64,000 nucleotides of DNA, from positions 11,724,908-11,788,907 of the forward strand of contig JAHRHZ010000223.1 in assembly GCA_024137785.1 (NCBI GenBank), read 5' to 3'. The position numbers and the translations under genes are program-made. This stretch comes from Ginglymostoma cirratum (taxonomy: Eukaryota). Of this stretch, positions 1 to 64,000 are shown one piece after another (the first letter of the stretch is position 1; each line of letters starts with the position of its first letter). The notes below the pieces were generated by a model. The model ran no database searches. It was not told where the DNA came from and saw nothing but the letters and a program-made list of their open reading frames with translations.

Positions 1-659
1 TTTGAAGCTGCTAAGATTATATTCAGGAGCTGAAATTTGAGATGATGTACAGACTGAGAGAATCAAATGGTTCTGCCTTGAGGAATCCTCAGACAAGAGC
101 TGGAACCAGAGAGAAAGAGAGAGACAAGAGAATTGTAATAAACCAGCCCGTCTCCTTGTCGTTCACTTACACACTTGCATGCTCACAGGGGAAAAGAATT
201 GTGGGCTTCAGGTTGTCTCTGGGGTTTGTACCACAAGGGGATGAGCTCTGGGCTGGGGGTGTCAGGGAGACAAAGGGGCAAAAAGGGGGCTGCTGCTAAG
301 TCTGATGTCACAGATTTCACTGCCTCCCTCACTCTTTGCCTTCATATTCCCATCTGCCTGTCCTTCCCACAGTTTTCTATAAATCCTTGCCCCCCAAAAT
401 CCTTCACATCTACCCCCGTTCACTCTCCCCCACCCCCTCATATTCCTCCCTCCTACTGTCTCGCCCTCTCCCCGAGTTTATCAAGAATTGTTTCATTGTT
501 CAGTTTTCTGATTTCCAAGTTTGCCCACTCACATATCCACAACACTTCTCCCTCTGGGGGGGTGGCCGGGGCGCCGGGGCTCCTCGCCCGCCCCATTTGG
601 CCCCCCTCTCCCCCCCTCTCTCTCCCTCTCCTGAGTGATCTTGCTTTTCCTGCCTGACG

Positions 660-1025
660 GTCACTCTGTCTACATTCCCCCATCTCCATCACTCGTTCTG
701 GATGGTATTTCTGTGTCTGCTCTTCTCTCCCTCTATTTTTTTTCTCTGTCCCTTCTGTCTCTCCCACTCTCTATATCTGTCCTTTCCATAGGACTTCTAT
801 CTTTCTCCTATCTCTCTCCCCACTCCTTCCCCCTCCCTCTCTCTCTCTCTCCCCTCTTTTCTTGTTCTCAATGGGATTTCTGCCTCTCTTCCTGACTGTT
901 ACTCTTTCTCTCTTTCTGTATCTTCCTCTGTCCGTACTCCCCTCCTCCATCCATCCATCCATCCTCCATTTTCCACTTGGATTCTTTCTCTCCATCTCCC
1001 TCTCTGCCCTTCACTGTCTCTTCAT
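660..1025. repeat. Pyrimidine-rich (CT) low-complexity tract
   Basis: Near-continuous C/T runs such as ctctctctct and tccatccatcc. Confidence 0.85.
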
Positions 1026-1384
1026 GGGTAATGCCAGGGGCTCTTCCTGGTCCTTGACCCACCTGCATTTTACCCCATCGTGCTTTGTCTAAACTGAAAG
1101 GTTGGTACATCAAACATCTTTCTCAGTGAGGGGGGGAGGTGGTCTACCTGGGAACTGGGATCTTGCTGTGCAGTGACGCAGTCAGTGAACAGGCCAGAGA
1201 GTCTCTGGCCATATTCCCTGGGGCCTTCAGCCCCTGGGGTGAGGTCAGGGATCCAGTGAGGGTGAGGGGTGTTTGGGTATTGTTCATGGAGAGAGATACA
1301 TTGGGGTATCTATATACAGAGGAGGGATCACGGAGGAATGAATAAAGAAGGTGAAGCTACACAGGCAGCTATCAGAAACTGTGA

Positions 1385-1915
1385 GACTGAAAATTTTCGT
1401 TGGAGTAAAAGTCACGGGGGAAATATTTAAACAGGTGCCAAAATTTGTTGGGGGCAATAATTGCGATGACGTAAAGTGGGGAGGTTGCAAAATTGGGATG
1501 GAGAGCAAACTTTTGGGGAACTGAAATTGGGAAATGCAATAACTGAGGGGGCAATATTTGGTGGGTAGGACAGCAAAATATTTGTGCCAGCGGAGTGCCA
1601 TATCTGGCAGGGCAGTATTGTTTTCAGCAGCACAAGATTTTGGGATGGGGATACAATACTGTAAGGGTGGGACAAAATTGGGGACATGCCTCTGGGAGGT
1701 AAAGAGAGGGACAAAACTGGGCAGCAGTAAAACTTGTTGGTGGATATATCGGAGGCAGAAAATAGAGGAAGAAGAGAATGTGAAATGAGAGGGATATACG
1801 GAGTCTCAAATTGTATGACAAAATTCTAGGGTCAAATTTGCAGGGACAGTCATATTTGTGGGGAGTGGGGTAGTTGGAATTTGGCAATTTTGAATGGAAA
1901 CAAAATTTTGGGAGT
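1385..1915. repeat. Degenerate minisatellite with a recurring (C)AAAATT(TT)GGG core
   Basis: Recurring variants: caaaatttgttggggg, caaaattgggatg, caaacttttgggg, caagattttgggatg, acaaaattgggg, acaaaattttggg. Confidence 0.55.
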
Positions 1916-2460
1916 GAGGCAGGAAAGAAAGAGGCAGTGCGACAAGATACCAGGAGATGAAATAGAGAAAAATGGAGGGAAAGGAGAGGGAGAAAAAGAT
2001 GGAAGGAAGGGAGAGCGAGAAAGATGAAGGGAAAGGATAGAGAAAAAGGAGGGAAAAGACAGAGGGGTAGGGGAAAAAGTGTGGTTGCTAGTGAGAGAGA
2101 GAGAGAATGAAACAAAATGATACAGAAGTTGACTGAGTGAGAGACAGAGACGCAGGTGAGAGAAAGAGACAAAGCGTGAGACAGACCAAAAGGGAGACAG
2201 GTGGAGAGACTTTGAGAGAAAGAGACAGAGACATAAAGGGAGAAGAGAGAGAGAGAATGAAACAAAGAGAGACAAGAGTTGAATGTGAGAGACAGAGAAA
2301 GAAAGAATGAGAAAGAGACAAAGAGAGTGACAGGGAGACAGAGAAAGAGAAAACAAAGAGAGACAAAAGGGGAGACTTAGAGAGAAAGACAGGGACACAA
2401 AGCGCGAAAACAGAGAGAAAGAGAGACAAGAAGAGGAGAAGTCAGTGAGAGACAGCCAGG
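1915..2460. repeat. Purine-rich (GA) low-complexity tract
   Basis: Near-continuous gaga/gaaa/gaca runs. Confidence 0.85.
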
Positions 2461-3381
2461 AGCTCAGGAAAGATACAGAGTCTGAAGAGCCAATACTCAC
2501 CAGGGCTGCTTCAGGAAGTGGGTGGTACTGGTCCAAAACTGGCATTGAGATTCCAGCTGTACCCACACTGTCTCTCACACAGACACAGACAGCCAGTATA
2601 ACTCTGACACTCACCTCCTGGCTTCATCCACATGAAGAAAGGAAGTATGGCTGCCAAGACCTGTTTTATAAACCCCAAGTTCTGTCATTCACCCCGTCTC
2701 TCCTCCCAAATCCCAGCTACCCAATCAGTTCCCGGCTGTCTCTACCTGGAACACACATCCTCCAGATATGGAGCAAACCAAGAAGCTTCTTTGTGAGGTT
2801 AGAGGTGATGGGGGGTAGTTGTGTGGGAGGGGGAGGGGGAGAGAAAGCAGCAACCGAAAAGTTCAGTCCAATGTCTCTTGATTGTTCCTCCCTTGCCCCC
2901 GCCTCCACACACACACTCACACAAACTCTCTCTCTCTCACACACGCACACACAAATTGGCCCCAGACCTAAAACCCACACAGAGACAAAGCTGCAGCTTC
3001 AAAACGGGTATAAAACACTTTTATCCAGACAAGGGAACAGAAGCTTCTGCAGCCAGGAACACAAATTTATCCCACAGGTGAGCACAGTATTTTCATACAG
3101 ACTAACACAAGGTGTTCTTGGGACTGTAGTTAACCAGTAAAGACAGGGAGTTTACTTTTAATTAGTTTCTGAGAATGAACATCAATCCATTTCACAGATG
3201 AACATCAGGGGGTTACATGGATCTGTTGTACAAGTGGAAATTTGTTCATCGTACAAATAATCATGAGTTTATTAAACACATTCACCTCTTTCCTGACAAT
3301 AGAGCAAGGGACATCAAAGTAGTGTCCCACATTCCCATTGATATTTCATCAGTAAAATCTGGGAATTATCTGATTGACACA

Positions 3382-4657
3382 AATAGCATGGATTTGTGAG
3401 GGGTAGATCATGCCTTACAAGCCTTTTTGAATTCTTGGAAGAGGTGACCGAAAACATGGATGATGGTCGAGCAGTGGATGTGGTATACATGGATTTAAGT
3501 AAGGCATTTGATAACGTTCCCCATGGTGGGCTCATGCAGAAAGCAAGGAAGCATGGGATAGAGGGAAATGTGGCAGATTGGATTCAGAATTGGCTGACCC
3601 TGAGAAGACAAAGGGTGGAAGTGGATGGAAAATATTCAACATGGTGCTCAGTTATGAGTGGTGTACCACAAGGATCTGTCCTGGGTCCTCCTCCTATTTC
3701 TGATTGTTGTAAATGATTTGGATGTAGGAGTGGAAGGGTGGATTAGTAAGTTCGCGGATGATACGAAGGTGGGCCGAGTTGTGGCTAGTGCGAGGGGCTG
3801 TTCTAGGTTACAAAGGGACATTGACAGGATCCAGGATGGGACTGAGAAGTGGCAGATGGAGTTTAACCCTGAAAAGTGTGAGGTGATTCATTCTGGAAGG
3901 ACAAACTTGAAAGCAAAATACAGGGTTAACGGAAAGATTCTTGGCAGTGTAGAGGAGCAGACGGATCTCGGGATTTATGTCCACAGTTTCCTGAAAGCTG
4001 CCACCCAGGTGGATAGAGTTGTTAAGAAGGCATATGGTATGTTAGCTTTCATTAATAGAGGGATTGAGTTCAAGACCCGTGAAGTTATGCTCCAGCTATA
4101 CAAAACCCTGGTTCGGCCACATCTGGAGTATTGTGTCCAGTTCTGGTTGCATCATTTCAGGAAAGATGTGGAAGCTTTGGAAAAGGTGCAGAGATGATCT
4201 ACCAGGATGTTGCCTGGAATGGAGGGAAGGCCATACGAGGAAAGGTTGAGAGAGCAAGGGCTTATCTCTTTAGAACGACAAAGGATGAGATGTGACTTGA
4301 TAGAGGTGTACAAAATGATCAGAGGTATATATAAAGTGGACAGCCAGAGACATTTTCCTAGGGTGGAGGTAGCTATTACAAGGGGGCATAGTTTTAAAGT
4401 GAGTGGAGGTAGATATAGGGGAGACGTCAGAGGTAGGTTCTTTACTCAGAGAGTGGTGGGGCGTGGAATGCATCGCGAGACAAGGTAGTGAAGTCGGCCT
4501 CATCAGGGGCATTTAAGCGGCTATTGGAAAGGCATATGGATGATAGTATAAGGTAAGGGTGGAGGTTAGATAGACCTTAGGTTTAGGGTAAAAGTGCGGC
4601 ACAACATTGTGGGCAGAAGGGCGTGTACTGTGCTGTACAGTTCTATGTTCTATGTTC
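3382..4657 (+). mobile_element. 5'-truncated CR1-clade LINE (RT C-half plus 3' UTR), frameshifted
   Basis: ORF fragments with GRSCLTSL, VDVVYMDLSKAFD, SGVPQGSVLGP, KFADDTK, LVRPHLEYCVQFW. Ends in a (TTCTATG)n tail. Candidate TSD TTGACACA at 3374-3381 and 4658-4665. Confidence 0.93.
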
Positions 4658-5687
4658 TTGACACACCGTTGTCAGACATATTAATCAATTACACCAAGTA
4701 ACTGCGCATAAGTACATCAAAAGGCTTTTTTTCATGCAAACCTTTTTTTGTTGAAGCTTTGTTCTAAAATGTTGCCAATTGTGCTGGGTCATCAAAGATT
4801 TTATGCTGGGCAATATGCAAATAAGTAGAAATCTGGAAAATAATTCAATTTTGAAAACTGGCATGTCTTTGAGAATAATTTGCACCTGGTTTGCTGAGTG
4901 CACCAAAGTAAAAACTTTTGGCACATTTGCCATTATCAGCATCTCATATTACTAAATGTTACTTGTAAAGTGTATCGATTTCATTTTGACTTCTTTTTGT
5001 TTCCTTATTGCCCTTTTCAGTGAAAACTGGTACAACTTTCCAGCAACAGAAAACTCATTGTATCCAACAGCATGACACGTTAAAACCAAAACAATTATAC
5101 GTGGAAAGCACTGATGAAGGCACATATACTATCCATTGGTTTAGCTCACTTTATTGACTTGCGATGCAGAGTGACGCAAATAGCTCAATTTCTGCACTGG
5201 CTGAAGTGACCATGAAGGATTCTTCTTCACAACCTTTCACCTTGCCTGAGGTTTAGTGCCTCTCAGGTTAGACCATCACTGGTTGTCGCTCTCTAATGAG
5301 AGAGCGGTCCTATGGTCTCGTAAAACAATGACAACTTTACCTGATCAAAATGTACCCTGGCATCCTTTGCTTTTGAAGTAATTATGAATTTAACAGAAAA
5401 GTAATCAATGTAAATTAGACCTGACAAAAATAAATGCATTATTATCACATTATTTCATTCAATAATGGGCATAACTTCTGTAATACGATGTTTAATCATT
5501 TTTAAAATCAATTTAAAAATTTGACTTAAAGGTACCTAACAAATATGTAATATAAGTTAATGACAGTCTGAATTAAAATTCCAGTCATCTCACTAACAGA
5601 AGCAAGCTCGAAATCCATAAAGTAACATTATGGTCATCCTAAGGCTTAGACATCTCAAATTTACAAAAACAACCTGGAAGTCAAATG

Positions 5688-6962
5688 AGAGATAATAGAT
5701 ACTGCAGATGCTGGAGAATCCGAGATAACAAGGTGTGGACCTGGATGAACACAGCAGGCCAAGCAGCATCAGAGGAGCAGGAAAGCTTGACGTTTCGGGC
5801 CTAGACCCTTCCTCAGAAGTGGGGGAGGGGAAGAGGGTTCTGAAATAAATAGGGAGAGAGGGGGAGGCGGATAGAAGATGGATGGAGGAGAGGATAGGTG
5901 GAGAGGAGACAGACAAGTCAAAGAGGGGGGGACGGAGCCCGTAAAGGTGAGTGTAGGTGGGGAGGTAGGGAGGAGATAGGTCAGTCCAGGGAGGACGGAC
6001 AGGTCAAGAGGTGAGGTTAGTAGATAGGAGATAGGGGTGGGGCTTGAGGTGGGAGGAGGGGATAGGTGAGAGGAAGAACAGGTTAGGGAGGCAGGGACGA
6101 GCTGGGCTGGTTTTGGGATGTGGTTGGGGGAGGGGAGATTTTGAAGGTTGCGAAATCCACATTGATACCATTGAGCTGCAAGGTTCCCAGGCTGAATATG
6201 ATTTGCTGTTCCTGCAGCCTTCGGGTGGCATCACTGTGGCATTGCCGGAGGCCCAGGATGGACATGTCGTCCGAGGAATGGGAGGGGGAGTTGAAATGGT
6301 TCGCAACTGGGAGGTGCAGTTGTTTGTTGCGAACTGAGCGCAGGTGTTCTGCAAAGCGGTCCCCAAGCCTCCGCTTGGTTTCCCCAATGTAGAGGAGGCC
6401 ACAACAGGTACAGCGGATGCAGTATACCACATTGGCAGATGGGCAGGTGAACCTCTGCCTGATGTGGAAAGTCTTCTTGGGGCCTGGGATTGGGGTGAGG
6501 GAGGAGGTGTCGGGGCAGGTGTAACACTTCCTGCGGTTGCAGGGAAAAGTGCCGGGTGTGGTGGGGCTGGAGGGGAGTGTGGAGCGGACAAGAGAGTCAT
6601 GGAGAGAGTGATCCCTCCGGAAGGCAGACAAGGGTGTGGAGGGAAAAATATCTTTGGTGGTGGGGTCGGATTGCAGATGGCGGAAGTGTCGGAGGATGAT
6701 GCGTTGGATCCGGAGGTTGGTGGGGTGGTACGTGAGGACGAGGGGGATTCTTTTTTGGTTGTTATTGCGGGGACGGGGTGTGAGGGATGAGTTGCGGGAA
6801 ATGCGGGAGACACGGTCGAGGGCGTTCTTGACCACTGCGGGGGGGAAGTTGCGGTCCTTGAAGAATGAGGACATCTGAGATGTACGGGAGTGGAACGCCT
6901 CATCCTGGGAGCAGATGAGGCGGAGGCGAAGGAATTGGGAATAGGGAATGGCATCCTTGCAG
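5688..6962 (-). mobile_element. Penelope-like element, Neptune-type, 5'-truncated (GIY-YIG endonuclease plus 3' terminal region)
   Basis: ORF 6083-6874 has the Cys linker CNRRKCYTC and GIY-YIG motifs VVYCIRC...LYIGETKRRLGDRFAEH...GTLQLNGIN. 12-bp direct repeat GGAAGTCAAATG at 5676-5687 and 6963-6974. Confidence 0.92.
5786..5819 (-). ncRNA. Minimal type I hammerhead ribozyme motif in the Penelope terminal repeat
   Basis: Minus strand reads cuu-CUGAGGA-a-GGGU-cuag-GCCC-GAAA-C-GUC-aag: conserved core boxes, stem II, palindromic ACGU stem III, GUC cleavage triplet. Confidence 0.75.
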
Positions 6963-7234
6963 GGAAGTCAAATGGTCCCTTCACTCATTTGCTGCAGTGC
7001 TGTGTTGAGTGGAATACTGTAGTTCTGTCTTCAAAGAAATTAGGTCTTAGATAAGGGTCATGATTGTGTAGGGATGTATTTTTTTAAAATCCTGCATTGT
7101 ACAATCTAAAAAATCAGCATTTGATTTTGCCGCTGGACATAAATTTATACCAACATATATTGAAAGAGGGGAAGGTGATTATGTAGCAGTAATTTCACTG
7201 AACTGGAAATCCTGAACCTCAAGTTAATATTACA

Positions 7235-7325
7235 GCTCTTGTGGCACAGTGGTAGTGTTGCTATCACTTGGCTAAGGGCCTGGGTTCAATACGCACCTAC
7301 GCCAGATATGTGCCATGACCTATGG
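7235..7325 (+). mobile_element. Short tRNA-derived SINE head
   Basis: A-box-like tggcacagtggta and B-box-like gggttcaatac. Same family as the tandem copies at 44.7-45.3 kb. Confidence 0.55.
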
Positions 7326-7339
7326 TGAGAGTAACCTTC

Positions 7340-8450
7340 CTTAAATCAAGGCTGTGTTCAACCAAGTGTGCCATCAAGGAGCCCTCGTAAGACTGGAAGC
7401 AATGGGTATCACGAAGCAAACTGGTTGGAGTTATATCTGGCTCATAGGAAGGCAGTTGTGGTTTTTGGAGATCAATCATCTCAGCTCCAGGGCATCTCTG
7501 CAGGAGTTGCTCAGGGTAGTGTCCGAGGCCCAGCTGCCTCATTATTGACCTTCCCTCCAACAGAAGGTTAGAAGTGGGGATGTTTGCATAGTGTTCAGCA
7601 CCATTCATGACTGCTCAGATACTAAAGCAATTGGTTTTCAAATGCAACAAGATCTAGACAATATCCACACTTGGAATGACAAATGGCACATAACATTCAC
7701 CCAACACAAATGCCAGGCAATGACCATCACCATAGGAGATGATCTAACCACTGCCCCCTGATGTTCAATGGTGTTACCATCGCTGAATCGCCCACGCTCA
7801 ACATCCTCGGAGTTACTATTAACTCGAAAGTAAACTGCACTCACCACATAAACAGAGTGGCTACAAGACCAGGTCAATGCTAGGAATACAGAGATGGGTA
7901 ACTCATTTCCTGACTCCCCAACGCCTGTACACCATCTACAAGGCACAAGTCAGGAATGTGAAGGAATATTCCCCACTTGCCTGAATGTGCGCAAATCCAG
8001 CAACACTCAAGAGGCATGATACCATCCAGGACAAAGTAGCCCACTTGATTAGCATCACATTCACAAACAGTCACTCCATCCACCACCTGATGGTCAGTAG
8101 CAGCAGTTGTGCTGTCTAAAAGATGCATTGCAGCAGTTTGCCAAAGATGCTTAGACTGCTCCTTCCAAACCCACGACCACTTCCATCTAGAAGGACAGTG
8201 CAGCAGAAACATGGGAACACCACCACCTGCAAATTCCCCTCCAACCATCCTGACTTGGAAATATATCGCATTCCTTCACCGCTGCTGCATTAAAATCCTG
8301 GAGTTCCCTCCTTAAGGGTACTGTCAGTCAACCTACAACACATAGACTGTAGTGGTTCAAGATGGCAGCTCACAACTGTATTCTCAAGGGCAACGAGAGA
8401 GGGGCAATAAATGCTGACCAACCAGTGATGCCCAGGTCCCATGACTGAAT
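7340..8450 (+). mobile_element. Decayed L2/CR1-group LINE 3' fragment
   Basis: RT-like remnants (GVAQGSVRGP; MQQDLDNIHTWNDKWHITF). Its 3' tail ggttcaagatggcagctcac...ctcaagggcaa...gggcaataaatgctg is shared with SINE tails in the window. Confidence 0.8.
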
Positions 8451-8689
8451 AGGAAAATATGTCAAGGGACAAGTTGATTAAAAATATCAGCCTTGAATTA
8501 ATATAGCTGGAATTTTCTGCAAAATTATCACATTTGTCCCATTGATATCAAAAGCCAACAGCCCAGTAGTGTCTCTTAACTGGAGGGAGAAGGTTGCTTG
8601 CTGTGGTAACTTGGACTTTAGATCAGCATCTGAACCTGTCTTCTAAGTCAGATTGTACCTTAAGTTGCAGGAATATAAATCATGGTTCA

Positions 8690-8815
8690 TTTGGGAACAT
8701 ATTTGCTTCTCAGTCATAAGGTTGTGTGTTCAAGTCACACTTCTGAATTTGCTGCCGAAAAATTGAAGTCTGGTACTCCAGTGCAGCACTGAGGGACTGT
8801 TACAGTGTAAAGTTA
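8690..8815 (+). mobile_element. DeuSINE-like SINE, 5' part (continues at ~12145-12440)
   Basis: ggttgtgtgttcaagtc...actccagtgcagcactgaggga matches the other DeuSINE-like copies at 17320 and 42330. Confidence 0.55.
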
Positions 8816-11800
8816 CAGTATATAAAGGAGCTATTAAGCTCGTCAAGTCTTCACTGGCTGAGTAAAATAACCACCCATTCTCATCTCACTTACAAGCACC
8901 CTGGTCTGTGGTTTATAGGTTACAGTGCTTCAAGTGCAGAACCAGATTCTTCTTAAGTGAGTTCAGGGTTTCCACGCCAACTAGCAAACTTAAATGCAAC
9001 TTCCAGAAATCCACCACCCTCTTAGTGAAAGCACTTTTTCTTCTGTGCCCTCTAATCCTTCTACCATTCATCTTAGTTTATTCCCCTGATAATTGACCTC
9101 TCTGCTCAGTGTAACAGGTCTTCCCTAGCCACGCTAGCCAAGTCTATCATTATTTTGTAGACCTCGGTTAATTCACTCCTCAGCCACCTCATTCTAAACA
9201 AAATAAACTTAGCCTGCTCAGTCTTTCCTCAAAGCTGCAATTTTCAAGCTGTGGCTATACACTTGTATACCTCCTCTGTTCTCTTTCTGGAACAACTATA
9301 TCCTTCCTGTAATGTGGTGACCAGAACTGTACATAAAACTGTAGCTGTGGCCTAACCAGTGTCTTATGTATTTCTAATATTACAGCCTTACTTTCATATT
9401 CAATACCTCATGCAGTAAAAGAAAACATCCCATATACCTTCTTTACCATTTAACTTACCCAACCAGTTGGCTTCAATGATCTCTGACATGCACTCAAAGG
9501 TCTCTCACTTCCTCTACCCCAACAATATCCTCAATTTATTGTGCATTCGCGTGCTTTGTTTGTCCTTCTGTAACTTCACACTTCTCTGGAGCGAGTTCTA
9601 TATAACACTTTACCACAAAGTCAACCAAACCATTGATATCATTCTGTAATCAACTGCCATCCTTTTCATTATCAATGACACAAACAATTTTTGCATCCTC
9701 TGCAAATTTCCCAATCATGCTTCCTGCAATTCTGTTGAAAACATTTATATCTACCACTAACAACAAGGGACCCAATGCTGAAGTCAGTGAAACATCACTG
9801 GAAACTGCTTTCCACTCACAAAGACATCTACTGATGTTACCCTTTGTTTCCTGTCTCTGAGCAAATTTTAGATTCAACTTGTTACACTCCTTACATTCCA
9901 TGGGCTTTAGGCTTTCTGACTAGTCTGTCATATGGTTTCTTATTATGTGCCTGACGAAAATCTATGTAGACAACATCCATTGCATTATGTTCATCGATCT
10001 ACCTTGTTACTTCCTCAAACAATTCAATCATGTTAATAAAAATAACGTTCTCTTAACAAAACCATGCTAAATATCCCTGATGAATCTATGCCTTTCCAAG
10101 TAACAGTTAATCCCAACTCTCAATATCTGCTCTAGCAATTTTCCCACCACTACCAAGCAAAGTCAAACTTACTGATCTACAATTATTTGGTTTATCCCTC
10201 ATATACCTTTTGAATAATGGTACAATTTTTGCAGACCCTCAATTCTCTAGTTCATGGCCGACATCTAGAGAGAATTGGAAAACGATCCTCTGAGTGTCCA
10301 TTCTTCTCTCCCTGTCTTTGACAATCTTGGATACTGTTCGACCAGCCTTATACTTCCCTTGCCATTTTGCTTATTTTGTCTAATATTTCACACTCTTCTT
10401 TAACTAAAATGTCTGCTTCATCCCTCTCCTTTTTGAAGACAGCAATGAAGTACTCATTAAGAAGCTTGCCGGTATCTACCGCATCCATGGAAAAGTTCTC
10501 ATGTACATTTCAGATAGGCTGAAACCTTTGCTTATTCATCCTTTAACTCTTAATGTAATTATAAAACATTTTAGAATTTCCTTAATTTCATCAATCAATT
10601 TTTTTTTTGCATCGCCTCTTTGCTTTCCCAATTTATTTTTTCCACTTCACCCAGGCCTTTCTATACTCATCTAGGCTTTGTAATTTTTCACTTTTTAGGG
10701 ATTATCACAAACTACATTTTTCCACTTTTTCCCCACATTGTATGTTTCTGGATAACCAGGGGACTCTAGATTTAGCAATAGCACCTTTTTGCTTTGTGGA
10801 ACATGTTTATATTGTCATAAAATCATAGAATCCCTACAGTGCGGATGCAAGCCATTCAGACCATCAAGTCCACACCGACCCACTGAAGAGCGTCCATCCA
10901 CAAACTCTCCCGCTACCCCCACCATCCCCGCAACCCTGCATTTGCCATGGCTAACCCACTTTACCAACACATCCTTGGACACAATATGGAAATTTAACAT
11001 TGCCAATCCACCTAACCTGGCAATAAAATCAGATGTTGCTGGAAAAGCTCAGTAGGTCTGGCAGCATCTGTGAAGACAAACCAGGGTTAATGTTTTGGGT
11101 CTAGTGACCGTTCCTCTTTGGACTGTGTGAGGAAACCAGAGCACCCAAGGGAAACCCATACAGACACAGGGAGAACATGCAAACTCTGTACAAACAGTTG
11201 CTCAAACATGGAATTGAACCCAGATCCCTAGCACTGTGAGGCAACAATGCTAACCACTGAGCCACCGTGCCACCTTGCCCCTCAGACTCTTACCTCTAAA
11301 TCCCTCTCAGTAATTTGCCATCGGCTGTGCTTCAAATAGCTGCAACCAGTCCAAATCTGCCAAATCACCTGAGACTCGTAAGACCTGTCTTCGCCCTGAG
11401 ATGCAGAACTGTGACTCCAGCTGGCACTCGTGCGCCGAACTCCAGACTTCAAGTTTATGCAACGAGTTACATTTTCTGCAGCTGTGTTCATTTGGTTTCA
11501 TGGAATCTCTAAAGTGTGGAAACAAGCCGTTTAGCCCAACAAGTCCACACCGACTCTGTGAGGAGCATCATACCCAGACTCACCCCCCTACCCTATCCCT
11601 GTAACCCTGCATTTCCCACGGCCAATCCACATGACTCTGCACATACCATAGGATGTGCACTCCACTTGAAAGAACTGACCTGCCATACTATAAATTTAAA
11701 AGCTCTGCATTATGATTAAAAAGTAGAAACCTTACCAGCATTTATCTGAACTGAACAACAGGAGGCTGAAAACCCCAGAAAGGAAGAAAAGAACACTTCT

Positions 11801-12140
11801 CACCCCTACACCAAACTTTGTCAGACTTTCCAAAGTCCCACTTTAAACTCAGCACAACCAAAGCAACATTCAATGATAACAAGACAGCACTTATGGAGGC
11901 CTCTATTTATACTTCCTGAAATGACTGATTTCAAGTTTCAGAAAACTATTAAAACTAGACACCAATTAATCAGGTATAACTTCTCTTAGAGCTTGGAAAC
12001 TTTTGATTTAAAGCTGCAATAAAACTTAACTTCTCTTAACTTAAGTTTAAAGTTTACTTAATTGCCAAACTAAAGGAAAACTAGACTTTAGATGAAAAGA
12101 TTAACCCTTAGGAATCACAGACTCACCAGCACACAGAGCA
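8815..12140 (-). mobile_element. Old, heavily decayed CR1-clade LINE, interrupted by SINEs
   Basis: Minus-strand RT remnants (SALGPLLLVVDIN...IGKFAEDAK; ggtgaccagaactgtacata) and a CR1-like 3' region near 8.85-9.3 kb. Confidence 0.65.
10816..11274 (-). mobile_element. HE1/V-SINE-like tRNA-derived SINE with a short HHR-type element inserted at ~11020-11118
   Basis: Minus-strand head ggtggcacggtggctcagtggttagc; V-domain (gggtttcc...gggtgctctggtttcctc...cagtccaaag); CR1-like tail. Confidence 0.85.
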
Positions 12141-12144
12141 GACA

Positions 12145-12440
12145 AGATATTTAAGTTGAGATATTAAAAGGTCACATCTGTGTGCTCTGAGGAGTGTAAT
12201 GTATCCCACTGTGTTACTTCAAAGAAGAGCAAGGGAGTTATCCCTGATTTCCTTGACAGTGTTTATCCTTCAAGCAACGTAACAAAAAAGAAAGTGGTCT
12301 AGTCGTTATCTTGTATGGATTTGGTGTGTAGAACATTAGCTGCTGTGTTCCTTACATGACAACAGCAACTGTACTTTGTAAATGATTTCATTGGCTGTAA
12401 AACATTATGAGATGCCCAAGATAATAAAAAAGCACTGTTT
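12145..12440 (+). mobile_element. DeuSINE-like SINE, 3' part
   Basis: aagaagagcaagggagttatccctg...tttatcc...cattggctgtaaaac, typical of the Deu domain and tail. Confidence 0.6.
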
Positions 12441-12770
12441 TCTTTTATTCATTCATGCGATGTGGGTTTCTCTGGCTGGGCCAGCATTTATTGACCACCC
12501 CTAATTGCCTAGAGGGCAATTAAGAGTATGGAGATGCATGTAGGCCAGATCAGGTAAGAATGGCAGATTTCCTTCCTTAGATGATGCCGGTGAAGCAGAT
12601 GGGGTTTTCAGGTTTTGTTAAAATAACAGTCATGCTCATCATAATTGAGACTTGTTTTTCAGTAGCTGATTTTAAATTCTACCATTTTCCCAAGGTGAGA
12701 TTTGGACATATATCCCTATAGTCTAGCCCTCTAAATCTAGGTGGCATTACCACTACACCACTGTCTCTCA
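12440..12770 (-). mobile_element. tRNA-derived SINE with L2-like tail
   Basis: ggctgggccagcatttattg...catgtaggccagatcaggtaagaatggcagatttcc. Same family as the copies at 24375 and 38.5-39.9 kb. Confidence 0.65.
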
Positions 12771-12794
12771 CACTGACTGCTGTAATATACATGG

Positions 12795-13200
12795 AAGCAT
12801 AGAGTCATACAACATGGAAACAAACCCTTCAGTCTAACTCGTCTATGCCAACCAGGTTTCTAAAAATAAACTAGTCTCGTTTGCCTGCATTTGGCCTATA
12901 TACCTCCAAACCTTTCGTATCCATGTACTTATCCAAATATCTTTTAAATGTTTAGAATGTATCTGCATCCATCACCTCCTCTGGCAGTTCATTCCACATA
13001 GAAACAACTCTCCATATAAAAATGTTGCCCTCAGGACCTTTCTCCTCTCACGTTAAAAGGCTGCCCCTTAGTTTTGAACTCCCCCACCCTAGGGAAAGGA
13101 CTCTTGTTATTTAGCTTATCTATGCCCCTCTTGATTTTATAAACCTTTATCAGGACACCCCTCAACCTCCTATGCTCCAGCTAAGAAAATCCCAGCTATC
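12795..13200 (-). mobile_element. CR1 LINE 3' fragment
   Basis: catagagtcatac tail and CR1 3'-end motifs (ctctggcagttcattcc; caccccctcaacctcct). Confidence 0.75.
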
Positions 13201-16200
13201 TCCTCCACATGTACCAAATTGGTCAAACTGTGAGCCTTGGCTCTGCTGGCAGTCTCATATCTGAATCAGGAAGCCATGACTGAAAGCTCCTCAGTACCTG
13301 TGATTTTCAAAACTTATCACCTTAGGAACTTTCCTCACCTCAAAATAGATTCTGTTGTGGACAGACTGATGAGGACTGATTTCCATGACAAACAAAAAAC
13401 TCCGTGATTGTTGTGACATTTTCTGACAAAGCTGGTAAAAATTGAACCACTTGTGGCTTGATCTTCCATCATTCAGCAAACCCTTTGTTCCAAAGCCATC
13501 ACAAAACATAAATTCCCACAGAAAAAATGGAGCTAGGACACAGTTGTTTGGTAGCAATTAAGCTTGCACACACAGGACTAGCACCAATACTATTCTGTTG
13601 AAAAGGCAGAGTCTGAGTTAACAGTTTTTCACAATGTTTCACTGATGCTTTTCTCTGCAGCATTCTTTAAAACAAATGGGCTCACTGAGAGATCCACACA
13701 GACTCAGAACAATTTTAGTCTCAATTGTTGAGCTGTCGTACCTGTTGTTAGATCCTCAGGGTCTGTAGCTTTTCTCAAGATAATCCGTGCTAACCATGTC
13801 AGCTGTACTTTTAAGAATTGGAACTGATTAAACTTAAATTTTCTAAAGTGTTCAAGTGAAGAAACTCCCTTGTGAAGTGCATATCCATATATAATTTTCC
13901 TAACAGATCATTAAAATGTATAAATAAGGTGTGATTAATAGTTGCAGCTAGCTATGGATACAACATGCACCAAAACCAGCCACCTGATCAATTTAAGATA
14001 ATGAAAAGTCAAAGGAAATAGCGTGACATTTATAACAGGCCTTCTTTAGTTCACTCCTTAAATTACTGTTGTTGGTTGGATTTGGAGACGTGTGGTTTTC
14101 ATTTTTAAATGGTGATTCTGATAACTAAACTGATCTAGCAGATTTGCTAAGTCTGACTGAACTATGTAGCACTCAGGTGAACTATCACTTAGCAACAGCA
14201 AAGGCATTGGTTGGAGAAAATGCACTTTCTCAAACTTGCCTTTCTATCTTTAGGAACTTTCTGAACAGAGGGAGAGTTTGAATGGCATCTTAGGTAACCG
14301 TGGTCATCCTTATCAAGACTCTCAATCAAGATGTCAGAGAACAAAAGCCAAACATCAAAAAAAAACAAAAGATGATGGAAAATCTCTTGTTCATGTTACT
14401 CTATCCCAACCAGAATCAGGCCATAAAGCCAAGCTCATATAAGTAAAAGAAATTTCCAATGCAGACACAAGAAATAGAAACAGGAATGGGTCAAATGACC
14501 TCTTGAATCTGCTCCAACATCATAGCTGATCTTCTCACTCACCTCCACTCTTTTGCCCTGTCCCCACATTCCATGATTCCCTTTCTGTCCAAAAATCAAT
14601 CAAACTCAGAGGTGAACATACACAAGAACTAAGCAGGACCAGAATTTTGGGATGGGGAATTCCCAAAAATTCAAACCACACTCAGTGATGTAATTTCTAC
14701 TTTCTACTTATTGACTCGGGCCAGGTCTCTTCAGATTATTGCATCATTGACATGCACCCAATTTTATGCCGTTTGCAAGCTGAAACATTTTGGATAATAT
14801 TCCATCTTTTTAATCTTTTATGAAAATGATAAACAGCGAAAGCATAGTGATATCTCTGGAACTGCCAGTATCAACTTATTTTTAATCTGATGCCACCCAT
14901 TCACCTTTATCTTTGGCTGCCTTCTTTTCAGCTCTCCATTAATCTAGCCAAATAATTTGCCTATTCCAGGGGTCAATCAGTATAGTTTTAAGCAGTTTAT
15001 TTTGATTGCCTGTTTCTGGTGTAATCAAAATTCCACTGAGACCATCGCTGGGAGAAAATTTCCATAGCACTCGTCGTACTGATGGAAACAAAAACCTTGG
15101 GGCTGACACAACTTTACAGAGAACAGTTTCTTTCCACTTTGAGTGATCTTCATAGTTGCAATCATTCTTGAACACTGAGAAAACATTAATTTCTCCAGCA
15201 TTTTTCAAATACTACCTTTAATTCTCACCAGCTGTTTCTGCATTACTTGGAGAACTACAGAGTTCTCTCAGTGTCCTAAACAACAATATTCCCAAAAGCC
15301 AAGCGTTCAAAAACTGATTATCTGGTCAATTATTTCATTTGCTGCATGTGGCATCTTGCTATGTTAACTAGACTCCTGTATTCCATCAGTGTTTGCTCTT
15401 CAATACTAATTCAATGCTTGTAATGGTCACAATTTACTTGAGACACCCTGTCAACATGACTGGGTGCTTTTCAAATGGAAAATTATTTTTAATGTGAGCC
15501 CCTTCTATCTCAATCCTTAAAGCTGCTATCAATAGTAAGATGAAAATTTAGATTTGAAAATCGAATCTTGACTTCAACTGCAAGAATAAAGTGAAAGGAA
15601 TTCATCCAGCACTTGTTTGTTTGAAAGAAAACGCTCATAAGATTGAGAGTGGAATTTGTCTTAAATGAGAATCATAGATCTTTCTTTGTTGCTTTTAAAA
15701 GAACTTCACTGGTTAATTTCCTTCATTCTTACAGCAATATAACTACTGCTGCTGACCAGAAATGCAGCACATTACTGATGCACACTTGGCACACATTGTT
15801 ACTATGCTTACGATTTCCCACATCTGAAGACACATAGGCACAGCATCTTGTCTATTTTTTGTAGCTTGTTTCTTCTGGAATAGATCACTGCTTGAAACCA
15901 GAGGCTATAACTTCAGGGGTACCACCAGCCGCTGGCTTGTTGGAAGGATTTGCAGGCTGACAATCAACCGTTTTAGCCTCATTTTGAATGCATTTTCCAT
16001 GACATCAGATCCTGGAATGAGACATGAACCCGGAGCTCCTGGCTCAGAGATACTGACACTATCATTACATCACAAAACCATCTCAAAATCATATAAGACT
16101 ACCTCCCATTTACAACCATGACTGTTAAGTTAAAGTTTAGGTGGGAGATTGTATTAAATGGAAAACAAAAGTACTGGAGCTGCTCAGTATGTCAGACAAT

Positions 16201-16230
16201 ATCAGTGGAGAGAGGAGAATGTTGCTTTCA

Positions 16231-16545
16231 GGTGGCTCAGTGGTTAGCACTACTACCTCACAGCATCAGCAATCCAAGTTTGATTCCAGCCTTGAGTGTC
16301 TGTCTGTGTGGTGTTTGTACATTCTCCCCATGTCTGCATGGGTTTTCTCCCACAGTCCAAGGATATGCAGGTTAGGTAGATTGGTCATGCGAAATTGTCC
16401 CACAGCGTCTCAGGATTTGCAGGCTATGGTTAGCCATGGTAAATGCAGAGTTACTGGGATAGGGCAGAGGGGTAGGTCTGGGTGGGATGCTCTTTGGAGG
16501 GTTGATATGGGCTTGATGGCCTGCTTCAGTACTGTCTATGAGATT
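16231..16545 (+). mobile_element. HE1/V-SINE-like SINE
   Basis: ggtggctcagtggttagcact head; acattctccccatgtctgcatgggtttt V-domain. Confidence 0.85.
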
Positions 16546-16574
16546 AAATACATTTTATTGAACTAGGGAAATGC

Positions 16575-17220
16575 TGTCAGCAGGTCAGGTGGGTACAGGG
16601 TGAAGAAAGTGATTAATGGCAGCAAAAGAACAAAGGGTCATGTCTATGATAGGGTGAAAGACAGAAAAGTAAAAGAGTTGGTCGTGGAAATCCAAAACAA
16701 GTGGCAATTGAACACAAAAATGATGTAACTAGAAGAGGTACGAACAGCAGCATGATGAACAACTGCCACCTGAATCTAAAAATGATGGGAAAAAAGTACA
16801 AGAAAATTTACCCAAGCGACAGGTTTCTAAATCAGGGCAGTGACTACACTCTGAAATTATTGAAATTATTATTGAACTGTTGCATCTGAAAGTAAAAGTG
16901 ACTAATAACCAAATGAACACCACTCCTTGAAATTATCTTCAGCTTTGCTGGACAAGAGTGCAATCCAAAGTCAGAGCAGTCAACATGAGTGTTGAGTGGC
17001 AAATTAAAGTAACCAGAGACCAGAAATTCAGAAGAATTGGCAAACACGATATTCCGCAAAGTTTATACATTTTGTGTAAAACCTATTCACTTCCAACCAT
17101 GCAGTTCTGATGAAAGGTCGGTGACGCAAAATGTTAACTTAACTCTGCTTGTCCGAAAGGCTGAGCATTTCAAGTGCTTCCTGCTCCTATTTCAGGTTTT
17201 CAGCATTCATAGTATTTCTT
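16575..17220. mobile_element. Old Penelope-like remnant with a degenerate hammerhead motif (17105-17140, +)
   Basis: gttctgatgaaaggtcggtgacgcaaaatgttaac plus flanks resembling the short HHR-element body. Confidence 0.45.
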
Positions 17221-17319
17221 TCTTCTATCAATTCACATTGTTTGGCTTATGTGCTTGAATAAAAATCATGGCAAATGAGTTGCCTTACATAATTTTGCTG
17301 AGTCGGTGGCAGAATTGGA

Positions 17320-17530
17320 CCCTTACATCTGAGTCTATTTCTAGTGATTTGAGTACACAAATTTCGGATGATACTTCATTGCAGCACTGAGGGAGTGCTG
17401 CACTGTTGGAGGTGTCATCTTTAGGATGTGACATTAAATGACAGTTCCATCTGCTTTATTCAGCAGGCATAAAGGACACGCTGGCATCATTTGAAGTCAC
17501 ACAAGGCTCCTGACCAATATTTATCCTAAA
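17320..17530 (+). mobile_element. DeuSINE-like SINE fragment
   Basis: gcagcactgagggagtgctgcactgttggaggtgtcatctttaggatgtgacattaa...cctgaccaatatttatcc. Confidence 0.65.
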
Positions 17531-17866
17531 ATTAAAAACCTGTGACTTTTATCCTTATTTTAACAAAATTTTACTGATCACCTCTGTGGAAGTCATAACA
17601 GTATGGACTAAGGTTGCGTTTTGATGTTACTACTCAGAGACATGGCAAAATATTAAAGAATGTGAGATGGGAATGAAGGGAAAAAAAGGTGACAGAAGGA
17701 TAGTGGAGAATAGAATGAGAAAGGCAGAGATGACAAAGGAAAAGGAAGAAATGTTGGGGTATATTATGACAGAGATAAAAGGTACTGCAGATGCTGGAGA
17801 ATCCGAGATAACAAGCATGGGGCTGGACGAACACAGCAGGTCAAGCAGCATCATAGGAGCAGGAAA

Positions 17867-17902
17867 ACTTGACGTTTCGAGCCTAAACCCTTCATCAGAA
17901 AT
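17867..17902 (-). ncRNA. Minimal hammerhead ribozyme motif
   Basis: Minus strand: auuu-CUGAUGA-a-GGGU-uuag-GCUC-GAAA-C-GUC-aagu. Confidence 0.75.
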
Positions 17903-19178
17903 GGGGGAGGGGAAGAGGGTTCTGAAATAAATAGGGAGAGAGGGGGAGGCAGATAGAGGATGGATAGAGGAGAGGATAGGTGGAGAGGAGGCAGACAAGT
18001 CGAAGAGGCGGGGATGGAGCTGGTAAAGGTGAGTGTAGGTAGGGGGTTGGGGAGGAGATAGGTCAGTCCAGGGAGGACGGACAGGTCAAGGGGGCGGGAT
18101 GATGTTAGTAGATAGGAGATGGGGGTGTGGCTTGAGGTGAGAGGAAAAACAGGTTAGGGAGGTGGAGATGAGCTGGGCTGGTTTTGGGAAGCGGTTGGGG
18201 GAGGGGAGATTTTGAAGCTTGTGAAATCCACATTGATGCCATTGGGCTGCAGGGTTCCCAGGCTGAATATGATTTGCTGTTCCTGTAGCCTTCGGGTGGC
18301 ATCACTGTGGCATTGTAGGAGGTCCAGGATGGACATGTCATCTGAGGAATGGGAGGGGGAGTTGAAATGGTTCGCGACTGGGAGGTGCAGTTGTTTGTTG
18401 CGAACTGAACGCAGGTGTTCTGCAAAGCGGTCCCCAAGCCTCCGCTTGGTTTCCCCAATGTAGAGGAAGCCACAATGGGTACAGCGAATGCAGTATGCCA
18501 CATTGGCAGATGTGCAGGTGAACATCTGCTTGATGTGGAAAGTCTTCATGGGGCCTGGGATTGGGGTGAGGGAGGAGGTGTGGGGGCAGGTGTAGCACTT
18601 CCTGCGGTTACAGGGAAAAGTGCCGGGTGTGGTGGGGCTGGAGGGGAGTGTGGAGCGGACAAGGGAGTCGCGGAGGGAGTGGTCCCTCCGGAAGGCGGAT
18701 AAGGGTGGGGAGGGAAAAATGTCTTGGTGGTGGGGTCTGATTGCAGATGGCGGAAGTGTCGGAGGATGATGCGTTGGATCCGGAGGTTGGTAGGGTGGTA
18801 TGTGAGGACGAGGGGGCTTCTTTTTTGGTTATTATTGCGGGGACGGGGCGTGAGGGATGTGTTCCGGGAAATGCAGGAGACACGGTCAAGGGCGTTCTCG
18901 ACCACTGTGGGGGGGAAGTTGCGGTCCTTGAAGAATGAGGACATTTGAGATGTACGGGAGTGGAATGTCTCATCCTGGGAGCAGATGTGGCGGAGGCGAA
19001 GGAATTGGGAATAGGGGATGGCATTTTTGCTGGAGGGTGGGTGGGAGGAGGTGTATTCCAGGTAGCTGTGGGAGTCAGTGGGCTTGAAATGGACATCTGT
19101 TTCTAGGTGGTTGCCCGAGATGGAGACAGAGAAGTCCAGGAAGGAGAGAGAAGTGTTGGAGATGGTCCAGGTGAACTT

Positions 19179-19578
19179 NNNNNNNNNNNNNNNNNNNNNN
19201 NNNNNNNNNNNNNNNNNNNNNNNNNNNNNNNNNNNNNNNNNNNNNNNNNNNNNNNNNNNNNNNNNNNNNNNNNNNNNNNNNNNNNNNNNNNNNNNNNNNN
19301 NNNNNNNNNNNNNNNNNNNNNNNNNNNNNNNNNNNNNNNNNNNNNNNNNNNNNNNNNNNNNNNNNNNNNNNNNNNNNNNNNNNNNNNNNNNNNNNNNNNN
19401 NNNNNNNNNNNNNNNNNNNNNNNNNNNNNNNNNNNNNNNNNNNNNNNNNNNNNNNNNNNNNNNNNNNNNNNNNNNNNNNNNNNNNNNNNNNNNNNNNNNN
19501 NNNNNNNNNNNNNNNNNNNNNNNNNNNNNNNNNNNNNNNNNNNNNNNNNNNNNNNNNNNNNNNNNNNNNNNNNNNNNN
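19179..19578. other. Assembly gap (400 N)
   Basis: Run of n characters. Confidence 1.
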
Positions 19579-19830
19579 ACCTGTTTTTCCTCTCACCTCA
19601 AGCCACACCCCCATCTCCTATCTACTAACATCATCCCGCCCCCTTGACCTGTCCGTCCTCCCTGGACTGACCTATCTCCTCCCCAACCCCCTACCTACAC
19701 TCACCTTTACCAGCTCCATCCCCGCCTCTTCGACTTGTCTGCCTCCTCTCCACCTATCCTCTCCTCTATCCATCCTCTATCTGCCTCCCCCTCTCTCCCT
19801 ATTTATTTCAGAACCCTCTTCCCCTCCCCC

Positions 19831-19866
19831 ATTTCTGATGAAGGGTTTAGGCCCGAAACGTCAAGT
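19831..19866 (+). ncRNA. Minimal hammerhead ribozyme motif, fully canonical core
   Basis: auuu-CUGAUGA-a-GGGU-uuag-GCCC-GAAA-C-GUC-aagu. Stem I pairs auuu with aagu. Confidence 0.8.
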
Positions 19867-21179
19867 TTTCCTGCTCCTATGATGCTGCTTGACCCGGGGT
19901 ATATTATGACCTTCAGTTTTGCAGCTGAATTTGTAGATGGCGTGAAAAAAGCTAACTCTGATGACCCTCATGGTCTAATAGCCTTCTGCCACCTGAAGTC
20001 TTATTTTCCATGATAACTAGCCAGAAGGTGACCTCAACTGCTGACCAAATCCGTTTGCAAGCTCTAGGTATGCCCTAATGTAACCTCTTGGGATATACAC
20101 CTCAGGAGAAAGGCTACCCACCAAGTACAATGCACTCTAGGAGTAACAACACCATGGTTGCCATGCCTCCTGTTTGAATAATTACCATGCCAAGTTGAAC
20201 AGCAGCCAGGAAATCACATCCCACTATCTTTCGGAGAGCAGTCGGCCTAAGGTCAAAGATATGTAAACGGTTATCTTGCCTCAAATGCTAATATTCCAAG
20301 TGCTAGGCCTTGTCTGGGGACAGATGTAGCAGTGGTCCTATCGTGTGTGCCTACAGCAATGTGCTACTGATGGAAGAAGTCACACCTCAGGGGATGATGC
20401 AGTGAGTACACAGCAGCAACTCCTTGCCTTGGCTGGGCTCCATCTCCAGGTTAAAAAGACTGGTACAAGGTCTGACAACTCCTGATGAGTTGTTTGTTCT
20501 TTGTTTAAAATGGATTTATTTTATTTACAGGGTTTCTTGCAATTAATTGTTAGCAGTGGAATTTCTTTGATCACAAACAATTCCATTTTGGCTGGACAGG
20601 TCCTTTATCATTCAGCTTTACCACCCGCCAGGATGCATTTCTGGTGGGTAAAACCCCACAATAAACGTCCACAGTCTCATTACTTATTACCTCTATAATG
20701 TACCCTAGGGCACACATTCGTGTCACAGATACAGACGTTTCAATTCATTTTCAGTATTTATACTCAGTGCTTGAATACTAATAAGGCAGTGAAAAGGCAT
20801 TCCACTTCATTCTACTTACTAATTCTCCTTTGCCATGTTGTTAGTTCTAACACTTTACTTCCCTCCTCCTCAGTTCTTTATTTATTCCAACGGGCTACTC
20901 TGAAATCGGCTTTAAAACACCGTCCCTGTTCAATTCAAAAAAACAAAACAGAAAATTCTAAAGATAAAATGAACAACAGGTCAGTTTGAAAGAGGAAGAT
21001 GATTACTGGGCAATATTTAATGCAGGCAAGAGAATTTCACCCACTGGCTAAAGACCTGGCATTAGCCCTGCACCTCCTCCTTTAGGGAACGGTTGTTGGC
21101 ACTAAGTTTTTCTTTAGTAATTAAGCAATCAGGGCAGGACCTTCCCTGAGAGAAAAGCTGACATTTCCCACTCAACTGG

Positions 21180-22118
21180 GTAGACGCAATAAAGATGTTT
21201 CCCCAGGTTGGAGGTTTAGAGCCAGGGCACATGTTCTCAGAATAAAGGGTTGGCCATTTTAGACTTGTATGAGGATTAATTTCTTCACTCAAAGGCTGGT
21301 GAAACTTTGGCATTCTCTACCCTGAAGACTATGATAAATCTGTCAATGTGCTTACTCAAGGCAGAAATTGATAGATTCCTCAATATGAAGAATACCAAGA
21401 CATATGTGGGAAAATGGCATTGAGGTAGATCATCAGCTATCAGCTTAAGCTCAATGGCCAACTCCAATGTCTCTGGGCAAAATTCTTGAGTTCCCTTCTT
21501 AACAGTGAGATGTGTGGTAGTCCCTTGAAAGAATGATGGTGCTTGCTTATGGCAAGAACGTATGTGTAAAATCTTTTGATATGATGAGGAAGATGGTGAC
21601 AATGGCCCAGTTGAAAATATGGATGTTGAGCAACTGAGCAGTATAGTGAGAGATAAAGAAGAGATTCTAAAAAGGCTTGCAGCACTGAGGCAGGGAAGTT
21701 TCCAGGCCCATGTGGGACACATCCTGGACTGCTGAGAAAAGTAAGGGAGCAAATTATGGAGCTGTTGACAGAAATTTTTCAGACATCTCTGAATTCAGGA
21801 TTAGCCCTGAGGGATTAGAGGGATTGCAAATGTGACAGTGTAGTTCAAGAAAGGGACAAAGGAGCCCATGAAACTACAGACCTGTCAGCTTGAGATCAAT
21901 AGTGGGAAACCTGATGGAGGCCATAATACAGGATAAGATAAATATACACTTAGAGAAAAATAAGATAGTACTTGACAGTCAACATAGCATTGTCAAGGGC
22001 AGATTATACCAATTTAATTGGTTTATTTGATGAGGTGACACAGGCAGTAGATGAGGGGAGTGCTGTAGATGTTGTACATTTGGACTTACAGAAAGCATTT
22101 GATATGATGCCACATGGC
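21180..22118 (+). mobile_element. Decayed CR1 LINE fragments
   Basis: CR1 3'-like segment at 21180-21440 and an RT segment with FDEVTQAVDEGSAVDVVHLDLQKAFD. Confidence 0.75.
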
Positions 22119-24111
22119 AGCTTTAGTAGCATGGTGGCACTCTTGAACAAAAGAACAATGCCAGGATGCATTTGAGAATTTAAAAGCAGTGTTAACCCCA
22201 GCACCAGTTAGAGCCATACTAAATTTCTTGAAACCCTACAAAGTCACCATAAATGTAAGTGATGTAGGCGTTAGAGCTCTGTTGTTTCAAGAGGGTGATT
22301 GTTACAATTGAAAGGCCAGTTGGTTATTTTGCAAAAGAACTCGATATCCACCAAAAACATTCAACCATTGAAAAGGAGTTATTGGGTTTGGTAATTGCCT
22401 TACAACATTTTAATATTTACATTGCAAACAATACATCAGAGATGGCTGTGTATATCAATCACAATCCTTTGACGTTTCTGGGAAGATTTAAAGGCAGGAA
22501 CACCAGATTATTTCATTGGAGTCTTACATTACAAGCATTTAATTTACAGATTGTACAAGTTGCAATTTGTGAAAATATTGCCATAGATGTACTGTCGCAG
22601 ATTTAAAAGGAAAAATGTTTATGTAAGATAGAAATGGTAGTGTTCAATGTTGTATTTGTATACATACATATAAAGAGGTTGAACACAATGTGTAAGTCTA
22701 GATAAATGAGCTGTGGATCTATTATACAATGCAGTTAAGGTTTTAAAAGAAAAAAAAAGCCATCTTTTCACAATGATGGTGCATCTCTTTTTGAAGGAGG
22801 CAAGTGTTGTGAAGTTACGTAGGGCACTTGTGGACTAGGAGGCAGCTAGTTAGAATTTGGTGTTTGTAAAATGCTGGGGGAAAGCATTGTGTGGTCCCTT
22901 TTAAAAATGATGTATTTTTTCTATGTTTGGAGATTCAAAAAGGACGTCTGTGGGCAGCAGCTTGTGTGTTTGCAAGTGCACAGACAGCACCCAAATTAAA
23001 ACACTTGTATCAAAACGCCACACAGTTAACAGGCTAAGCAGCAGTTTTGTTTTGCAACCAAGATAACGTGTTTTGTATTTAGCCAATCAATTTGAAGCAG
23101 GCACTTAGATACCAAAAATCAACTAAATTTATATCTGATGGTTTAGGCACACAGGACCAATCTGAGCAAAAGAAATCGATATGTTGTCAAAAGCATAAAG
23201 GAAGAGGGCAGTTGGACAAATTGGGTGGCGGGTGGGGAGAACTAACTGCCATCTACTAGAATTAACAGTTCTCAGTTGCAAGAGAGAATTACTGGCTCTC
23301 ACAATCTTCTCTAAGTCTAAGAGAAAGCACCATCTAAATCAAAGATACCAACAGACAATTAGTTAATATTCCTGACAGAAGAAATGACAGAGAAAGTGTT
23401 CCTGACGGAACTTTTGATGGAGAAGGCATAGAACATTCCAGAAGAAACATAACCCAGCTGCAATTTTGAGAGACCAAATTCAGTAGTTAGCACTGCTGCC
23501 TCACAGCACCAGAGACCCAGGTTCGATTCCAGACTCAGGTGACTGTCTGTGTGGAATTTGCACTCTCTCACCATGTCTGCGTGGGTTTCCTCCAGATGCT
23601 CCAGTTTCCTCCTACATTCCAATGGTGTGCAGGCTAGGTGGATTGGTCATGCTAAATTGCCCGTAGTGTTCAGGGATGTGTAGATTAGTTGAGTTATAGG
23701 AATGGGTCTGGGTGGGATGTTCCAAGGGTCAGTGTGGACATGTTGGTCGAAAGGGCCTGTTTCCACACTGTCGGGATTCTGTCTGTGAAAAGTAAGTGGG
23801 ATTTGTATTTAGTGGAACAGCATACCATTAGAAGTTTGTTTCATTTGGGAATAGTTAGTAGTTAGAAGGGGTTCATTCAGTTTGTTAATAATTTAGTTAA
23901 TTTGTTCACTGTTTAAAGCTAAATAAATAAATTGTTACTTGTTGATTGTAAAGTGAGTGTCAGAGGTTTATTTTGTTTAACCAATAGAAGTTTCTGAAAG
24001 GCAGCTTACACCACTTTTCACACTTTTTTTTACAGATTATAGGGTGAAGAACTCCTCACTGGGTGTTTCAGTTTTAGTTCACAGAGGAGGGTTAACCTCT
24101 GCTTTATAACA
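22119..24111 (+). mobile_element. Ty3/Gypsy LTR retrotransposon remnant: RT connection and RNase H, PPT, 3' LTR
   Basis: CQDAFENLKAVLTPAPV...VSDVGV and ERPVGYFAKELD...STIEKELLGLV...LFHWSLTL...ENIAIDVLSQI*. PPT GAAGGAGGCAAG at 22793-22804. LTR 22805-24111 with TGTTGTGAAG...CTTTATAACA termini and an internal AATAAA. Confidence 0.8.
23480..23782 (+). mobile_element. HE1/V-SINE-like SINE inserted in the Gypsy LTR
   Basis: cagtagttagcactgctgcctcacagcacc...ggttcgattcc; V-domain. Confidence 0.85.
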
Positions 24112-24113
24112 AT

Positions 24114-24912
24114 AATGCCAGGAAAGAGGGATCTTAGATAGCAGGAATGATGAGAGAAATTGGGCTTATTCTCTTTGGATCAGTAAAGGATAAGAGGCGA
24201 CTTTATCAAGGTGTTCAAAATTATGAATAATTTGGACAGGGCAAAGAAAGACATTCTGCTTCTATTAGTCGGTATGTCAGGAACTAGGTGTCAAAACTTC
24301 AATGTTGTTGGCAAGAGAGTTAGGAGTAGGATGAGGAGAAACTTCTTGACTCAGAGAGTTGCTCGGATTAGTTGCTGAAGGCCGAGTGGCATTTTTGCTA
24401 GACTATTAATCCAGACACCCGGGTAATGTTCCAGGGACCCAGGTTCAAATCCCACCACGGCAGGTGGTAGAAGTTGAATTCAGTAAAAAGCCAGAATTAA
24501 GAGTCTCGTGATGACCATGAATTTGTTGTCATTTGTTGTCAAACCCATCTGGCTCAAAGATGTCCTTTAGGGAGGGAAAGAACATCCTTGTCTGGTCTGG
24601 CCTACATGTGACATCAGGTCTACATCAATGTGGTAGACTCTTAACTGGGATTAGTTAATTAGGGATGCACAACAAATCCCACTGATACCTTCATTCCGTG
24701 AATGAATGAATAAAAAATAATAATAATTTAGAATGTGCTGCCTGGAAGAGTGGCCGAGGTTGATATATCAAAAGAGAGCTGGATATATTTGAAAGTGATG
24801 AATTGAGAAGCCTATAGAGATGGGACTAGGTGGGTAGCTCTCTCACGAGCTGATACAGACATGGAGGATCAAATGGCCATCTTCTCTACTGTAAAATTCT
24901 ATGATTCTATGC
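24114..24912 (+). mobile_element. CR1 3' fragment split by a tRNA/L2-tail SINE (~24375-24720)
   Basis: CR1 motifs (aggagaaacttcttgactcagagagtt...aatgtgctgcctgg; attctatgattctatg tail). SINE with gggacccaggttcaaatccc. Confidence 0.7.
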
Positions 24913-25482
24913 TGTTACACTTCATCCACCACATCCTTCTGCTTGACCAGGGCCTCCCAAGGTAAGGACTTGAAACTGGAGCTATACAAGTATGCTTTGA
25001 TTACATAAAAAGATCTCAAAAGCATTAGATGGTAATAAGGGAATCGCAAGGAATATTGGCATTGACATCAACACTCAAATCCCATGAAAGGTGTCATTTA
25101 AACTTTAGGCCAAATATTGGAGCACTATTAATTATGACTGCTTGATAAATTATTCTTTTAAGGTAGAAAATATTTTAGCTTTGTCATGCAGGCATTGAAG
25201 AAACTAACAATCAGAGCATTGGGTTGGGCTCAAAGGTGCTTTGATCCCAAGCTACCTCCTTCCTTGATCTAAGGTCTATCAAGGGGAGAACATGAGGGCA
25301 AGTCTGCAGTACAAACGAGAAAGAGAAAATTGAATGAATCTATATAGTTTCCTGGGCTTGCTGTAAAACATTTCATGAAAAATGGATGCTGATGTTCTTC
25401 AATCTTGTAGGATGTCTCCTTAATATGTTGACTTTCTCATGATGATGGTTAAACTTTGTAGACGTTATCCTCAAACTTAGCT

Positions 25483-26653
25483 TGCAGCTTTGAATACACA
25501 ATATTTATCCCCAAAGATACATTGTTGTGGAGGCTTTCCAGGGCTACAATGTGAGTAATATCAAAGACATTAAAGTCGAGTTGCAGAATCTACTCGGGCT
25601 AGTGGCCTAAGACTAATGTCTCCTCCAGTGAGTACTTCTCGGAAGTAACTTTTTATTCTGTTATTAGTTTTAGCATTTGTCAAGTTTAAATTAATTTGCA
25701 TTCTCAAGCAAACTCAATTCTTTGATAATTTTCTTGATGTTTTTATATTGAGCTATATTTCAAAAGGAAAACTGACTAATTCAGTAGACCTACAATATAC
25801 ATGAACTCAAGGAGTTCTAAAGAAGAGTCATATTGAACTGGAAACATTATCTCTGTTCCTCTTTGCACAAAGACTGCCACACCTGCTGGGTTTCTCCACC
25901 ATTTCTGTTTCTGACAACAAAATAGTCCAGGGAAAAAAATTCTAACGTTTGGTAATACAACAATCATTGACCACAGTGAAGTGTTTTGTTTCAGTGGAGA
26001 ATAATTTATTTTCAGGGAATAACAATCCATTCTAGCAGAAAACTGGGAACATAGTATTGATATTTTTTGACTTTAACTCAGTCAGAAAAATCCTTGAATG
26101 AGGCTGCTCTCCTGTAAAGCTAACTACTTGTTTGTCCTGTGTACTGGTATTGTCATGTGTAGTCTTTTAACAGAACATAAGAATGCCTTGAATTGAATGC
26201 CTACTAGCTCTTCCTACTATTTTGGTCATAAACGTTATTAAAGGTGAGTTATAGTCTTTTCCTCAGTGAAAGTCCACATTAAAATTATGGTTAGGTATTA
26301 AGTTGTAGCAAAATATTAATTTAACTGAATGAATCTGGTAACACATTGATTGATATTTAGCACCATGTTAGTGCCTTTCACTGTTGATGCACATGGACAC
26401 AAAATAAGTTTCAGTTGTTCGTTAGCTCGCCGAGCCAGTTGTTCTGTGGTGTGCAGACATTTCATTACCCTCCTAGGTAACATCATCAGTATGACGTCTA
26501 ATCGAAGCGTTGGTGTTCTGCTTCCTTCCAGATTTATATGATCCTCTGGTCTGGTGATCTTGTCGCTTCCGGTTCTGTTGTTTTAGCAGCGGTCTGTATA
26601 CGGGGTCTATTTCAATGTGCTCGTTAATGGAGTCCTGTTTTCAGAACCAGGCT
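25483..26653. repeat. Left arm of a long inverted repeat
   Basis: Reverse complement of 27963-29261. Identical mirrored ORFs (26350-26541 + and 28076-28267 -) show the pairing. Confidence 0.95.
26452..26492 (-). ncRNA. Hammerhead ribozyme motif (Poseidon-type Penelope terminal repeat), partly decayed
   Basis: Minus strand: CUGAUGA-u-GUUACC-uaggag-GGUAAU-GAAA-U-GUC-ugc. Confidence 0.6.
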
Positions 26654-28210
26654 TGAACAACTCCCGCTTCCACTGCCTCCCCAGTATACCCAAACATGGA
26701 ATACCACTCAGACCAATAGTCTCCTTACCAGGCACATCTACACACAAGCTAACGGGAGAATTACAACGGAGACGCAAAGACCTGATTAGCAGATCCACAC
26801 TGAATCCATTCAGACCAAGAATTTCTTGCATAGCTCAAGGGCACAATGAGGATGAAATCATGATCTCCTTCAATGTTACTGCACTATTTAGGTCCTTTGA
26901 CATAATGTTAGCCAAAGAGACATTAGCCACACTACTGGATGGACGAGGAGCACCGACCCTGAACACCGGCAACAACATCAGCAAGGACAGCTTACTGAAA
27001 CAGCTAGATTTATGCCTTACAACATATTTCATTTTCAACCGATAGATATACAAACAGATCAATGGCACACTAATGGGATCACTTATCTCAGGTCTCATAG
27101 CAGAAGCAGTGATGCAGAGATTGGAACACACAGTCCTTCCTATAATCCAACTGAAACTGTGGGTAAGATACGTGGATTACACGTTTGTAATAATCAAATG
27201 CACAAGGGTAGAAGAAACCCACCAACTTGTCAACAACAACTTTGCAAACATAAATGTCACTAGAGAGGAAGAAAACAACAAACAGCTCCCGTTTTTGACT
27301 TAATGTTAGAGAAACTGACTAACAGCGAATTCTGGACCTGAGTATACAGGAAGGCTACACATACGGACCAAATCCTTAACTTCAATAGCAGCAACCCAGC
27401 ATATACAAACAGAGCTGCATCAAGACACTACTTAAATGAGCTGCATCACACTGTAATATCCCAGAACTCCAGAGAATGGAAGAGGAACACCTACACAACA
27501 TCTTCACCAATAATAGATATCCAAGAAGTTTTGTCTGCAGATGCCTACACTACAAAAGACAGTCAGATGGCACAGTACAACAGAAGAAACTAGCAACACT
27601 ATCTTGCATCAAAAATATATCAGAAATGGCGACCTGGCTCCTAAGACTGCAAAAGATCATGATTGCACACAAACCTGCAGCAACATTGTGCCGAATGTTA
27701 TCAAAGACTAAAGATCCAATACCGACAATAAACAAGACCAATGGTATATACAGAGTACCATGCAGTGAATGCAATAAACATTACATTGGACAAACAAGGA
27801 GGAAACTGACAATGAGGATACATGAACATCAGCTAGCAGCTAAAAGACACGACCAATATTTACTTGTCTCAATACAAACAGACAATGAGGGCCATTAGTT
27901 TGACTGGGACAAAATGTCTATACTGGGACAAGTGAACACCAGACATGCGAGGGAATTTCGGGAAGCCTGGCTCTCAACACGGAACTCCATTAACAAACAC
28001 ATTGAAATAGACCCCATATACAGACTGCTGCTAAAACAACAGAACCGGAAGCGACAAGACCACCAGACCAGAGGATCATATAAATCTGGAAGGAAGCAGA
28101 ACACCAACGCTTCGATTAGACGTCGTACTGATGATGTTACCTAGGAGGGTAATGAAATGTCTGCACACCACAGAACAACTGGCTCGGCGAGCTAACGAGC
28201 AACTGAAACT
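26654..28210 (+). mobile_element. Penelope-like element, Poseidon/Penelope group; RT plus GIY-YIG pseudogene
   Basis: GIPLRPIVS, ISFNVTALF, NGTLMGSLISGLIAEAVMQRLE, WVRYVDYTF, QLPFL, VYRKATHTDQIL, GIYRVPCSECNKHYIGQTRRKL..RIHEH, AREFREAW. Several stops and frameshifts. Confidence 0.93.
28125..28165 (+). ncRNA. Hammerhead ribozyme motif (Poseidon-type), partly decayed
   Basis: gua-CUGAUGA-u-GUUACC-uaggag-GGUAAU-GAAA-U-GUC-ugc. Confidence 0.6.
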
Positions 28211-28682
28211 TATTTTGTGTCCATGTGCATCAACAGTGAAAGGCACTAACATGGTGCTAAATATCAATCAATGTGTTACCAGATTCATTCAGTTAAATTA
28301 ATATTTTGCTACAACTTAATACCTAACCATAATTTTAATGTGGACTTTCACTGAGGAAAAGACTATAACTCACCTTTAATAACGTTTATGACCAAAATAG
28401 TAGGAAGAGCTAGTAGGCATTCAATTCAAGGCATTCTTATGTTCTGTTAAAAGACTACACATGACAATACCAGTACACAGGACAAACAAGTAGTTAGCTT
28501 TACAGGAGAGCAGTCTCGTGCAAGGATTTTTCTGTCTGAGTTAATGTCAAAAAATGTCAATACTATGTTCCCAGCTTTCTGCTAGAATGGACTGCTTTTT
28601 TCCTGAAAATAAATTATTCTCCACTGAAACAAAACACTTCACTGTGGTCAATGATTGTTGTACTACCAAGCCTTCGAATTTC

Positions 28683-28818
28683 CCCAGAACTGAGGAAGGG
28701 TCACCGGACCCGAAACATTAACTCTGTGTTTTCCTTCTGCTGCCAGACCTGCTGAGCTTTTCCAGCAACTTTGTTTTTGTTCCTGACTTCCAGCATCCAC
28801 AGTTCTTTCAGTTTTTGC
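28683..28818 (+). mobile_element. Short non-autonomous element beginning with a hammerhead motif
   Basis: CTGAGGA-a-GGGTC-accg-GACCC-GAAA-cattaac followed by the gctgccagacctgctgagcttttccagca body. Absent from the paired left arm. Candidate TSD ttcgaatttc / ttagaatttc. Confidence 0.8.
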
Positions 28819-29749
28819 TTAGAATTTCTTCCCTGGACTATTTTGTCAGAAATGGTGGAGAAACCCAGCAGGTGTGGCAGTATTTGTGGAAAGAGGAACG
28901 GAGATAATGTTTCCAATCCAATATGACTCTTCTTTAGAATTCCTTGAGTTCGTATATATTGTAGGTCTACTGAATTAGTCAGTTTTCCTTTTGAAATATA
29001 ACTCAATATAAAAGCATCAAGAAAATTATCAAAGAATTGAATTTACTTGAGAATGCAAATTTAACAAATGCTAAAACTAATAACACAATAAAAAGTTAAT
29101 TCCTAGAAGTACTCATTGGAAGTGACATTAGTCTTAGGCCACTGGTCCAAGCAGATTCTGCAACTCAACTTTAATGTCTTTGATATTACTCACATTGTAG
29201 CCCTGGAAAGCCTCCACCACAATGTATCCCCAGGGATAAATATTGTGCATTCAAGGCTGCACATTAATGAACAACTGCATCTACAGTCTGAGCTACAAAT
29301 TTTCGGTCACACCACAAAATAGGTTTTCTGCGTCTGTACCCTCAGAAAATCTAGAGCATAGATTGTCTTTGCCATCAACAATGATAAACAGGCAATGGGA
29401 ACTGCTGCAATATTGCAACAACTTTGCTTCTGACTAAGAGTCTATAAGTTTATTTGCCAGATTTCCACTTCATTTTGGACCTATCATGAATACTCCACAT
29501 GTAATGGTCATTCAATTTTCTTATGGAGGTTTGAATTCAAGGCAGATGAATGTGATCTGAGCATCATTTTCAATGACATATTATTTCTAATGCTGTAATG
29601 GGTCCTTACTTGCAAGTGGCATTTATCCTACTTCATGCCATCTCTACCTTACCTCTTTTAGTCTATCTCACATGCGTAATGTTATGGTAATTGTATTGTT
29701 CACATTCAGGCGTATTGATTGATAATGTATCTTGAGAACATATAAAAAG

Positions 29750-30395
29750 GGACTACACACAGCTGCAGCAGATAATCAGGAATTCTAATGGAATGTTGGC
29801 CCTTCTTTCATGGGGTTTTGAGTATAAGAGTGGGCAAGTCCCACTGCAAATGTACAATACCTGGAGCATTGTGAGCAGTTTTGGTCTCCTTATTTAAGGA
29901 AAGATGTCATTTCATTGGACACAATTCAAAGTAGATTCACAAGGATAATTTCTTGTATGGAGGGATTGTCTTATGAGGAAAGGTTAAACAGTTTGGGTCT
30001 CTACTCATTGGAGTTGAGAAGAATGAGAGGTGTTCACGTTAAAATATATAGGATTCTTAAGGGGCTTGACAGGGCAAATGCTGAGAGGATTTTTCCCCTC
30101 ATGGGAGTGTGTAGGACCAGAGGGCATTGTCTCAGAAGAAAGGGGCACTACTTTAACACTGAGACGAGGAGGAATTTCTTCTCTCAGAGGGTTGTGAGTC
30201 CTTGGAATTCCTTGCCACAGCTTTGTATATACCTAATGCTTCGATAGATAGATTTTTGATCAATTGGGGAATCAAGAGTTACAGGGAAAGGACAAGAAAG
30301 TGGACATGAGGAATGTCAGATTAACCATGATCCTATTGAATGATGGAGAGGCTTGAAGGCCTAAACAGTCTACTCTTGTTCTCATTTCTTCTGGA
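29750..30395 (+). mobile_element. CR1 LINE 3' fragment
   Basis: GLSYEERLNSLGLYSLE..RMRG; RNFFSQRVV..WNSLP. Confidence 0.85.
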
Positions 30396-30715
30396 TTATT
30401 ATCTTCCAAGTCCAAAAAAAATCAGGTGAGGTGTTTCATTTTTTATCTTCATTTCATTTCTTTGAGGTGACTGCTCCTCAGGTTTCTTTGGAATTTTAGC
30501 TTCATGCTCCTGAATTTTGACCTACCAGGTGGATTAAGCAGTTCTCGTAAAAAAAAGGTCTTCCTGTGTGTGTGCTCCTCATCCTGGTCAAGGTGGTCCA
30601 GGGTCTGGGTCATAAAGGGGGTCATTACTTCTGCATGCTTGTACCTCCGCCAGCATTACATCCAGGTTCTGGTGTCGTTGAAGACGGAGAATGCAGTATC
30701 AATCAATATCAGTGT

Positions 30716-30840
30716 AACCTGAAGAAGGAGTGAGGCTCTGAAAGCTTGCGGTTTGAAATAAGCCTGTTGGACTATAACCTGGTGTCATGTGATTTCTGAC
30801 CTTGTCCACCCCAGTCCAACACTGGCACCTTCACATCATA
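30716..30840 (+). mobile_element. Short Penelope-terminal-repeat-like element with a hammerhead motif (third family)
   Basis: CTGAAGA-a-GGAGT-gag-GCTCT-GAAA-GC-TT followed by aataagcctgttggactataacctggtgtc. Confidence 0.55.
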
Positions 30841-31779
30841 ACCAATATACTAGGTATCTTCCGTGGCCAGTGGGAAATATACGTTCTGGGATACATTATC
30901 ACTCCTCCTAATATCAGTTTAATTAAATTTCCTTTGATATTCTTATTGTGAACATATGAATGATGAGCGTGAGTTGGCCATTTAGCCCCTTGAGCCTGCT
31001 CTATCATTTCATAAAATCATTGCTAATCTGATGGGGGCTTCAACTTCTGATTTCCACGTACCCATCATAACCTTCGATACCTTTGCTTTAGTTATAGTGT
31101 CCCCTTTAAGAGTAATTTTGATTTGTCATTAGTTTGCTTTCGATACAGTTTCTTATTTTAGATCCAGTACCCCTTTAAGGGGTTGCTCATTGACCCCGCC
31201 TCATCCTAAATCTGAAATCTCAATTCAAATACTGCAGATGGGAAGCACATGGATAGGTGAATGGGCAGCTGGCATTTGTCAGGGCACATCAGCACTGCTT
31301 GTTTCATTCCAATCTTGCAAGATAGAGCACGTTTAGATTGTTCCTTCAGGATCAGCTGAATGCTGCAGGCCAGGACAGAGTTCTAATTTCTTTGAAAAAA
31401 TGATCTCTGCAAAAAGTCATTCTTCGCTCTCACAAGGTGATCAATCGATCTCCAAGCTTGAAAACTTCCATCCAGGCAAAGTTTGGAACTTTTCCAGAGA
31501 TCTCATTGTACCATTCTTTCATGGTATGTGTACCATAAATCCTCTGAAGGGTCTAAAGGCCAGGACATCGCAACACGACCTTCTAAATGTGAAGGTTGTG
31601 GACCTGTCAAGGAATAGCTGAAGCAAAAAGCAAAGGCAACTCACAGCAGAACTGGCCTCCACGCTAAAACCCAGCTGCAGATGATCAATCTACGTGTCCC
31701 TGTACTTAATCAATACTGAAGCTTAGGAGCCATTCATGTGTGAATCTTTAGTCAATGATCCCATCCATTCCATATTCTA

Positions 31780-32098
31780 TTAGAATCCCTACAGTGTGGA
31801 AACAGGAAATTCGGCCTATTGAATCCACACTGATCCTCTGAAGAGCATCCCACCCAAACCCACTTCCCTGCATTTCTCATGGCTAATCAACATATCTCTG
31901 TACACAATGGGCAACTTAGCATGGCCAATCCACCTAACCTGCGCATCTTTGGACTGTGAGAGGAAATCAGAGCTCCCAGAGGAAATCCACATGGGGAAGA
32001 CATGCAAACTCCACACAGACAGTCATCTGAGGCTAGAATCAAACCCACGCCCCTAGCACTGTGAAGCAGCAGTGCTAGCCACTGAGCTACTGTGCCAC
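31780..32098 (-). mobile_element. HE1/V-SINE-like SINE
   Basis: Reverse complement of the same family (ccaatccacctaacctgcgcatctttggactgtg). Confidence 0.85.
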
Positions 32099-32944
32099 CC
32101 TCATCTTACTCATTTCGCATTTTTTAAACAAAGACACCGACCTGCTGAAATTAATTTTCTGAAAATTACTAACTTACCTGTTACCTGGTAAACAAGCTTT
32201 ATTTTTCTGGTGCAAACCACCCAGAGTGTGCATCATGCACATACAAAGCAGCAAGAGCATGAATCAGATGTGAAATAAAACTGCCTCTAGCCTTCCCTTC
32301 AACCTACTTTAAGCCACATCCACCGAAAACCAGGCTTTTTGACAGAATTTGTCAACACTCGTCAACATTGTGATGCTGAAAATCATATTGCCAATTTGTG
32401 TGGTATCACTGCAGGAATTTACATTCTGCAGCTGAGCCATCACTGAAACATTCCCAGACAGAATTTTTTACATAAGTGACCAAACGTTTGGTCAAAGCAG
32501 TAGGTTTTAAGGAAAGTCTGTAAGGTGAAGAGAGAAATGGAAAAGCAGAGTATGAACAGTTATATTCTGTGGATATGCAGTCAAGAAGAACAGAGTTAAA
32601 GCTGCCCAAATTATTTTAGCTGTGGAATATAGCAACCACTGTGGATATATTTACATTCCAAACATCTGGACTGAATTTGGCCTAAAATATCTCAGTAGTT
32701 AAAGAACCATGTCACTTAAATCAACTACAATGCATTGAATTTGATTTAAAGTTAAAACTGTATTTGTATTGTATTTGTAGAGTTTAGCTTGAATGCCATG
32801 AACAGGAGAGAGGATGTTTCCTCAGAAAGTAATAACAGAAGATATGCATCTAAAGATTTTGAGCTGGAGATAGCTAATCCTTCCAAATAAATTAAGTTGA
32901 GGATCCGTCCTTAGCTGACATTTAGTAATAGCTATTATCAGGCT

Positions 32945-33800
32945 AACATACAAATATAGAGATGAATAGACCATTCAGCCCTTTAAGCCTGTTCCGCCTT
33001 TAAATAAGATCATGATTGAGCTGATTATAGTCTACATCCACAGTCCCATCTATCTCAATAACGTTTGATGCCCTTGTTGGTCAAGAACCAATCTACCTCT
33101 TCCTTAAAAATATTCAATGACTCCAATATGACAATATATAGGAGCTGAAGCAGGCCATTCAGCCCATTGAGTCTGCTCCACCATTCAATGAGATTATAGC
33201 TGATCTGACCTTACAGACTCGCAGGCTGAGCTGAGTCTCCAGGTCCACAGGTCTGCCTGTACATCTGAAGGAGCGAATCCTTTCATGTGATAGCTTTCCG
33301 CAATCTTTTTCCATTTAAACAATATTCAGCTCCTCTATGGTTACCACCAAAGTGCATAACGTCACATTTTGTCACATTATATTCCATCTGCCAAGCTTGT
33401 TCCCACTTACTTAGCTGTTAATAGTCCTCTGCAGACTCTTTGAATCACCCACACTACTTGCCTTCCCACTTACTTTTGTGTTATCTATGAACTTGGTTAT
33501 AGTACGTTCATTTTTCCAACCTAAATCAATAATATATATTGGAAATAATTGTAGCCCCATCACTGATCCCTGTGGCACTCCCTTCTTCCATCTCTCTCTG
33601 GAGGACCCCTTGACAGAAAAAAATTCTTCTCATCTCTAACTTAAATGAAAGATGCTATGTCCCTTAGTTCTTGTCTCTCCTGCAGAAGTCTCTCCTACAG
33701 GGGAAACATCCTTCCAGTGTCCATCCTGTTAAATTCCCTCAGAATGTGATGTAAAGAAAATCACCTTACTTTCTAAATTCCAGTAGGCATAGGTCCAAAC
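32945..33800 (-). mobile_element. Fragmented, nested CR1 remnants
   Basis: Two CR1 tails (ggccattcagccc...gatcatg) and an RT remnant (ttccatctgccaa; gatccctgtggcactcc). Confidence 0.6.
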
Positions 33801-36457
33801 TTTTCTCAATTGATATCACCAAAACACCTAGCCCAAGTAACTGTTGAGTGAACATTCACTGCTATAGCCCAAACATACCATACTGTTATATATAAAATGC
33901 AAAGGTAAGCAGGTGAAAACCAACTCATTGTTCTGTCCTTATAAAGAAGGAGCTGTTGAAGGATCACAGTGAGAGAAGGACAGAATCTCTTGTTTGTTAT
34001 GTGATCCTGAATAAACTAGCCTGGCCAAACAGGAAGAGACTGGATGTTCCTATCCTATATTGGGGTAGAATGAAGGTGGAACAGCCAAAGAAAGATGCCA
34101 GCAGCAGGTTATGTGCCACGCTTCCACCTCTGTTCCCAACCCTGCTGACATTCCCAAGGATGGTGGAGCGAGCAAAGTCAGGGACAAGTGGGCAAGTGAA
34201 GTTGCCCTCCACCTTTAGAGCTTGCTTTCTAACACCCTGAGATTTCCATGGAGACAAGCGGTCATCAGGAGCTTTGTGAAGCTAACAAGCTCCAGTTTGG
34301 CAGGAACAGAGACAGAGGCCCTGAATCAGAACAGAAAATGTTGGAGAAACTCAGCATCTATAGAGAGGGAAACAGAGTGACAGCTTCAAGTCCATAGATT
34401 CACCCTCAGATCTACAACTGCACTAAATAACTTGTTGATAAGAAGATTTTGGAGAAAAAGAAATTATAGAACAGCAACTAAATTTTACCAACGGATCATT
34501 CCTGGGTACCAGCCCACTATTTTCCCAGGCCACTTCAAATACGAAGATCTTCCCATTTTGTTTTGCTTTCATCCACTATGTGCAACCCACCAGCAGTAGC
34601 TGCTGATTCAGGCCAGTATGGGGTCCAGTTTCCTACTGTTCCACCTCCATTCCCTCTCCTCCTGACCAGCCACTGATCGGGCATCAGAACCATCTCTAGA
34701 ATCAAGAAGACTCCAACTCTCTCTTGGGGCTGTGGATGAAGACAGAATTGTGAGCCAGAATCCTTCACACTTTCCAATTGCCACTTTGACTGGGAAGGTC
34801 TGGTCCCTCTGAGATGCCAGTCTATCCCAGGTTGATAAAAACAAAGGCAGAGTACTATGGATGCTGGAAATGCAAAAAAAAAATACAGAATCCTGGAGAA
34901 ACTCAGCAGGTCTGGCAGAATCTGTGGAGAGAGATCACCATAGACACTGACAGACCTGTTGATCATATTAAAACTGAGAAGTGGGAATAATAGCCAGTGA
35001 TGGTTAGAGTTTTCTATATGTTTTAGTAAAGAGAGGATCTGTTACCTGTCATTAATTTTTTTTTACAATAGAAATGGAGTTCAGAAAGCCAACACATTTT
35101 GCTGCACCTTTTACTTTGTTTTGTTTTATTGAAGACCTCAGGATTATTGATAGCTTGATTCACTTTTTACTCTTTTAATGTTTATTATGACCTTACATTC
35201 AGGTTTCACATTCATGTGTTCTGTACATGTGTATATGCTTGACTTCAAACATTCAGAATTGACTCTCATTAGCAAACTCAGCTACTCTGACATTTAATGA
35301 CAGCCATACTCTGCATGGTGCCTGTTAATCACAGTCTTGTAGGATTCACTGAGCTGGTACTGACAACGTACTATTTCATACAGATCGCAGGTAGATTTCA
35401 ACGATTTCTCATCAATCTCAGGATGCTTTTATATCATTACAGGGTCGGTTATGATTCAGATTTAAACATTACCGGAGAGGATAAACATGGTAGCTTCATG
35501 TAAAACCAAAAAAGATGATTAAATATAAGAAAGTGCAACTGTCTCCATGCAAGGTCTTCTAATTATCTTTTGTTTTCTCTCTCTTTGGTACTGAGAAAAA
35601 TTGAACTCGTTCCATTCCAGCTATCCACTCTTCGGACAAAGCACAGCCAGGAATGAAGCAAAGTTTCCCAACTTTGGAAAAACTCCTTCTGATTTGATTT
35701 ATTGTTGTCACATGTACCTGAATACAGTGAAAGTTTTGTTTTGTGAGCAGCAGAGGCAGATCATAATGCATAACAGCATTAAAAATTTGTCAAGAAAATA
35801 ATGTAAAGTTCCAATTGGCTGAATGTCGGACTGGCATCTTGTGAAATTTTACTTCACGCTTGAGTGCAAATCCAAAGAAGTGGTAGCCTGCTTCACTGTG
35901 TGAGCCCATACTCTTTGCCTAATGTCACACCTAAATGACATTGTATGCTTTATTTTGTTGCAAAGCAGAAGCCATTTTACATCAGGAAGTGGTGGAAATT
36001 CTCAGTAAGTAAGACAGCATCTGCAAAGAGAGAAACAGAGTACATATTTCAGATCAATCACTTTCATTAGAATGTCAACATTCAGGTCATTAACCTGAGA
36101 TGTAGGGAAAAGGCAGGAGATAGGCACCAAGTTAAAATGTTCACAGAGTTAGTGCAGACACAATGGGCTGAATGCCTCCTTCTGCTCTGTACTGGTTCTG
36201 CACTTCTCTCTTCATAAATCCTGCTACACTTCCTGAATATTTCCAGCATTTTCCATTGATTTTCAGAATCCACAGTATTTGGCTTTTCTATATTTTGTTA
36301 GTTTCATAATTGGGGATTGGTGGGGCCAGTGAGTTTTTTAACAGAACACTGGAAGAGACTCCCCGCTCTATTTCAATTAGTCCTATGCCCACATTAACAG
36401 TAAGATCAATGAGTTTAGCCTTGGATTAGTGTACCTCCAACAATGGCAATACTTCCT

Positions 36458-37077
36458 CAAATCTGTACAAGTAAGGATGTCTTTCTGCAGTTATACAGGG
36501 CTTTGGGGAGACCACACCTTGAGTATTGTGTGCAGTTTTGATCTCCGAGTTTGAGGAAGGATATTCTTGCTATTGAGGCAGTCCACCAAAGGTGCCCCAA
36601 GTTGATTCCCGGATGGCAGGACTGATGTATGAAGAAAGACTGGATTGACTGAGCTTGCACTCACTCAAATTTAGAAGAATGAGGGAGGATCTCATAGAAA
36701 CTTATAAAATCTTGATGAGACTGGACAGGCTCGATGTGGGAAGAATATTCCCGAAGTTGTGGAAGTCTAGAACTAGGGGTTAAAGTCTAAGAATAAGGGG
36801 TAAACCATTCAGGACTGAGATGAGGAGGATTTTCTTCCATCAGAAAGCTGTGAACCTGCAGAATACGCTCCAACATGAAGCTGTTGGGGTCAGTTCATTA
36901 GATATATTGAAGACCGAGCTGAATCTGGACCTTGTGGCTAAAGGGATCAAAGTGTATGTAAAGAAGTCGGGAGTGGGATATTGAAACTGCATAATCAGCC
37001 ATGATCATATTGAATGGTAGCCCAGGCTCAAAGGGCTGTATGGCCTACTCTTGCACCTTTTGTCTATGTTTCTATGT
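36458..37077 (+). mobile_element. CR1 LINE 3' fragment
   Basis: agaccacaccttgagtattgtgtgcagttttg...agaagaatgagggaggatctcatagaaac; ctatgtttctatg tail. Confidence 0.85.
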
Positions 37078-37877
37078 ACTTCTTGTTGTCTTACATTGCA
37101 TAATCTGATCTGACAATGTTTTTGATTGAGGCAACACTGCTGCCAACTGTTTTAATTTGATATTTAATGTTGAAGTATAAATATTTATGTGATACCAGTT
37201 TGTTGTTTTGAAGACATACATACACACAGAAGACCAATAATTAGTAAGGTCCTCAACCTAGTGTTAGCGCCAAGCAGATGAATCTACAAGCAGTGTTATG
37301 TGATCCACATCGATCCAGTGCTGTAATTCATACTGAGCCAGGCTTAACAATGCAGTTTTAACATCCAGCAAATTATTTAGATCTCTAAAATTCTCTTAAT
37401 AAAACTTTTCTTTCATCTCTTCTCCAAAACAAGTCAATTATTTCAAATACTGCCAACCACTCACCCTCTTCTTGAATTTGAATTTCGAAATTGAAGAATG
37501 TAACATAATTTATAATAAACTTTACTATCTCTGGTCTGAAATTGTTTACATTGTTGCGTTGTTTGTAGGAAACAATGACTGCTTTTGAGAAACTTAGTTA
37601 CAAACTGGCACCAGAAAAGGGAAAATGTTTATTTAAAATTACTTAAAATGGAAAGTTAACTTGTAATTTATAGAACACCTTAAGCAACCTCATGATGCCA
37701 CAAGGTACTTCACACACACCTAATAAAGTGATGTTCAAATATAATTACTGTGTAATATAGAAAACAGAGCAGCCAGATTGTGTACAGTAAGCTCTTAGAG
37801 ACACCAGTGATTCATACAGACTGGTGATCTGTTTTGCAATGTGTTATTGGAGATAAACGTTGGCCAGGAATGAGTGT

Positions 37878-38215
37878 CATGGAATCATAGAATCCCTACA
37901 GTATGGAAGCAGGCCATTTGGTCCATTGAGTCCACACTGATCCTCTGAAGAGCATCCCAACCAGTCCCAGCTCCCGACCCTATAACTCTGCATTTCCCAT
38001 GGCTAATCCACCTAGCCTGCAAACTATGGGCAATTTAGGATGGCCAATCCACCTAACCTGCACATCTTTGGACTTTGAGAAGAAATCAGAACACCCAGAG
38101 GAAACCCACACTGACATGGGGAGAATGTGCAAACTCTGCACAGACAGTCACCTGAGTCTGAAATCGAACCCAGGTCCCTGGAGAAATGAGGCAGCAATGC
38201 TAACCACTGAGTGAC
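37878..38215 (-). mobile_element. HE1/V-SINE-like SINE
   Basis: Same family motifs on the minus strand. Confidence 0.85.
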
Positions 38216-38381
38216 CCCAAAAATGAGGGTAACCTGCCTCTGTAATGCATTTTATTCCACAATTATACTGAATTCAAATTTTACCATCTGACATGGGCAG
38301 GATTGGAACCCATGCCCCCAGAACTTTAATCTGAGTCTTTAAGACAGCGATGTTACAACTATGCCACTACTGCCCTACCCT

Positions 38382-40275
38382 AGATTGTCTTATGAAGAAA
38401 GATTGGTCAGACTAGGTTTGTATCTGCAGCAGTTTAGAAAAGTAAGAGAGATGATTTGATCGAAACACACAACAAACTGTGAGGTCTTGATAGTTTTTTT
38501 TTAAATTTGTTCACTGGATGAGAGTGTTGTTGGCTAGGCAGCATTTACTGCCCGTCCTAAGAATCAACCACATTGCTGTGGGTCTGGAGTCACATGTATG
38601 CGGAGGCGATGGCCTACTAGTATCACTGGACTGTTAATCTAGAGATCCAGATAACGTTCTGGGGACCAGGATTCAAATCCCACCACAGCAGATGGTGGAA
38701 TTTTAAGAACATAAGAACTAGGAGCAGGAGTAGGCCATCCGGCCCCTCAAGCCTACCCCGCCATTTAATAAGATCATGGCTGATCTTTGAGACTCAGCTC
38801 CACTTACGCGCCCACTCACCATAACTCTTTTCTGATGAAGGGTCTAAGTAGGCCCAAAACGTCAAGCTTTCCTGCTCCTATGATGCTGCTTGGCCTGCTG
38901 TGTTCATCCAGCTCCACACCTTGTTATCTCGGATTCTCCAGCATCTGCAGTACCTATTATCTCCTACACCCTTCATTCCTTTACTGTTCAAAAATTTATC
39001 TAGCCTTGCCTTAAAAACATTCAGTGAGGTAGCTTCAACCACTTCACTGGGCAGGGAATTCCACAGATTCACAACCCTTTGGGTGAAGAAGTTCCTCCTT
39101 ACCTCAGTCCTACATCTGCTTCCCTTTATTTTGAGGCAATGCCCTCTAGTCCAAGTTTCACCTGCTAGCAGAAACAACCTCCCTGCCTCCACTTTATCTA
39201 TTCCCTTCATAATCTTATATGTTTCTATAAGATCTCCCCTCATTCTTCTGAATTCCAGTGAGTATAAGCCCAGTCTACTCAGTCTCTCCTCATAATCCAA
39301 CCCTCTCAATTCTGGAATCAACCAAGTGAATCTCCTCTGCACCCCCTCCAGTGCTAATATATGTCTTCTCAAGTCAGGAGACCAAAACTGCACACAGTAC
39401 TCCAGGTGTGGCCTCACCAGGACCCTATACAGCTGCAGCATAGCCTCCCTGTTTTTAAATAAATATCTGGAATTAAAGGTCTTACAATGACCATCAATCC
39501 ATTGTCAATTGTTGGAAAAAACCCATCCGGTTCACTAATGCCCTTTAGGGAAGAAAGCTGCCATCCTTATCTGGTCTGGCCTACATGTGACTCCAGACCC
39601 ACAGTAATGTGGTTGACTCTTAACTGCCCTTTGGGCAGTTAGGGATGGGCAAGAAATGCTGCCTAGCCAGTGATGCCCTCATCCCGTGAATGAATAGAGG
39701 GAAAAAAAGGCCTGACCAGGTTAGAATGGCGGTTTCCTTCCCTAAAGAGCATGAGTAGACCAGATGGGATTTTCCCCCAACAATCAATTCATGGTCATCA
39801 TTATAATCTTAATTCCAGATATTTATTGAGTTCAAATTCCACCATCTACTGTGGAGGGATTTGAACACAAGTCCACAGAACATTATCTGGGTCTCTAAGT
39901 TCACAGTCCAGCAATAATACCCCTAGACCATCACCTCCTCCTCCAACAATAGATGTGGTCAATTTGGAGATGATGTTTCTTGTTATTGGAGAATCAAGAA
40001 CTAGTAATCACACTTTAAAAATCAGGGATTGTCCACTTAAAACAGGGATGAGGTGAAATATACTTCTCTCAAAAATATGTGACGTTGGGATGCACAGTGG
40101 TGGAAGCAGAGTCATTGAATATTCTCAAGACCAAGGTTAATAGTTTCTTGTTAAGTAAGGGAGAGAAACATTACCAGGGTAAGGAGGAATGTGGATTTGA
40201 GGCTACAATCAGATTAGTCATGATTTTATTGATGGGCAAAGGACTGAATGGTCTACTCCTGCTCCTTGTTTATAT
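38382..40275. mobile_element. Nested cluster: CR1(+) > SINE(-) > SINE(+) > CR1(-) > HHR element(+)
   Basis: Each outer element resumes after its insert. Inner CR1 ORF 38878-39441 has LVRPHLEYCVQFWSP...RNFFTQRVVNLWNSLP. Confidence 0.8.
38830..38963 (+). mobile_element. Solo 3'-terminal fragment of the Neptune-type Penelope, starting at the hammerhead motif (GAAA mutated to AAAA)
   Basis: ttctgatgaagggtctaagtaggcccaaaacgtcaagctttcctgctcc...tattatctc matches the reverse complement of 5688-5818. Confidence 0.85.
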
Positions 40276-42329
40276 GTCGTGCACCTGGAAGAACCTCCTA
40301 CTCATCTATACAGTAGTGTCTTGGGATTTCTTTTTTTTGTTATCGACCGGTTTGGTATGCCACATTTCTGTGGCCATCGCATCCCAAGTTCAGACTTGAA
40401 TCTGGACCTTCTGGCCCAGATGAAGTGACATTACCATTGCGCCAGAAGACCATCCCCTTGGGATTTTATTAAATCCACACCAGTGTGCAGGTATGTTCAA
40501 TGCCCCATTGAAAAGGCAGTATTTCTGATAATGCGGCTCATCTTCAATACTGCACTGCAGCGAGTATAACTCAGAAGCAAACATTTGACCAAGTGAGCCA
40601 CTGCTGAAACCTTAATCAGACATTTATTTGATTTATGGATGTATCAGTACTGATGCTGGGGTTCGTCATTCACTGAAAGTGGGGAGGGACTGTGACTGCC
40701 AATACTGCTGATGTTGAAATCTTTATGTTGCCACACGTTGTGGGGTCTAAGTGGATTAAAAATATTGGAGAAACAAGTCAAAGCTGTCATTAATACCAAT
40801 GACCTTATTCATTTGGAAATATTTAATTCACTTTAGATTTTCCTTCCTCTTGGGTTTTTCACACCAACTTTTTTTAATGTAGGCTAAATTCATGAATTTA
40901 TTTGTTTCAATTTATCCCACTCATTTCGATCCCAATTATGTCTCCTACTTCGGGTCTTCGCTATTCACATGGATTTCAAAGTTAAAAGTTTCACTTGCAA
41001 AAGGACAGCAAATAGAGTGCGATATCTAGCATGCCTGAATTTGCAAACAAACTTTGATGTTCAAATTATATGGCAAATGACAAGTGAAGAGACTGGTGGT
41101 CAGATAGATTATTCAGGTCAAGTGAATCTTTATGTGTGCTCCATAGACAGTGGCATATTGGTAATATGTCAAACAGAGGGTGATAAAGTTCTGTATCATG
41201 GTGCTCTGTTACAAAATATATTAAAGTACAAACTTACCGAAAGATGTTTGGATTTTGAACCTGCATTGGAATGTAGGAACAGGATTGAGCCATTCATCCC
41301 ATCAATGGAGCTGAGTGGAAACAAATCAAGACATAATTAATGCTGAAATTATAAATTTTACAAAAACATAGATTCTCAGAAAATGAATCAAAATTTAGTT
41401 GCAAGAGGAAAGCAGAACGCTGCAAATCTGAAACTATAATAGAAAATCTTAACAACACTTAGCAGGTCAGTATGGAGGCAAAAATCAAGTTAACATTTCA
41501 GTTTGGTGACTCTTTTTAAACAGCTGGAGTTCAGCTGGGACCACTTGTACTCTGAGTCAGAGATTGTCTTTTCAATTCAAGCTTAGGGGCAGGAGTGTGG
41601 ATAGATAGACCAGTGCATCTGCACCCAAAATTAAAGCAGTCAGCCAGAACAGTTTCAACAAACTCGGTCTGCAGCCATAATGCACTACAGGTGGACTCAA
41701 TCAGAGGATATTGGGATTTATGTTCCTCAGTGAAATCTGACTGGCCAGCAGCTCCAATGGTCTCAGCACTCCAATGGTGGGTTCCGCTGGAACAGAAACC
41801 AGTCTCAGGTTGAAGCCATTGGGATCTTGGATCCAGCTAAGTGAGGCACATTGGGCAGAGAGTCTGGCAACAAATGGGATGTTGAATGTGAGCAAAGGGT
41901 GTGAAGAGTTGGGTTTTAATGTCCCTACAGAGAGGAAGGAAGAATGGGTATTCTCTTTGAGGGGAAGGGGGTTGAGAGACAGGGAGGGAACTGCCCTTGT
42001 TGCACAAAGGGTGTCTTCTGAAGACAGCATACACATTCCTGCTCTCCTGAAGACTTGTAAGAACAAAGTGCTGCCCTCTCACACACAGCCAATCTCTTCA
42101 ACTGTTTTATGGCATGGGCCAGGTTATACTGTGGTCAGGTGGGCTTTTAACAAACTCAGCTGACCCTAATCACTTACTTACAAATGGCGGTTAAGCTGCC
42201 GATTTCAACATGCAAACACGCTCCATTAGCAAAGTGACGAGGAAGGCGGTGGGCTGAACACCCTCTCTATTTTACATGGCTCTCACCCCCATTGAAAACA
42301 CACTCCAAGTGGGAGCATATAGAACCCTC

Positions 42330-42700
42330 CTAAAGACTTGAGTGTTAAAGTCATAGCTGACCACCAGTGCAGTGCTGAGGAAATGTTGCACTGTTGAAGG
42401 CCTAGTTTCCCTCCCAAGTGAATACAAAAGATCATGTCATCAAGGAGGAAGAAGAGATTTGACTCTGGTATCATAACCATTATTTGCTCCTCAAGTAACA
42501 TTGCCAAAAGAGATTACCTGTACATCCTAGTTTGTGTGTATATGTGATCATTTTGCTGTTTGTGGGAGCTAGCAGTGTGCAAATTGGCTCCTTCGCTTCC
42601 GATGTTACAACAGTAACTACGTATCAAAAACTTTTCATTGGCTGTTGGAAGCATTTTGGGACACTGTGTCACTGCTCAGCTTGGCATTATAGGTGCAGAT
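42330..42700 (+). mobile_element. DeuSINE-like SINE
   Basis: cagtgcagtgctgagg...tgctgtttgtgggagctagcagtgtgcaaattggct...ttacaacagtaactac...ttcattggctgt. Confidence 0.7.
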
Positions 42701-43229
42701 TCACTGAGAAATAACAAGATTTTCTTCATCCTTTGGCCAATTCCAGCATCTCACTAAGCTCCAAATGAACAACAGAACTGGTGAACTCACTCCTGTAAGG
42801 GCTGAAAACAGGGCATTCCTTGCTGTATGCTTTTATTAAATAGAAAATCCTAGAGAGCTTGGAATAATTAGAATGCTGTGGTCTGGTCGAGTTATTCAGT
42901 CTGTTTATGGAGCAATTGATTCCTCTGGGAGCGACTGCAAGGCTTTTCACTAAATTGTGGGCTTCGATGTTTTCTACAATGAACTAGCAAGGACTCTAGG
43001 AGAATAATCTAATCATGTAGTGCATGACACATAATTCTATGCTCCCTCACCAAAATCTAGGCGGCTCTTGGAACATCCCACCTAATACCCATAGTAAATT
43101 AACTCAACATCTGAACAATGCATATTCTCTCACATCCTGTTTACCTACAGACACTCGTGTTTATTGGATTCTGTCTTTATTTCCTCCAGCCCAATGAAGC
43201 ATGCTCAACAATCAAAACAGGAGGGACTT

Positions 43230-43685
43230 GATTGCAGTAGAGAGGGTGTGGAGGAGATTCACCAGGATGTTGGCTGGGATGGAGAGTTTTAGTTATAAAA
43301 AGAGGTTGGATAGACTAGGGTTGTTTTCCTTGGAGTAGAAAACACTAAGGGGGTCCATGATAGAGATGTATAAAATGTTATGGGTCATAGGCAGAGTAGA
43401 CAGGAAGAAATTTTCCCCTTAGTGGAGGGATCAATGATAGATTTAAGGTATGGGCAGGAGATTTAAAAGGAATGTGTGAAGATTCTTTTTTTCTGAAACT
43501 CACTGCTTGTATGGGTGGTAGATGCAAAAAGCCTTATAATATTTAATGGGTATTTAGGTATACAAAGCTACAGGCCAAATGCTGGAAAATATTGTTAGTA
43601 TATTTAGGTGTTTTTTTTTACTGGTGCAGTATCAATGTGCTGAAGGGCCTTTTTCTGTGCTGTTGATCTCTATGTCTGTATAACT
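43230..43685 (+). mobile_element. CR1 3' fragment
   Basis: gaggagattcaccaggatgttg...aggttggatagactaggg; CR1-like tail. Confidence 0.7.
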
Positions 43686-43696
43686 CTGTAACAGAA

Positions 43697-44030
43697 TGGC
43701 ACAATGGTTCACTGCTGCTTCACAGGGACCTGGGTTCGTTTCTATCCTTGGGTGACTGTGTAGAATTTGCACATTGTCCCTGTGACTGCATGGGTTTCCA
43801 ACGGGTGCTCTTCTTTCATCCGACAGTCCAAAGTTGCACAGGTTAGGTGGATTGGCCATGCTAAATTACCCATAGTAGTCAGGGATGTATAGGATAGGTG
43901 CATTAGCCATGGGAAATGCAGGGTTACAGGGATGGGAGAGGGGGATAAGTCTGGATGGGATGCTCTTCCGAGGGTCGATGCGGACTCCTTGTGCCAAATA
44001 GTCTGCTTTCAAACTGTAAGATTTCTATGA
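43697..44030 (+). mobile_element. HE1/V-SINE-like SINE
   Basis: cactgctgcttcacagggacctgggttcg...ggttaggtggattggccatgctaaatt. Confidence 0.85.
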
Positions 44031-44669
44031 AATGACCTTGAAAATAACTTAGGCTGGGACACCCTGAAATCATGGAGGATTCCTTGTTGATGTCCTGTTT
44101 TCAGTTGTGGAAAGTCCTAATTAAAGACAGGACAGAACTTAATCCTAATTATCTGACTTTCGTGAAGATCCCATCCAATGTACCACACATTCAAAATAAG
44201 GATGAGGATATGTTTATTTTTCACAGTAGGTCATAGAACTCTTCAAAAAAACACACCCCTTTGAATCTTTTTTTTAGGCAGAAGTACATAGATTCTTGAT
44301 AAGCAAGGGGTTTCAAAAGTTTGTCTGTAGTAGGCCAAAATGTGGAGTCATCAGATCAGCCATGTTCTTAATCAATGGCAGCAGGTTCAAGGGGCAAAGT
44401 GGTCTACTTCTGTTCCGAACTCATACGTTTGTATGTTCGGGCCAAATTCGAGATCCATTTTCCTTGATTGTGCCAGGTGTCCTGTTAGCTACAAAACAAT
44501 TGCTCATTACTGTCCTAATCAATTGCGAAAGTATGAAAGTGATGTGAAATATACAATGAAATGTTGGTGACAACAGGGTGCAGCAAATGGATATCAACAT
44601 TGGGGGTTCAAATCTGGAGAAGGGCCATTGTGTAGATGTTTTACTATGTCTACTTTCACCCCTCAGATA

Positions 44670-45310
44670 TTTTCCAAATCAACTTGTTGAGAGATATTAT
44701 GACATATTTCTGCAGCAGGTGGGACTTGAGCACGGGTCTCCTGGCTCAGAGGTAGGGATATTGCCACTGCATCAACAACAGCCCTTAATAGTCATAGTGG
44801 AAACCTATTTTCCCAAACAACCTGTTCAGAGATGTAACTACACACCTAGTAATTACACTTGCTCTTTGGAGCAAGTGGGACTTGAACCTAGGCCTCCCAG
44901 TTCTGAGGTGGGGTTACTACCACTGTACTACAACAGGGCCACATGGTCCTACTTATTTTGTTTTATTTAACCTATTTTTCTAATCAACCTGCTCAGTGAT
45001 CTTATTACACACCTCTGGAACAGGTGGGACTTGAACCTGATCCGCTTAGTCCGGGGGTAGGGACACGACCACTCCAACACAAGGGAGCTCCTTCAGGCAC
45101 CTCCAGAAAGCAGAGGTCATTTCACCTATTTTCGTTCATTCAGGGCATTTGGACAACGGTGACAAGATCAGGACTGATTCTTTATCTTGAACTTTTTTTA
45201 TTCTAACCAACCCATTCTGAGGATGTTATTACACACCACTAGAGCAGATGGGAGTTAAACCCGCGCCTGTCCATCCAGGGGTAGGGACGCAACCACTGTG
45301 ACACAAGAGG
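44670..45310 (-). repeat. Tandem cluster of four ~115-bp tRNA-derived short SINE units
   Basis: Units at ~44670, 44806, 44972 and 45200, each with caac(c/t)...agat.tta..acac...gcaggtgggacttgaacc...ggtaggga..c.accact. Confidence 0.8.
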
Positions 45311-48289
45311 GTATAAATCAGTTAGCAATGTGTTTAAACGTCCTGTTCTCAATTAGTCTGGAGAGGATTTCTCTTTTTTTCCTCGTCTCTCCCTCTTTGT
45401 TCAATGTGTCAAGGCTTCAGTGAATTACATGTCACCGTCACTGGTTTAGGCTGAAAGCAGTTACTGAGAAGCAAGTTAAATCTTTCAGCTCCATTGTTTA
45501 CACTTTCCTGGGACGCCAGAACTTGCCGAAGCGGGGGACTCACTGTATGAGCGCAGGGAAGAGTGCCAATGTTATTGAAACATTTGGGGATGGGGGCGTG
45601 TAATTGTTCCTTGGATCAGTTACGAACTCGCTATCGGCTGGATGGTGGCGAAGATACCATTGTTTTATCCATATATAAATAGTCACAGAACGGTTCCGCG
45701 ATTATCCTGAGTTCAAAACAAAGATTGTTTTGTAAGACCATCCCCACTTGATTCTCCTTAGGGTCCTGATACAGAATCTTAGCGAGTAGAACTCAACAAT
45801 TTGCAAGCAAAAAAAAATGAAGATTTGGATGCTTCTGTTTAAGCAGAGCGAATAAACTTATTCTAACGATTTGGTTTATTTTGACTTGTTGAAACCTTAA
45901 TTTGTAAGGTGAGGTGTAAAAAGATGCCATGGTAGAAACTTTAAACCACCTTTTAAAAGCATTTCGGCGTTTATTTCAACTGCGTTTGCCAGAAATGGCG
46001 ATATTTTAAAGCTTTGTTATGATGTAACTCTTCCACCTTTAGTTCATATTGTCTGTAAGTTTTAAATGCTAGAATGGGATCAATAAAATCCTGCCCCTTG
46101 TGTATACCGTCAAAAAATTAACTGCAATTATAAACTAACAGGGTGCTGGCGAATTTTGTTGACTGGAATAGACAAGGACAGGAGAGTCCGTGTTTACGCG
46201 TAAAACTAAGTTCTGGGTTACGGTGACAGGAGTGCATTCGTGAACCAGGGAGAGACAGGGGACCAGAGACTGTCCGTTAGACCTGGCCTAACAGTGACAA
46301 AGAGAGGAGTGTGAAGCTGAATCTCACGCTATAAGAATGGATAGTGTTTTTGTTTTGTTTTGGCAGGTTTATCTGTGATTGTTTTTAGTATGTGGTTTGT
46401 TTATGATTGCTATCAAAGAATAATACCCACTGGTGCACCGTCAACCTGCAAGTGATGAATAAACTTGAAGAATAAAACCCGAAGGCAAATTACCTTGGTG
46501 TGCTTTTCAGAAAGTTAGAGCCAGGTTTGAAAACGGTGCCAAATTCGGCATATCCTTTCGATCGAATTGCTGGTTTTAGAGTGTGGAAGGTCCCAAATTT
46601 ATTTTCCACTTGTGAAAATTTTAACTAGCCCCGCACTTGAAGTCAGCCACACGTGAACTATGTTGCCCGGCTCACTATTGAGCCGGACTGACAAGACAGA
46701 GAGGTAATGCGATTTTGCAGACGCTTACTTACTCAGCCTTTATGGAACGGGGGGAATTCAGACCACACTGCGCTGTACTCCACAGTCTTCAACCACTATG
46801 TTAACCAGGCGTGGAAACAATTGAGCTGCCGTCCTTTATAACTTGCAGTGGTTGGGGTTACACTGTTGCGCGGTGGTGGTGTCATAACATCTCTCAACAG
46901 GTTGCTTAGAAAATATCGATACTGTTGGTGAGATTAAAATAATAAGATTGCCGCACAAGGCTGGGGAGGGAGAATCCATGGAGTGAATTTGAGACAGAAA
47001 TACATAGATTCCTGATTAGTGAGGGGATCAAGGGTTATAGAGAGATGGCAAGAGAGTGGAGCTGGGAAGCATATCCTCCATGCTGGAATAGAGGTGGAGA
47101 TTCAATCGGCCGAATGGTCTAAATTCTGCTCCTATTTCTAATGGATTCCATGAGTTGGGTCAAAAGAGGAGGCCGTTCGGACCTTGGTGCCTGCTGCTGT
47201 CAAGCTATCAGAGTATGGCTCATCCATTCATCCAACCCAGCTCAGTTCCAGCAGCTGCAACTCTTTGGAAGAGGAGGAAAGATATTGATTCCTACTCTCC
47301 TTTGCCTAAAAATGCGTTCACCTGATTTTCCCACGTCCACAATTCCCCCTTTCCCCGCTCCCGACTGACTCCTGATGTCCTCGCCAGAGGAAAGAGTTTC
47401 TCTGTATCTACTCTCTGGGTAATGAAAGCAAAGTAGTGGTGGATGTTGGAGATCATAAATAAAAACAGAAAGTGTTGGAGATACTCAGCAGGTCTGGGAG
47501 CATCACTGGAGAGAAAAATTTATCTCAACTTCGTGCCAGACCTGCCAAGTTTTTCTGGCACTTTCTGTTTTCTTTCTAGCCTGTGGAGTCTTTGTCACAT
47601 TAGCAACACCTCAGTGATGTGGTCTTATCAAGGCTTATAGGAAAGGACAGGAAAGTGAAAGTGAGGAGTTGGATCAGCAATGATCCTGTCGAACCAAAAA
47701 GAAAGAAATTGCTGGAGAAACTTATCAGGTCTGGCAGCATCTGTGGGGAGAAAGCAAAGTTAACATTTAGTGTCCTTCATCAGACGTAGTAGTAGCTAGG
47801 AAACGGTCGTATATATGCTGAAGACAGGAATGTGGATGATTGAGGAGTGACAGCATACCTAGAGAGCAAGCCCAGGGAGAGAAAAAGACAGGCAAAGGCG
47901 TAGATAATGGTATGTCATGGAAGAAGACAGGCTGATAAAGGGGACCTTAAATAAGTGAAATGGCAACACATGGTGGCAAAGCCTATTGAATGGCGGAGCA
48001 GGATTGAGGGGCCGAACGGTCAACTATTCCTATTTCTTGTGGTGTTAGGTCACCTGGTCAACAGTCTAACGACTGTGGAACATAAGCCTAGTGCATGCAA
48101 GTCTCTGCAATCCTCAGCCCCGCTATCATCCCAATATATTTGTGCTCTACCTCCCTGGAAGATCCAACCATCTTTACTGACATGGGCAAATGTAACAAAC
48201 TGCTCACAAAGACGTGGGACTCAAACCAGAGGCAGGGGCACTCGCTGCACCACAAGAGCCCTTACAGCATGTTGCTGATTTGCACAATG

Positions 48290-48601
48290 GAAACACAGAA
48301 TCCCTACAATGTGGAAACAGGGCCTTCGACCTAACAAGTCCACACCGACCCTCACAGCAGCCACCCAAACCCATCCTCCTATAACCCAACTAATCTACAC
48401 ATCCCTGAACACTATGGGCAATTTAGCATGGTCAATCCACCTAGCCTGTACATATTTGGACTGTGAGAGGAAACCGGAGCACCCGAAACCCACGCAGACA
48501 CGGGCAGAATGTGTAAACTCCAAACATACAGTCGCCCGAGGGCAGAATTGAACTCGACGCTTTGAGGCAACAGTGCTAACCACTGAGCCACCGTGCTGCC
48601 C
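48290..48601 (-). mobile_element. HE1/V-SINE-like SINE
   Basis: Minus-strand head ggcagcacggtggctcagtggttagcactg. Confidence 0.85.
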
Positions 48602-49704
48602 CTATGCAACCATTTCAAAAAGGGGCAACTGCTAAGGCTCCATGGATTTCAAATGGGTTAAGACGCCACGTGGATCCTTTAAAGAGACTCGATCTCTGAC
48701 CTGGACAAACAGCAGGTCCGGAGGACATGGTGATGCAGGAGGCATACCTGCGAGAGTTTTACCTTTTTAAAAACAAAATCACAACCTTAAGAACAAATTG
48801 CCTGGCGTCGTAATCCCCTGACAATAAAGAGGATAAAGTCGAGTCGTAACTCCTTTTTTGGCAAATATCCTAATCAGAAACTGTCGAGTGTAACATCAGG
48901 CAGATTTGTTGAGACTTTTATGTTGAGTTTGGAGAGGACGTGATTTATAGATATTATTTTCGGCGATTTTCCTTTTGATTAGTTAGATTAAAATTAGAAT
49001 TAGAATTAGAATTCAAAATTAAGTGAATATTTAAATCTGAAATTCGTGTATCACTCTCCCACATTGCAATCTGGAGCTGTTATTAATTTTATTCAAACAA
49101 AGCTTATTATGGAATCTATAAGCCGCTAGCTCTTCTTGTGAACAATGAATACAGTACAGGGGCCGCAGAGAGATTACAATGGTTTCCCACTTTGCAAAAA
49201 CTTTGTACTGAGCAGGGTGCGCATCTCGGATCTTCGCTCTGCAACATCACAACTGCAGGCTTTAAATGCTGGGTCTAATTTTTCATATGATACAGTGTGC
49301 ACGCTGTGGGAAGGGTGTAACTTCTGACTGACCACAGTTTTTCATCGCATGGCTGTGCTTTTCTAGACTTCTGTTTTTAGAATGTTGCAGCAGTTTTGTG
49401 CACTGGTTCGCACAACGTGGTCGCTAAGACAAAAGCCCAAGATTGCAGATGCTGGAAATCCGAAATTAAAGCAGGAAGTGCTGAAGAAACTCAGCAGTTC
49501 TGGCTGCATCTGTGGAGAGCAAAGGAGCCAGCGTTTCTCCTGTGTCTTATTTGGAACCCGCAGCAGGACGGTCATTCGGCCCACTGTATCTCTGCCAACA
49601 CTTGAAAGAATAGTCCCATTAGTCCTATATAGCTGGTCTATCCCTATAGCCTTGCATTTTCCATTCCATTTCATTCCCTGGGAAGGCAGGTCTGACCTGT
49701 GAAG

Positions 49705-50137
49705 GGAGACTGAATCGGTTAGAACTTTATTCACTGGAGTTTAGAAGAATGATGGAGGGGGATTTCACAGAAACTTATAAAATTCTACCAGGATTGAACA
49801 GCTGGAAAGATGTTCCCGGTGACCTGGGAGTACAGACCAGGAGACCGGAATCCAAGGATACAGGATAAGCCATTTAGGTCTGCAATGAAGAGAAATTTCT
49901 TCACCCAGAGGGTGAGGAGGCTGTGGCATTCTCTGCCACTGAAAACAGTTGAGGTCAAAACATTGAATGTTTTCAAGAAGCAGTTAAGTTTAGTTCTTAG
50001 GGCTAAAGGGATCATAGGAATGTGGGGAAAGCAGGAACAGGGTACTGAGTTGGATGATCAGCCCTGCTTATACTGAATGGCAGGGCAGACTCGAAGGGCC
50101 AAGTGGCCTATACTTGCTCCTATTTTCCATGTTTCTA
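49705..50137 (+). mobile_element. CR1 3' fragment
   Basis: RNFFTQRVRRLWHSLP motif and a CR1 3' UTR. Confidence 0.8.
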
Positions 50138-51296
50138 ACCTTAAATACAATTCATTTCCGAAATTCACTATTGGATCTGTTTTCACCGCCCTTGCAGATT
50201 CTAATCGATTTAAAGAAAGGAAGTTCACCTCCCGTCCGCTTTATATATGTTATTGATTCAGTCATGATCGCCGGCCTGGGCAGCATGTATCATCCAGTGG
50301 ACAGCGCATTAACAGTCAACCACATTGCTTGTGCATCTGAAGTCAAATGGAGGCCAGGCCAGAGAAGGAGTGCAGATTTCCTTCCCTAATTAACATGAGT
50401 GAACCAGATGGGTTTTGACAATCTCCCGATTTTCACCATCCTGCTAGCTTTTACTCTACTGTTATTATTGAATTCAAAAATCCACCCTGATGGGATTCCA
50501 ACTCATGTCTCCAGAACATTAAGCTGGACCTCTGGATTACCAGTTTAAACCTTTACTAGATCTTAGTTAAATTGCAGGACAATGAAAGGTCACAAACTGC
50601 TAAACGGGTGGCATTAAACTGTTTTTGTTCTCGTTTTCTGTCTGCTCAAGGCCGCCAGGCAGTTGTAAAGGCAGAGACAAAAAACAACTGCAGATGGTGG
50701 AATCCAAAGTAGACAAACAGGAGGCTGGAAGAACACAGCAAGCCAGGCAGCATCTGGAGGAAAGGAGTAGTCAATGTTTCAGGTATAACCCTTCTTATAA
50801 AGGCAGAGCTGCCCTGCCCGAAAACAGCTTTTTGTGGAAGTTAGATTGTTTTAACAAGGCTGTGAGGGTTCAGGTGGAGCTTTTGCCTCAAGATGGGAGG
50901 GTAGGGGTTGCAAAAGACTCCGCGCATACTCCTTGCAGCAAACTGCACAGAAGCAGTCGGAGGAAGCAATATTCCTCCTTTCACCATTAGGTTTTCCAGC
51001 GTTAGTGCAGAAACCAGAATAATCCCTTCATTCAGCCCCATCTCTCTGGGAAGTGATATTCCTCCTGCAATTTTTGTTTCACTCTTGGCTAACTTACAAC
51101 CTCAGAATCTTGCAACTGTCCGGTTCGCTCAGATCTCCCCCTGCCTAGTATTGGTTACCTCTAGGCAAAATGCCTTCCCATCAGTGGGCCATAGACATCA
51201 CAGTGATTTTGCCCTTTCCCTTCACACGCCCGACCTCAAGTAGAAAGCAACGCTTTCATGATGTCCTTCTCACAGCTAAACCAATAGCCAGAAACA

Positions 51297-51440
51297 CTTG
51301 TTCTGAAGAAGAGTCCCTGAAGCCGAAACATTCGCAACTGTTTCTCTGTCCATAGAAGCTGCCAGACCCGCTGAGTTTCTCCAACCTATTTCTGTGTTTG
51401 TTTCAGATTTCCAGCATCTGCAGTTCTTGGCTTTATATTG
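51297..51440 (+). mobile_element. Short HHR-type element, degenerate
   Basis: ttctgaagaagagtc...ccgaaacatt...gctgccagacccgctgagtttctcca...ttccagcatctgcag. Confidence 0.6.
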
Positions 51441-54400
51441 TTTTGCTTTGTCTCCGGCCTAACTTGTCGCACTTACTTTCCCCAAACCAGAAACCTCTCC
51501 CCCACCCCCACAACAACTCTTCCAGCTGCAGTTTCCTCCTTGTCGAATTAATTCATTCACTTTTGTCTCATCGTAGTGACTCTCCCAAGACATTTTCGAC
51601 TGCAGAACGGTAAAAATAACCCCTGACCAAATGAATGAGTCTAGTAAGAAAAAAATCTATAATCGGATGAATTTTTGTCGTTCTCATTTCATCCTCATTT
51701 CTGTAGGTTTGTGTTTAGTTATCTCATTATCTTTAAAGAATATGTATAACTGTGAGCAGACTGACACAAGCTATGCCTTAACCATAAATGCAGAGTAGCG
51801 ATTGCGAATATTTAAGAAGGAACTTAAAATATACCCCTACACAGCAGCCTTACATGATCCTCAAAGGATTATGAAAGCGCTTTGAGATTTTTGACAGGTC
51901 TGATTTAAGGGTGCGATTATTTGTCAATGTATTCTTCCAGGCAAATCGTCAGTCTTTGCAATATTGAAATTGTCTTTGGAATATCGAAGATAGCTTAGGT
52001 TTTCGAGTGGGGTGTGAACGGTGTAGAGGGAACCCTGACTGTTCTCTCACTTGACCATATAAGTGGTTGCTCTGCACCACCGGGAGGGGCTGAATTGTGT
52101 ATTTTATCTTTTTCATACGTCTTCAAAATCTGCAGCTTTGATTTGGCCGTATAAAAGTGTGACTGTCCGGAGTTTGAACCGTCGGAACACCGATCGATGC
52201 ACAGCAAATTCCGCACGCTTGCTTTCCGCCCGTGGAGAGTGTGAACTCTGCAATATTTATGGTCGGAAAGTGCTTTGAACCGTCCGAGAGTTGTCAGGGG
52301 CGCTACGTAAATGCAAGTCTTCGTTTTTTTAACGTAAAACGACAGACCCTATGATGTTTTCGCAATCTAAGCTGGCGATGAAACGCCAAGAGCTTAATTG
52401 TATTTTTTTTTTAAAAATCACGGGATGAAAAAATACACTCAATTGGTTTTGGCATAATTCAAGGAATGTCCAGTATTGCTGTCGCCAGTATGTGGGCAGG
52501 TATTATTGGTGATTGCGGGTATCGATTGGTTGTATTTGTTTACCACTCGTTTTATAGCAATTCTGACCATGTATTTACATTTCAGACTTGTCCATGGGGA
52601 AGCCTTGTGGCCATTTGGCGGATGTAGAGTGTGTGTAAACCGCTAAAGACTGGGAGAATGCAGCGGCCTGCACCCTGCCGGTTTTAAATAATTGCTCAAG
52701 TCTCAGAGGCCACGGTTCTTGGAGTCACACATGCCCAGATAAACAAGTTGAGTGACGGACCATGTACACTCCTCACCCCTGTCTGAGCAGTTTATCCATC
52801 AAAGAAATAAAGTACAAAGTTATAAAACGATTGATCTGACCCCTGCACGCTTTGAAATCTCACTGCTATTTGCATTGGATCCTCATGTCACTCAGCTCCA
52901 GAATGCAATTGATGTCCATTCTGGAACACCCCGAGTTGTCTCATTCAGTTTCCATCCGGATGTCTGGCTGGCTCAGTGACTCAAAACTACTTTCGCGTCT
53001 ACTAATATTGTGGAACAAATTGTCCCCGTCGCTTTGCAAACACTCCATTAGCACCTCAAATGTTTCAACTCCCCTCTCAGTCAGAAACTTACTTTTTCTC
53101 ATAGAATTCATAGCATCCCTACAGTGTGGAAAAATCTTCTTGCCCCAACAAGTCCACACCGACTTTTGAAATGTAACGACTGTCGTTGAGAGTTCTTTTT
53201 TAGGAAGTTAAAGGAAATAGCAGTTGCTTTCAGGACAAATGAAACTCTTGCTTTCTTTTTTTCGCATTGAGTCACTGTTGTACATCATTGCGAGGGGACT
53301 CAGCTGCCTGTGCCCGCACAGGAGGATCCCTCTAGCAGCGATTCATTTATAGTGTTGGTTTGACAAATAATTGCTGGCTAGCAAAGTAACCGATGAGTCT
53401 TTCGGCCGGCAGTCCAGCACTCCCGCAGTCCTGCGCTCGAACGTCACCCGAGGCTGTAGTCATTTTTCTGCGATCAGCCTGGTCAGAGATATTATTGCGC
53501 ACCTCTGTGGGATCTGAACCCGGGCCATCTAAGGTGGTATCGGTTGTAGGGTCTCTGAAGCGGGACTTGAACCGCCTACTTTCTGCATCAAGGGGAAAGC
53601 TTGACACCCACCGAGGCTGAGGGCACACGCCAAGGTGGCGTCCCATGACTAGAATCTCCGACAATCAATTGTTTTTTGACTCAAATACAGACCCAAAAAA
53701 AGTTGCATAAAAACTTGACAATGATTCATCCGTCTGCTTTAAGCCAGAGAGAAAAAAAACAGAATTCAACGTTACCCCTTTGTCGTTTTTTTTTGCCCAC
53801 GCTCTGGATCTGAATTAAAGCCGTGACAGCCCCCACTCACCAAAGAAAGTGTAACATTTTAAATCGAACTCTCACTCATCCTTTTCAATTCAGATTTGAA
53901 ATCTCTCGAATCCGACTGTAAACGGGACAAACTTCACTGCGCTATTCATGTTGAAAGCATGGACTGTGTGTGTGTAGGGCGAGATTGGGGGGGTTATTAA
54001 GGATAACTTTCCCCTCAAAATCCTTTAAAGTATCGAACGTGTATAGGGATATCCCCCTGTTGAAAGCAATCACATCCCCCCAGATCAACAGCCCGGGGTC
54101 TTTCTGCCAAAACTGAAGCTGATTTTCGTTGTGTTCTGCTCTGTCTGTCTCTCTCAGTGTTACCACCTGAGGACTTAACACCAGGGAGTATTACTGAGGC
54201 ACATCAGGAAGATGTGTCCACTAAAGGCAAGAAACGTTTGACAATAAAACAATTGAATATTCTGTATCTTCCAGAGCATAAAGCTCGGAACTCCAACCTG
54301 CCAATCATTTACTAGGGCTGTTGTTTCTATCAGCAGAACCGCTATCAGTTATTTATGAATCCAAGCAAAGGCACAGAAAACGTGTATACTGCCCCAGGTG

Positions 54401-55560
54401 ACATTTTTTCGTGATTCAGTCTTCTTTTTTTGAATGAACTCCTTAGACAATAGCAATTACATTTTACAAGAAGATTTAGCACTCGTTTAAAAAAAACTAT
54501 ATTTTAAAGCTACAGCTGCCGTGCAAATTGTCTAGGGAAATGCTACACGTTTCTTTTTGTTGTTCCGGGACTTCATGCATGCTCTGAATCAACCTGTTTG
54601 GACATGTTGTCACACAGCTCCAGGACGGGTGAGACTTGAAGCTGGACCTTCTGGTCCGTAGCTAGAGACACGACCACCGCGCCCCCTTTCTAGCTTTGTT
54701 GTTATGATAGAATTCTAAAGCCCCCCAAAAGCGGCAGGTGAATCGAAGGCAGACCCTGGAAGACCCGCGGTTACCGCTTTCCTCCGCTAGGGGTCGCTGT
54801 GTTGGTTCCAAATCCATATTTCACTGGGATTTTTCTCAGCATTTTTTTTACAATCAGCAGCAGACATTGTTTGTCAAATTATTTCACTGCTTTCCAGAGC
54901 GAGTTCGCTGGCAATTCAACGTATGCATCGATTTTATCTTAAAAGTGGTTACTCGTATCCCCTCGCCTGACTTTTCCATTGAGCGCAATAGAGTCATTAA
55001 CTCCAACTATACCTTTTCCCCAAATTACACACAGCCAGGAGCACTTTATGACCAGCAGGTTCTCCCAACTCCAAGTTCAGCATTTTGCTTTCCTTTCCCA
55101 CCTTTTTTTTTCCAGTAACCCTGTCCGGTCTCAGACCATTTAGAAGTAGGAAAATCCCAACGTATAACGTTAGAAAATGCAATCACTCAGTCACTCACGC
55201 ACCATTCCCCGTGTTCCCTTCCCCCCCCACCCCCAACCCACTTCACCTGCCCTTTAGTGGAAAGACAAGAGTTGGGTGACCGAGCAAGAAAATCTGGTCA
55301 ACTCTGACTGAAGTTCAAAGGCCAAGAGAAAGCCTGCGGTAAACAAGATATGCTTGCAGGGGCTTGCCTTTCTAAAATTAATAAGTGCAGTTTGAATCGC
55401 ATTGATACGAGCTGCAAATCAGATAGAAATAGCAGCCGGATACTGCACAACCACCGGACTATGTGGGGTTTATTCCGAAACCAGAGATCGCCACAGCCAT
55501 TTTAACATAGGAGCAACATTTCACAGGTTTAATAGCTCATGACAGTTTAGGTGCAGAATT

Positions 55561-55583
55561 CACACACACACACACACACACAC
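55561..55583. repeat. (CA)n microsatellite
   Basis: cacacacaca run. Confidence 0.95.
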
Positions 55584-55708
55584 CTACTCCAAAATACACA
55601 CTCAGATTTATTCCTCTCAGACTCTGTTCCACAGTTTTGTTTGCTTTTGGTTACCTCGCCAAGCCCCTTAGAGTGACAAAACTTTCTCTCTCTCTCTCTG
55701 TCTGCCGC

Positions 55709-55875
55709 CAGCTGACAGTCAGCTGATGTAGGCTGTGTGATTGACAGTTTAAAAAGTTTTTTTTGCCCGGCTCCCCTCTTTATGCTAAGCAGACAAGCTG
55801 GGACGCCAGCCCATTGGCTACCTCGCGTTAGTCAACTTCCCATTTGAAATCTGACGTCGGGTCCTCTATAAAAGG
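55709..55875 (+). promoter_or_regulatory. MAF proximal promoter
   Basis: Palindrome CAGCTGACAGTCAGCTG (55709-55725), TGATTGACAG (55738-55747), reverse CCAAT ATTGG (55813-55817), CRE-like TGACGTCG (55852-55859), TATAAAA (55867-55873), about 730 nt upstream of the ATG. Confidence 0.7.
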
Positions 55876-56182
55876 GGCGATGCTTTTAAACAGAGAGTCG
55901 GCGATTCCCGTCCTGCAGCTAAAATCGTAACTCGCGCTGGGGGCTTCGCCTGATTTTATTTTATCCCAATCCCAATCCCACCCCTCCCCCTCCAAAGCAG
56001 TAAACCATCGCAATATTATTTTTAATCTGTTTCTCTCTCTCTCTCTCTCTCTGTGCGTGTGTGTGTATTTTACCTCTCTATCTCACACCTCCCCGTCCCT
56101 GCTCGCTCACAGTCTTACCTCCATCACATAGACTGTGAGTGTAAGCAACAGCCACCTACAAAAAAAATACAGAGCGGCCACG

Positions 56183-56361
56183 ATGAAGCAGAGTGAGTGA
56201 GAGAGGGAGAGAGAGAGAGAGAGGGAGAGAGAGTAAGAGAGAAGCAACAATCAGACCGGCTGCGCAGAGTCCATGAAGCTCAGACTTAAAAGAGAGGGGA
56301 AAAGATCGTTTTTTCACCGATGATTCTGCACTGTAACAGATTGGAACTGGAGCAGTCCTAA
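56183..56361 (+). promoter_or_regulatory. Three upstream ORFs in the predicted MAF 5' leader
   Basis: 56183-56200 MKQSE* (GCCACGATG context); 56273-56323 MKLRLKREGKRSFFHR*; 56320-56361 MILHCNRLELEQS*. Confidence 0.55.
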
Positions 56362-56601
56362 CCTCTTCATTTTGCAAACAAAAAATCGCCGAAGTGTGGC
56401 AAAGTCTTCCTAAATCCTAATAGAGAGGGAGAGAGAGAGAGAGAGAGAAAATCCAACCAACCACCAGCAAAAAAAGACAACAAAAAAGGATTCAAACTGG
56501 CTCTCTCCCCGTCTGCTCAGAACAGTCTGATTGCTGCAATCGCTGGCGTTTGTCCTGGCGTTTGGAGAAGTGGGCATCTTCATACCAACTGCAACAAAGC
56601 G

Positions 56602-56990
56602 ATGGCATCCGAGTTGGCAATCAGCAACGCCGACCTACCCAACAGTCCCCTTGCGATGGAATATGTTAATGACTTCGATCTGATGAAATTCGAAGTCAAA
56701 AAGGAGCCGGTGGACTCGGAAGGCAATCCGGGCAGTCACTGCAACCGCATCGGGGGCTCGCTGTCTTCTACGCCAATGAGCACCCCGTGCAGTTCGGTGC
56801 CTCCGTCTCCCAGCTTCAGCGCCCCGAGCCCCGGAGAGCAGAAGGCGGCGCATCTGGAAGACTTTTACTGGATGACCAACTACCAGCAGCTGAACCCGGA
56901 CGCCCTGAGCTTCACGCCGGAGGATGCGGTGGAGGCCCTGATCAGCAGCGCCCATCAGCAGATGCAAGCCGGCTTCGAGAGTTACCGAAG

Positions 56991-57026
<36 letters not shown>

Positions 57027-57573
57027 TGCCCCGGCGGCTGGAGCGGGCTTGGCCGGCGATGAGATGTCTCCAGCCGGCGCTGTGGTGGCTCATCACCACC
57101 ACCATCATCATCACCACCACCACCAGGGGCACCAGCACCCAGCGGCAGGAGGAGGAGTGGGCACTGCCGTGGGCAATGCCGGAGCGAGCACCGGAGGCAT
57201 GCACCCGCACCTGCGGGCCGGCGATGACCGCTTCTCGGATGACCAGCTGGTCACCATGTCGGTGAGGGAGCTGAACCGGCAGCTCCGGGGCGTCAGCAAG
57301 GAGGAGGTGATCCGGCTGAAGCAGAAGCGGCGGACCCTGAAGAACCGCGGCTACGCTCAGTCCTGCCGCTTCAAGCGGGTGCAGCAGAGGCACATGCTGG
57401 AAAGCGAGAAGTCGCAGCTCCAGCAGCAGGTCGAACACTTAAAACAGGAGATCAGCAGGCTGGTGCGGGAGAGGGACGCCTACAAGGAGAAGTACGAGAA
57501 ACTGGTGACCAGCGGCTTCAGAGAAACGGGATCGTCCAGTGACAATCCTTCGTCTCCGGAATTCTTCATGTGA
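56602..57573 (+). CDS. MAF: Transcription factor c-Maf (large Maf bZIP), 323 aa, single-exon form
   Basis: N-terminus MASELA...[22 protein letters not shown]; S/T/P-rich activation domain; His tract; extended homology region and b[58 protein letters not shown]; c-Maf-type C-terminus [13 protein letters not shown]. Confidence 0.97.
56992..57024 (+). repeat. Pure (CAG)11 coding repeat (poly-Gln) in MAF
   Basis: Eleven uninterrupted CAG codons. Confidence 0.95.
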
Positions 57574-58853
57574 GTTTGTGGATTTGCTGTGCCTCACCCT
57601 CAGACCACCCCACACCCCCAACCCCATAAAAAACTTTTTTAAAAACTCTTTTAAAAAAACTGGCGTTTCTCCCTCCCCCCAACCCTGTCATCTCATGCAT
57701 TATATGCTTGCTATATCATTTTTGTGTTTTTTTTAAGTGAAAGGACTATATTATTATCAAACCTGCATGCTGGACATGTATGGATTTAATTAGTTTGTTG
57801 AAAATGGATTTTTTTTTAAAAAATCACTTATGGCATGGCAAGAAATTATATTCGTGACTTTTACGTTTACTCTTTTTGTTTGACTCGGATGCCGCCCCCC
57901 CCCCCCAACAAAAAAGAAAGGAAATGGCATCCTTCATCAACACATCCCTGAAAAAAAAGTTCTGCATCCGCAAGGGGGGAGTTACTTTAACTTTAGTTCG
58001 GGCCTTTGAAAAAACATCAACTCTTTCATTTTGTATGAACTCCTGCAAAAAATGGCAAAATGACAGACTGGATTGCTGTATAACAAAGACTGGGACTGTG
58101 GCTAAGAAAAAAAAACAATTACTGCGTAATGTTTGGGACATTCTATACATAAAGTGGTGTGTTGATTCGCAAAACAGTATATAAATTTATTAAACATTGG
58201 GCTAAACACTTTCCATGCGTTTTGGGCTAACTGTGTAACTCCGTGCAAGTGAATACTTCAATGAGTTCTCAATGTGTGCGTTTGTTTGTGTGCGTGTGTT
58301 GGATGCGATCTAATTTAATTACACTTTTATAGTATATTTGTAGAAAAGGAAAGCTTTGTATAGTATCCCTGCCGGCTGTAGCTGCGAAGTTAAGGCGTGT
58401 TGTGTAGATTATAAAGGGGAAGGTCAATGTAGATTATGTTACTCCCCAATCTATATAAAATCGAATGCACTAAGGTAAGAAGTTTGTTTGAAAATTCACT
58501 TTACTTGCTTTTGTGGATAATTAGTCGGGAAACATCCAGGAATTAATTTACAGGACGGTGCTGCATTGGTCTCCCACTGAAAATAGATACACTTTTTTAT
58601 TAATTGCAGGAGTTCGAGTTTTTTGCAGTTGCGTTTTGCATGTTGGAAAGCGGAAGGTGAACGATGAGTGGCCCTTCGCTTTTCTCATCAGACTGCATTT
58701 CCAAAGCAAAGTCTTATCAAAGGGGAGGAGCCCGTCTTTAATCTCTGAATGTGTGTGTATGCGTGTGTGCCTGTGTGTGAGGTGTTGGAAGGTTACATTT
58801 TCATGGCGCTGTATAATCTCTTCCCCTGTGCGTGAAATACTGAGACTGAATTG

Positions 58854-58866
58854 AAATAAAATAAAA
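58854..58866 (+). terminator. Candidate polyadenylation signals for MAF
   Basis: Overlapping AATAAA hexamers (aaataaaataaaa), about 1.3 kb after the stop codon. Use is unverified. Confidence 0.4.
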
Positions 58867-61800
58867 CGTGTTTTATATATGATATACATTATAGTAAGCA
58901 AATGAAAATAAAATGCAAAAAATACATGTTTAGAACTTTAATGCATTTTAAAAACAATTATGCATGGAAAAAATGGCCACTGCCTGCACAGTGCAAAATG
59001 AACAGAAGTTTTGCTGTTTTACACAATTTTTAGAATCAACATTTTTAGATAGCCAACGTAACCGAATCAGTTTTTACAAGATTCATCTTAGGTGTTGGTG
59101 ATATTTTGTTTGATATTTGTTAGAAATGTCATTTTCTAGGAAGGCTTCCTCTGTGTCTGCGTGTGTGTTTCAGTTCAAATTTAACAAAGACGAGCCGTAA
59201 TAAATTTTGAAATTTGACAGGAGTTTAATACTTTTTTTAAAACTTAAAGTTGTGCAAAGCTCTCAAAAATTATCGGGAATTCTTGGCTAGCCACATGTGA
59301 TTTTAACTCACGTGTGTTGTCTTCCAATTCCCCGCCCTATTTCCTTCAACATATTTTAGAAAATGTTGTTGATTATTTTTAACACGTGTAATGTTGGGAG
59401 GGAGGGGGGCGTTGGAAATATATGCGTAGTTGCTGGGTTTTGTAGATAGGATAAAACTTGCGAAGCACCTGAAAATGGTTACTGCGGCTGTTATTGGGGA
59501 CATTATATTTTACAGGCTTCACACCCGGCTCTCTGTGTAATGCGTTCAGCAATCCGCCAGATCAAAGTTTCTCAGTCACTGGCCAATCGGGTCTATTTTC
59601 ATCCACAGTATTAATTTGAATGCCAAAATTCTATTTGCTCAAGAGTTGAACGTATGGGCAAAACACCAGTTCCTAGTGATAAGTCTAGATGGTTCAAAAT
59701 AGCAACTAAAAGGCGAATACCTTTGTGGGGTTTTTTTAGCTCTAATTTCACAAAAAAATGTTTTTAAAATACTGTTGGCTAATTAACTGGGAAACCCTTC
59801 TTTTTCTACTGTTGAAGAAATTTGCTGTTACACACGTGTGCATTTCCAGAGAAGAAATTCCTCGTCATTACAGGGTCCAACAGGACTGTACTCATTCTGA
59901 ACTGCCAACGGGGCGCAATAGCATTCTAGCAATTCTACTGAAGTCATTCTTTTTATTTCCACCCCAAAGGTTCAAATGCAAATAATCGGATCTGTTAGAA
60001 AGTGCAGTTTAAAATATCAAAGGCAGAAATAAATCCAGGCTCCCTTTTGTGAATTTTCAGGAAAATGATCATTGACAAAAGTCGGAGAGCAGACACATTA
60101 AACTTAGTTTTACATCAGTTCTTCTCTCGATTAATAATCATTTTGCACTATAAGCCCTAAGCAATAATGTATTTTAATATATGATCCTTAATGATCATCT
60201 GTCAGACCGCTGAGTACAAGCTTCGTAATCTCTAGTCATCTTCTGCACTGAAAACGTACCAGATCTAAGCGACTATCTTCACCCAATTATTGGACAGATC
60301 CAGTGTTTAGGAGGCCGAATATTACAGTGATAAAAGAGGAAAATGTCCTTTGAATGTTCCCACAAATCATTGGTGGGATGTATCTGTGAAACGTTACTGC
60401 GAGGAAGAAATAAATAGTCAAAAAGAAAACGCCATTCAGTTTTGTTCAGTTAAGACCAGGTTGATACGATTTCCCCTTGCATAACAGGCCGCTATCGATC
60501 GTTCGGAAGGTCACCAATTGCAAACACAATCGTTTCAGGTTAAAGGGTGGTAAAGGTTAAATCGAGACAAATATATCAATCAGGCCCTCTAATTCGAAAT
60601 GAAAAGCAGTTTAACTCGTTGGGGTCCGCTGCACCAATCTTACAGCAGAAAATCCCTGGACCTAGCGTAGAAAGGGTATTCTAATGAATGAGGTACTGGC
60701 TTGCTCGGTTTTGACGATTCATTTTGTAAATCGTCGACAGTGTTGTGATAGCTCGAGTTTGGAGTGATGCACAACTTCAAAGGGTTCACTGGCGCGTGTT
60801 TTTACAACTCGGCCTAGTTTGACCCGTTCACAAATGTGCGCTGCCTGTTTGTTTGTCACCAGGCTTTGGGGGCCTGTCACGTTTTGAATCATGAAAGCTT
60901 ATTGATGTGAAACAATACGTAACCCCTGATCAGATGTGTCGTGTGATGTCTGGCTATAACATCCACGATAGGAAATGATGTTTTGCATGACTGTCAGAAG
61001 ACCAGCCATTTCAACAAAAAGCGAGCAGCCAGCGTGCAATAGCGACAAAGTCTTCCAGACGGGGTTGACACGAGAGAGGGGTTGACTGGGGCTCGGGGAG
61101 TGGCGGTGGGAAACTAACACACAGCGGTCCTGTCCCCCGCTTCCTTCAATATCTGAAATGAGAGTTTTTGTTATGCCACCCATTTAATCTTGCAACTGGT
61201 GCCACTCACGGATACGCGACAGAATCTTTTGTAATCTGTTGTAATCAATTGACCCCAGATGAGTTACTCTCTATTTTTAATCTAGTATTAGACCCGCTAC
61301 ATTTCTGTAGCTGGACACGAGCAACTTGCAAGGGACACTTCTTCAAAAGTGTAGGGATCAATCGCTGTTCTAGCGCTACAGATACTTCACAGAGTTTCCC
61401 TTTAGACATTCCAGCCCCCTGCAAATGTCAAACCTCGAGAGAGAGGGGGATTTTAAAGAAAAGTGCGACAGAAAATAAGACTCTGGAGATTATTTCAGTC
61501 CCACGTGTTCGGCTTGGTGGTATTTGTGCGGATTAATCGAGGTGAATTAGGGGCATTGTTCAGTTATTCGTTACACAGGATTGTCGAGAATTTTTTTTGT
61601 TTTGCCAAGGCAGTGACTCTGTCCTTTCAGTGGAGCTTTGATTTCCATCAGGGATAAGGCAGGGGGAGAATAAAACGGCTGAGCTTTTGGTTAAAAGTGA
61701 AGGTGGCGTGATGTGACTGAAATCTGAGAGCTCCCAGCTTTAGGCTGTTAAAGTGCAGCGAACAGTGAAACTGCGTGGAGAAGCACAAGTGTCAGAGAGA

Positions 61801-62109
61801 GCCTTACAGTTCAACCTTTCGGTTGTTCCTCTCATAAACGCACACGCACTTTCTGACTTTCTCTCACATACACAGTCCTCCTGCCAGTCTCTCTCTCTCT
61901 TTCGCTCGCACATGCACACCTACTTTCTCTCAGACCAGCTTTGCATTTCCCATGCTTCGCTTCAATTGGTGCACTTCTTCCTCCAGATTTTTGGTTGTGC
62001 ACAATCCAACACATATATTCACATTTCTCTCTGTGTCTGTCGCACGTACTCGATTCCTATGGCTGGTACTGTACATAGAGTAGGTACGTGTAACTTATGT
62101 ATGGGCAGC

Positions 62110-62520
62110 AATGCATGGATCCAGTATCAGAGTTCCGTTCCCAGCAGCGCTGTGTGTACCTACACCCCAAGGACTGCAGTAGTTCAAATAGCACCTTCTT
62201 CTCAAGGGCACTGAAGGATGGGCGATAAATGCCATCCTGTGAAAGAATAAAATACAAGTAGACAGATGGAATTCAGTTTGATGGAGCCCACCGTGTTTTT
62301 TTTTCCGTATTTTTTATTATCCCTGCAGTTGACGTGCTGTTGCTGGTTCTTAGAAAGCGACAGCCATTTCCTTTTCCCTAATAGCTATATCCTTTTCTTC
62401 CTCTTTAACCCAGATATCCAAGTCCCGTCTAAAAGTCACTATTGACATTGCTTCCATCGCCCTTTCAGGTAGCGCATTCCAGAGCATAACATCCCGCTGC
62501 TTTAAAGAAAAAATCACTGT
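62110..62520. mobile_element. Old L2 tail (+, ~62110-62245) and CR1 tail (-, ~62350-62520) remnants
   Basis: ccttcttctcaagggcactgaaggatgggcgataaatg; minus-strand LWNALPE motif. Confidence 0.55.
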
Positions 62521-64000
62521 TTTCTCCTTTATGATACAAAGCGAATGGAAGTGGAGCATCCTGCTTCTTATGTTCAGCTCATTTTAATATTTTCATTACA
62601 ATTGTCATGGCTTGCAAAGAAAAATGTATTTATTTTTCTTTCACTGACCCACTTGCTAATGACTTAGTCCCGCTCCATATTTCTCTTTATCTCCTCTCTG
62701 TTGTAAAAAATGATTTTGAGAACAGCACGTTCTGGGTTGTAAGGGGCTGAGAGTTGGAGGCGAGGAGAAGGATGGGGAGTGGGTAGCGGGAGGTTATTGC
62801 AGAGCATCTAACTTGGTCTCAACAGCCGCTTTAAAACAATGTAAGAAAAGTGGAACAAGAGGACGAGGGCACTTCTGAGTGAATGTGCAACTGACTTGAA
62901 AATCTGTAGAAAAAAATGTCAGAAATGAGTTGAAGATTGCTAGTGGAATAGATTACAAGTGTGTATTTAAACTGCAGATAGCTACATGCATTTACACTCA
63001 TTGCAGCGACATCAGTATTAGGCTGACAATATTTCTTACCAGTGTCTTGTTTGTGTGCATATGTTACAATATTCTTGAATGTCACTTTATTTTTCGGAAT
63101 GCCTGTGCAATTGACAAGTGTCTGAAAATGCATTCCCAAAATAGCCCATGCTTTAAAAAGGGTAAGTAAATTTAAGCTACAACAGATCGCTAAAAATGGA
63201 AGGGTTAATGTTGGATCTTGAACTTGGTTCTGGATTTTTCTTTAACCGTTCGCAACCATGCGAAGAGAACAAGTTTGGATTGAACACGTAGGGGCAGTTG
63301 TGCGAATTAACTTGCTATCTAAAGCATTACCAATGGCAGAAATGAGCAATAATTCTAAAAGCTCAGTCTATAGGATCTCGCCCCAATTGTAATAGTTACA
63401 ATTTCTAGCTGTGCTGTATGTGAAGATAGAGTGGTCGATGGAGCAAAATGTAACACACAAACGCCAAGCTACCTCGCAAGAAAACAAAACCCTCCTGAAC
63501 TCGACCATTACTAAAGTATTGTCCCAAAAAGCGACATAAATTAATTATTCTGTCACAATGCGGAAGGAGCGAGAACAGCAGCCCGGGGGATTAGCTCTTT
63601 CTCTGTTTTCCATCCCCGCCTCACCTCTCACTTACTCCTTTCCAATGCTGCATAGCTGCCTTATTCTGGGGCGGCTTTTGTCAAGTTGAAGGGAATGGGA
63701 TGATCCTGGTTCTGCAAGGAAGCAGAACTAATTTGCTTAAAACATGCTGTGAGGTTGCACACACTGGATATTCAATATGATTCTGCAGCTGACTAACATG
63801 CCTTGCCACAGATTATTGATACCTCAACTTTTTTTTTCTCTCTGTCTCTTTTTAAATCGACTTTACAGTCCAACAGCGTGTGTACCCGGGACTGTTGAAA
63901 GGTGTGTGTGTGCGTGTTGGGATTTTTTTTGAGTCCATTATGAAAGGGAACGTACCTCATTGAATGCATACAGACACAGAACATCAGATCTGCCTGCATA

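Follow-up and report, generated by a model that had tools for sequence, protein, structure and literature searches.

The 64,000-nt stretch of Ginglymostoma cirratum DNA analysed here (the window) contains many short elements with a common body, several of which begin at a hammerhead core, and it was asked what these elements are and what sets their 5' boundary. In a preliminary description, they had been taken for retrozyme-like, ribozyme-delimited derivatives of Penelope-like elements (PLEs). Judged from sequence comparison, the elements, called stubs below, are solo or head-to-head terminal modules (minimal hammerhead, body, optional ~34-nt tail) of Neptune-type PLEs. The stub elements themselves belong to an already known kind, namely PLE end pieces, and are relics; the copies in the window are decaying at CpG sites.

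Inventory of the stubs

An nhmmer profile made from 8 listed copies was run against the window, and the reversed window served as control. The window gave 22 matches at E ≤ 1 and 21 at E ≤ 1e-5, covering all 13 sites of the preliminary description, whereas matches in the control had E values of 0.38 and 0.7 only. The claim of about a dozen short elements with a common body is thus borne out, and one further stub was added at 16162-16219 (Table 1). The subfamilies are mixed, with a mean pairwise identity of 0.62 (range 0.49-0.86; 9 copies compared). The 25810 copy and the copy at 28847-28941 are twins by inverted duplication and were therefore counted as one event. The 28683 copy had been proposed as an independent insertion, which is confirmed by its TSD and by the empty site in the paired arm.

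Table 1. Stubs and long Neptune-type PLEs in the window (5' ends relative to CUGA).
Position	Strand	Feature	TSD	Remarks
5688..6962	-	5'-truncated Neptune-type PLE	12 bp, 5676-5687/6963-6974	RT C-terminus, CX4CxxC linker, GIY-YIG, pyrimidine-rich 3' UTR, hammerhead (intact, minimal; C of CUGA at 5816, predicted cut after 5789), body, tail
11020..11116	-	Short stub, tail-less, inside SINE-like repeat	none	~4-nt target loss; 5' end +3..+5
16162..16219	-	Stub, previously unlisted		begins near GAAA, adjoins SINE-like 3' end
17101..17225	+	Stub with tail and head		G12 changed; homology begins ~-4
17771..19895	.	Neptune-type PLE (-, with tail) and inverted tail-less pLTR (19579-19895, +)	15 bp, 17756-17770/19896-19910	intact heads at 17898 and 19835; N gap 19179-19578
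25811..25914	+	Stub with head, tail-less		G5 changed; twin is 28847-28941
28683..28817	+	Stub with tail	11 bp (1 mismatch), 28672-28682/28818-28828	11/11 core positions; helix I 5' arm replaced; 5' end -7; stub absent from paired arm
28847..28941	-	Counterpart of the 25811 stub, second inverted arm		same insertion event
34317..34414	-	Decayed stub, head present, tail-less
34842..34963	.	Head-to-head pair without heads		tail on - arm
35958..36290	.	Head-to-head pair		- arm: decayed head, no tail; + arm: tail; LINE-like piece between
38829..38963	+	Neptune-family short solo copy with tail		starts -2/-3; G12 changed
41405..41520	-	Strongly decayed stub, head remnant
47428..47575	.	Head-to-head pair without heads		only - arm has tail
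47695..47940	-	Stub, tail-less		helix II partly deleted; upper coordinate approximate
49428..49537	-	Stub with tail		begins near GAAA, adjoins LINE-like piece
50677..50794	-	Third-subfamily stub with tail	14 bp (1 mismatch), 50663-50676/50795-50808	5' end +4..+6, within CUGA box
51297..51440	+	Stub with tail		11/11 core positions; helix I 3' arm disrupted; homology begins ~-3

The hammerhead heads

Hammerhead-like heads had been described for many copies. They are present at 10 of the 13 listed sites; 49430 retains just the GAAA, and the inverted pairs 34845 and 47425 are headless. Four copies in all are without a head or have GAAA alone, and not one of the 13 passes the full minimal-hammerhead descriptor. 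By column majority, the 13 heads are correct at 11 of 11 core positions, and the consensus therefore keeps an intact core, CUGAnGA / GAAA / UH. With helices I and II present and helix III lacking, this is the minimal type I motif. The strict descriptor matched the window four times (three Neptune heads and one Poseidon head) and never in 30 shuffles. In the 13 decayed copies, 71% of the helix cells are paired, compared to at most 51% when the helices are slid; the covariation, equalled by 38 of 500 shuffles, is not significant. When two Neptune heads were co-folded, a helix II dimer was predicted in preference to a helix III dimer. An Rfam search of the window returned no hammerhead family and two chance miRNA matches. 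A GUU triplet, which affects the cleavage rate of hammerheads, is found in 9 of the 10 non-Neptune heads.

The minimal pLTR hammerheads described by Cervera and De la Pena 2014 (PMC4209133) are like those found here in being type I, lacking helix III and having a short helix I, and also share the palindromic positions 15.2-16.2 and the extra base after A9. Such motifs are carried by Neptune, Xena and Poseidon of fish, along with thousands of solo copies, which are mostly dispersed single motifs (PMC4209133). The main subfamilies of the window differ in having GUU at the cut, and neither sharks nor the start points of solo copies are treated in the accessible text of that paper.

Relationship to Neptune-type elements and marks of insertion

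Two long Neptune-type PLEs within the window, each flanked by a TSD, end in a 3' pseudo-LTR to which the stubs are homologous. The 38830 copy is ~91% like these long relatives; the other stub subfamilies reach 40-68% against the Neptune terminal repeat, and no long or autonomous partner of the main subfamilies was seen in the window. The translation of the long element has a CX4CxxC linker ahead of GIY-YIG and cysteines inside GIY-YIG; a CX2-5CxxC linker before GIY-YIG, together with these internal cysteines, is a clade mark common to Neptune and Nematis. Its closest protein relative (83% identical) is from a carpet shark. When the 400 nt upstream of 20 matches were compared pairwise, the long Neptune copies had sequence in common, as did overlapping stretches; the only other match, a weak one, is a LINE-like piece.

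TSDs of 12, 15, 11 and 14 bp were found in 4 of the 18 stretches searched; in the other 14, none rose above chance. Random control sites reached the score of the 11-bp TSD 5 times in 60, and that of the 14-bp TSD once in 60. One stub is joined without a TSD, and three other copies of its host repeat supply the empty site (11020). Two 3' end points recur, 95 and 129 nt away when counted from the C of CUGA and ~34 nt apart, depending on whether the tail is present. The loose ends of public contigs, which are heterogeneous, pile up at 5722/5723 in four of four runs and at 5688 in two of four (among the 24 rows listed). Inverted pairs in the window have the tail on a single arm only. Homology to Neptune ends, TSDs, inverted pairs and tails together uphold the earlier view of PLE-derived, non-coding stubs, likely inserted by Penelope RT/EN.

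Insertions of EN+ PLEs have 5' truncation, inverted pLTRs, a one-sided tail of 30-40 bp and solo pLTRs (PMC3846280, bioRxiv 10.1101/2021.04.23.441226), and resemble the stubs in their inverted pairs, one-arm tails and joins with TSD or microhomology. TSD-less solo pLTRs are ascribed there to recombination or deletion, whereas at least two stubs of the window own a TSD and the 5' point is common.

Position of the 5' ends

Four 5' ends are defined independently by a TSD, an empty site or a known UTR; they lie at -7, -2/-3, +3..+5 and +4..+6 relative to CUGA, two of them inside the box and not ahead of it. The start of the 38830 Neptune copy 2-3 nt ahead of CUGA, noted before, is one of them. The ends are not randomly distributed but gather at the hammerhead's front edge; the chance of such a cluster is 0.0005-0.009 for uniform ends over 260-100 nt, the cluster window having been picked post hoc. 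At nine listed sites with heads, the start is at or inside the CUGA box. Among 17 insertion events, four begin at GAAA or in the body and one more, the 47695 stub, probably runs ~150 nt further upstream into a pyrimidine-rich UTR (pyrimidine share 0.69; 99th background percentile 0.68).

In two runs, ~2,400 public contigs cease to have sequence in common ~6 nt upstream of CUGA: 466 of 751 partly matching contigs in run X1 and 1924 of 3064 in run X5 have loose ends before CUGA, as contig counts, which favour unique junctions and are not copy counts. Upstream agreement among these contigs is 0.39 compared to 0.61-0.62 on the body side, and by simulation a value of 0.39 is compatible with ~10-20% having one common upstream sequence. 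A predominates in the upstream plurality, with 14 and 17 of 24 letters. A few partial tandems in the contigs restart 4-6 nt ahead of CUGA. In the Neptune family, summed contig depth, which is not a copy number, has no step across CUGA in four runs (bins 5807-27 vs 5828-48, in millions: 0.92/0.97, 3.6/4.5, 3.7/5.3 and 0.78/0.93). A strong run-off product should give such a step, and its absence in this young family counts against one.

Because the boundary precedes the predicted cut by 22-37 nt, it is not made by cleavage, and the term 'ribozyme-delimited' is not supported in the sense of cleavage. Cleavage-defined 5' ends were rejected, the cut being after +28 to +30 and the defined ends at -7..+6; the contig alignment is blind at the cut, where a minor class is possible. 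A splice acceptor at the helix I edge was ranked low: AG is at -4/-3 in the plurality of the main subfamily and absent from the Neptune family, and no common upstream exon is apparent in the contigs. The body was not accepted as a conserved ORF start because of 1-nt indels between subfamilies (judged by eye). RNAalifold gave a weak stem for the body hairpin (-4.1 kcal/mol), with two-sided change in 1 of 12 pairs, and the hairpin was left aside. A pattern scan of viral contigs had no match, and the sole match in metagenomes (L001) lies in unrelated sequence and was set aside as chance.

Proposed origin of the 5' edge

It is tentatively proposed, with a confidence approaching but not reaching even, that PLE RT/endonuclease inserted the terminal modules and that their stop at the helix I front edge reflects the start of the template RNA. 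The 5' ends cluster within ~7 nt of CUGA and thus ahead of the predicted cut, which means that the template was uncut. The same terminal module closes both long Neptune copies of the window, and the PLE transcript may bear it at both ends. An RT initiating in the module at the front would reach the RNA 5' end and run off after ~100-135 nt, the two 3' end points would represent two internal RT start sites as in the Anolis PLE, and joining may trim or add a few bases at the 5' end. The RNA 5' end itself may be a putative Pol II start at an initiator-like (Inr-like) stretch that coincides in part with the helix I 5' strand. Such a pattern, with A at -4, is present in all three long Neptune heads and in the contig plurality, compared to 26 of 700 CTGA sites of the window; the pattern is degenerate and overlaps the helix constraint.

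In Poseidon of Anolis carolinensis (PAc), the RT starts internally at two sites that lie beyond the hammerhead and are separated by the length of one tail; it does so on uncut RNA in vitro, which is its main template (PMC11167929). PAc belongs to another clade and its ORF begins in helix II, whereas in the stubs no conserved frame spans the body. The Penelope of D. virilis has an internal Inr-type promoter (PMC2377424); against the proposal, transcription starts there ~120 nt upstream of helix I, the edge of which is instead a splice acceptor. No 5' pile-up is mentioned in the accessible PAc description, and none was found in print by a literature search that covered sources other than Dfam, Repbase, subscription papers and bioRxiv supplements.

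Alternative explanations

Instead of a promoter, the fold may make the edge, either by a 5' exonuclease halted at the protein-bound hammerhead or by snap-back of the cDNA on helix I, which would terminate synthesis. This alternative, the nearest to the preliminary description, is possible but rather unlikely and was ranked below an RNA start. The boundary does match the helix I 5' strand, the PAc protein aids folding and cleavage of its hammerhead (PMC11167929), and each of four runs has one contig in which the helix I edge is fused to a body in inverted orientation (5786 to 5818, opposite strands). However, helix I has just 3-5 bp, the cDNA of three heads is predicted to fold at -1.2 to -3.1 kcal/mol with the full helix I unclosed, no strand-switch joints are among those listed for the 28683 head, and a plain RT block would be expected to halt cDNA where the RT first meets the fold, at its 3' rather than its 5' side. 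Under ordinary 5' truncation, the cluster would be an artefact, the hammerhead being the last part conserved between subfamilies with their own UTRs. The subfamily diversity, the missing depth step in the Neptune family, the upstream continuation of the 47695 stub and ~10-12 shared upstream letters kept by minor contig rows fit this, and single minimal hammerheads have been interpreted as truncated PLEs (PMC4209133). We consider it improbable, as all four fixed ends fall at -7..+6, the A-rich upstream plurality is unlike the two UTRs seen (4 and 6 A of 24 letters), and a pyrimidine-rich upstream region was found in just 1 of 11 short heads tested.

A self-propagating family of SINE scale, with stubs that have retained start signal and RT start sites and undergo transcription and copying in trans, is distinctly improbable. 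The stub length is fixed at either end, head-bearing contigs resembling the 28683 copy mostly lack a common upstream sequence, and the GUU triplet hints at relaxed cleavage; in a rotifer, the pLTR sequence by itself is enough for mobilisation in trans (PMC3846280). Against this, the window has no young identical stubs (best pair 0.86), and its sole short Neptune copy resembles the long relatives closely, as expected of a by-product. The absence of Pol III boxes, noted earlier, was confirmed by a pattern scan (B box in 0 of 15 stretches scanned; one A-box match, antisense), and neither a tRNA nor a tRNA/5S/7SL-type head with A and B boxes was found. Non-LTR retrozymes, cut by the ribozyme and borne on circular RNA, are very improbable here. 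They too are non-coding, have a type I hammerhead and are related to pLTRs (PMC7229834, bioRxiv 10.64898/2026.07.22.740005); they derive from pLTRs, monomers are common, and some occur in one chondrichthyan genome (bioRxiv 10.64898/2026.07.22.740005). But what defines retrozymes is their tandem units, to which PMC7229834 adds circular RNA and canonical motifs that self-cleave, and the stubs are dispersed, have a minimal motif without helix III and do not end at the cut. The tandem arrays sought in the window were not found (no head-to-tail unit among 34 tandem-repeat rows), the contigs have a handful of short tandem joints only, and two fixed 3' ends with inverted pairs are marks of PLE TPRT. 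The label 'retrozyme-like' was dropped accordingly.

Meaning for Penelope-like elements

Thousands of insertions that begin before the predicted cut and end at two fixed points indicate that uncut RNA was copied in a vertebrate germ line, in agreement with the one in vitro study. It is also conceivable, if improbable, that shark Neptune RNA starts at the hammerhead front and that the 100-135 nt modules are self-sufficient, Pol II-started passengers of SINE scale, copied in trans by PLE proteins. If so, the passenger module would consist of a start signal, a non-cleaving GUU hammerhead and two RT start sites, and in the common edge PLE 'strong-stop' DNA would be fossilised across the genome. 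For the replication cycle of PLEs and the role of their hammerhead, the stubs point to an RNA start or stop at helix I.

Copies and insertion events

A search profile was built from eight of the copies of the short non-coding repeats (stubs) in the preliminary description and run on the window, with the reversed window as control. It gave 22 matches, 21 of them at E ≤ 1e-5 (best in the reversed window, E 0.38), and covered every one of the 13 sites described, which are thus real. From profile matches, alignments and head inspection, 17 insertion events were counted: two long elements, ten copies starting at the helix I edge or in the CUGA box, two starting near GAAA adjoining another repeat, two headless inverted pairs and one stub (47695) with a probable upstream continuation of ~150 nt. 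The copies at 25811 and 28847 are a single event, doubled by long inverted arms. None of 15 stretches scanned holds a Pol III B box, in line with the preliminary description; a single A-box match turned up, in antisense, and there was no tRNA. The window consists of AT-rich animal DNA; judging partly by their repetition within it, we take the neighbouring repeats to be SINE-like or LINE-like.

Features of the window; 5' end offsets are relative to the C of the CUGA box at the front of the hammerhead
Feature	Position	Observation
Stub	28683	5' end at -7, defined by TSD and empty site
Stub	50794	5' end at +4 to +6, defined by 14-bp TSD
Stub	11116	5' end at +3 to +5, empty site given by three host-repeat copies
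Stub	38830	5' end at -2/-3, defined by known UTR
Long Neptune-type element	5688-6962	terminated by module
Long Neptune-type element	17771-19895	terminated by module
400-N gap	19179-19578	within inverted Neptune insertion; junction between arms falls here
Long pyrimidine tract	5794-5823 (-)	in long Neptune copies; ends in AG near 5840, splice-acceptor-like, ~22 nt upstream of CUGA
Inverted join	5786-5818	one contig per run (four runs) links inverted body to helix I edge, as helix I snap-back would; maybe a single old locus
Tandem heads	28690-28735	handful of contigs; two heads 34-50 nt apart; could allow the minimal ribozyme to dimerise
Decayed Poseidon-type PLE	~26400-28220	inside inverted arms
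Inverted arms (~1.2 kb)	25483-29261	identity by segment 95%, 98%, 93%
Poseidon-type minimal hammerhead	28128 (+)	unrelated in sequence to stubs; passes descriptor
Poseidon-type minimal hammerhead	26489 (-)	unrelated in sequence to stubs
Maf-family (large Maf) bZIP frame	56362-57573	intronless; repeats located upstream of this gene

The hammerhead

In the alignment of 13 heads, the majority base is correct at all 11 core positions (9-13 heads each). The hammerhead-like head described for many stubs is present at 10 of the 13 sites, and none of the 13 stubs described passes the hammerhead descriptor. The scan found four intact motifs in the window (three Neptune, one Poseidon) versus none in 30 shuffles; an Rfam search of the window gave no hammerhead match. 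The extra base after A9 and the palindromic 15.2-16.2 step of the minimal motif of Penelope-like elements (PLEs), as given in the accessible text of PMC4209133, are also present in the aligned heads. The losses have the look of CpG decay, with CA or TG in place of the CG at 15.2/16.2 in 8 of 10 non-Neptune heads. At position 17, nine of these ten heads have U and Neptune has C. Helix pairing reaches 71%, versus at most 51% in slid controls; covariation in the 13 decayed heads falls short of significance, its level being reached by 38 of 500 shuffles.

Long elements and 3' ends

The module (minimal hammerhead, body and optional ~34-nt tail) terminates two long elements with perfect TSDs (12 bp and 15 bp) and a pyrimidine-rich UTR (share 0.81-0.82) upstream of the hammerhead. 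Both encode a GIY-YIG domain preceded by a CX4CxxC linker, the type which marks Neptune/Nematis, and the closest named relative of the window's PLE protein is from a carpet shark (83% identical; 86 matches among 1732 candidates), which suggests a shark host. The 38830 stub is ~91% like these elements. For the remaining stubs, likeness to these elements is 40-68% and to one another 49-86%; they are thus older sister subfamilies, with no long partner in the window.

The inverted arms around the Poseidon-type element run ~1 kb past its own pseudo-LTR (pLTR) into apparently host DNA, older stub included, possibly by flank capture during insertion.

In inverted pairs only one arm carries the tail, as described for PLEs (accessible parts of PMC3846280 and bioRxiv 10.1101/2021.04.23.441226). 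Among the 24 of 1871 loose-end rows listed, contigs of public sequencing runs on the Neptune end break at 5722/5723 (X1, 265+89; X5, 888; X10, 763; X16, 207+70) and at 5688 (X1, 146; X16, 108). The breaks lie 34 nt apart, 67 and 101 nt past the predicted cut, and the flanks beyond both are heterogeneous and AT-rich. In PAc, the Poseidon of Anolis carolinensis, two internal RT start sites bracket the tail (PMC11167929, in part).

The 5' boundary

The head is the last part common to the subfamilies and homology alone therefore cannot place the boundary, so ends defined by a TSD, an empty site or a known UTR were used. Four copies have such ends; the 28683 copy is an independent insertion, as proposed, with its own TSD and empty site. 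For uniformly placed ends, the chance of all four lying within 14 nt is 0.0005-0.009 (window picked after the fact). A pile-up of PLE stub 5' ends at helix I was not found in the literature searched.

Among the 12 of 102 rows listed for the 28683 head, loose ends before 28690 were present in 466 of 751 (X1, possibly the window's own source) and 1924 of 3064 (X5, a relative's run) partly placed contigs. A mismatch in the reference itself forces clipping there, and the informative part is therefore the sequence upstream. In the same 12 rows, only ~6 letters are shared upstream of 28690 (agreement 0.39, A-rich plurality with 14 and 17 of 24 letters), whereas towards the body agreement rises to 0.61-0.62 and the plurality matches the body sequence. 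In simulation, with agreement taken as mean plurality share, 0.39 corresponds to ~10-20% with one common upstream sequence, and the A-rich plurality would not be expected from a mix of pyrimidine-rich UTRs. Minor rows among them retain ~10-12 shared letters, hence some copies continue upstream, and in a few contigs a partial tandem occurs, its second unit beginning anew 4-6 nt ahead of CUGA.

Speaking against this boundary, summed depth over the young Neptune family passes CUGA without a step in all four runs. The counts and depths given here are of contigs, not of copies or reads.

Origin of the boundary

The four defined 5' ends lie 22-37 nt before the predicted cut, which falls after +28 to +30; those copies thus derive from uncut RNA, and mainly uncut RNA is inserted in PAc according to the accessible text of PMC11167929. 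RT would begin at one of the tail sites of the front module copy and would then run off an RNA 5' end located at helix I, for which the best candidate is a Pol II start at an initiator-like site. We give this run-off reading nearly an even chance. The pLTR of Penelope contains an internal Inr/DPE promoter (PMC2377424, in part). All three long Neptune heads and the contig plurality show what we take to be an initiator-like pattern, its A at -4, versus 26 of 700 CTGA sites. The pattern is degenerate, which makes the RNA-start step weak. So does the start in D. virilis, ~120 nt farther upstream, with helix I abutting a splice acceptor (PMC2377424 and PMC4209133, in part).

A boundary set by the fold or an RNP stop is unlikely: an inverted join at helix I, one per run in four runs, speaks for it, but the cDNA folds at only -1 to -3 kcal/mol. 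Plain 5' truncation, with a bias from conservation of the head, appears less probable again. Slightly lower still we rate a self-propagating stub family.

Retrozymes, which derive from pLTRs and for which one chondrichthyan is listed (bioRxiv 10.64898/2026.07.22.740005, in part), are highly improbable. The stubs failed the retrozyme tests that were run, and the preliminary label of retrozyme-like is not supported: none of the window's 34 tandem-repeat rows holds head-to-tail units, the stub hammerhead lacks helix III and the stub ends are not at the predicted cut. The accessible text of PMC6155905 adds nothing further on sharks.

The finding is real but of an ordinary kind, and one regularity in it is useful for the mechanism. 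The stubs are members of, and work like, the solo and inverted pLTR pieces of PLEs carrying the GIY-YIG endonuclease with minimal hammerheads, as represented in the accessible parts of PMC4209133 and PMC3846280.

Follow-up and report, generated by a model that had tools for sequence, protein, structure and literature searches.

A Penelope/Poseidon-type element in Ginglymostoma cirratum carries, between its 3' terminal repeat (pLTR) and its tail, an inverted copy of the host DNA that adjoins its own left end. The structure as a whole is very probably the product of fold-back or template switching, in which an inverted left-flank copy became placed inside the element's 3' end. The locus lies in a 64,000-nucleotide stretch of contig JAHRHZ010000223.1 (assembly GCA_024137785.1), hereafter the window, and its most conspicuous property is a palindrome: in alignment, the arm 25483-26654 and the reverse complement of 27963-29261 differ by 58 mismatches in 1153 columns (95.0% identity), comprising 42 transitions and 16 transversions. 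A sequence-only reading of the window had described this palindrome, with AT-rich outer arms, as the unit of insertion. The palindrome is genuine, as is the base composition of its outer arms (34% GC against 43% for the window), whereas the inserted unit is instead the segment 26412-29312, bounded by a 14-bp target-site duplication (TSD). The parts are listed in Table 1.

Table 1. Features of the Penelope/Poseidon-type locus and its inverted flank copy (window coordinates)
Feature	Position	Strand	Remarks
Putative return-switch microhomology, AGCTAA (minus strand)	25477-25482	-	in register with pLTR 28190-28195
Left outer arm, native host DNA, template of the inverted copy	25483-26411	+	929 bp; aligns to reverse complement of 28206-29261; ends with left TSD
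Old short repeat, related to the 3' end of Neptune-type PLEs	25820-25912	+	predates the duplication; second copy 28850-28934, minus strand
Near-identical tract between arms	26104-26590	.	partner 28027-28513; 3 mismatches in 487 columns
TSD, left copy	26398-26411	+	14 bp, 21% GC; 13/14 identical to 29313-29326
Inverted 5' copy of element 3' end (end of GIY-YIG ORF and pLTR, with hammerhead-like motif)	26412-26654	-	243 bp, tail-less
Penelope/Poseidon-type body: RT, thumb, GIY-YIG endonuclease	26655-27962	+	5'-truncated, decayed; 4 in-frame stops, several frame changes
ORF end and 3' pLTR, hammerhead-like core at 28128	27963-28205	+	overlaps ORF N-terminal reading frame
Inverted copy of left TSD and left flank (25483-26411), within 3' terminal repeat	28206-29261	-	
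135-bp insertion, hammerhead-like core at 28690	28683-28817	+	right arm only
Return junction	29262-29277	+	29265-29277 repeats last 13 nt of pLTR, 12/13 against either arm
Penelope tail	29278-29312	+	35 bp; carries on ORF N-terminal frame (ELQIF, as in shark PLE protein P0004)
TSD, right copy	29313-29326	+	abuts element end

The spacer between the arms, previously taken for an RT-GIY-YIG body, is such a body in decayed form: reverse transcriptase is followed by a C-terminal GIY-YIG domain in one ORF, now broken, which is the architecture of an EN+ Penelope-like element (PLE), and 15 of 113 conserved residues have been lost. The RT piece is 57-66% identical to its top full-coverage matches, which carry RVT_1; no Pfam match was found for the decayed piece itself, and the GIY-YIG domain matched Pfam at E 0.003, below the curated cut-off. 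PMC8557442 characterizes the Penelope/Poseidon clade by an endonuclease CCHH motif and an RT-EN linker without a CX2-5CxxC zinc finger. In keeping with this, a CxxC and downstream histidines are visible in the endonuclease here, and the zinc finger, present in the window's two other long copies, had no match in the element, so that its domain architecture points to membership of this clade. No second copy of the family was found in the window.

The ends of the element are likewise those of an EN+ PLE, with an inverted copy, a tail and a TSD. The inner part of each arm, estimated earlier at ~240 bp of Penelope sequence, measures 243 bp, and protein homology in the pLTR frame stops at 28202-28205, beside the TSD edge. 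The element nonetheless continues past 28205, as the last 13 nt of the pLTR recur at 29265-29277 and are followed by the 35-bp tail. With at most one mismatch, this 13-mer occurs at four places in the window (both pLTR ends, the return junction and 61573). PLE tails are described, in PMC8557442 and PMC3846280, as 30-40 bp long, confined to one end and extending the first residues of the ORF. The match of the tail to P0004, the one protein on which the assignment draws and a member of another subfamily (62% identical in RT), is equalled by 20 of 2336 tiles; against a second N-terminus, P0029, the score was not significant (502 of 2336 tiles). An initial screen of 68 candidates yielded no homologue at E 1e-20; a second, of 56 candidates for further N-termini, returned the query P0004 alone. 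The copy at 17771-19895 in the window has the same asymmetry, with ~68 nt of extra 3' sequence on its primary end only. The frame across the inner inversion junction (26654/26655) is EPGLNN where shark relatives have (K/E)PESNN, a difference suggestive of imperfect pairing at a possible microhomology.

Hammerhead motifs on opposite strands had also been proposed. A pattern search does place hammerhead-like cores at 28128 (+) and 26489 (-), each with a 7-pair helix II, the longest among the 17 matches that this permissive pattern gives in the window; the pLTR thus has the predicted minimal hammerhead expected of an EN+ PLE. Rfam gave 0 matches at the gathering score, and in minimum-energy RNA folds of four hammerhead-like stretches no hammerhead formed (z -0.06 to -1.29), so neither supports the motifs.

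The TSD abuts both ends of the element. Its score was equalled by 1 of 1182 tiles and 3 of 3000 shuffles, p-values that are post hoc, the windows compared having been picked after the match was spotted by eye. Of the window's other insertions, the three tested have duplications of 11-15 bp (15/15, 12/12 and 10/11 matching); for the short copy at 38829-38963 no TSD was found (best score 5). Neither of two hypothetical empty-site joins restored a repeat present elsewhere in the window, so this comparison favours neither. The earlier statement that no TSD is visible holds at the outer ends of the palindrome, where the best direct match is 5 nt, and fails for the locus overall. Because the TSD bounds the insertion at 26412-29312, the left outer arm is native host DNA. 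Read from the sequence, the TSD thereby shows both which flank was copied, the left, and where the copy went, into the 3' terminal repeat before the tail. The suggestion that ~0.9 kb had been copied in inverted orientation is accordingly upheld for flanking DNA (~0.93 kb of left flank) and unsupported for 3'-transduced or long-terminal-repeat DNA, the TSD lying inside the left arm.

The host copy begins exactly at the end of the pLTR homology and includes the TSD in inverted form; one junction is thus hidden within an inverted-repeat pair, as in an inverted-repeat-mediated template switch. Among 169 PLE-related proteins no credible match was found to the left outer arm; coding potential of the outer arm was rejected, a lone 36-residue match in the right outer arm (31%, E 5e-4) being judged chance. 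A local alignment that extends the arms to 25451/29303 was also discarded as chance, with 68 of 1974 tiles, or 196 of 1480 when anchored, scoring as high; that stretch is the tail.

These parts suggest the following course of events. A Penelope/Poseidon-type element would have inserted through a 14-bp staggered cut in the form TSD, inverted tail-less 3' copy, truncated body, pLTR, tail, TSD; that it inserted at an AT-rich site with the usual PLE layout is plain from the anatomy. A DNA strand crossing the right pLTR would then have switched, by means of the 243-bp inverted pLTRs, to the homologous inverted copy of this repeat, at a distance of 1.3 kb. Synthesis would have overrun the homology into the left TSD and 915 further nt of left flank, 929 nt in total, before the strand returned to the element where flank and pLTR have AGCTAA in common; from there it would have copied the final 13 pLTR nucleotides, then the tail and the right-hand TSD. 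The order of the parts is directly legible, and we infer both switch points from it. Both donors carry AGCTAA, a hexamer found at 28 of 127,200 positions, in the register fixed by the junction. The present junction reads CATTAA, differing at 3 of 6 positions, so the microhomology requires an extra mutation or an imprecise join.

Two later events would have followed: a short hammerhead-bearing repeat landed in the right arm, and at a much later time ~490 bp of one arm was converted by the other. The first of these is the 135-bp insertion, flanked by an 11-bp duplication (28672-28682 and 28818-28828, 10/11) and absent from the left arm; it entered the right arm after the arm duplication. An older decayed repeat, noted previously at ~25810-25915, is present as well and is related to the 3' end of the other PLE copies in the window, which are of Neptune type. 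A profile of 7 copies outside the palindrome detects its two copies (nhmmer E 3.7e-10 and 2e-10), and it is older than the arm duplication.

Non-CpG divergence is 38/586 between the host arms and 5/57 in the unconverted inner PLE segment (p = 0.57; confidence interval of the latter 3-19%). As these do not differ, and given the residue loss in the body, copy and insertion appear similar in age, with wide error. Slightly more likely than not, the copy was made as the insertion was being completed, through fold-back of second-strand synthesis. A serious competitor, which may have produced it instead, is early repair of a break or fork close to where pLTR and tail meet.

Identity between the arms is very uneven, the mismatches from outer to inner segments being 46/602, 0/308, 3/179 and 9/64. 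A run of 314 bp, nearly all host DNA, is perfectly identical (0 of 200,000 permutations), and the 487-bp tract differs from its two neighbouring segments by Fisher p of 1.5e-9 and 3.8e-7. An identity tract significantly longer than the surrounding divergence permits is the mark of gene conversion, and the tract probably reflects later conversion from arm to arm. Since gap filling or polishing might homogenize such a tract, it could alternatively be an artefact, which is unlikely given the 3 mismatches that persist in it. An assembly artefact in general, whether of the entire duplication or of the tract, is very improbable, and for the entire structure even more so. PLE repeats are hard to assemble, according to PMC8557442, and a 400-N gap lies at 19179-19578; outside the tract, however, the arms differ by 7.6%, with indels, transition bias and, in one arm alone, an insertion that has its own TSD. 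Selection for the hairpin or the identical tract, acting on dsRNA, on small RNAs or on an enhancer placed 27 kb upstream of a Maf gene, would suit the long perfect run and the Maf bZIP ORF at 56602-57570. It is nevertheless highly unlikely, as conversion between nearby inverted arms accounts for one tract without selection and the tract extends across the border between host and element DNA. Most probably the structure has no function and is a neutral scar.

Other origins of the copy fare little better. Reverse transcription of a leftward transcript running from the inverted pLTR into the flank might have taken place at a cut between the element's own pLTR and tail, with the 6-nt match as primer. 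In vitro, an Anolis protein nicks the pLTR of its own element (PMC11167929), and the 13-nt repeat bounding the host copy has the size of local TSDs. However, source and target are here the same locus, while an RNA route should strike any copy of the family, and such self-insertion is accordingly quite improbable. More doubtful still is 3' transduction or a long terminal repeat, by which the RNA would have carried the outer arm in from a source locus, making each arm cDNA. Host DNA has been reported inside Penelope copies (the 0.9-1.5 kb Pen1_Av spacers, PMC3846280), but this reading predicts a TSD outside both arms and none within the left arm, the reverse of what is seen. The captured DNA is moreover proximal to the tail and matches the adjoining left flank, and reverse transcription of Anolis Poseidon begins internally at the tail, not at the RNA 3' end (PMC11167929). 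That the right arm is native and the left arm a copy, made when synthesis folded back at the 3' junction into the flank downstream, is scarcely credible, as its 7-nt match (AAACTTA, 25473-25479 and 28206-28212) is equalled by 296 of 1182 tiles and it offers no account of the tail and 14-bp duplication at 29265-29326.

Template switching, by comparison, has parallels in several systems. Canonical EN+ PLEs (Pen2a_Av, PMC3846280; PMC8557442) share the TSD, the inverted 5' copy of the 3' end, the one-sided ORF-extending tail of 30-40 bp and the hammerhead-like pLTR. Unlike in those, 1.06 kb of inverted host flank here parts the 3' terminal repeat from the tail, giving inverted arms of 1.2-1.3 kb. 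Pen1_Av (PMC3846280) also has 0.9-1.5 kb of unique host DNA near the 3' end; there the spacer precedes the 3' pLTR, the pLTRs are mostly direct and that text gives no source, whereas here the host DNA follows the pLTR, precedes the tail and comes from the copy's own left flank, inverted. For L1 (bioRxiv 10.1101/2024.12.14.628481), self-annealing and fold-back synthesis at broken ends invert or invertedly duplicate hundreds of bp of target DNA, with a TSD-like overlap retained. Those events are somatic or from cell lines and primed by ~2 bp of flank microhomology; here a fixed-looking germline copy would have been primed by its own 243-bp inverted repeat, and the copy lies inside the element. 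In R2 snap-back (PMC11371274) nascent DNA primes further synthesis on its own cDNA, or on target DNA close by, before the junction closes, but at the 5' junction of engineered insertions without a pre-existing inverted terminal repeat. DUP-TRP/INV-DUP rearrangements (PMC11293582) likewise make their first switch within an inverted-repeat pair, on a kilobase-to-megabase scale with triplication, in human disease. The present case, by contrast, amounts to a 0.93-kb templated insertion with a step back of only 13-16 nt. In DUP-TRP/INV-DUP, the second junction reportedly arises by microhomology or end joining. In the main texts of openly accessible papers, no Penelope analogue of the L1, R2 or inverted-repeat events was found. 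The locus is most likely one instance of a copying error whose kind is known, seen at one locus in one assembly and in a family represented by a single copy in the window.

The steps of Penelope-like integration that follow first-strand synthesis have been left unvalidated (PMC11167929), and this locus keeps every junction readable: the TSD, the tail-less inverted end, the tailed primary end and the flank copy made via the inverted pLTR. It also provides a signature that can be counted: the homology of an inverted pLTR pair carries on into one flank, and a tail and the second TSD come next. Were such loci common, PLEs would give rise to both palindromes and captured stretches of host DNA; were they rare, this one would be a repair accident. 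For annotation, the boundaries and TSDs of PLEs may sit a kilobase from the apparent repeat end. A more speculative proposal, which we consider unlikely, is that copying occurs during integration by a recurrent route, the inverted pLTR letting second-strand synthesis fold back and pull in host DNA. If true, such copies would be fossils of a PLE integration intermediate with two ends, two start sites and long single-stranded stretches, and the flank copy would lie upstream of the tail, where reverse transcription starts. Kilobase host palindromes would then be seeded across PLE-rich genomes, and host DNA would enter the mobilizable unit, offering a mechanism for capture of the Pen1_Av type.

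Self-comparison bears out the inverted repeat described in the sequence-only reading, its arms (25483-26654 and 27963-29261) differing in a global alignment by 58 mismatches over 1153 columns, 42 of them transitions, with a further 165 gap columns that mostly represent a single right-arm insertion. That the arms seem to extend to 25451/29303 is due to chance. The palindrome as a whole is not, however, the inserted unit that it had been taken for, as the insertion spans 26412-29312 with a target-site duplication (TSD) at both element ends. The earlier statement that no TSD is visible holds for the outer ends of the palindrome, where there is no direct repeat longer than 5 nt, but not for this insertion: the left inverted element end is bordered on its outer side by 14 nt (26398-26411, CACAAAATAAGTTT) that reappear at 29313-29326 with one mismatch. 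A match of this quality is equalled by one of 1182 other 100-nt tiles and by 3 of 3000 shuffles, although these p-values are post hoc because the windows were chosen after the match had been seen. TSDs of other insertions in the window, which serve as a guide to the expected length, match at 15/15, 12/12 and 10/11 positions. A mirror model with a native right arm yields 7 matching nt, a score that 296 of the 1182 tiles attain.

The 51 nt between the right arm and the right TSD are the element resuming rather than filler. Positions 29265-29277 repeat, with one mismatch, the last 13 nt of the terminal repeat (pLTR; inverted pair at 26412-26654 and 27963-28205), and this 13-mer is found at four places in the window, namely the two pLTR ends, 29265-29277 and one unrelated site. 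The pLTR frame ends in ARRANEQL, and the stretch after the arm reads NEQLHLQSELQIF, comparable to ARRTEPQQRAPELQIF close to the beginning of P0004, a shark protein of Penelope-like elements (PLEs), with a tail-frame score matched by 20 of 2336 tiles; against P0029, a second PLE-related protein, the score is not significant (502 of 2336 tiles as high). The motif compared is held by only these two of 169 PLE-related proteins, and further searching added none. A PLE tail measures 30-40 bp and occupies one end only (PMC8557442), and a 31-bp tail on one of the inverted pLTRs lengthens the first 12 residues of an ORF to 22 (PMC3846280). The window copy at 17771-19895 has the same end asymmetry, its primary end being longer by ~68 nt. 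Together, the TSD and the resumption of the element past the right arm, comprising the 13-nt pLTR repeat and 35-bp tail, define an insertion canonical in plan, in which 28206-29261, the inverted left TSD and left flank, lies between pLTR and tail. Protein homology in the pLTR frame extends to 28202-28205, adjoining the inverted TSD at 28206. The proposal that flanking DNA had been copied in inverted orientation is thus upheld, the copy lying inside the element.

Features in and around the palindrome and elsewhere in the window
Feature	Position	Strand	Remarks
Extra stretch (tail)	29278-29312		35 bp
Second PLE, putatively Neptune-type	17756-19910	minus	canonical anatomy
Third PLE, putatively Neptune-type, 5'-truncated	5676-6974	minus	12-bp perfect TSD
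Large Maf bZIP transcription factor, single ORF	56602-57573	plus	Pfam Maf_N, bZIP_Maf
Short repeat examples	11012-11119, 47424-47518, 47680-47783, 49429-49549, 50672-50798, 51303-51434

The spacer is, as proposed, the RT-GIY-YIG body, its 1308 bp coding for RT (5'-truncated), thumb and GIY-YIG endonuclease in a frame that shifts several times and contains four in-frame stops. Of 464 candidates, 19 are related to the RT piece, the best named among them belonging to two sharks, Chiloscyllium punctatum and Stegostoma tigrinum (60-64% identity), and the endonuclease piece has 883 protein matches at E 1e-10 or better. Since its linker lacks a CX2-5CxxC zinc finger, the presence or absence of which separates PLE groups in PMC8557442, the element fits the Penelope/Poseidon type as defined there; the motif is present in the window's two other long PLE copies, provisionally named Neptune-type by this motif alone, which Nematis shares. 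Each arm contains 243 bp of element, close to the ~240 bp first proposed, with hammerhead-like cores on opposite strands, but the suggested hammerhead finds no match in Rfam and no support from RNA folding of these stretches, and the pattern used is permissive (17 matches in the window). Both cores read GAAAT, as against GAAAC in the two long Neptune-type copies. Double-stranded RNA from a transcript across the palindrome is hypothetical.

Arm mismatches are unevenly distributed, with 46/602 outside, 3/487 across 26104-26590 and 9/64 inside; the tract differs from its neighbouring segments (Fisher p 1.5e-9 and 3.8e-7), and a perfect run of 314 bp was reached in none of 200,000 permutations. 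Gene conversion between arms is well known for palindromes, and a recent event is the simplest reading of this tract. An assembly error confined to the tract is possible, but it is very unlikely that such an error produced an entire arm that is 7.6% diverged and carries an insertion of its own. Non-CpG mismatches are alike in the host arms (38/586) and the unconverted inner element segment (5/57, interval 3-19%; p = 0.57), and 15 of 113 conserved body residues are changed, roughly 6% per base by rule of thumb, some perhaps being subfamily differences. The copy is therefore, within wide error, about as old as the insertion.

The observed order of parts most likely arose through two template switches. 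Because the host copy starts exactly at the end of pLTR homology, the first would fall within the 243-bp inverted pLTRs and hence be hidden. The second, from flank back to pLTR, may have used AGCTAA, which is common to the continuing flank (minus strand, 25477-25482) and pLTR 28190-28195 in the register fixed by the junction, a hexamer occurring at 28 of 127,200 positions; the junction now reads CATTAA, which counts against such microhomology. The return junction (29262-29269) forms a perfect 8-bp palindrome, CATTAATG, and quasi-palindrome correction is a speculative reason for the difference. The body's 5' truncation point (26655-26663) begins GAACAACT, resembling the element's tail-less 3' end (28197-28205; also 29269-29277), and a further GAACAACTG lies 24 nt before that end, within the pLTR (28173-28181); this likeness is possibly chance, or possibly relevant to start and stop sites of reverse transcription. 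Fold-back during second-strand synthesis at integration would fit the similar age of copy and insertion, and is compatible with PMC11167929, where a PLE protein cuts and extends both strands from two sites bounding the tail. Early repair of a break near the tail would yield the identical product, the distal end in that case keeping only 13-16 nt of donor homology. An RNA route to the flank copy is possible, but ought not to favour the same locus. 3' transduction is contradicted by the TSD position and by the tail lying distal to the host DNA.

Elsewhere, the second PLE has 316-bp inverted arms with one mismatch, a 15-bp perfect TSD and a 400-N gap. The third shares 91% identity with the copy at 17.8-19.0 kb, and no inverted copy was seen there. 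At 38829-38963 an isolated 135-bp Neptune-type 3' terminus, for which no TSD was found, shares 93% identity with the end of the 5.7-kb copy. A later 135-bp insertion in the right arm contains a hammerhead-like core and is flanked by an 11-bp duplication (10/11). A profile built from seven copies outside the palindrome, with 21 matches in the window, detects this insertion (E 2e-20) and the two arm copies of an older repeat (E 2e-10 and 4e-10); because Neptune-type 3' termini are matched as well (E 5e-14 to 2e-11), both short repeats are PLE-derived, of a different kind from the central element. The 21 sites make up an abundant family of short repeats akin to the Neptune-type 3' terminus; several have decayed hammerhead-like cores, and the family may consist of truncated short insertions or of monomeric retrozymes. 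The palindrome lies ~27 kb upstream of the Maf ORF, which we take to be c-Maf from its N-terminus.

Fold-back at breaks has reportedly been described in yeast (PMC10622511, PMC11724301), and the component parts are already known: canonical PLE anatomy, host spacers, retrotransposon inversions, snap-back and inverted-repeat switching. Pen1_Av copies, like the central element, hold host DNA (spacers of 0.9-1.5 kb; PMC3846280), L1 insertions with inversions or inverted duplications likewise carry inverted target DNA with the TSD kept (bioRxiv 10.1101/2024.12.14.628481), R2 performs snap-back synthesis (PMC11371274) and template switching occurs within inverted repeats (PMC11293582). A literature search covering few subscription journals and not the older Penelope structure papers found no report of a PLE that carries its own flank in inverted form, which is weak evidence of absence. 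The structure is real, is a single locus and is probably without function. Its cleanly readable set of junctions makes a question about PLE integration countable; that fold-back is a recurrent route seems doubtful, but if true it would bring host DNA into a mobilisable unit.
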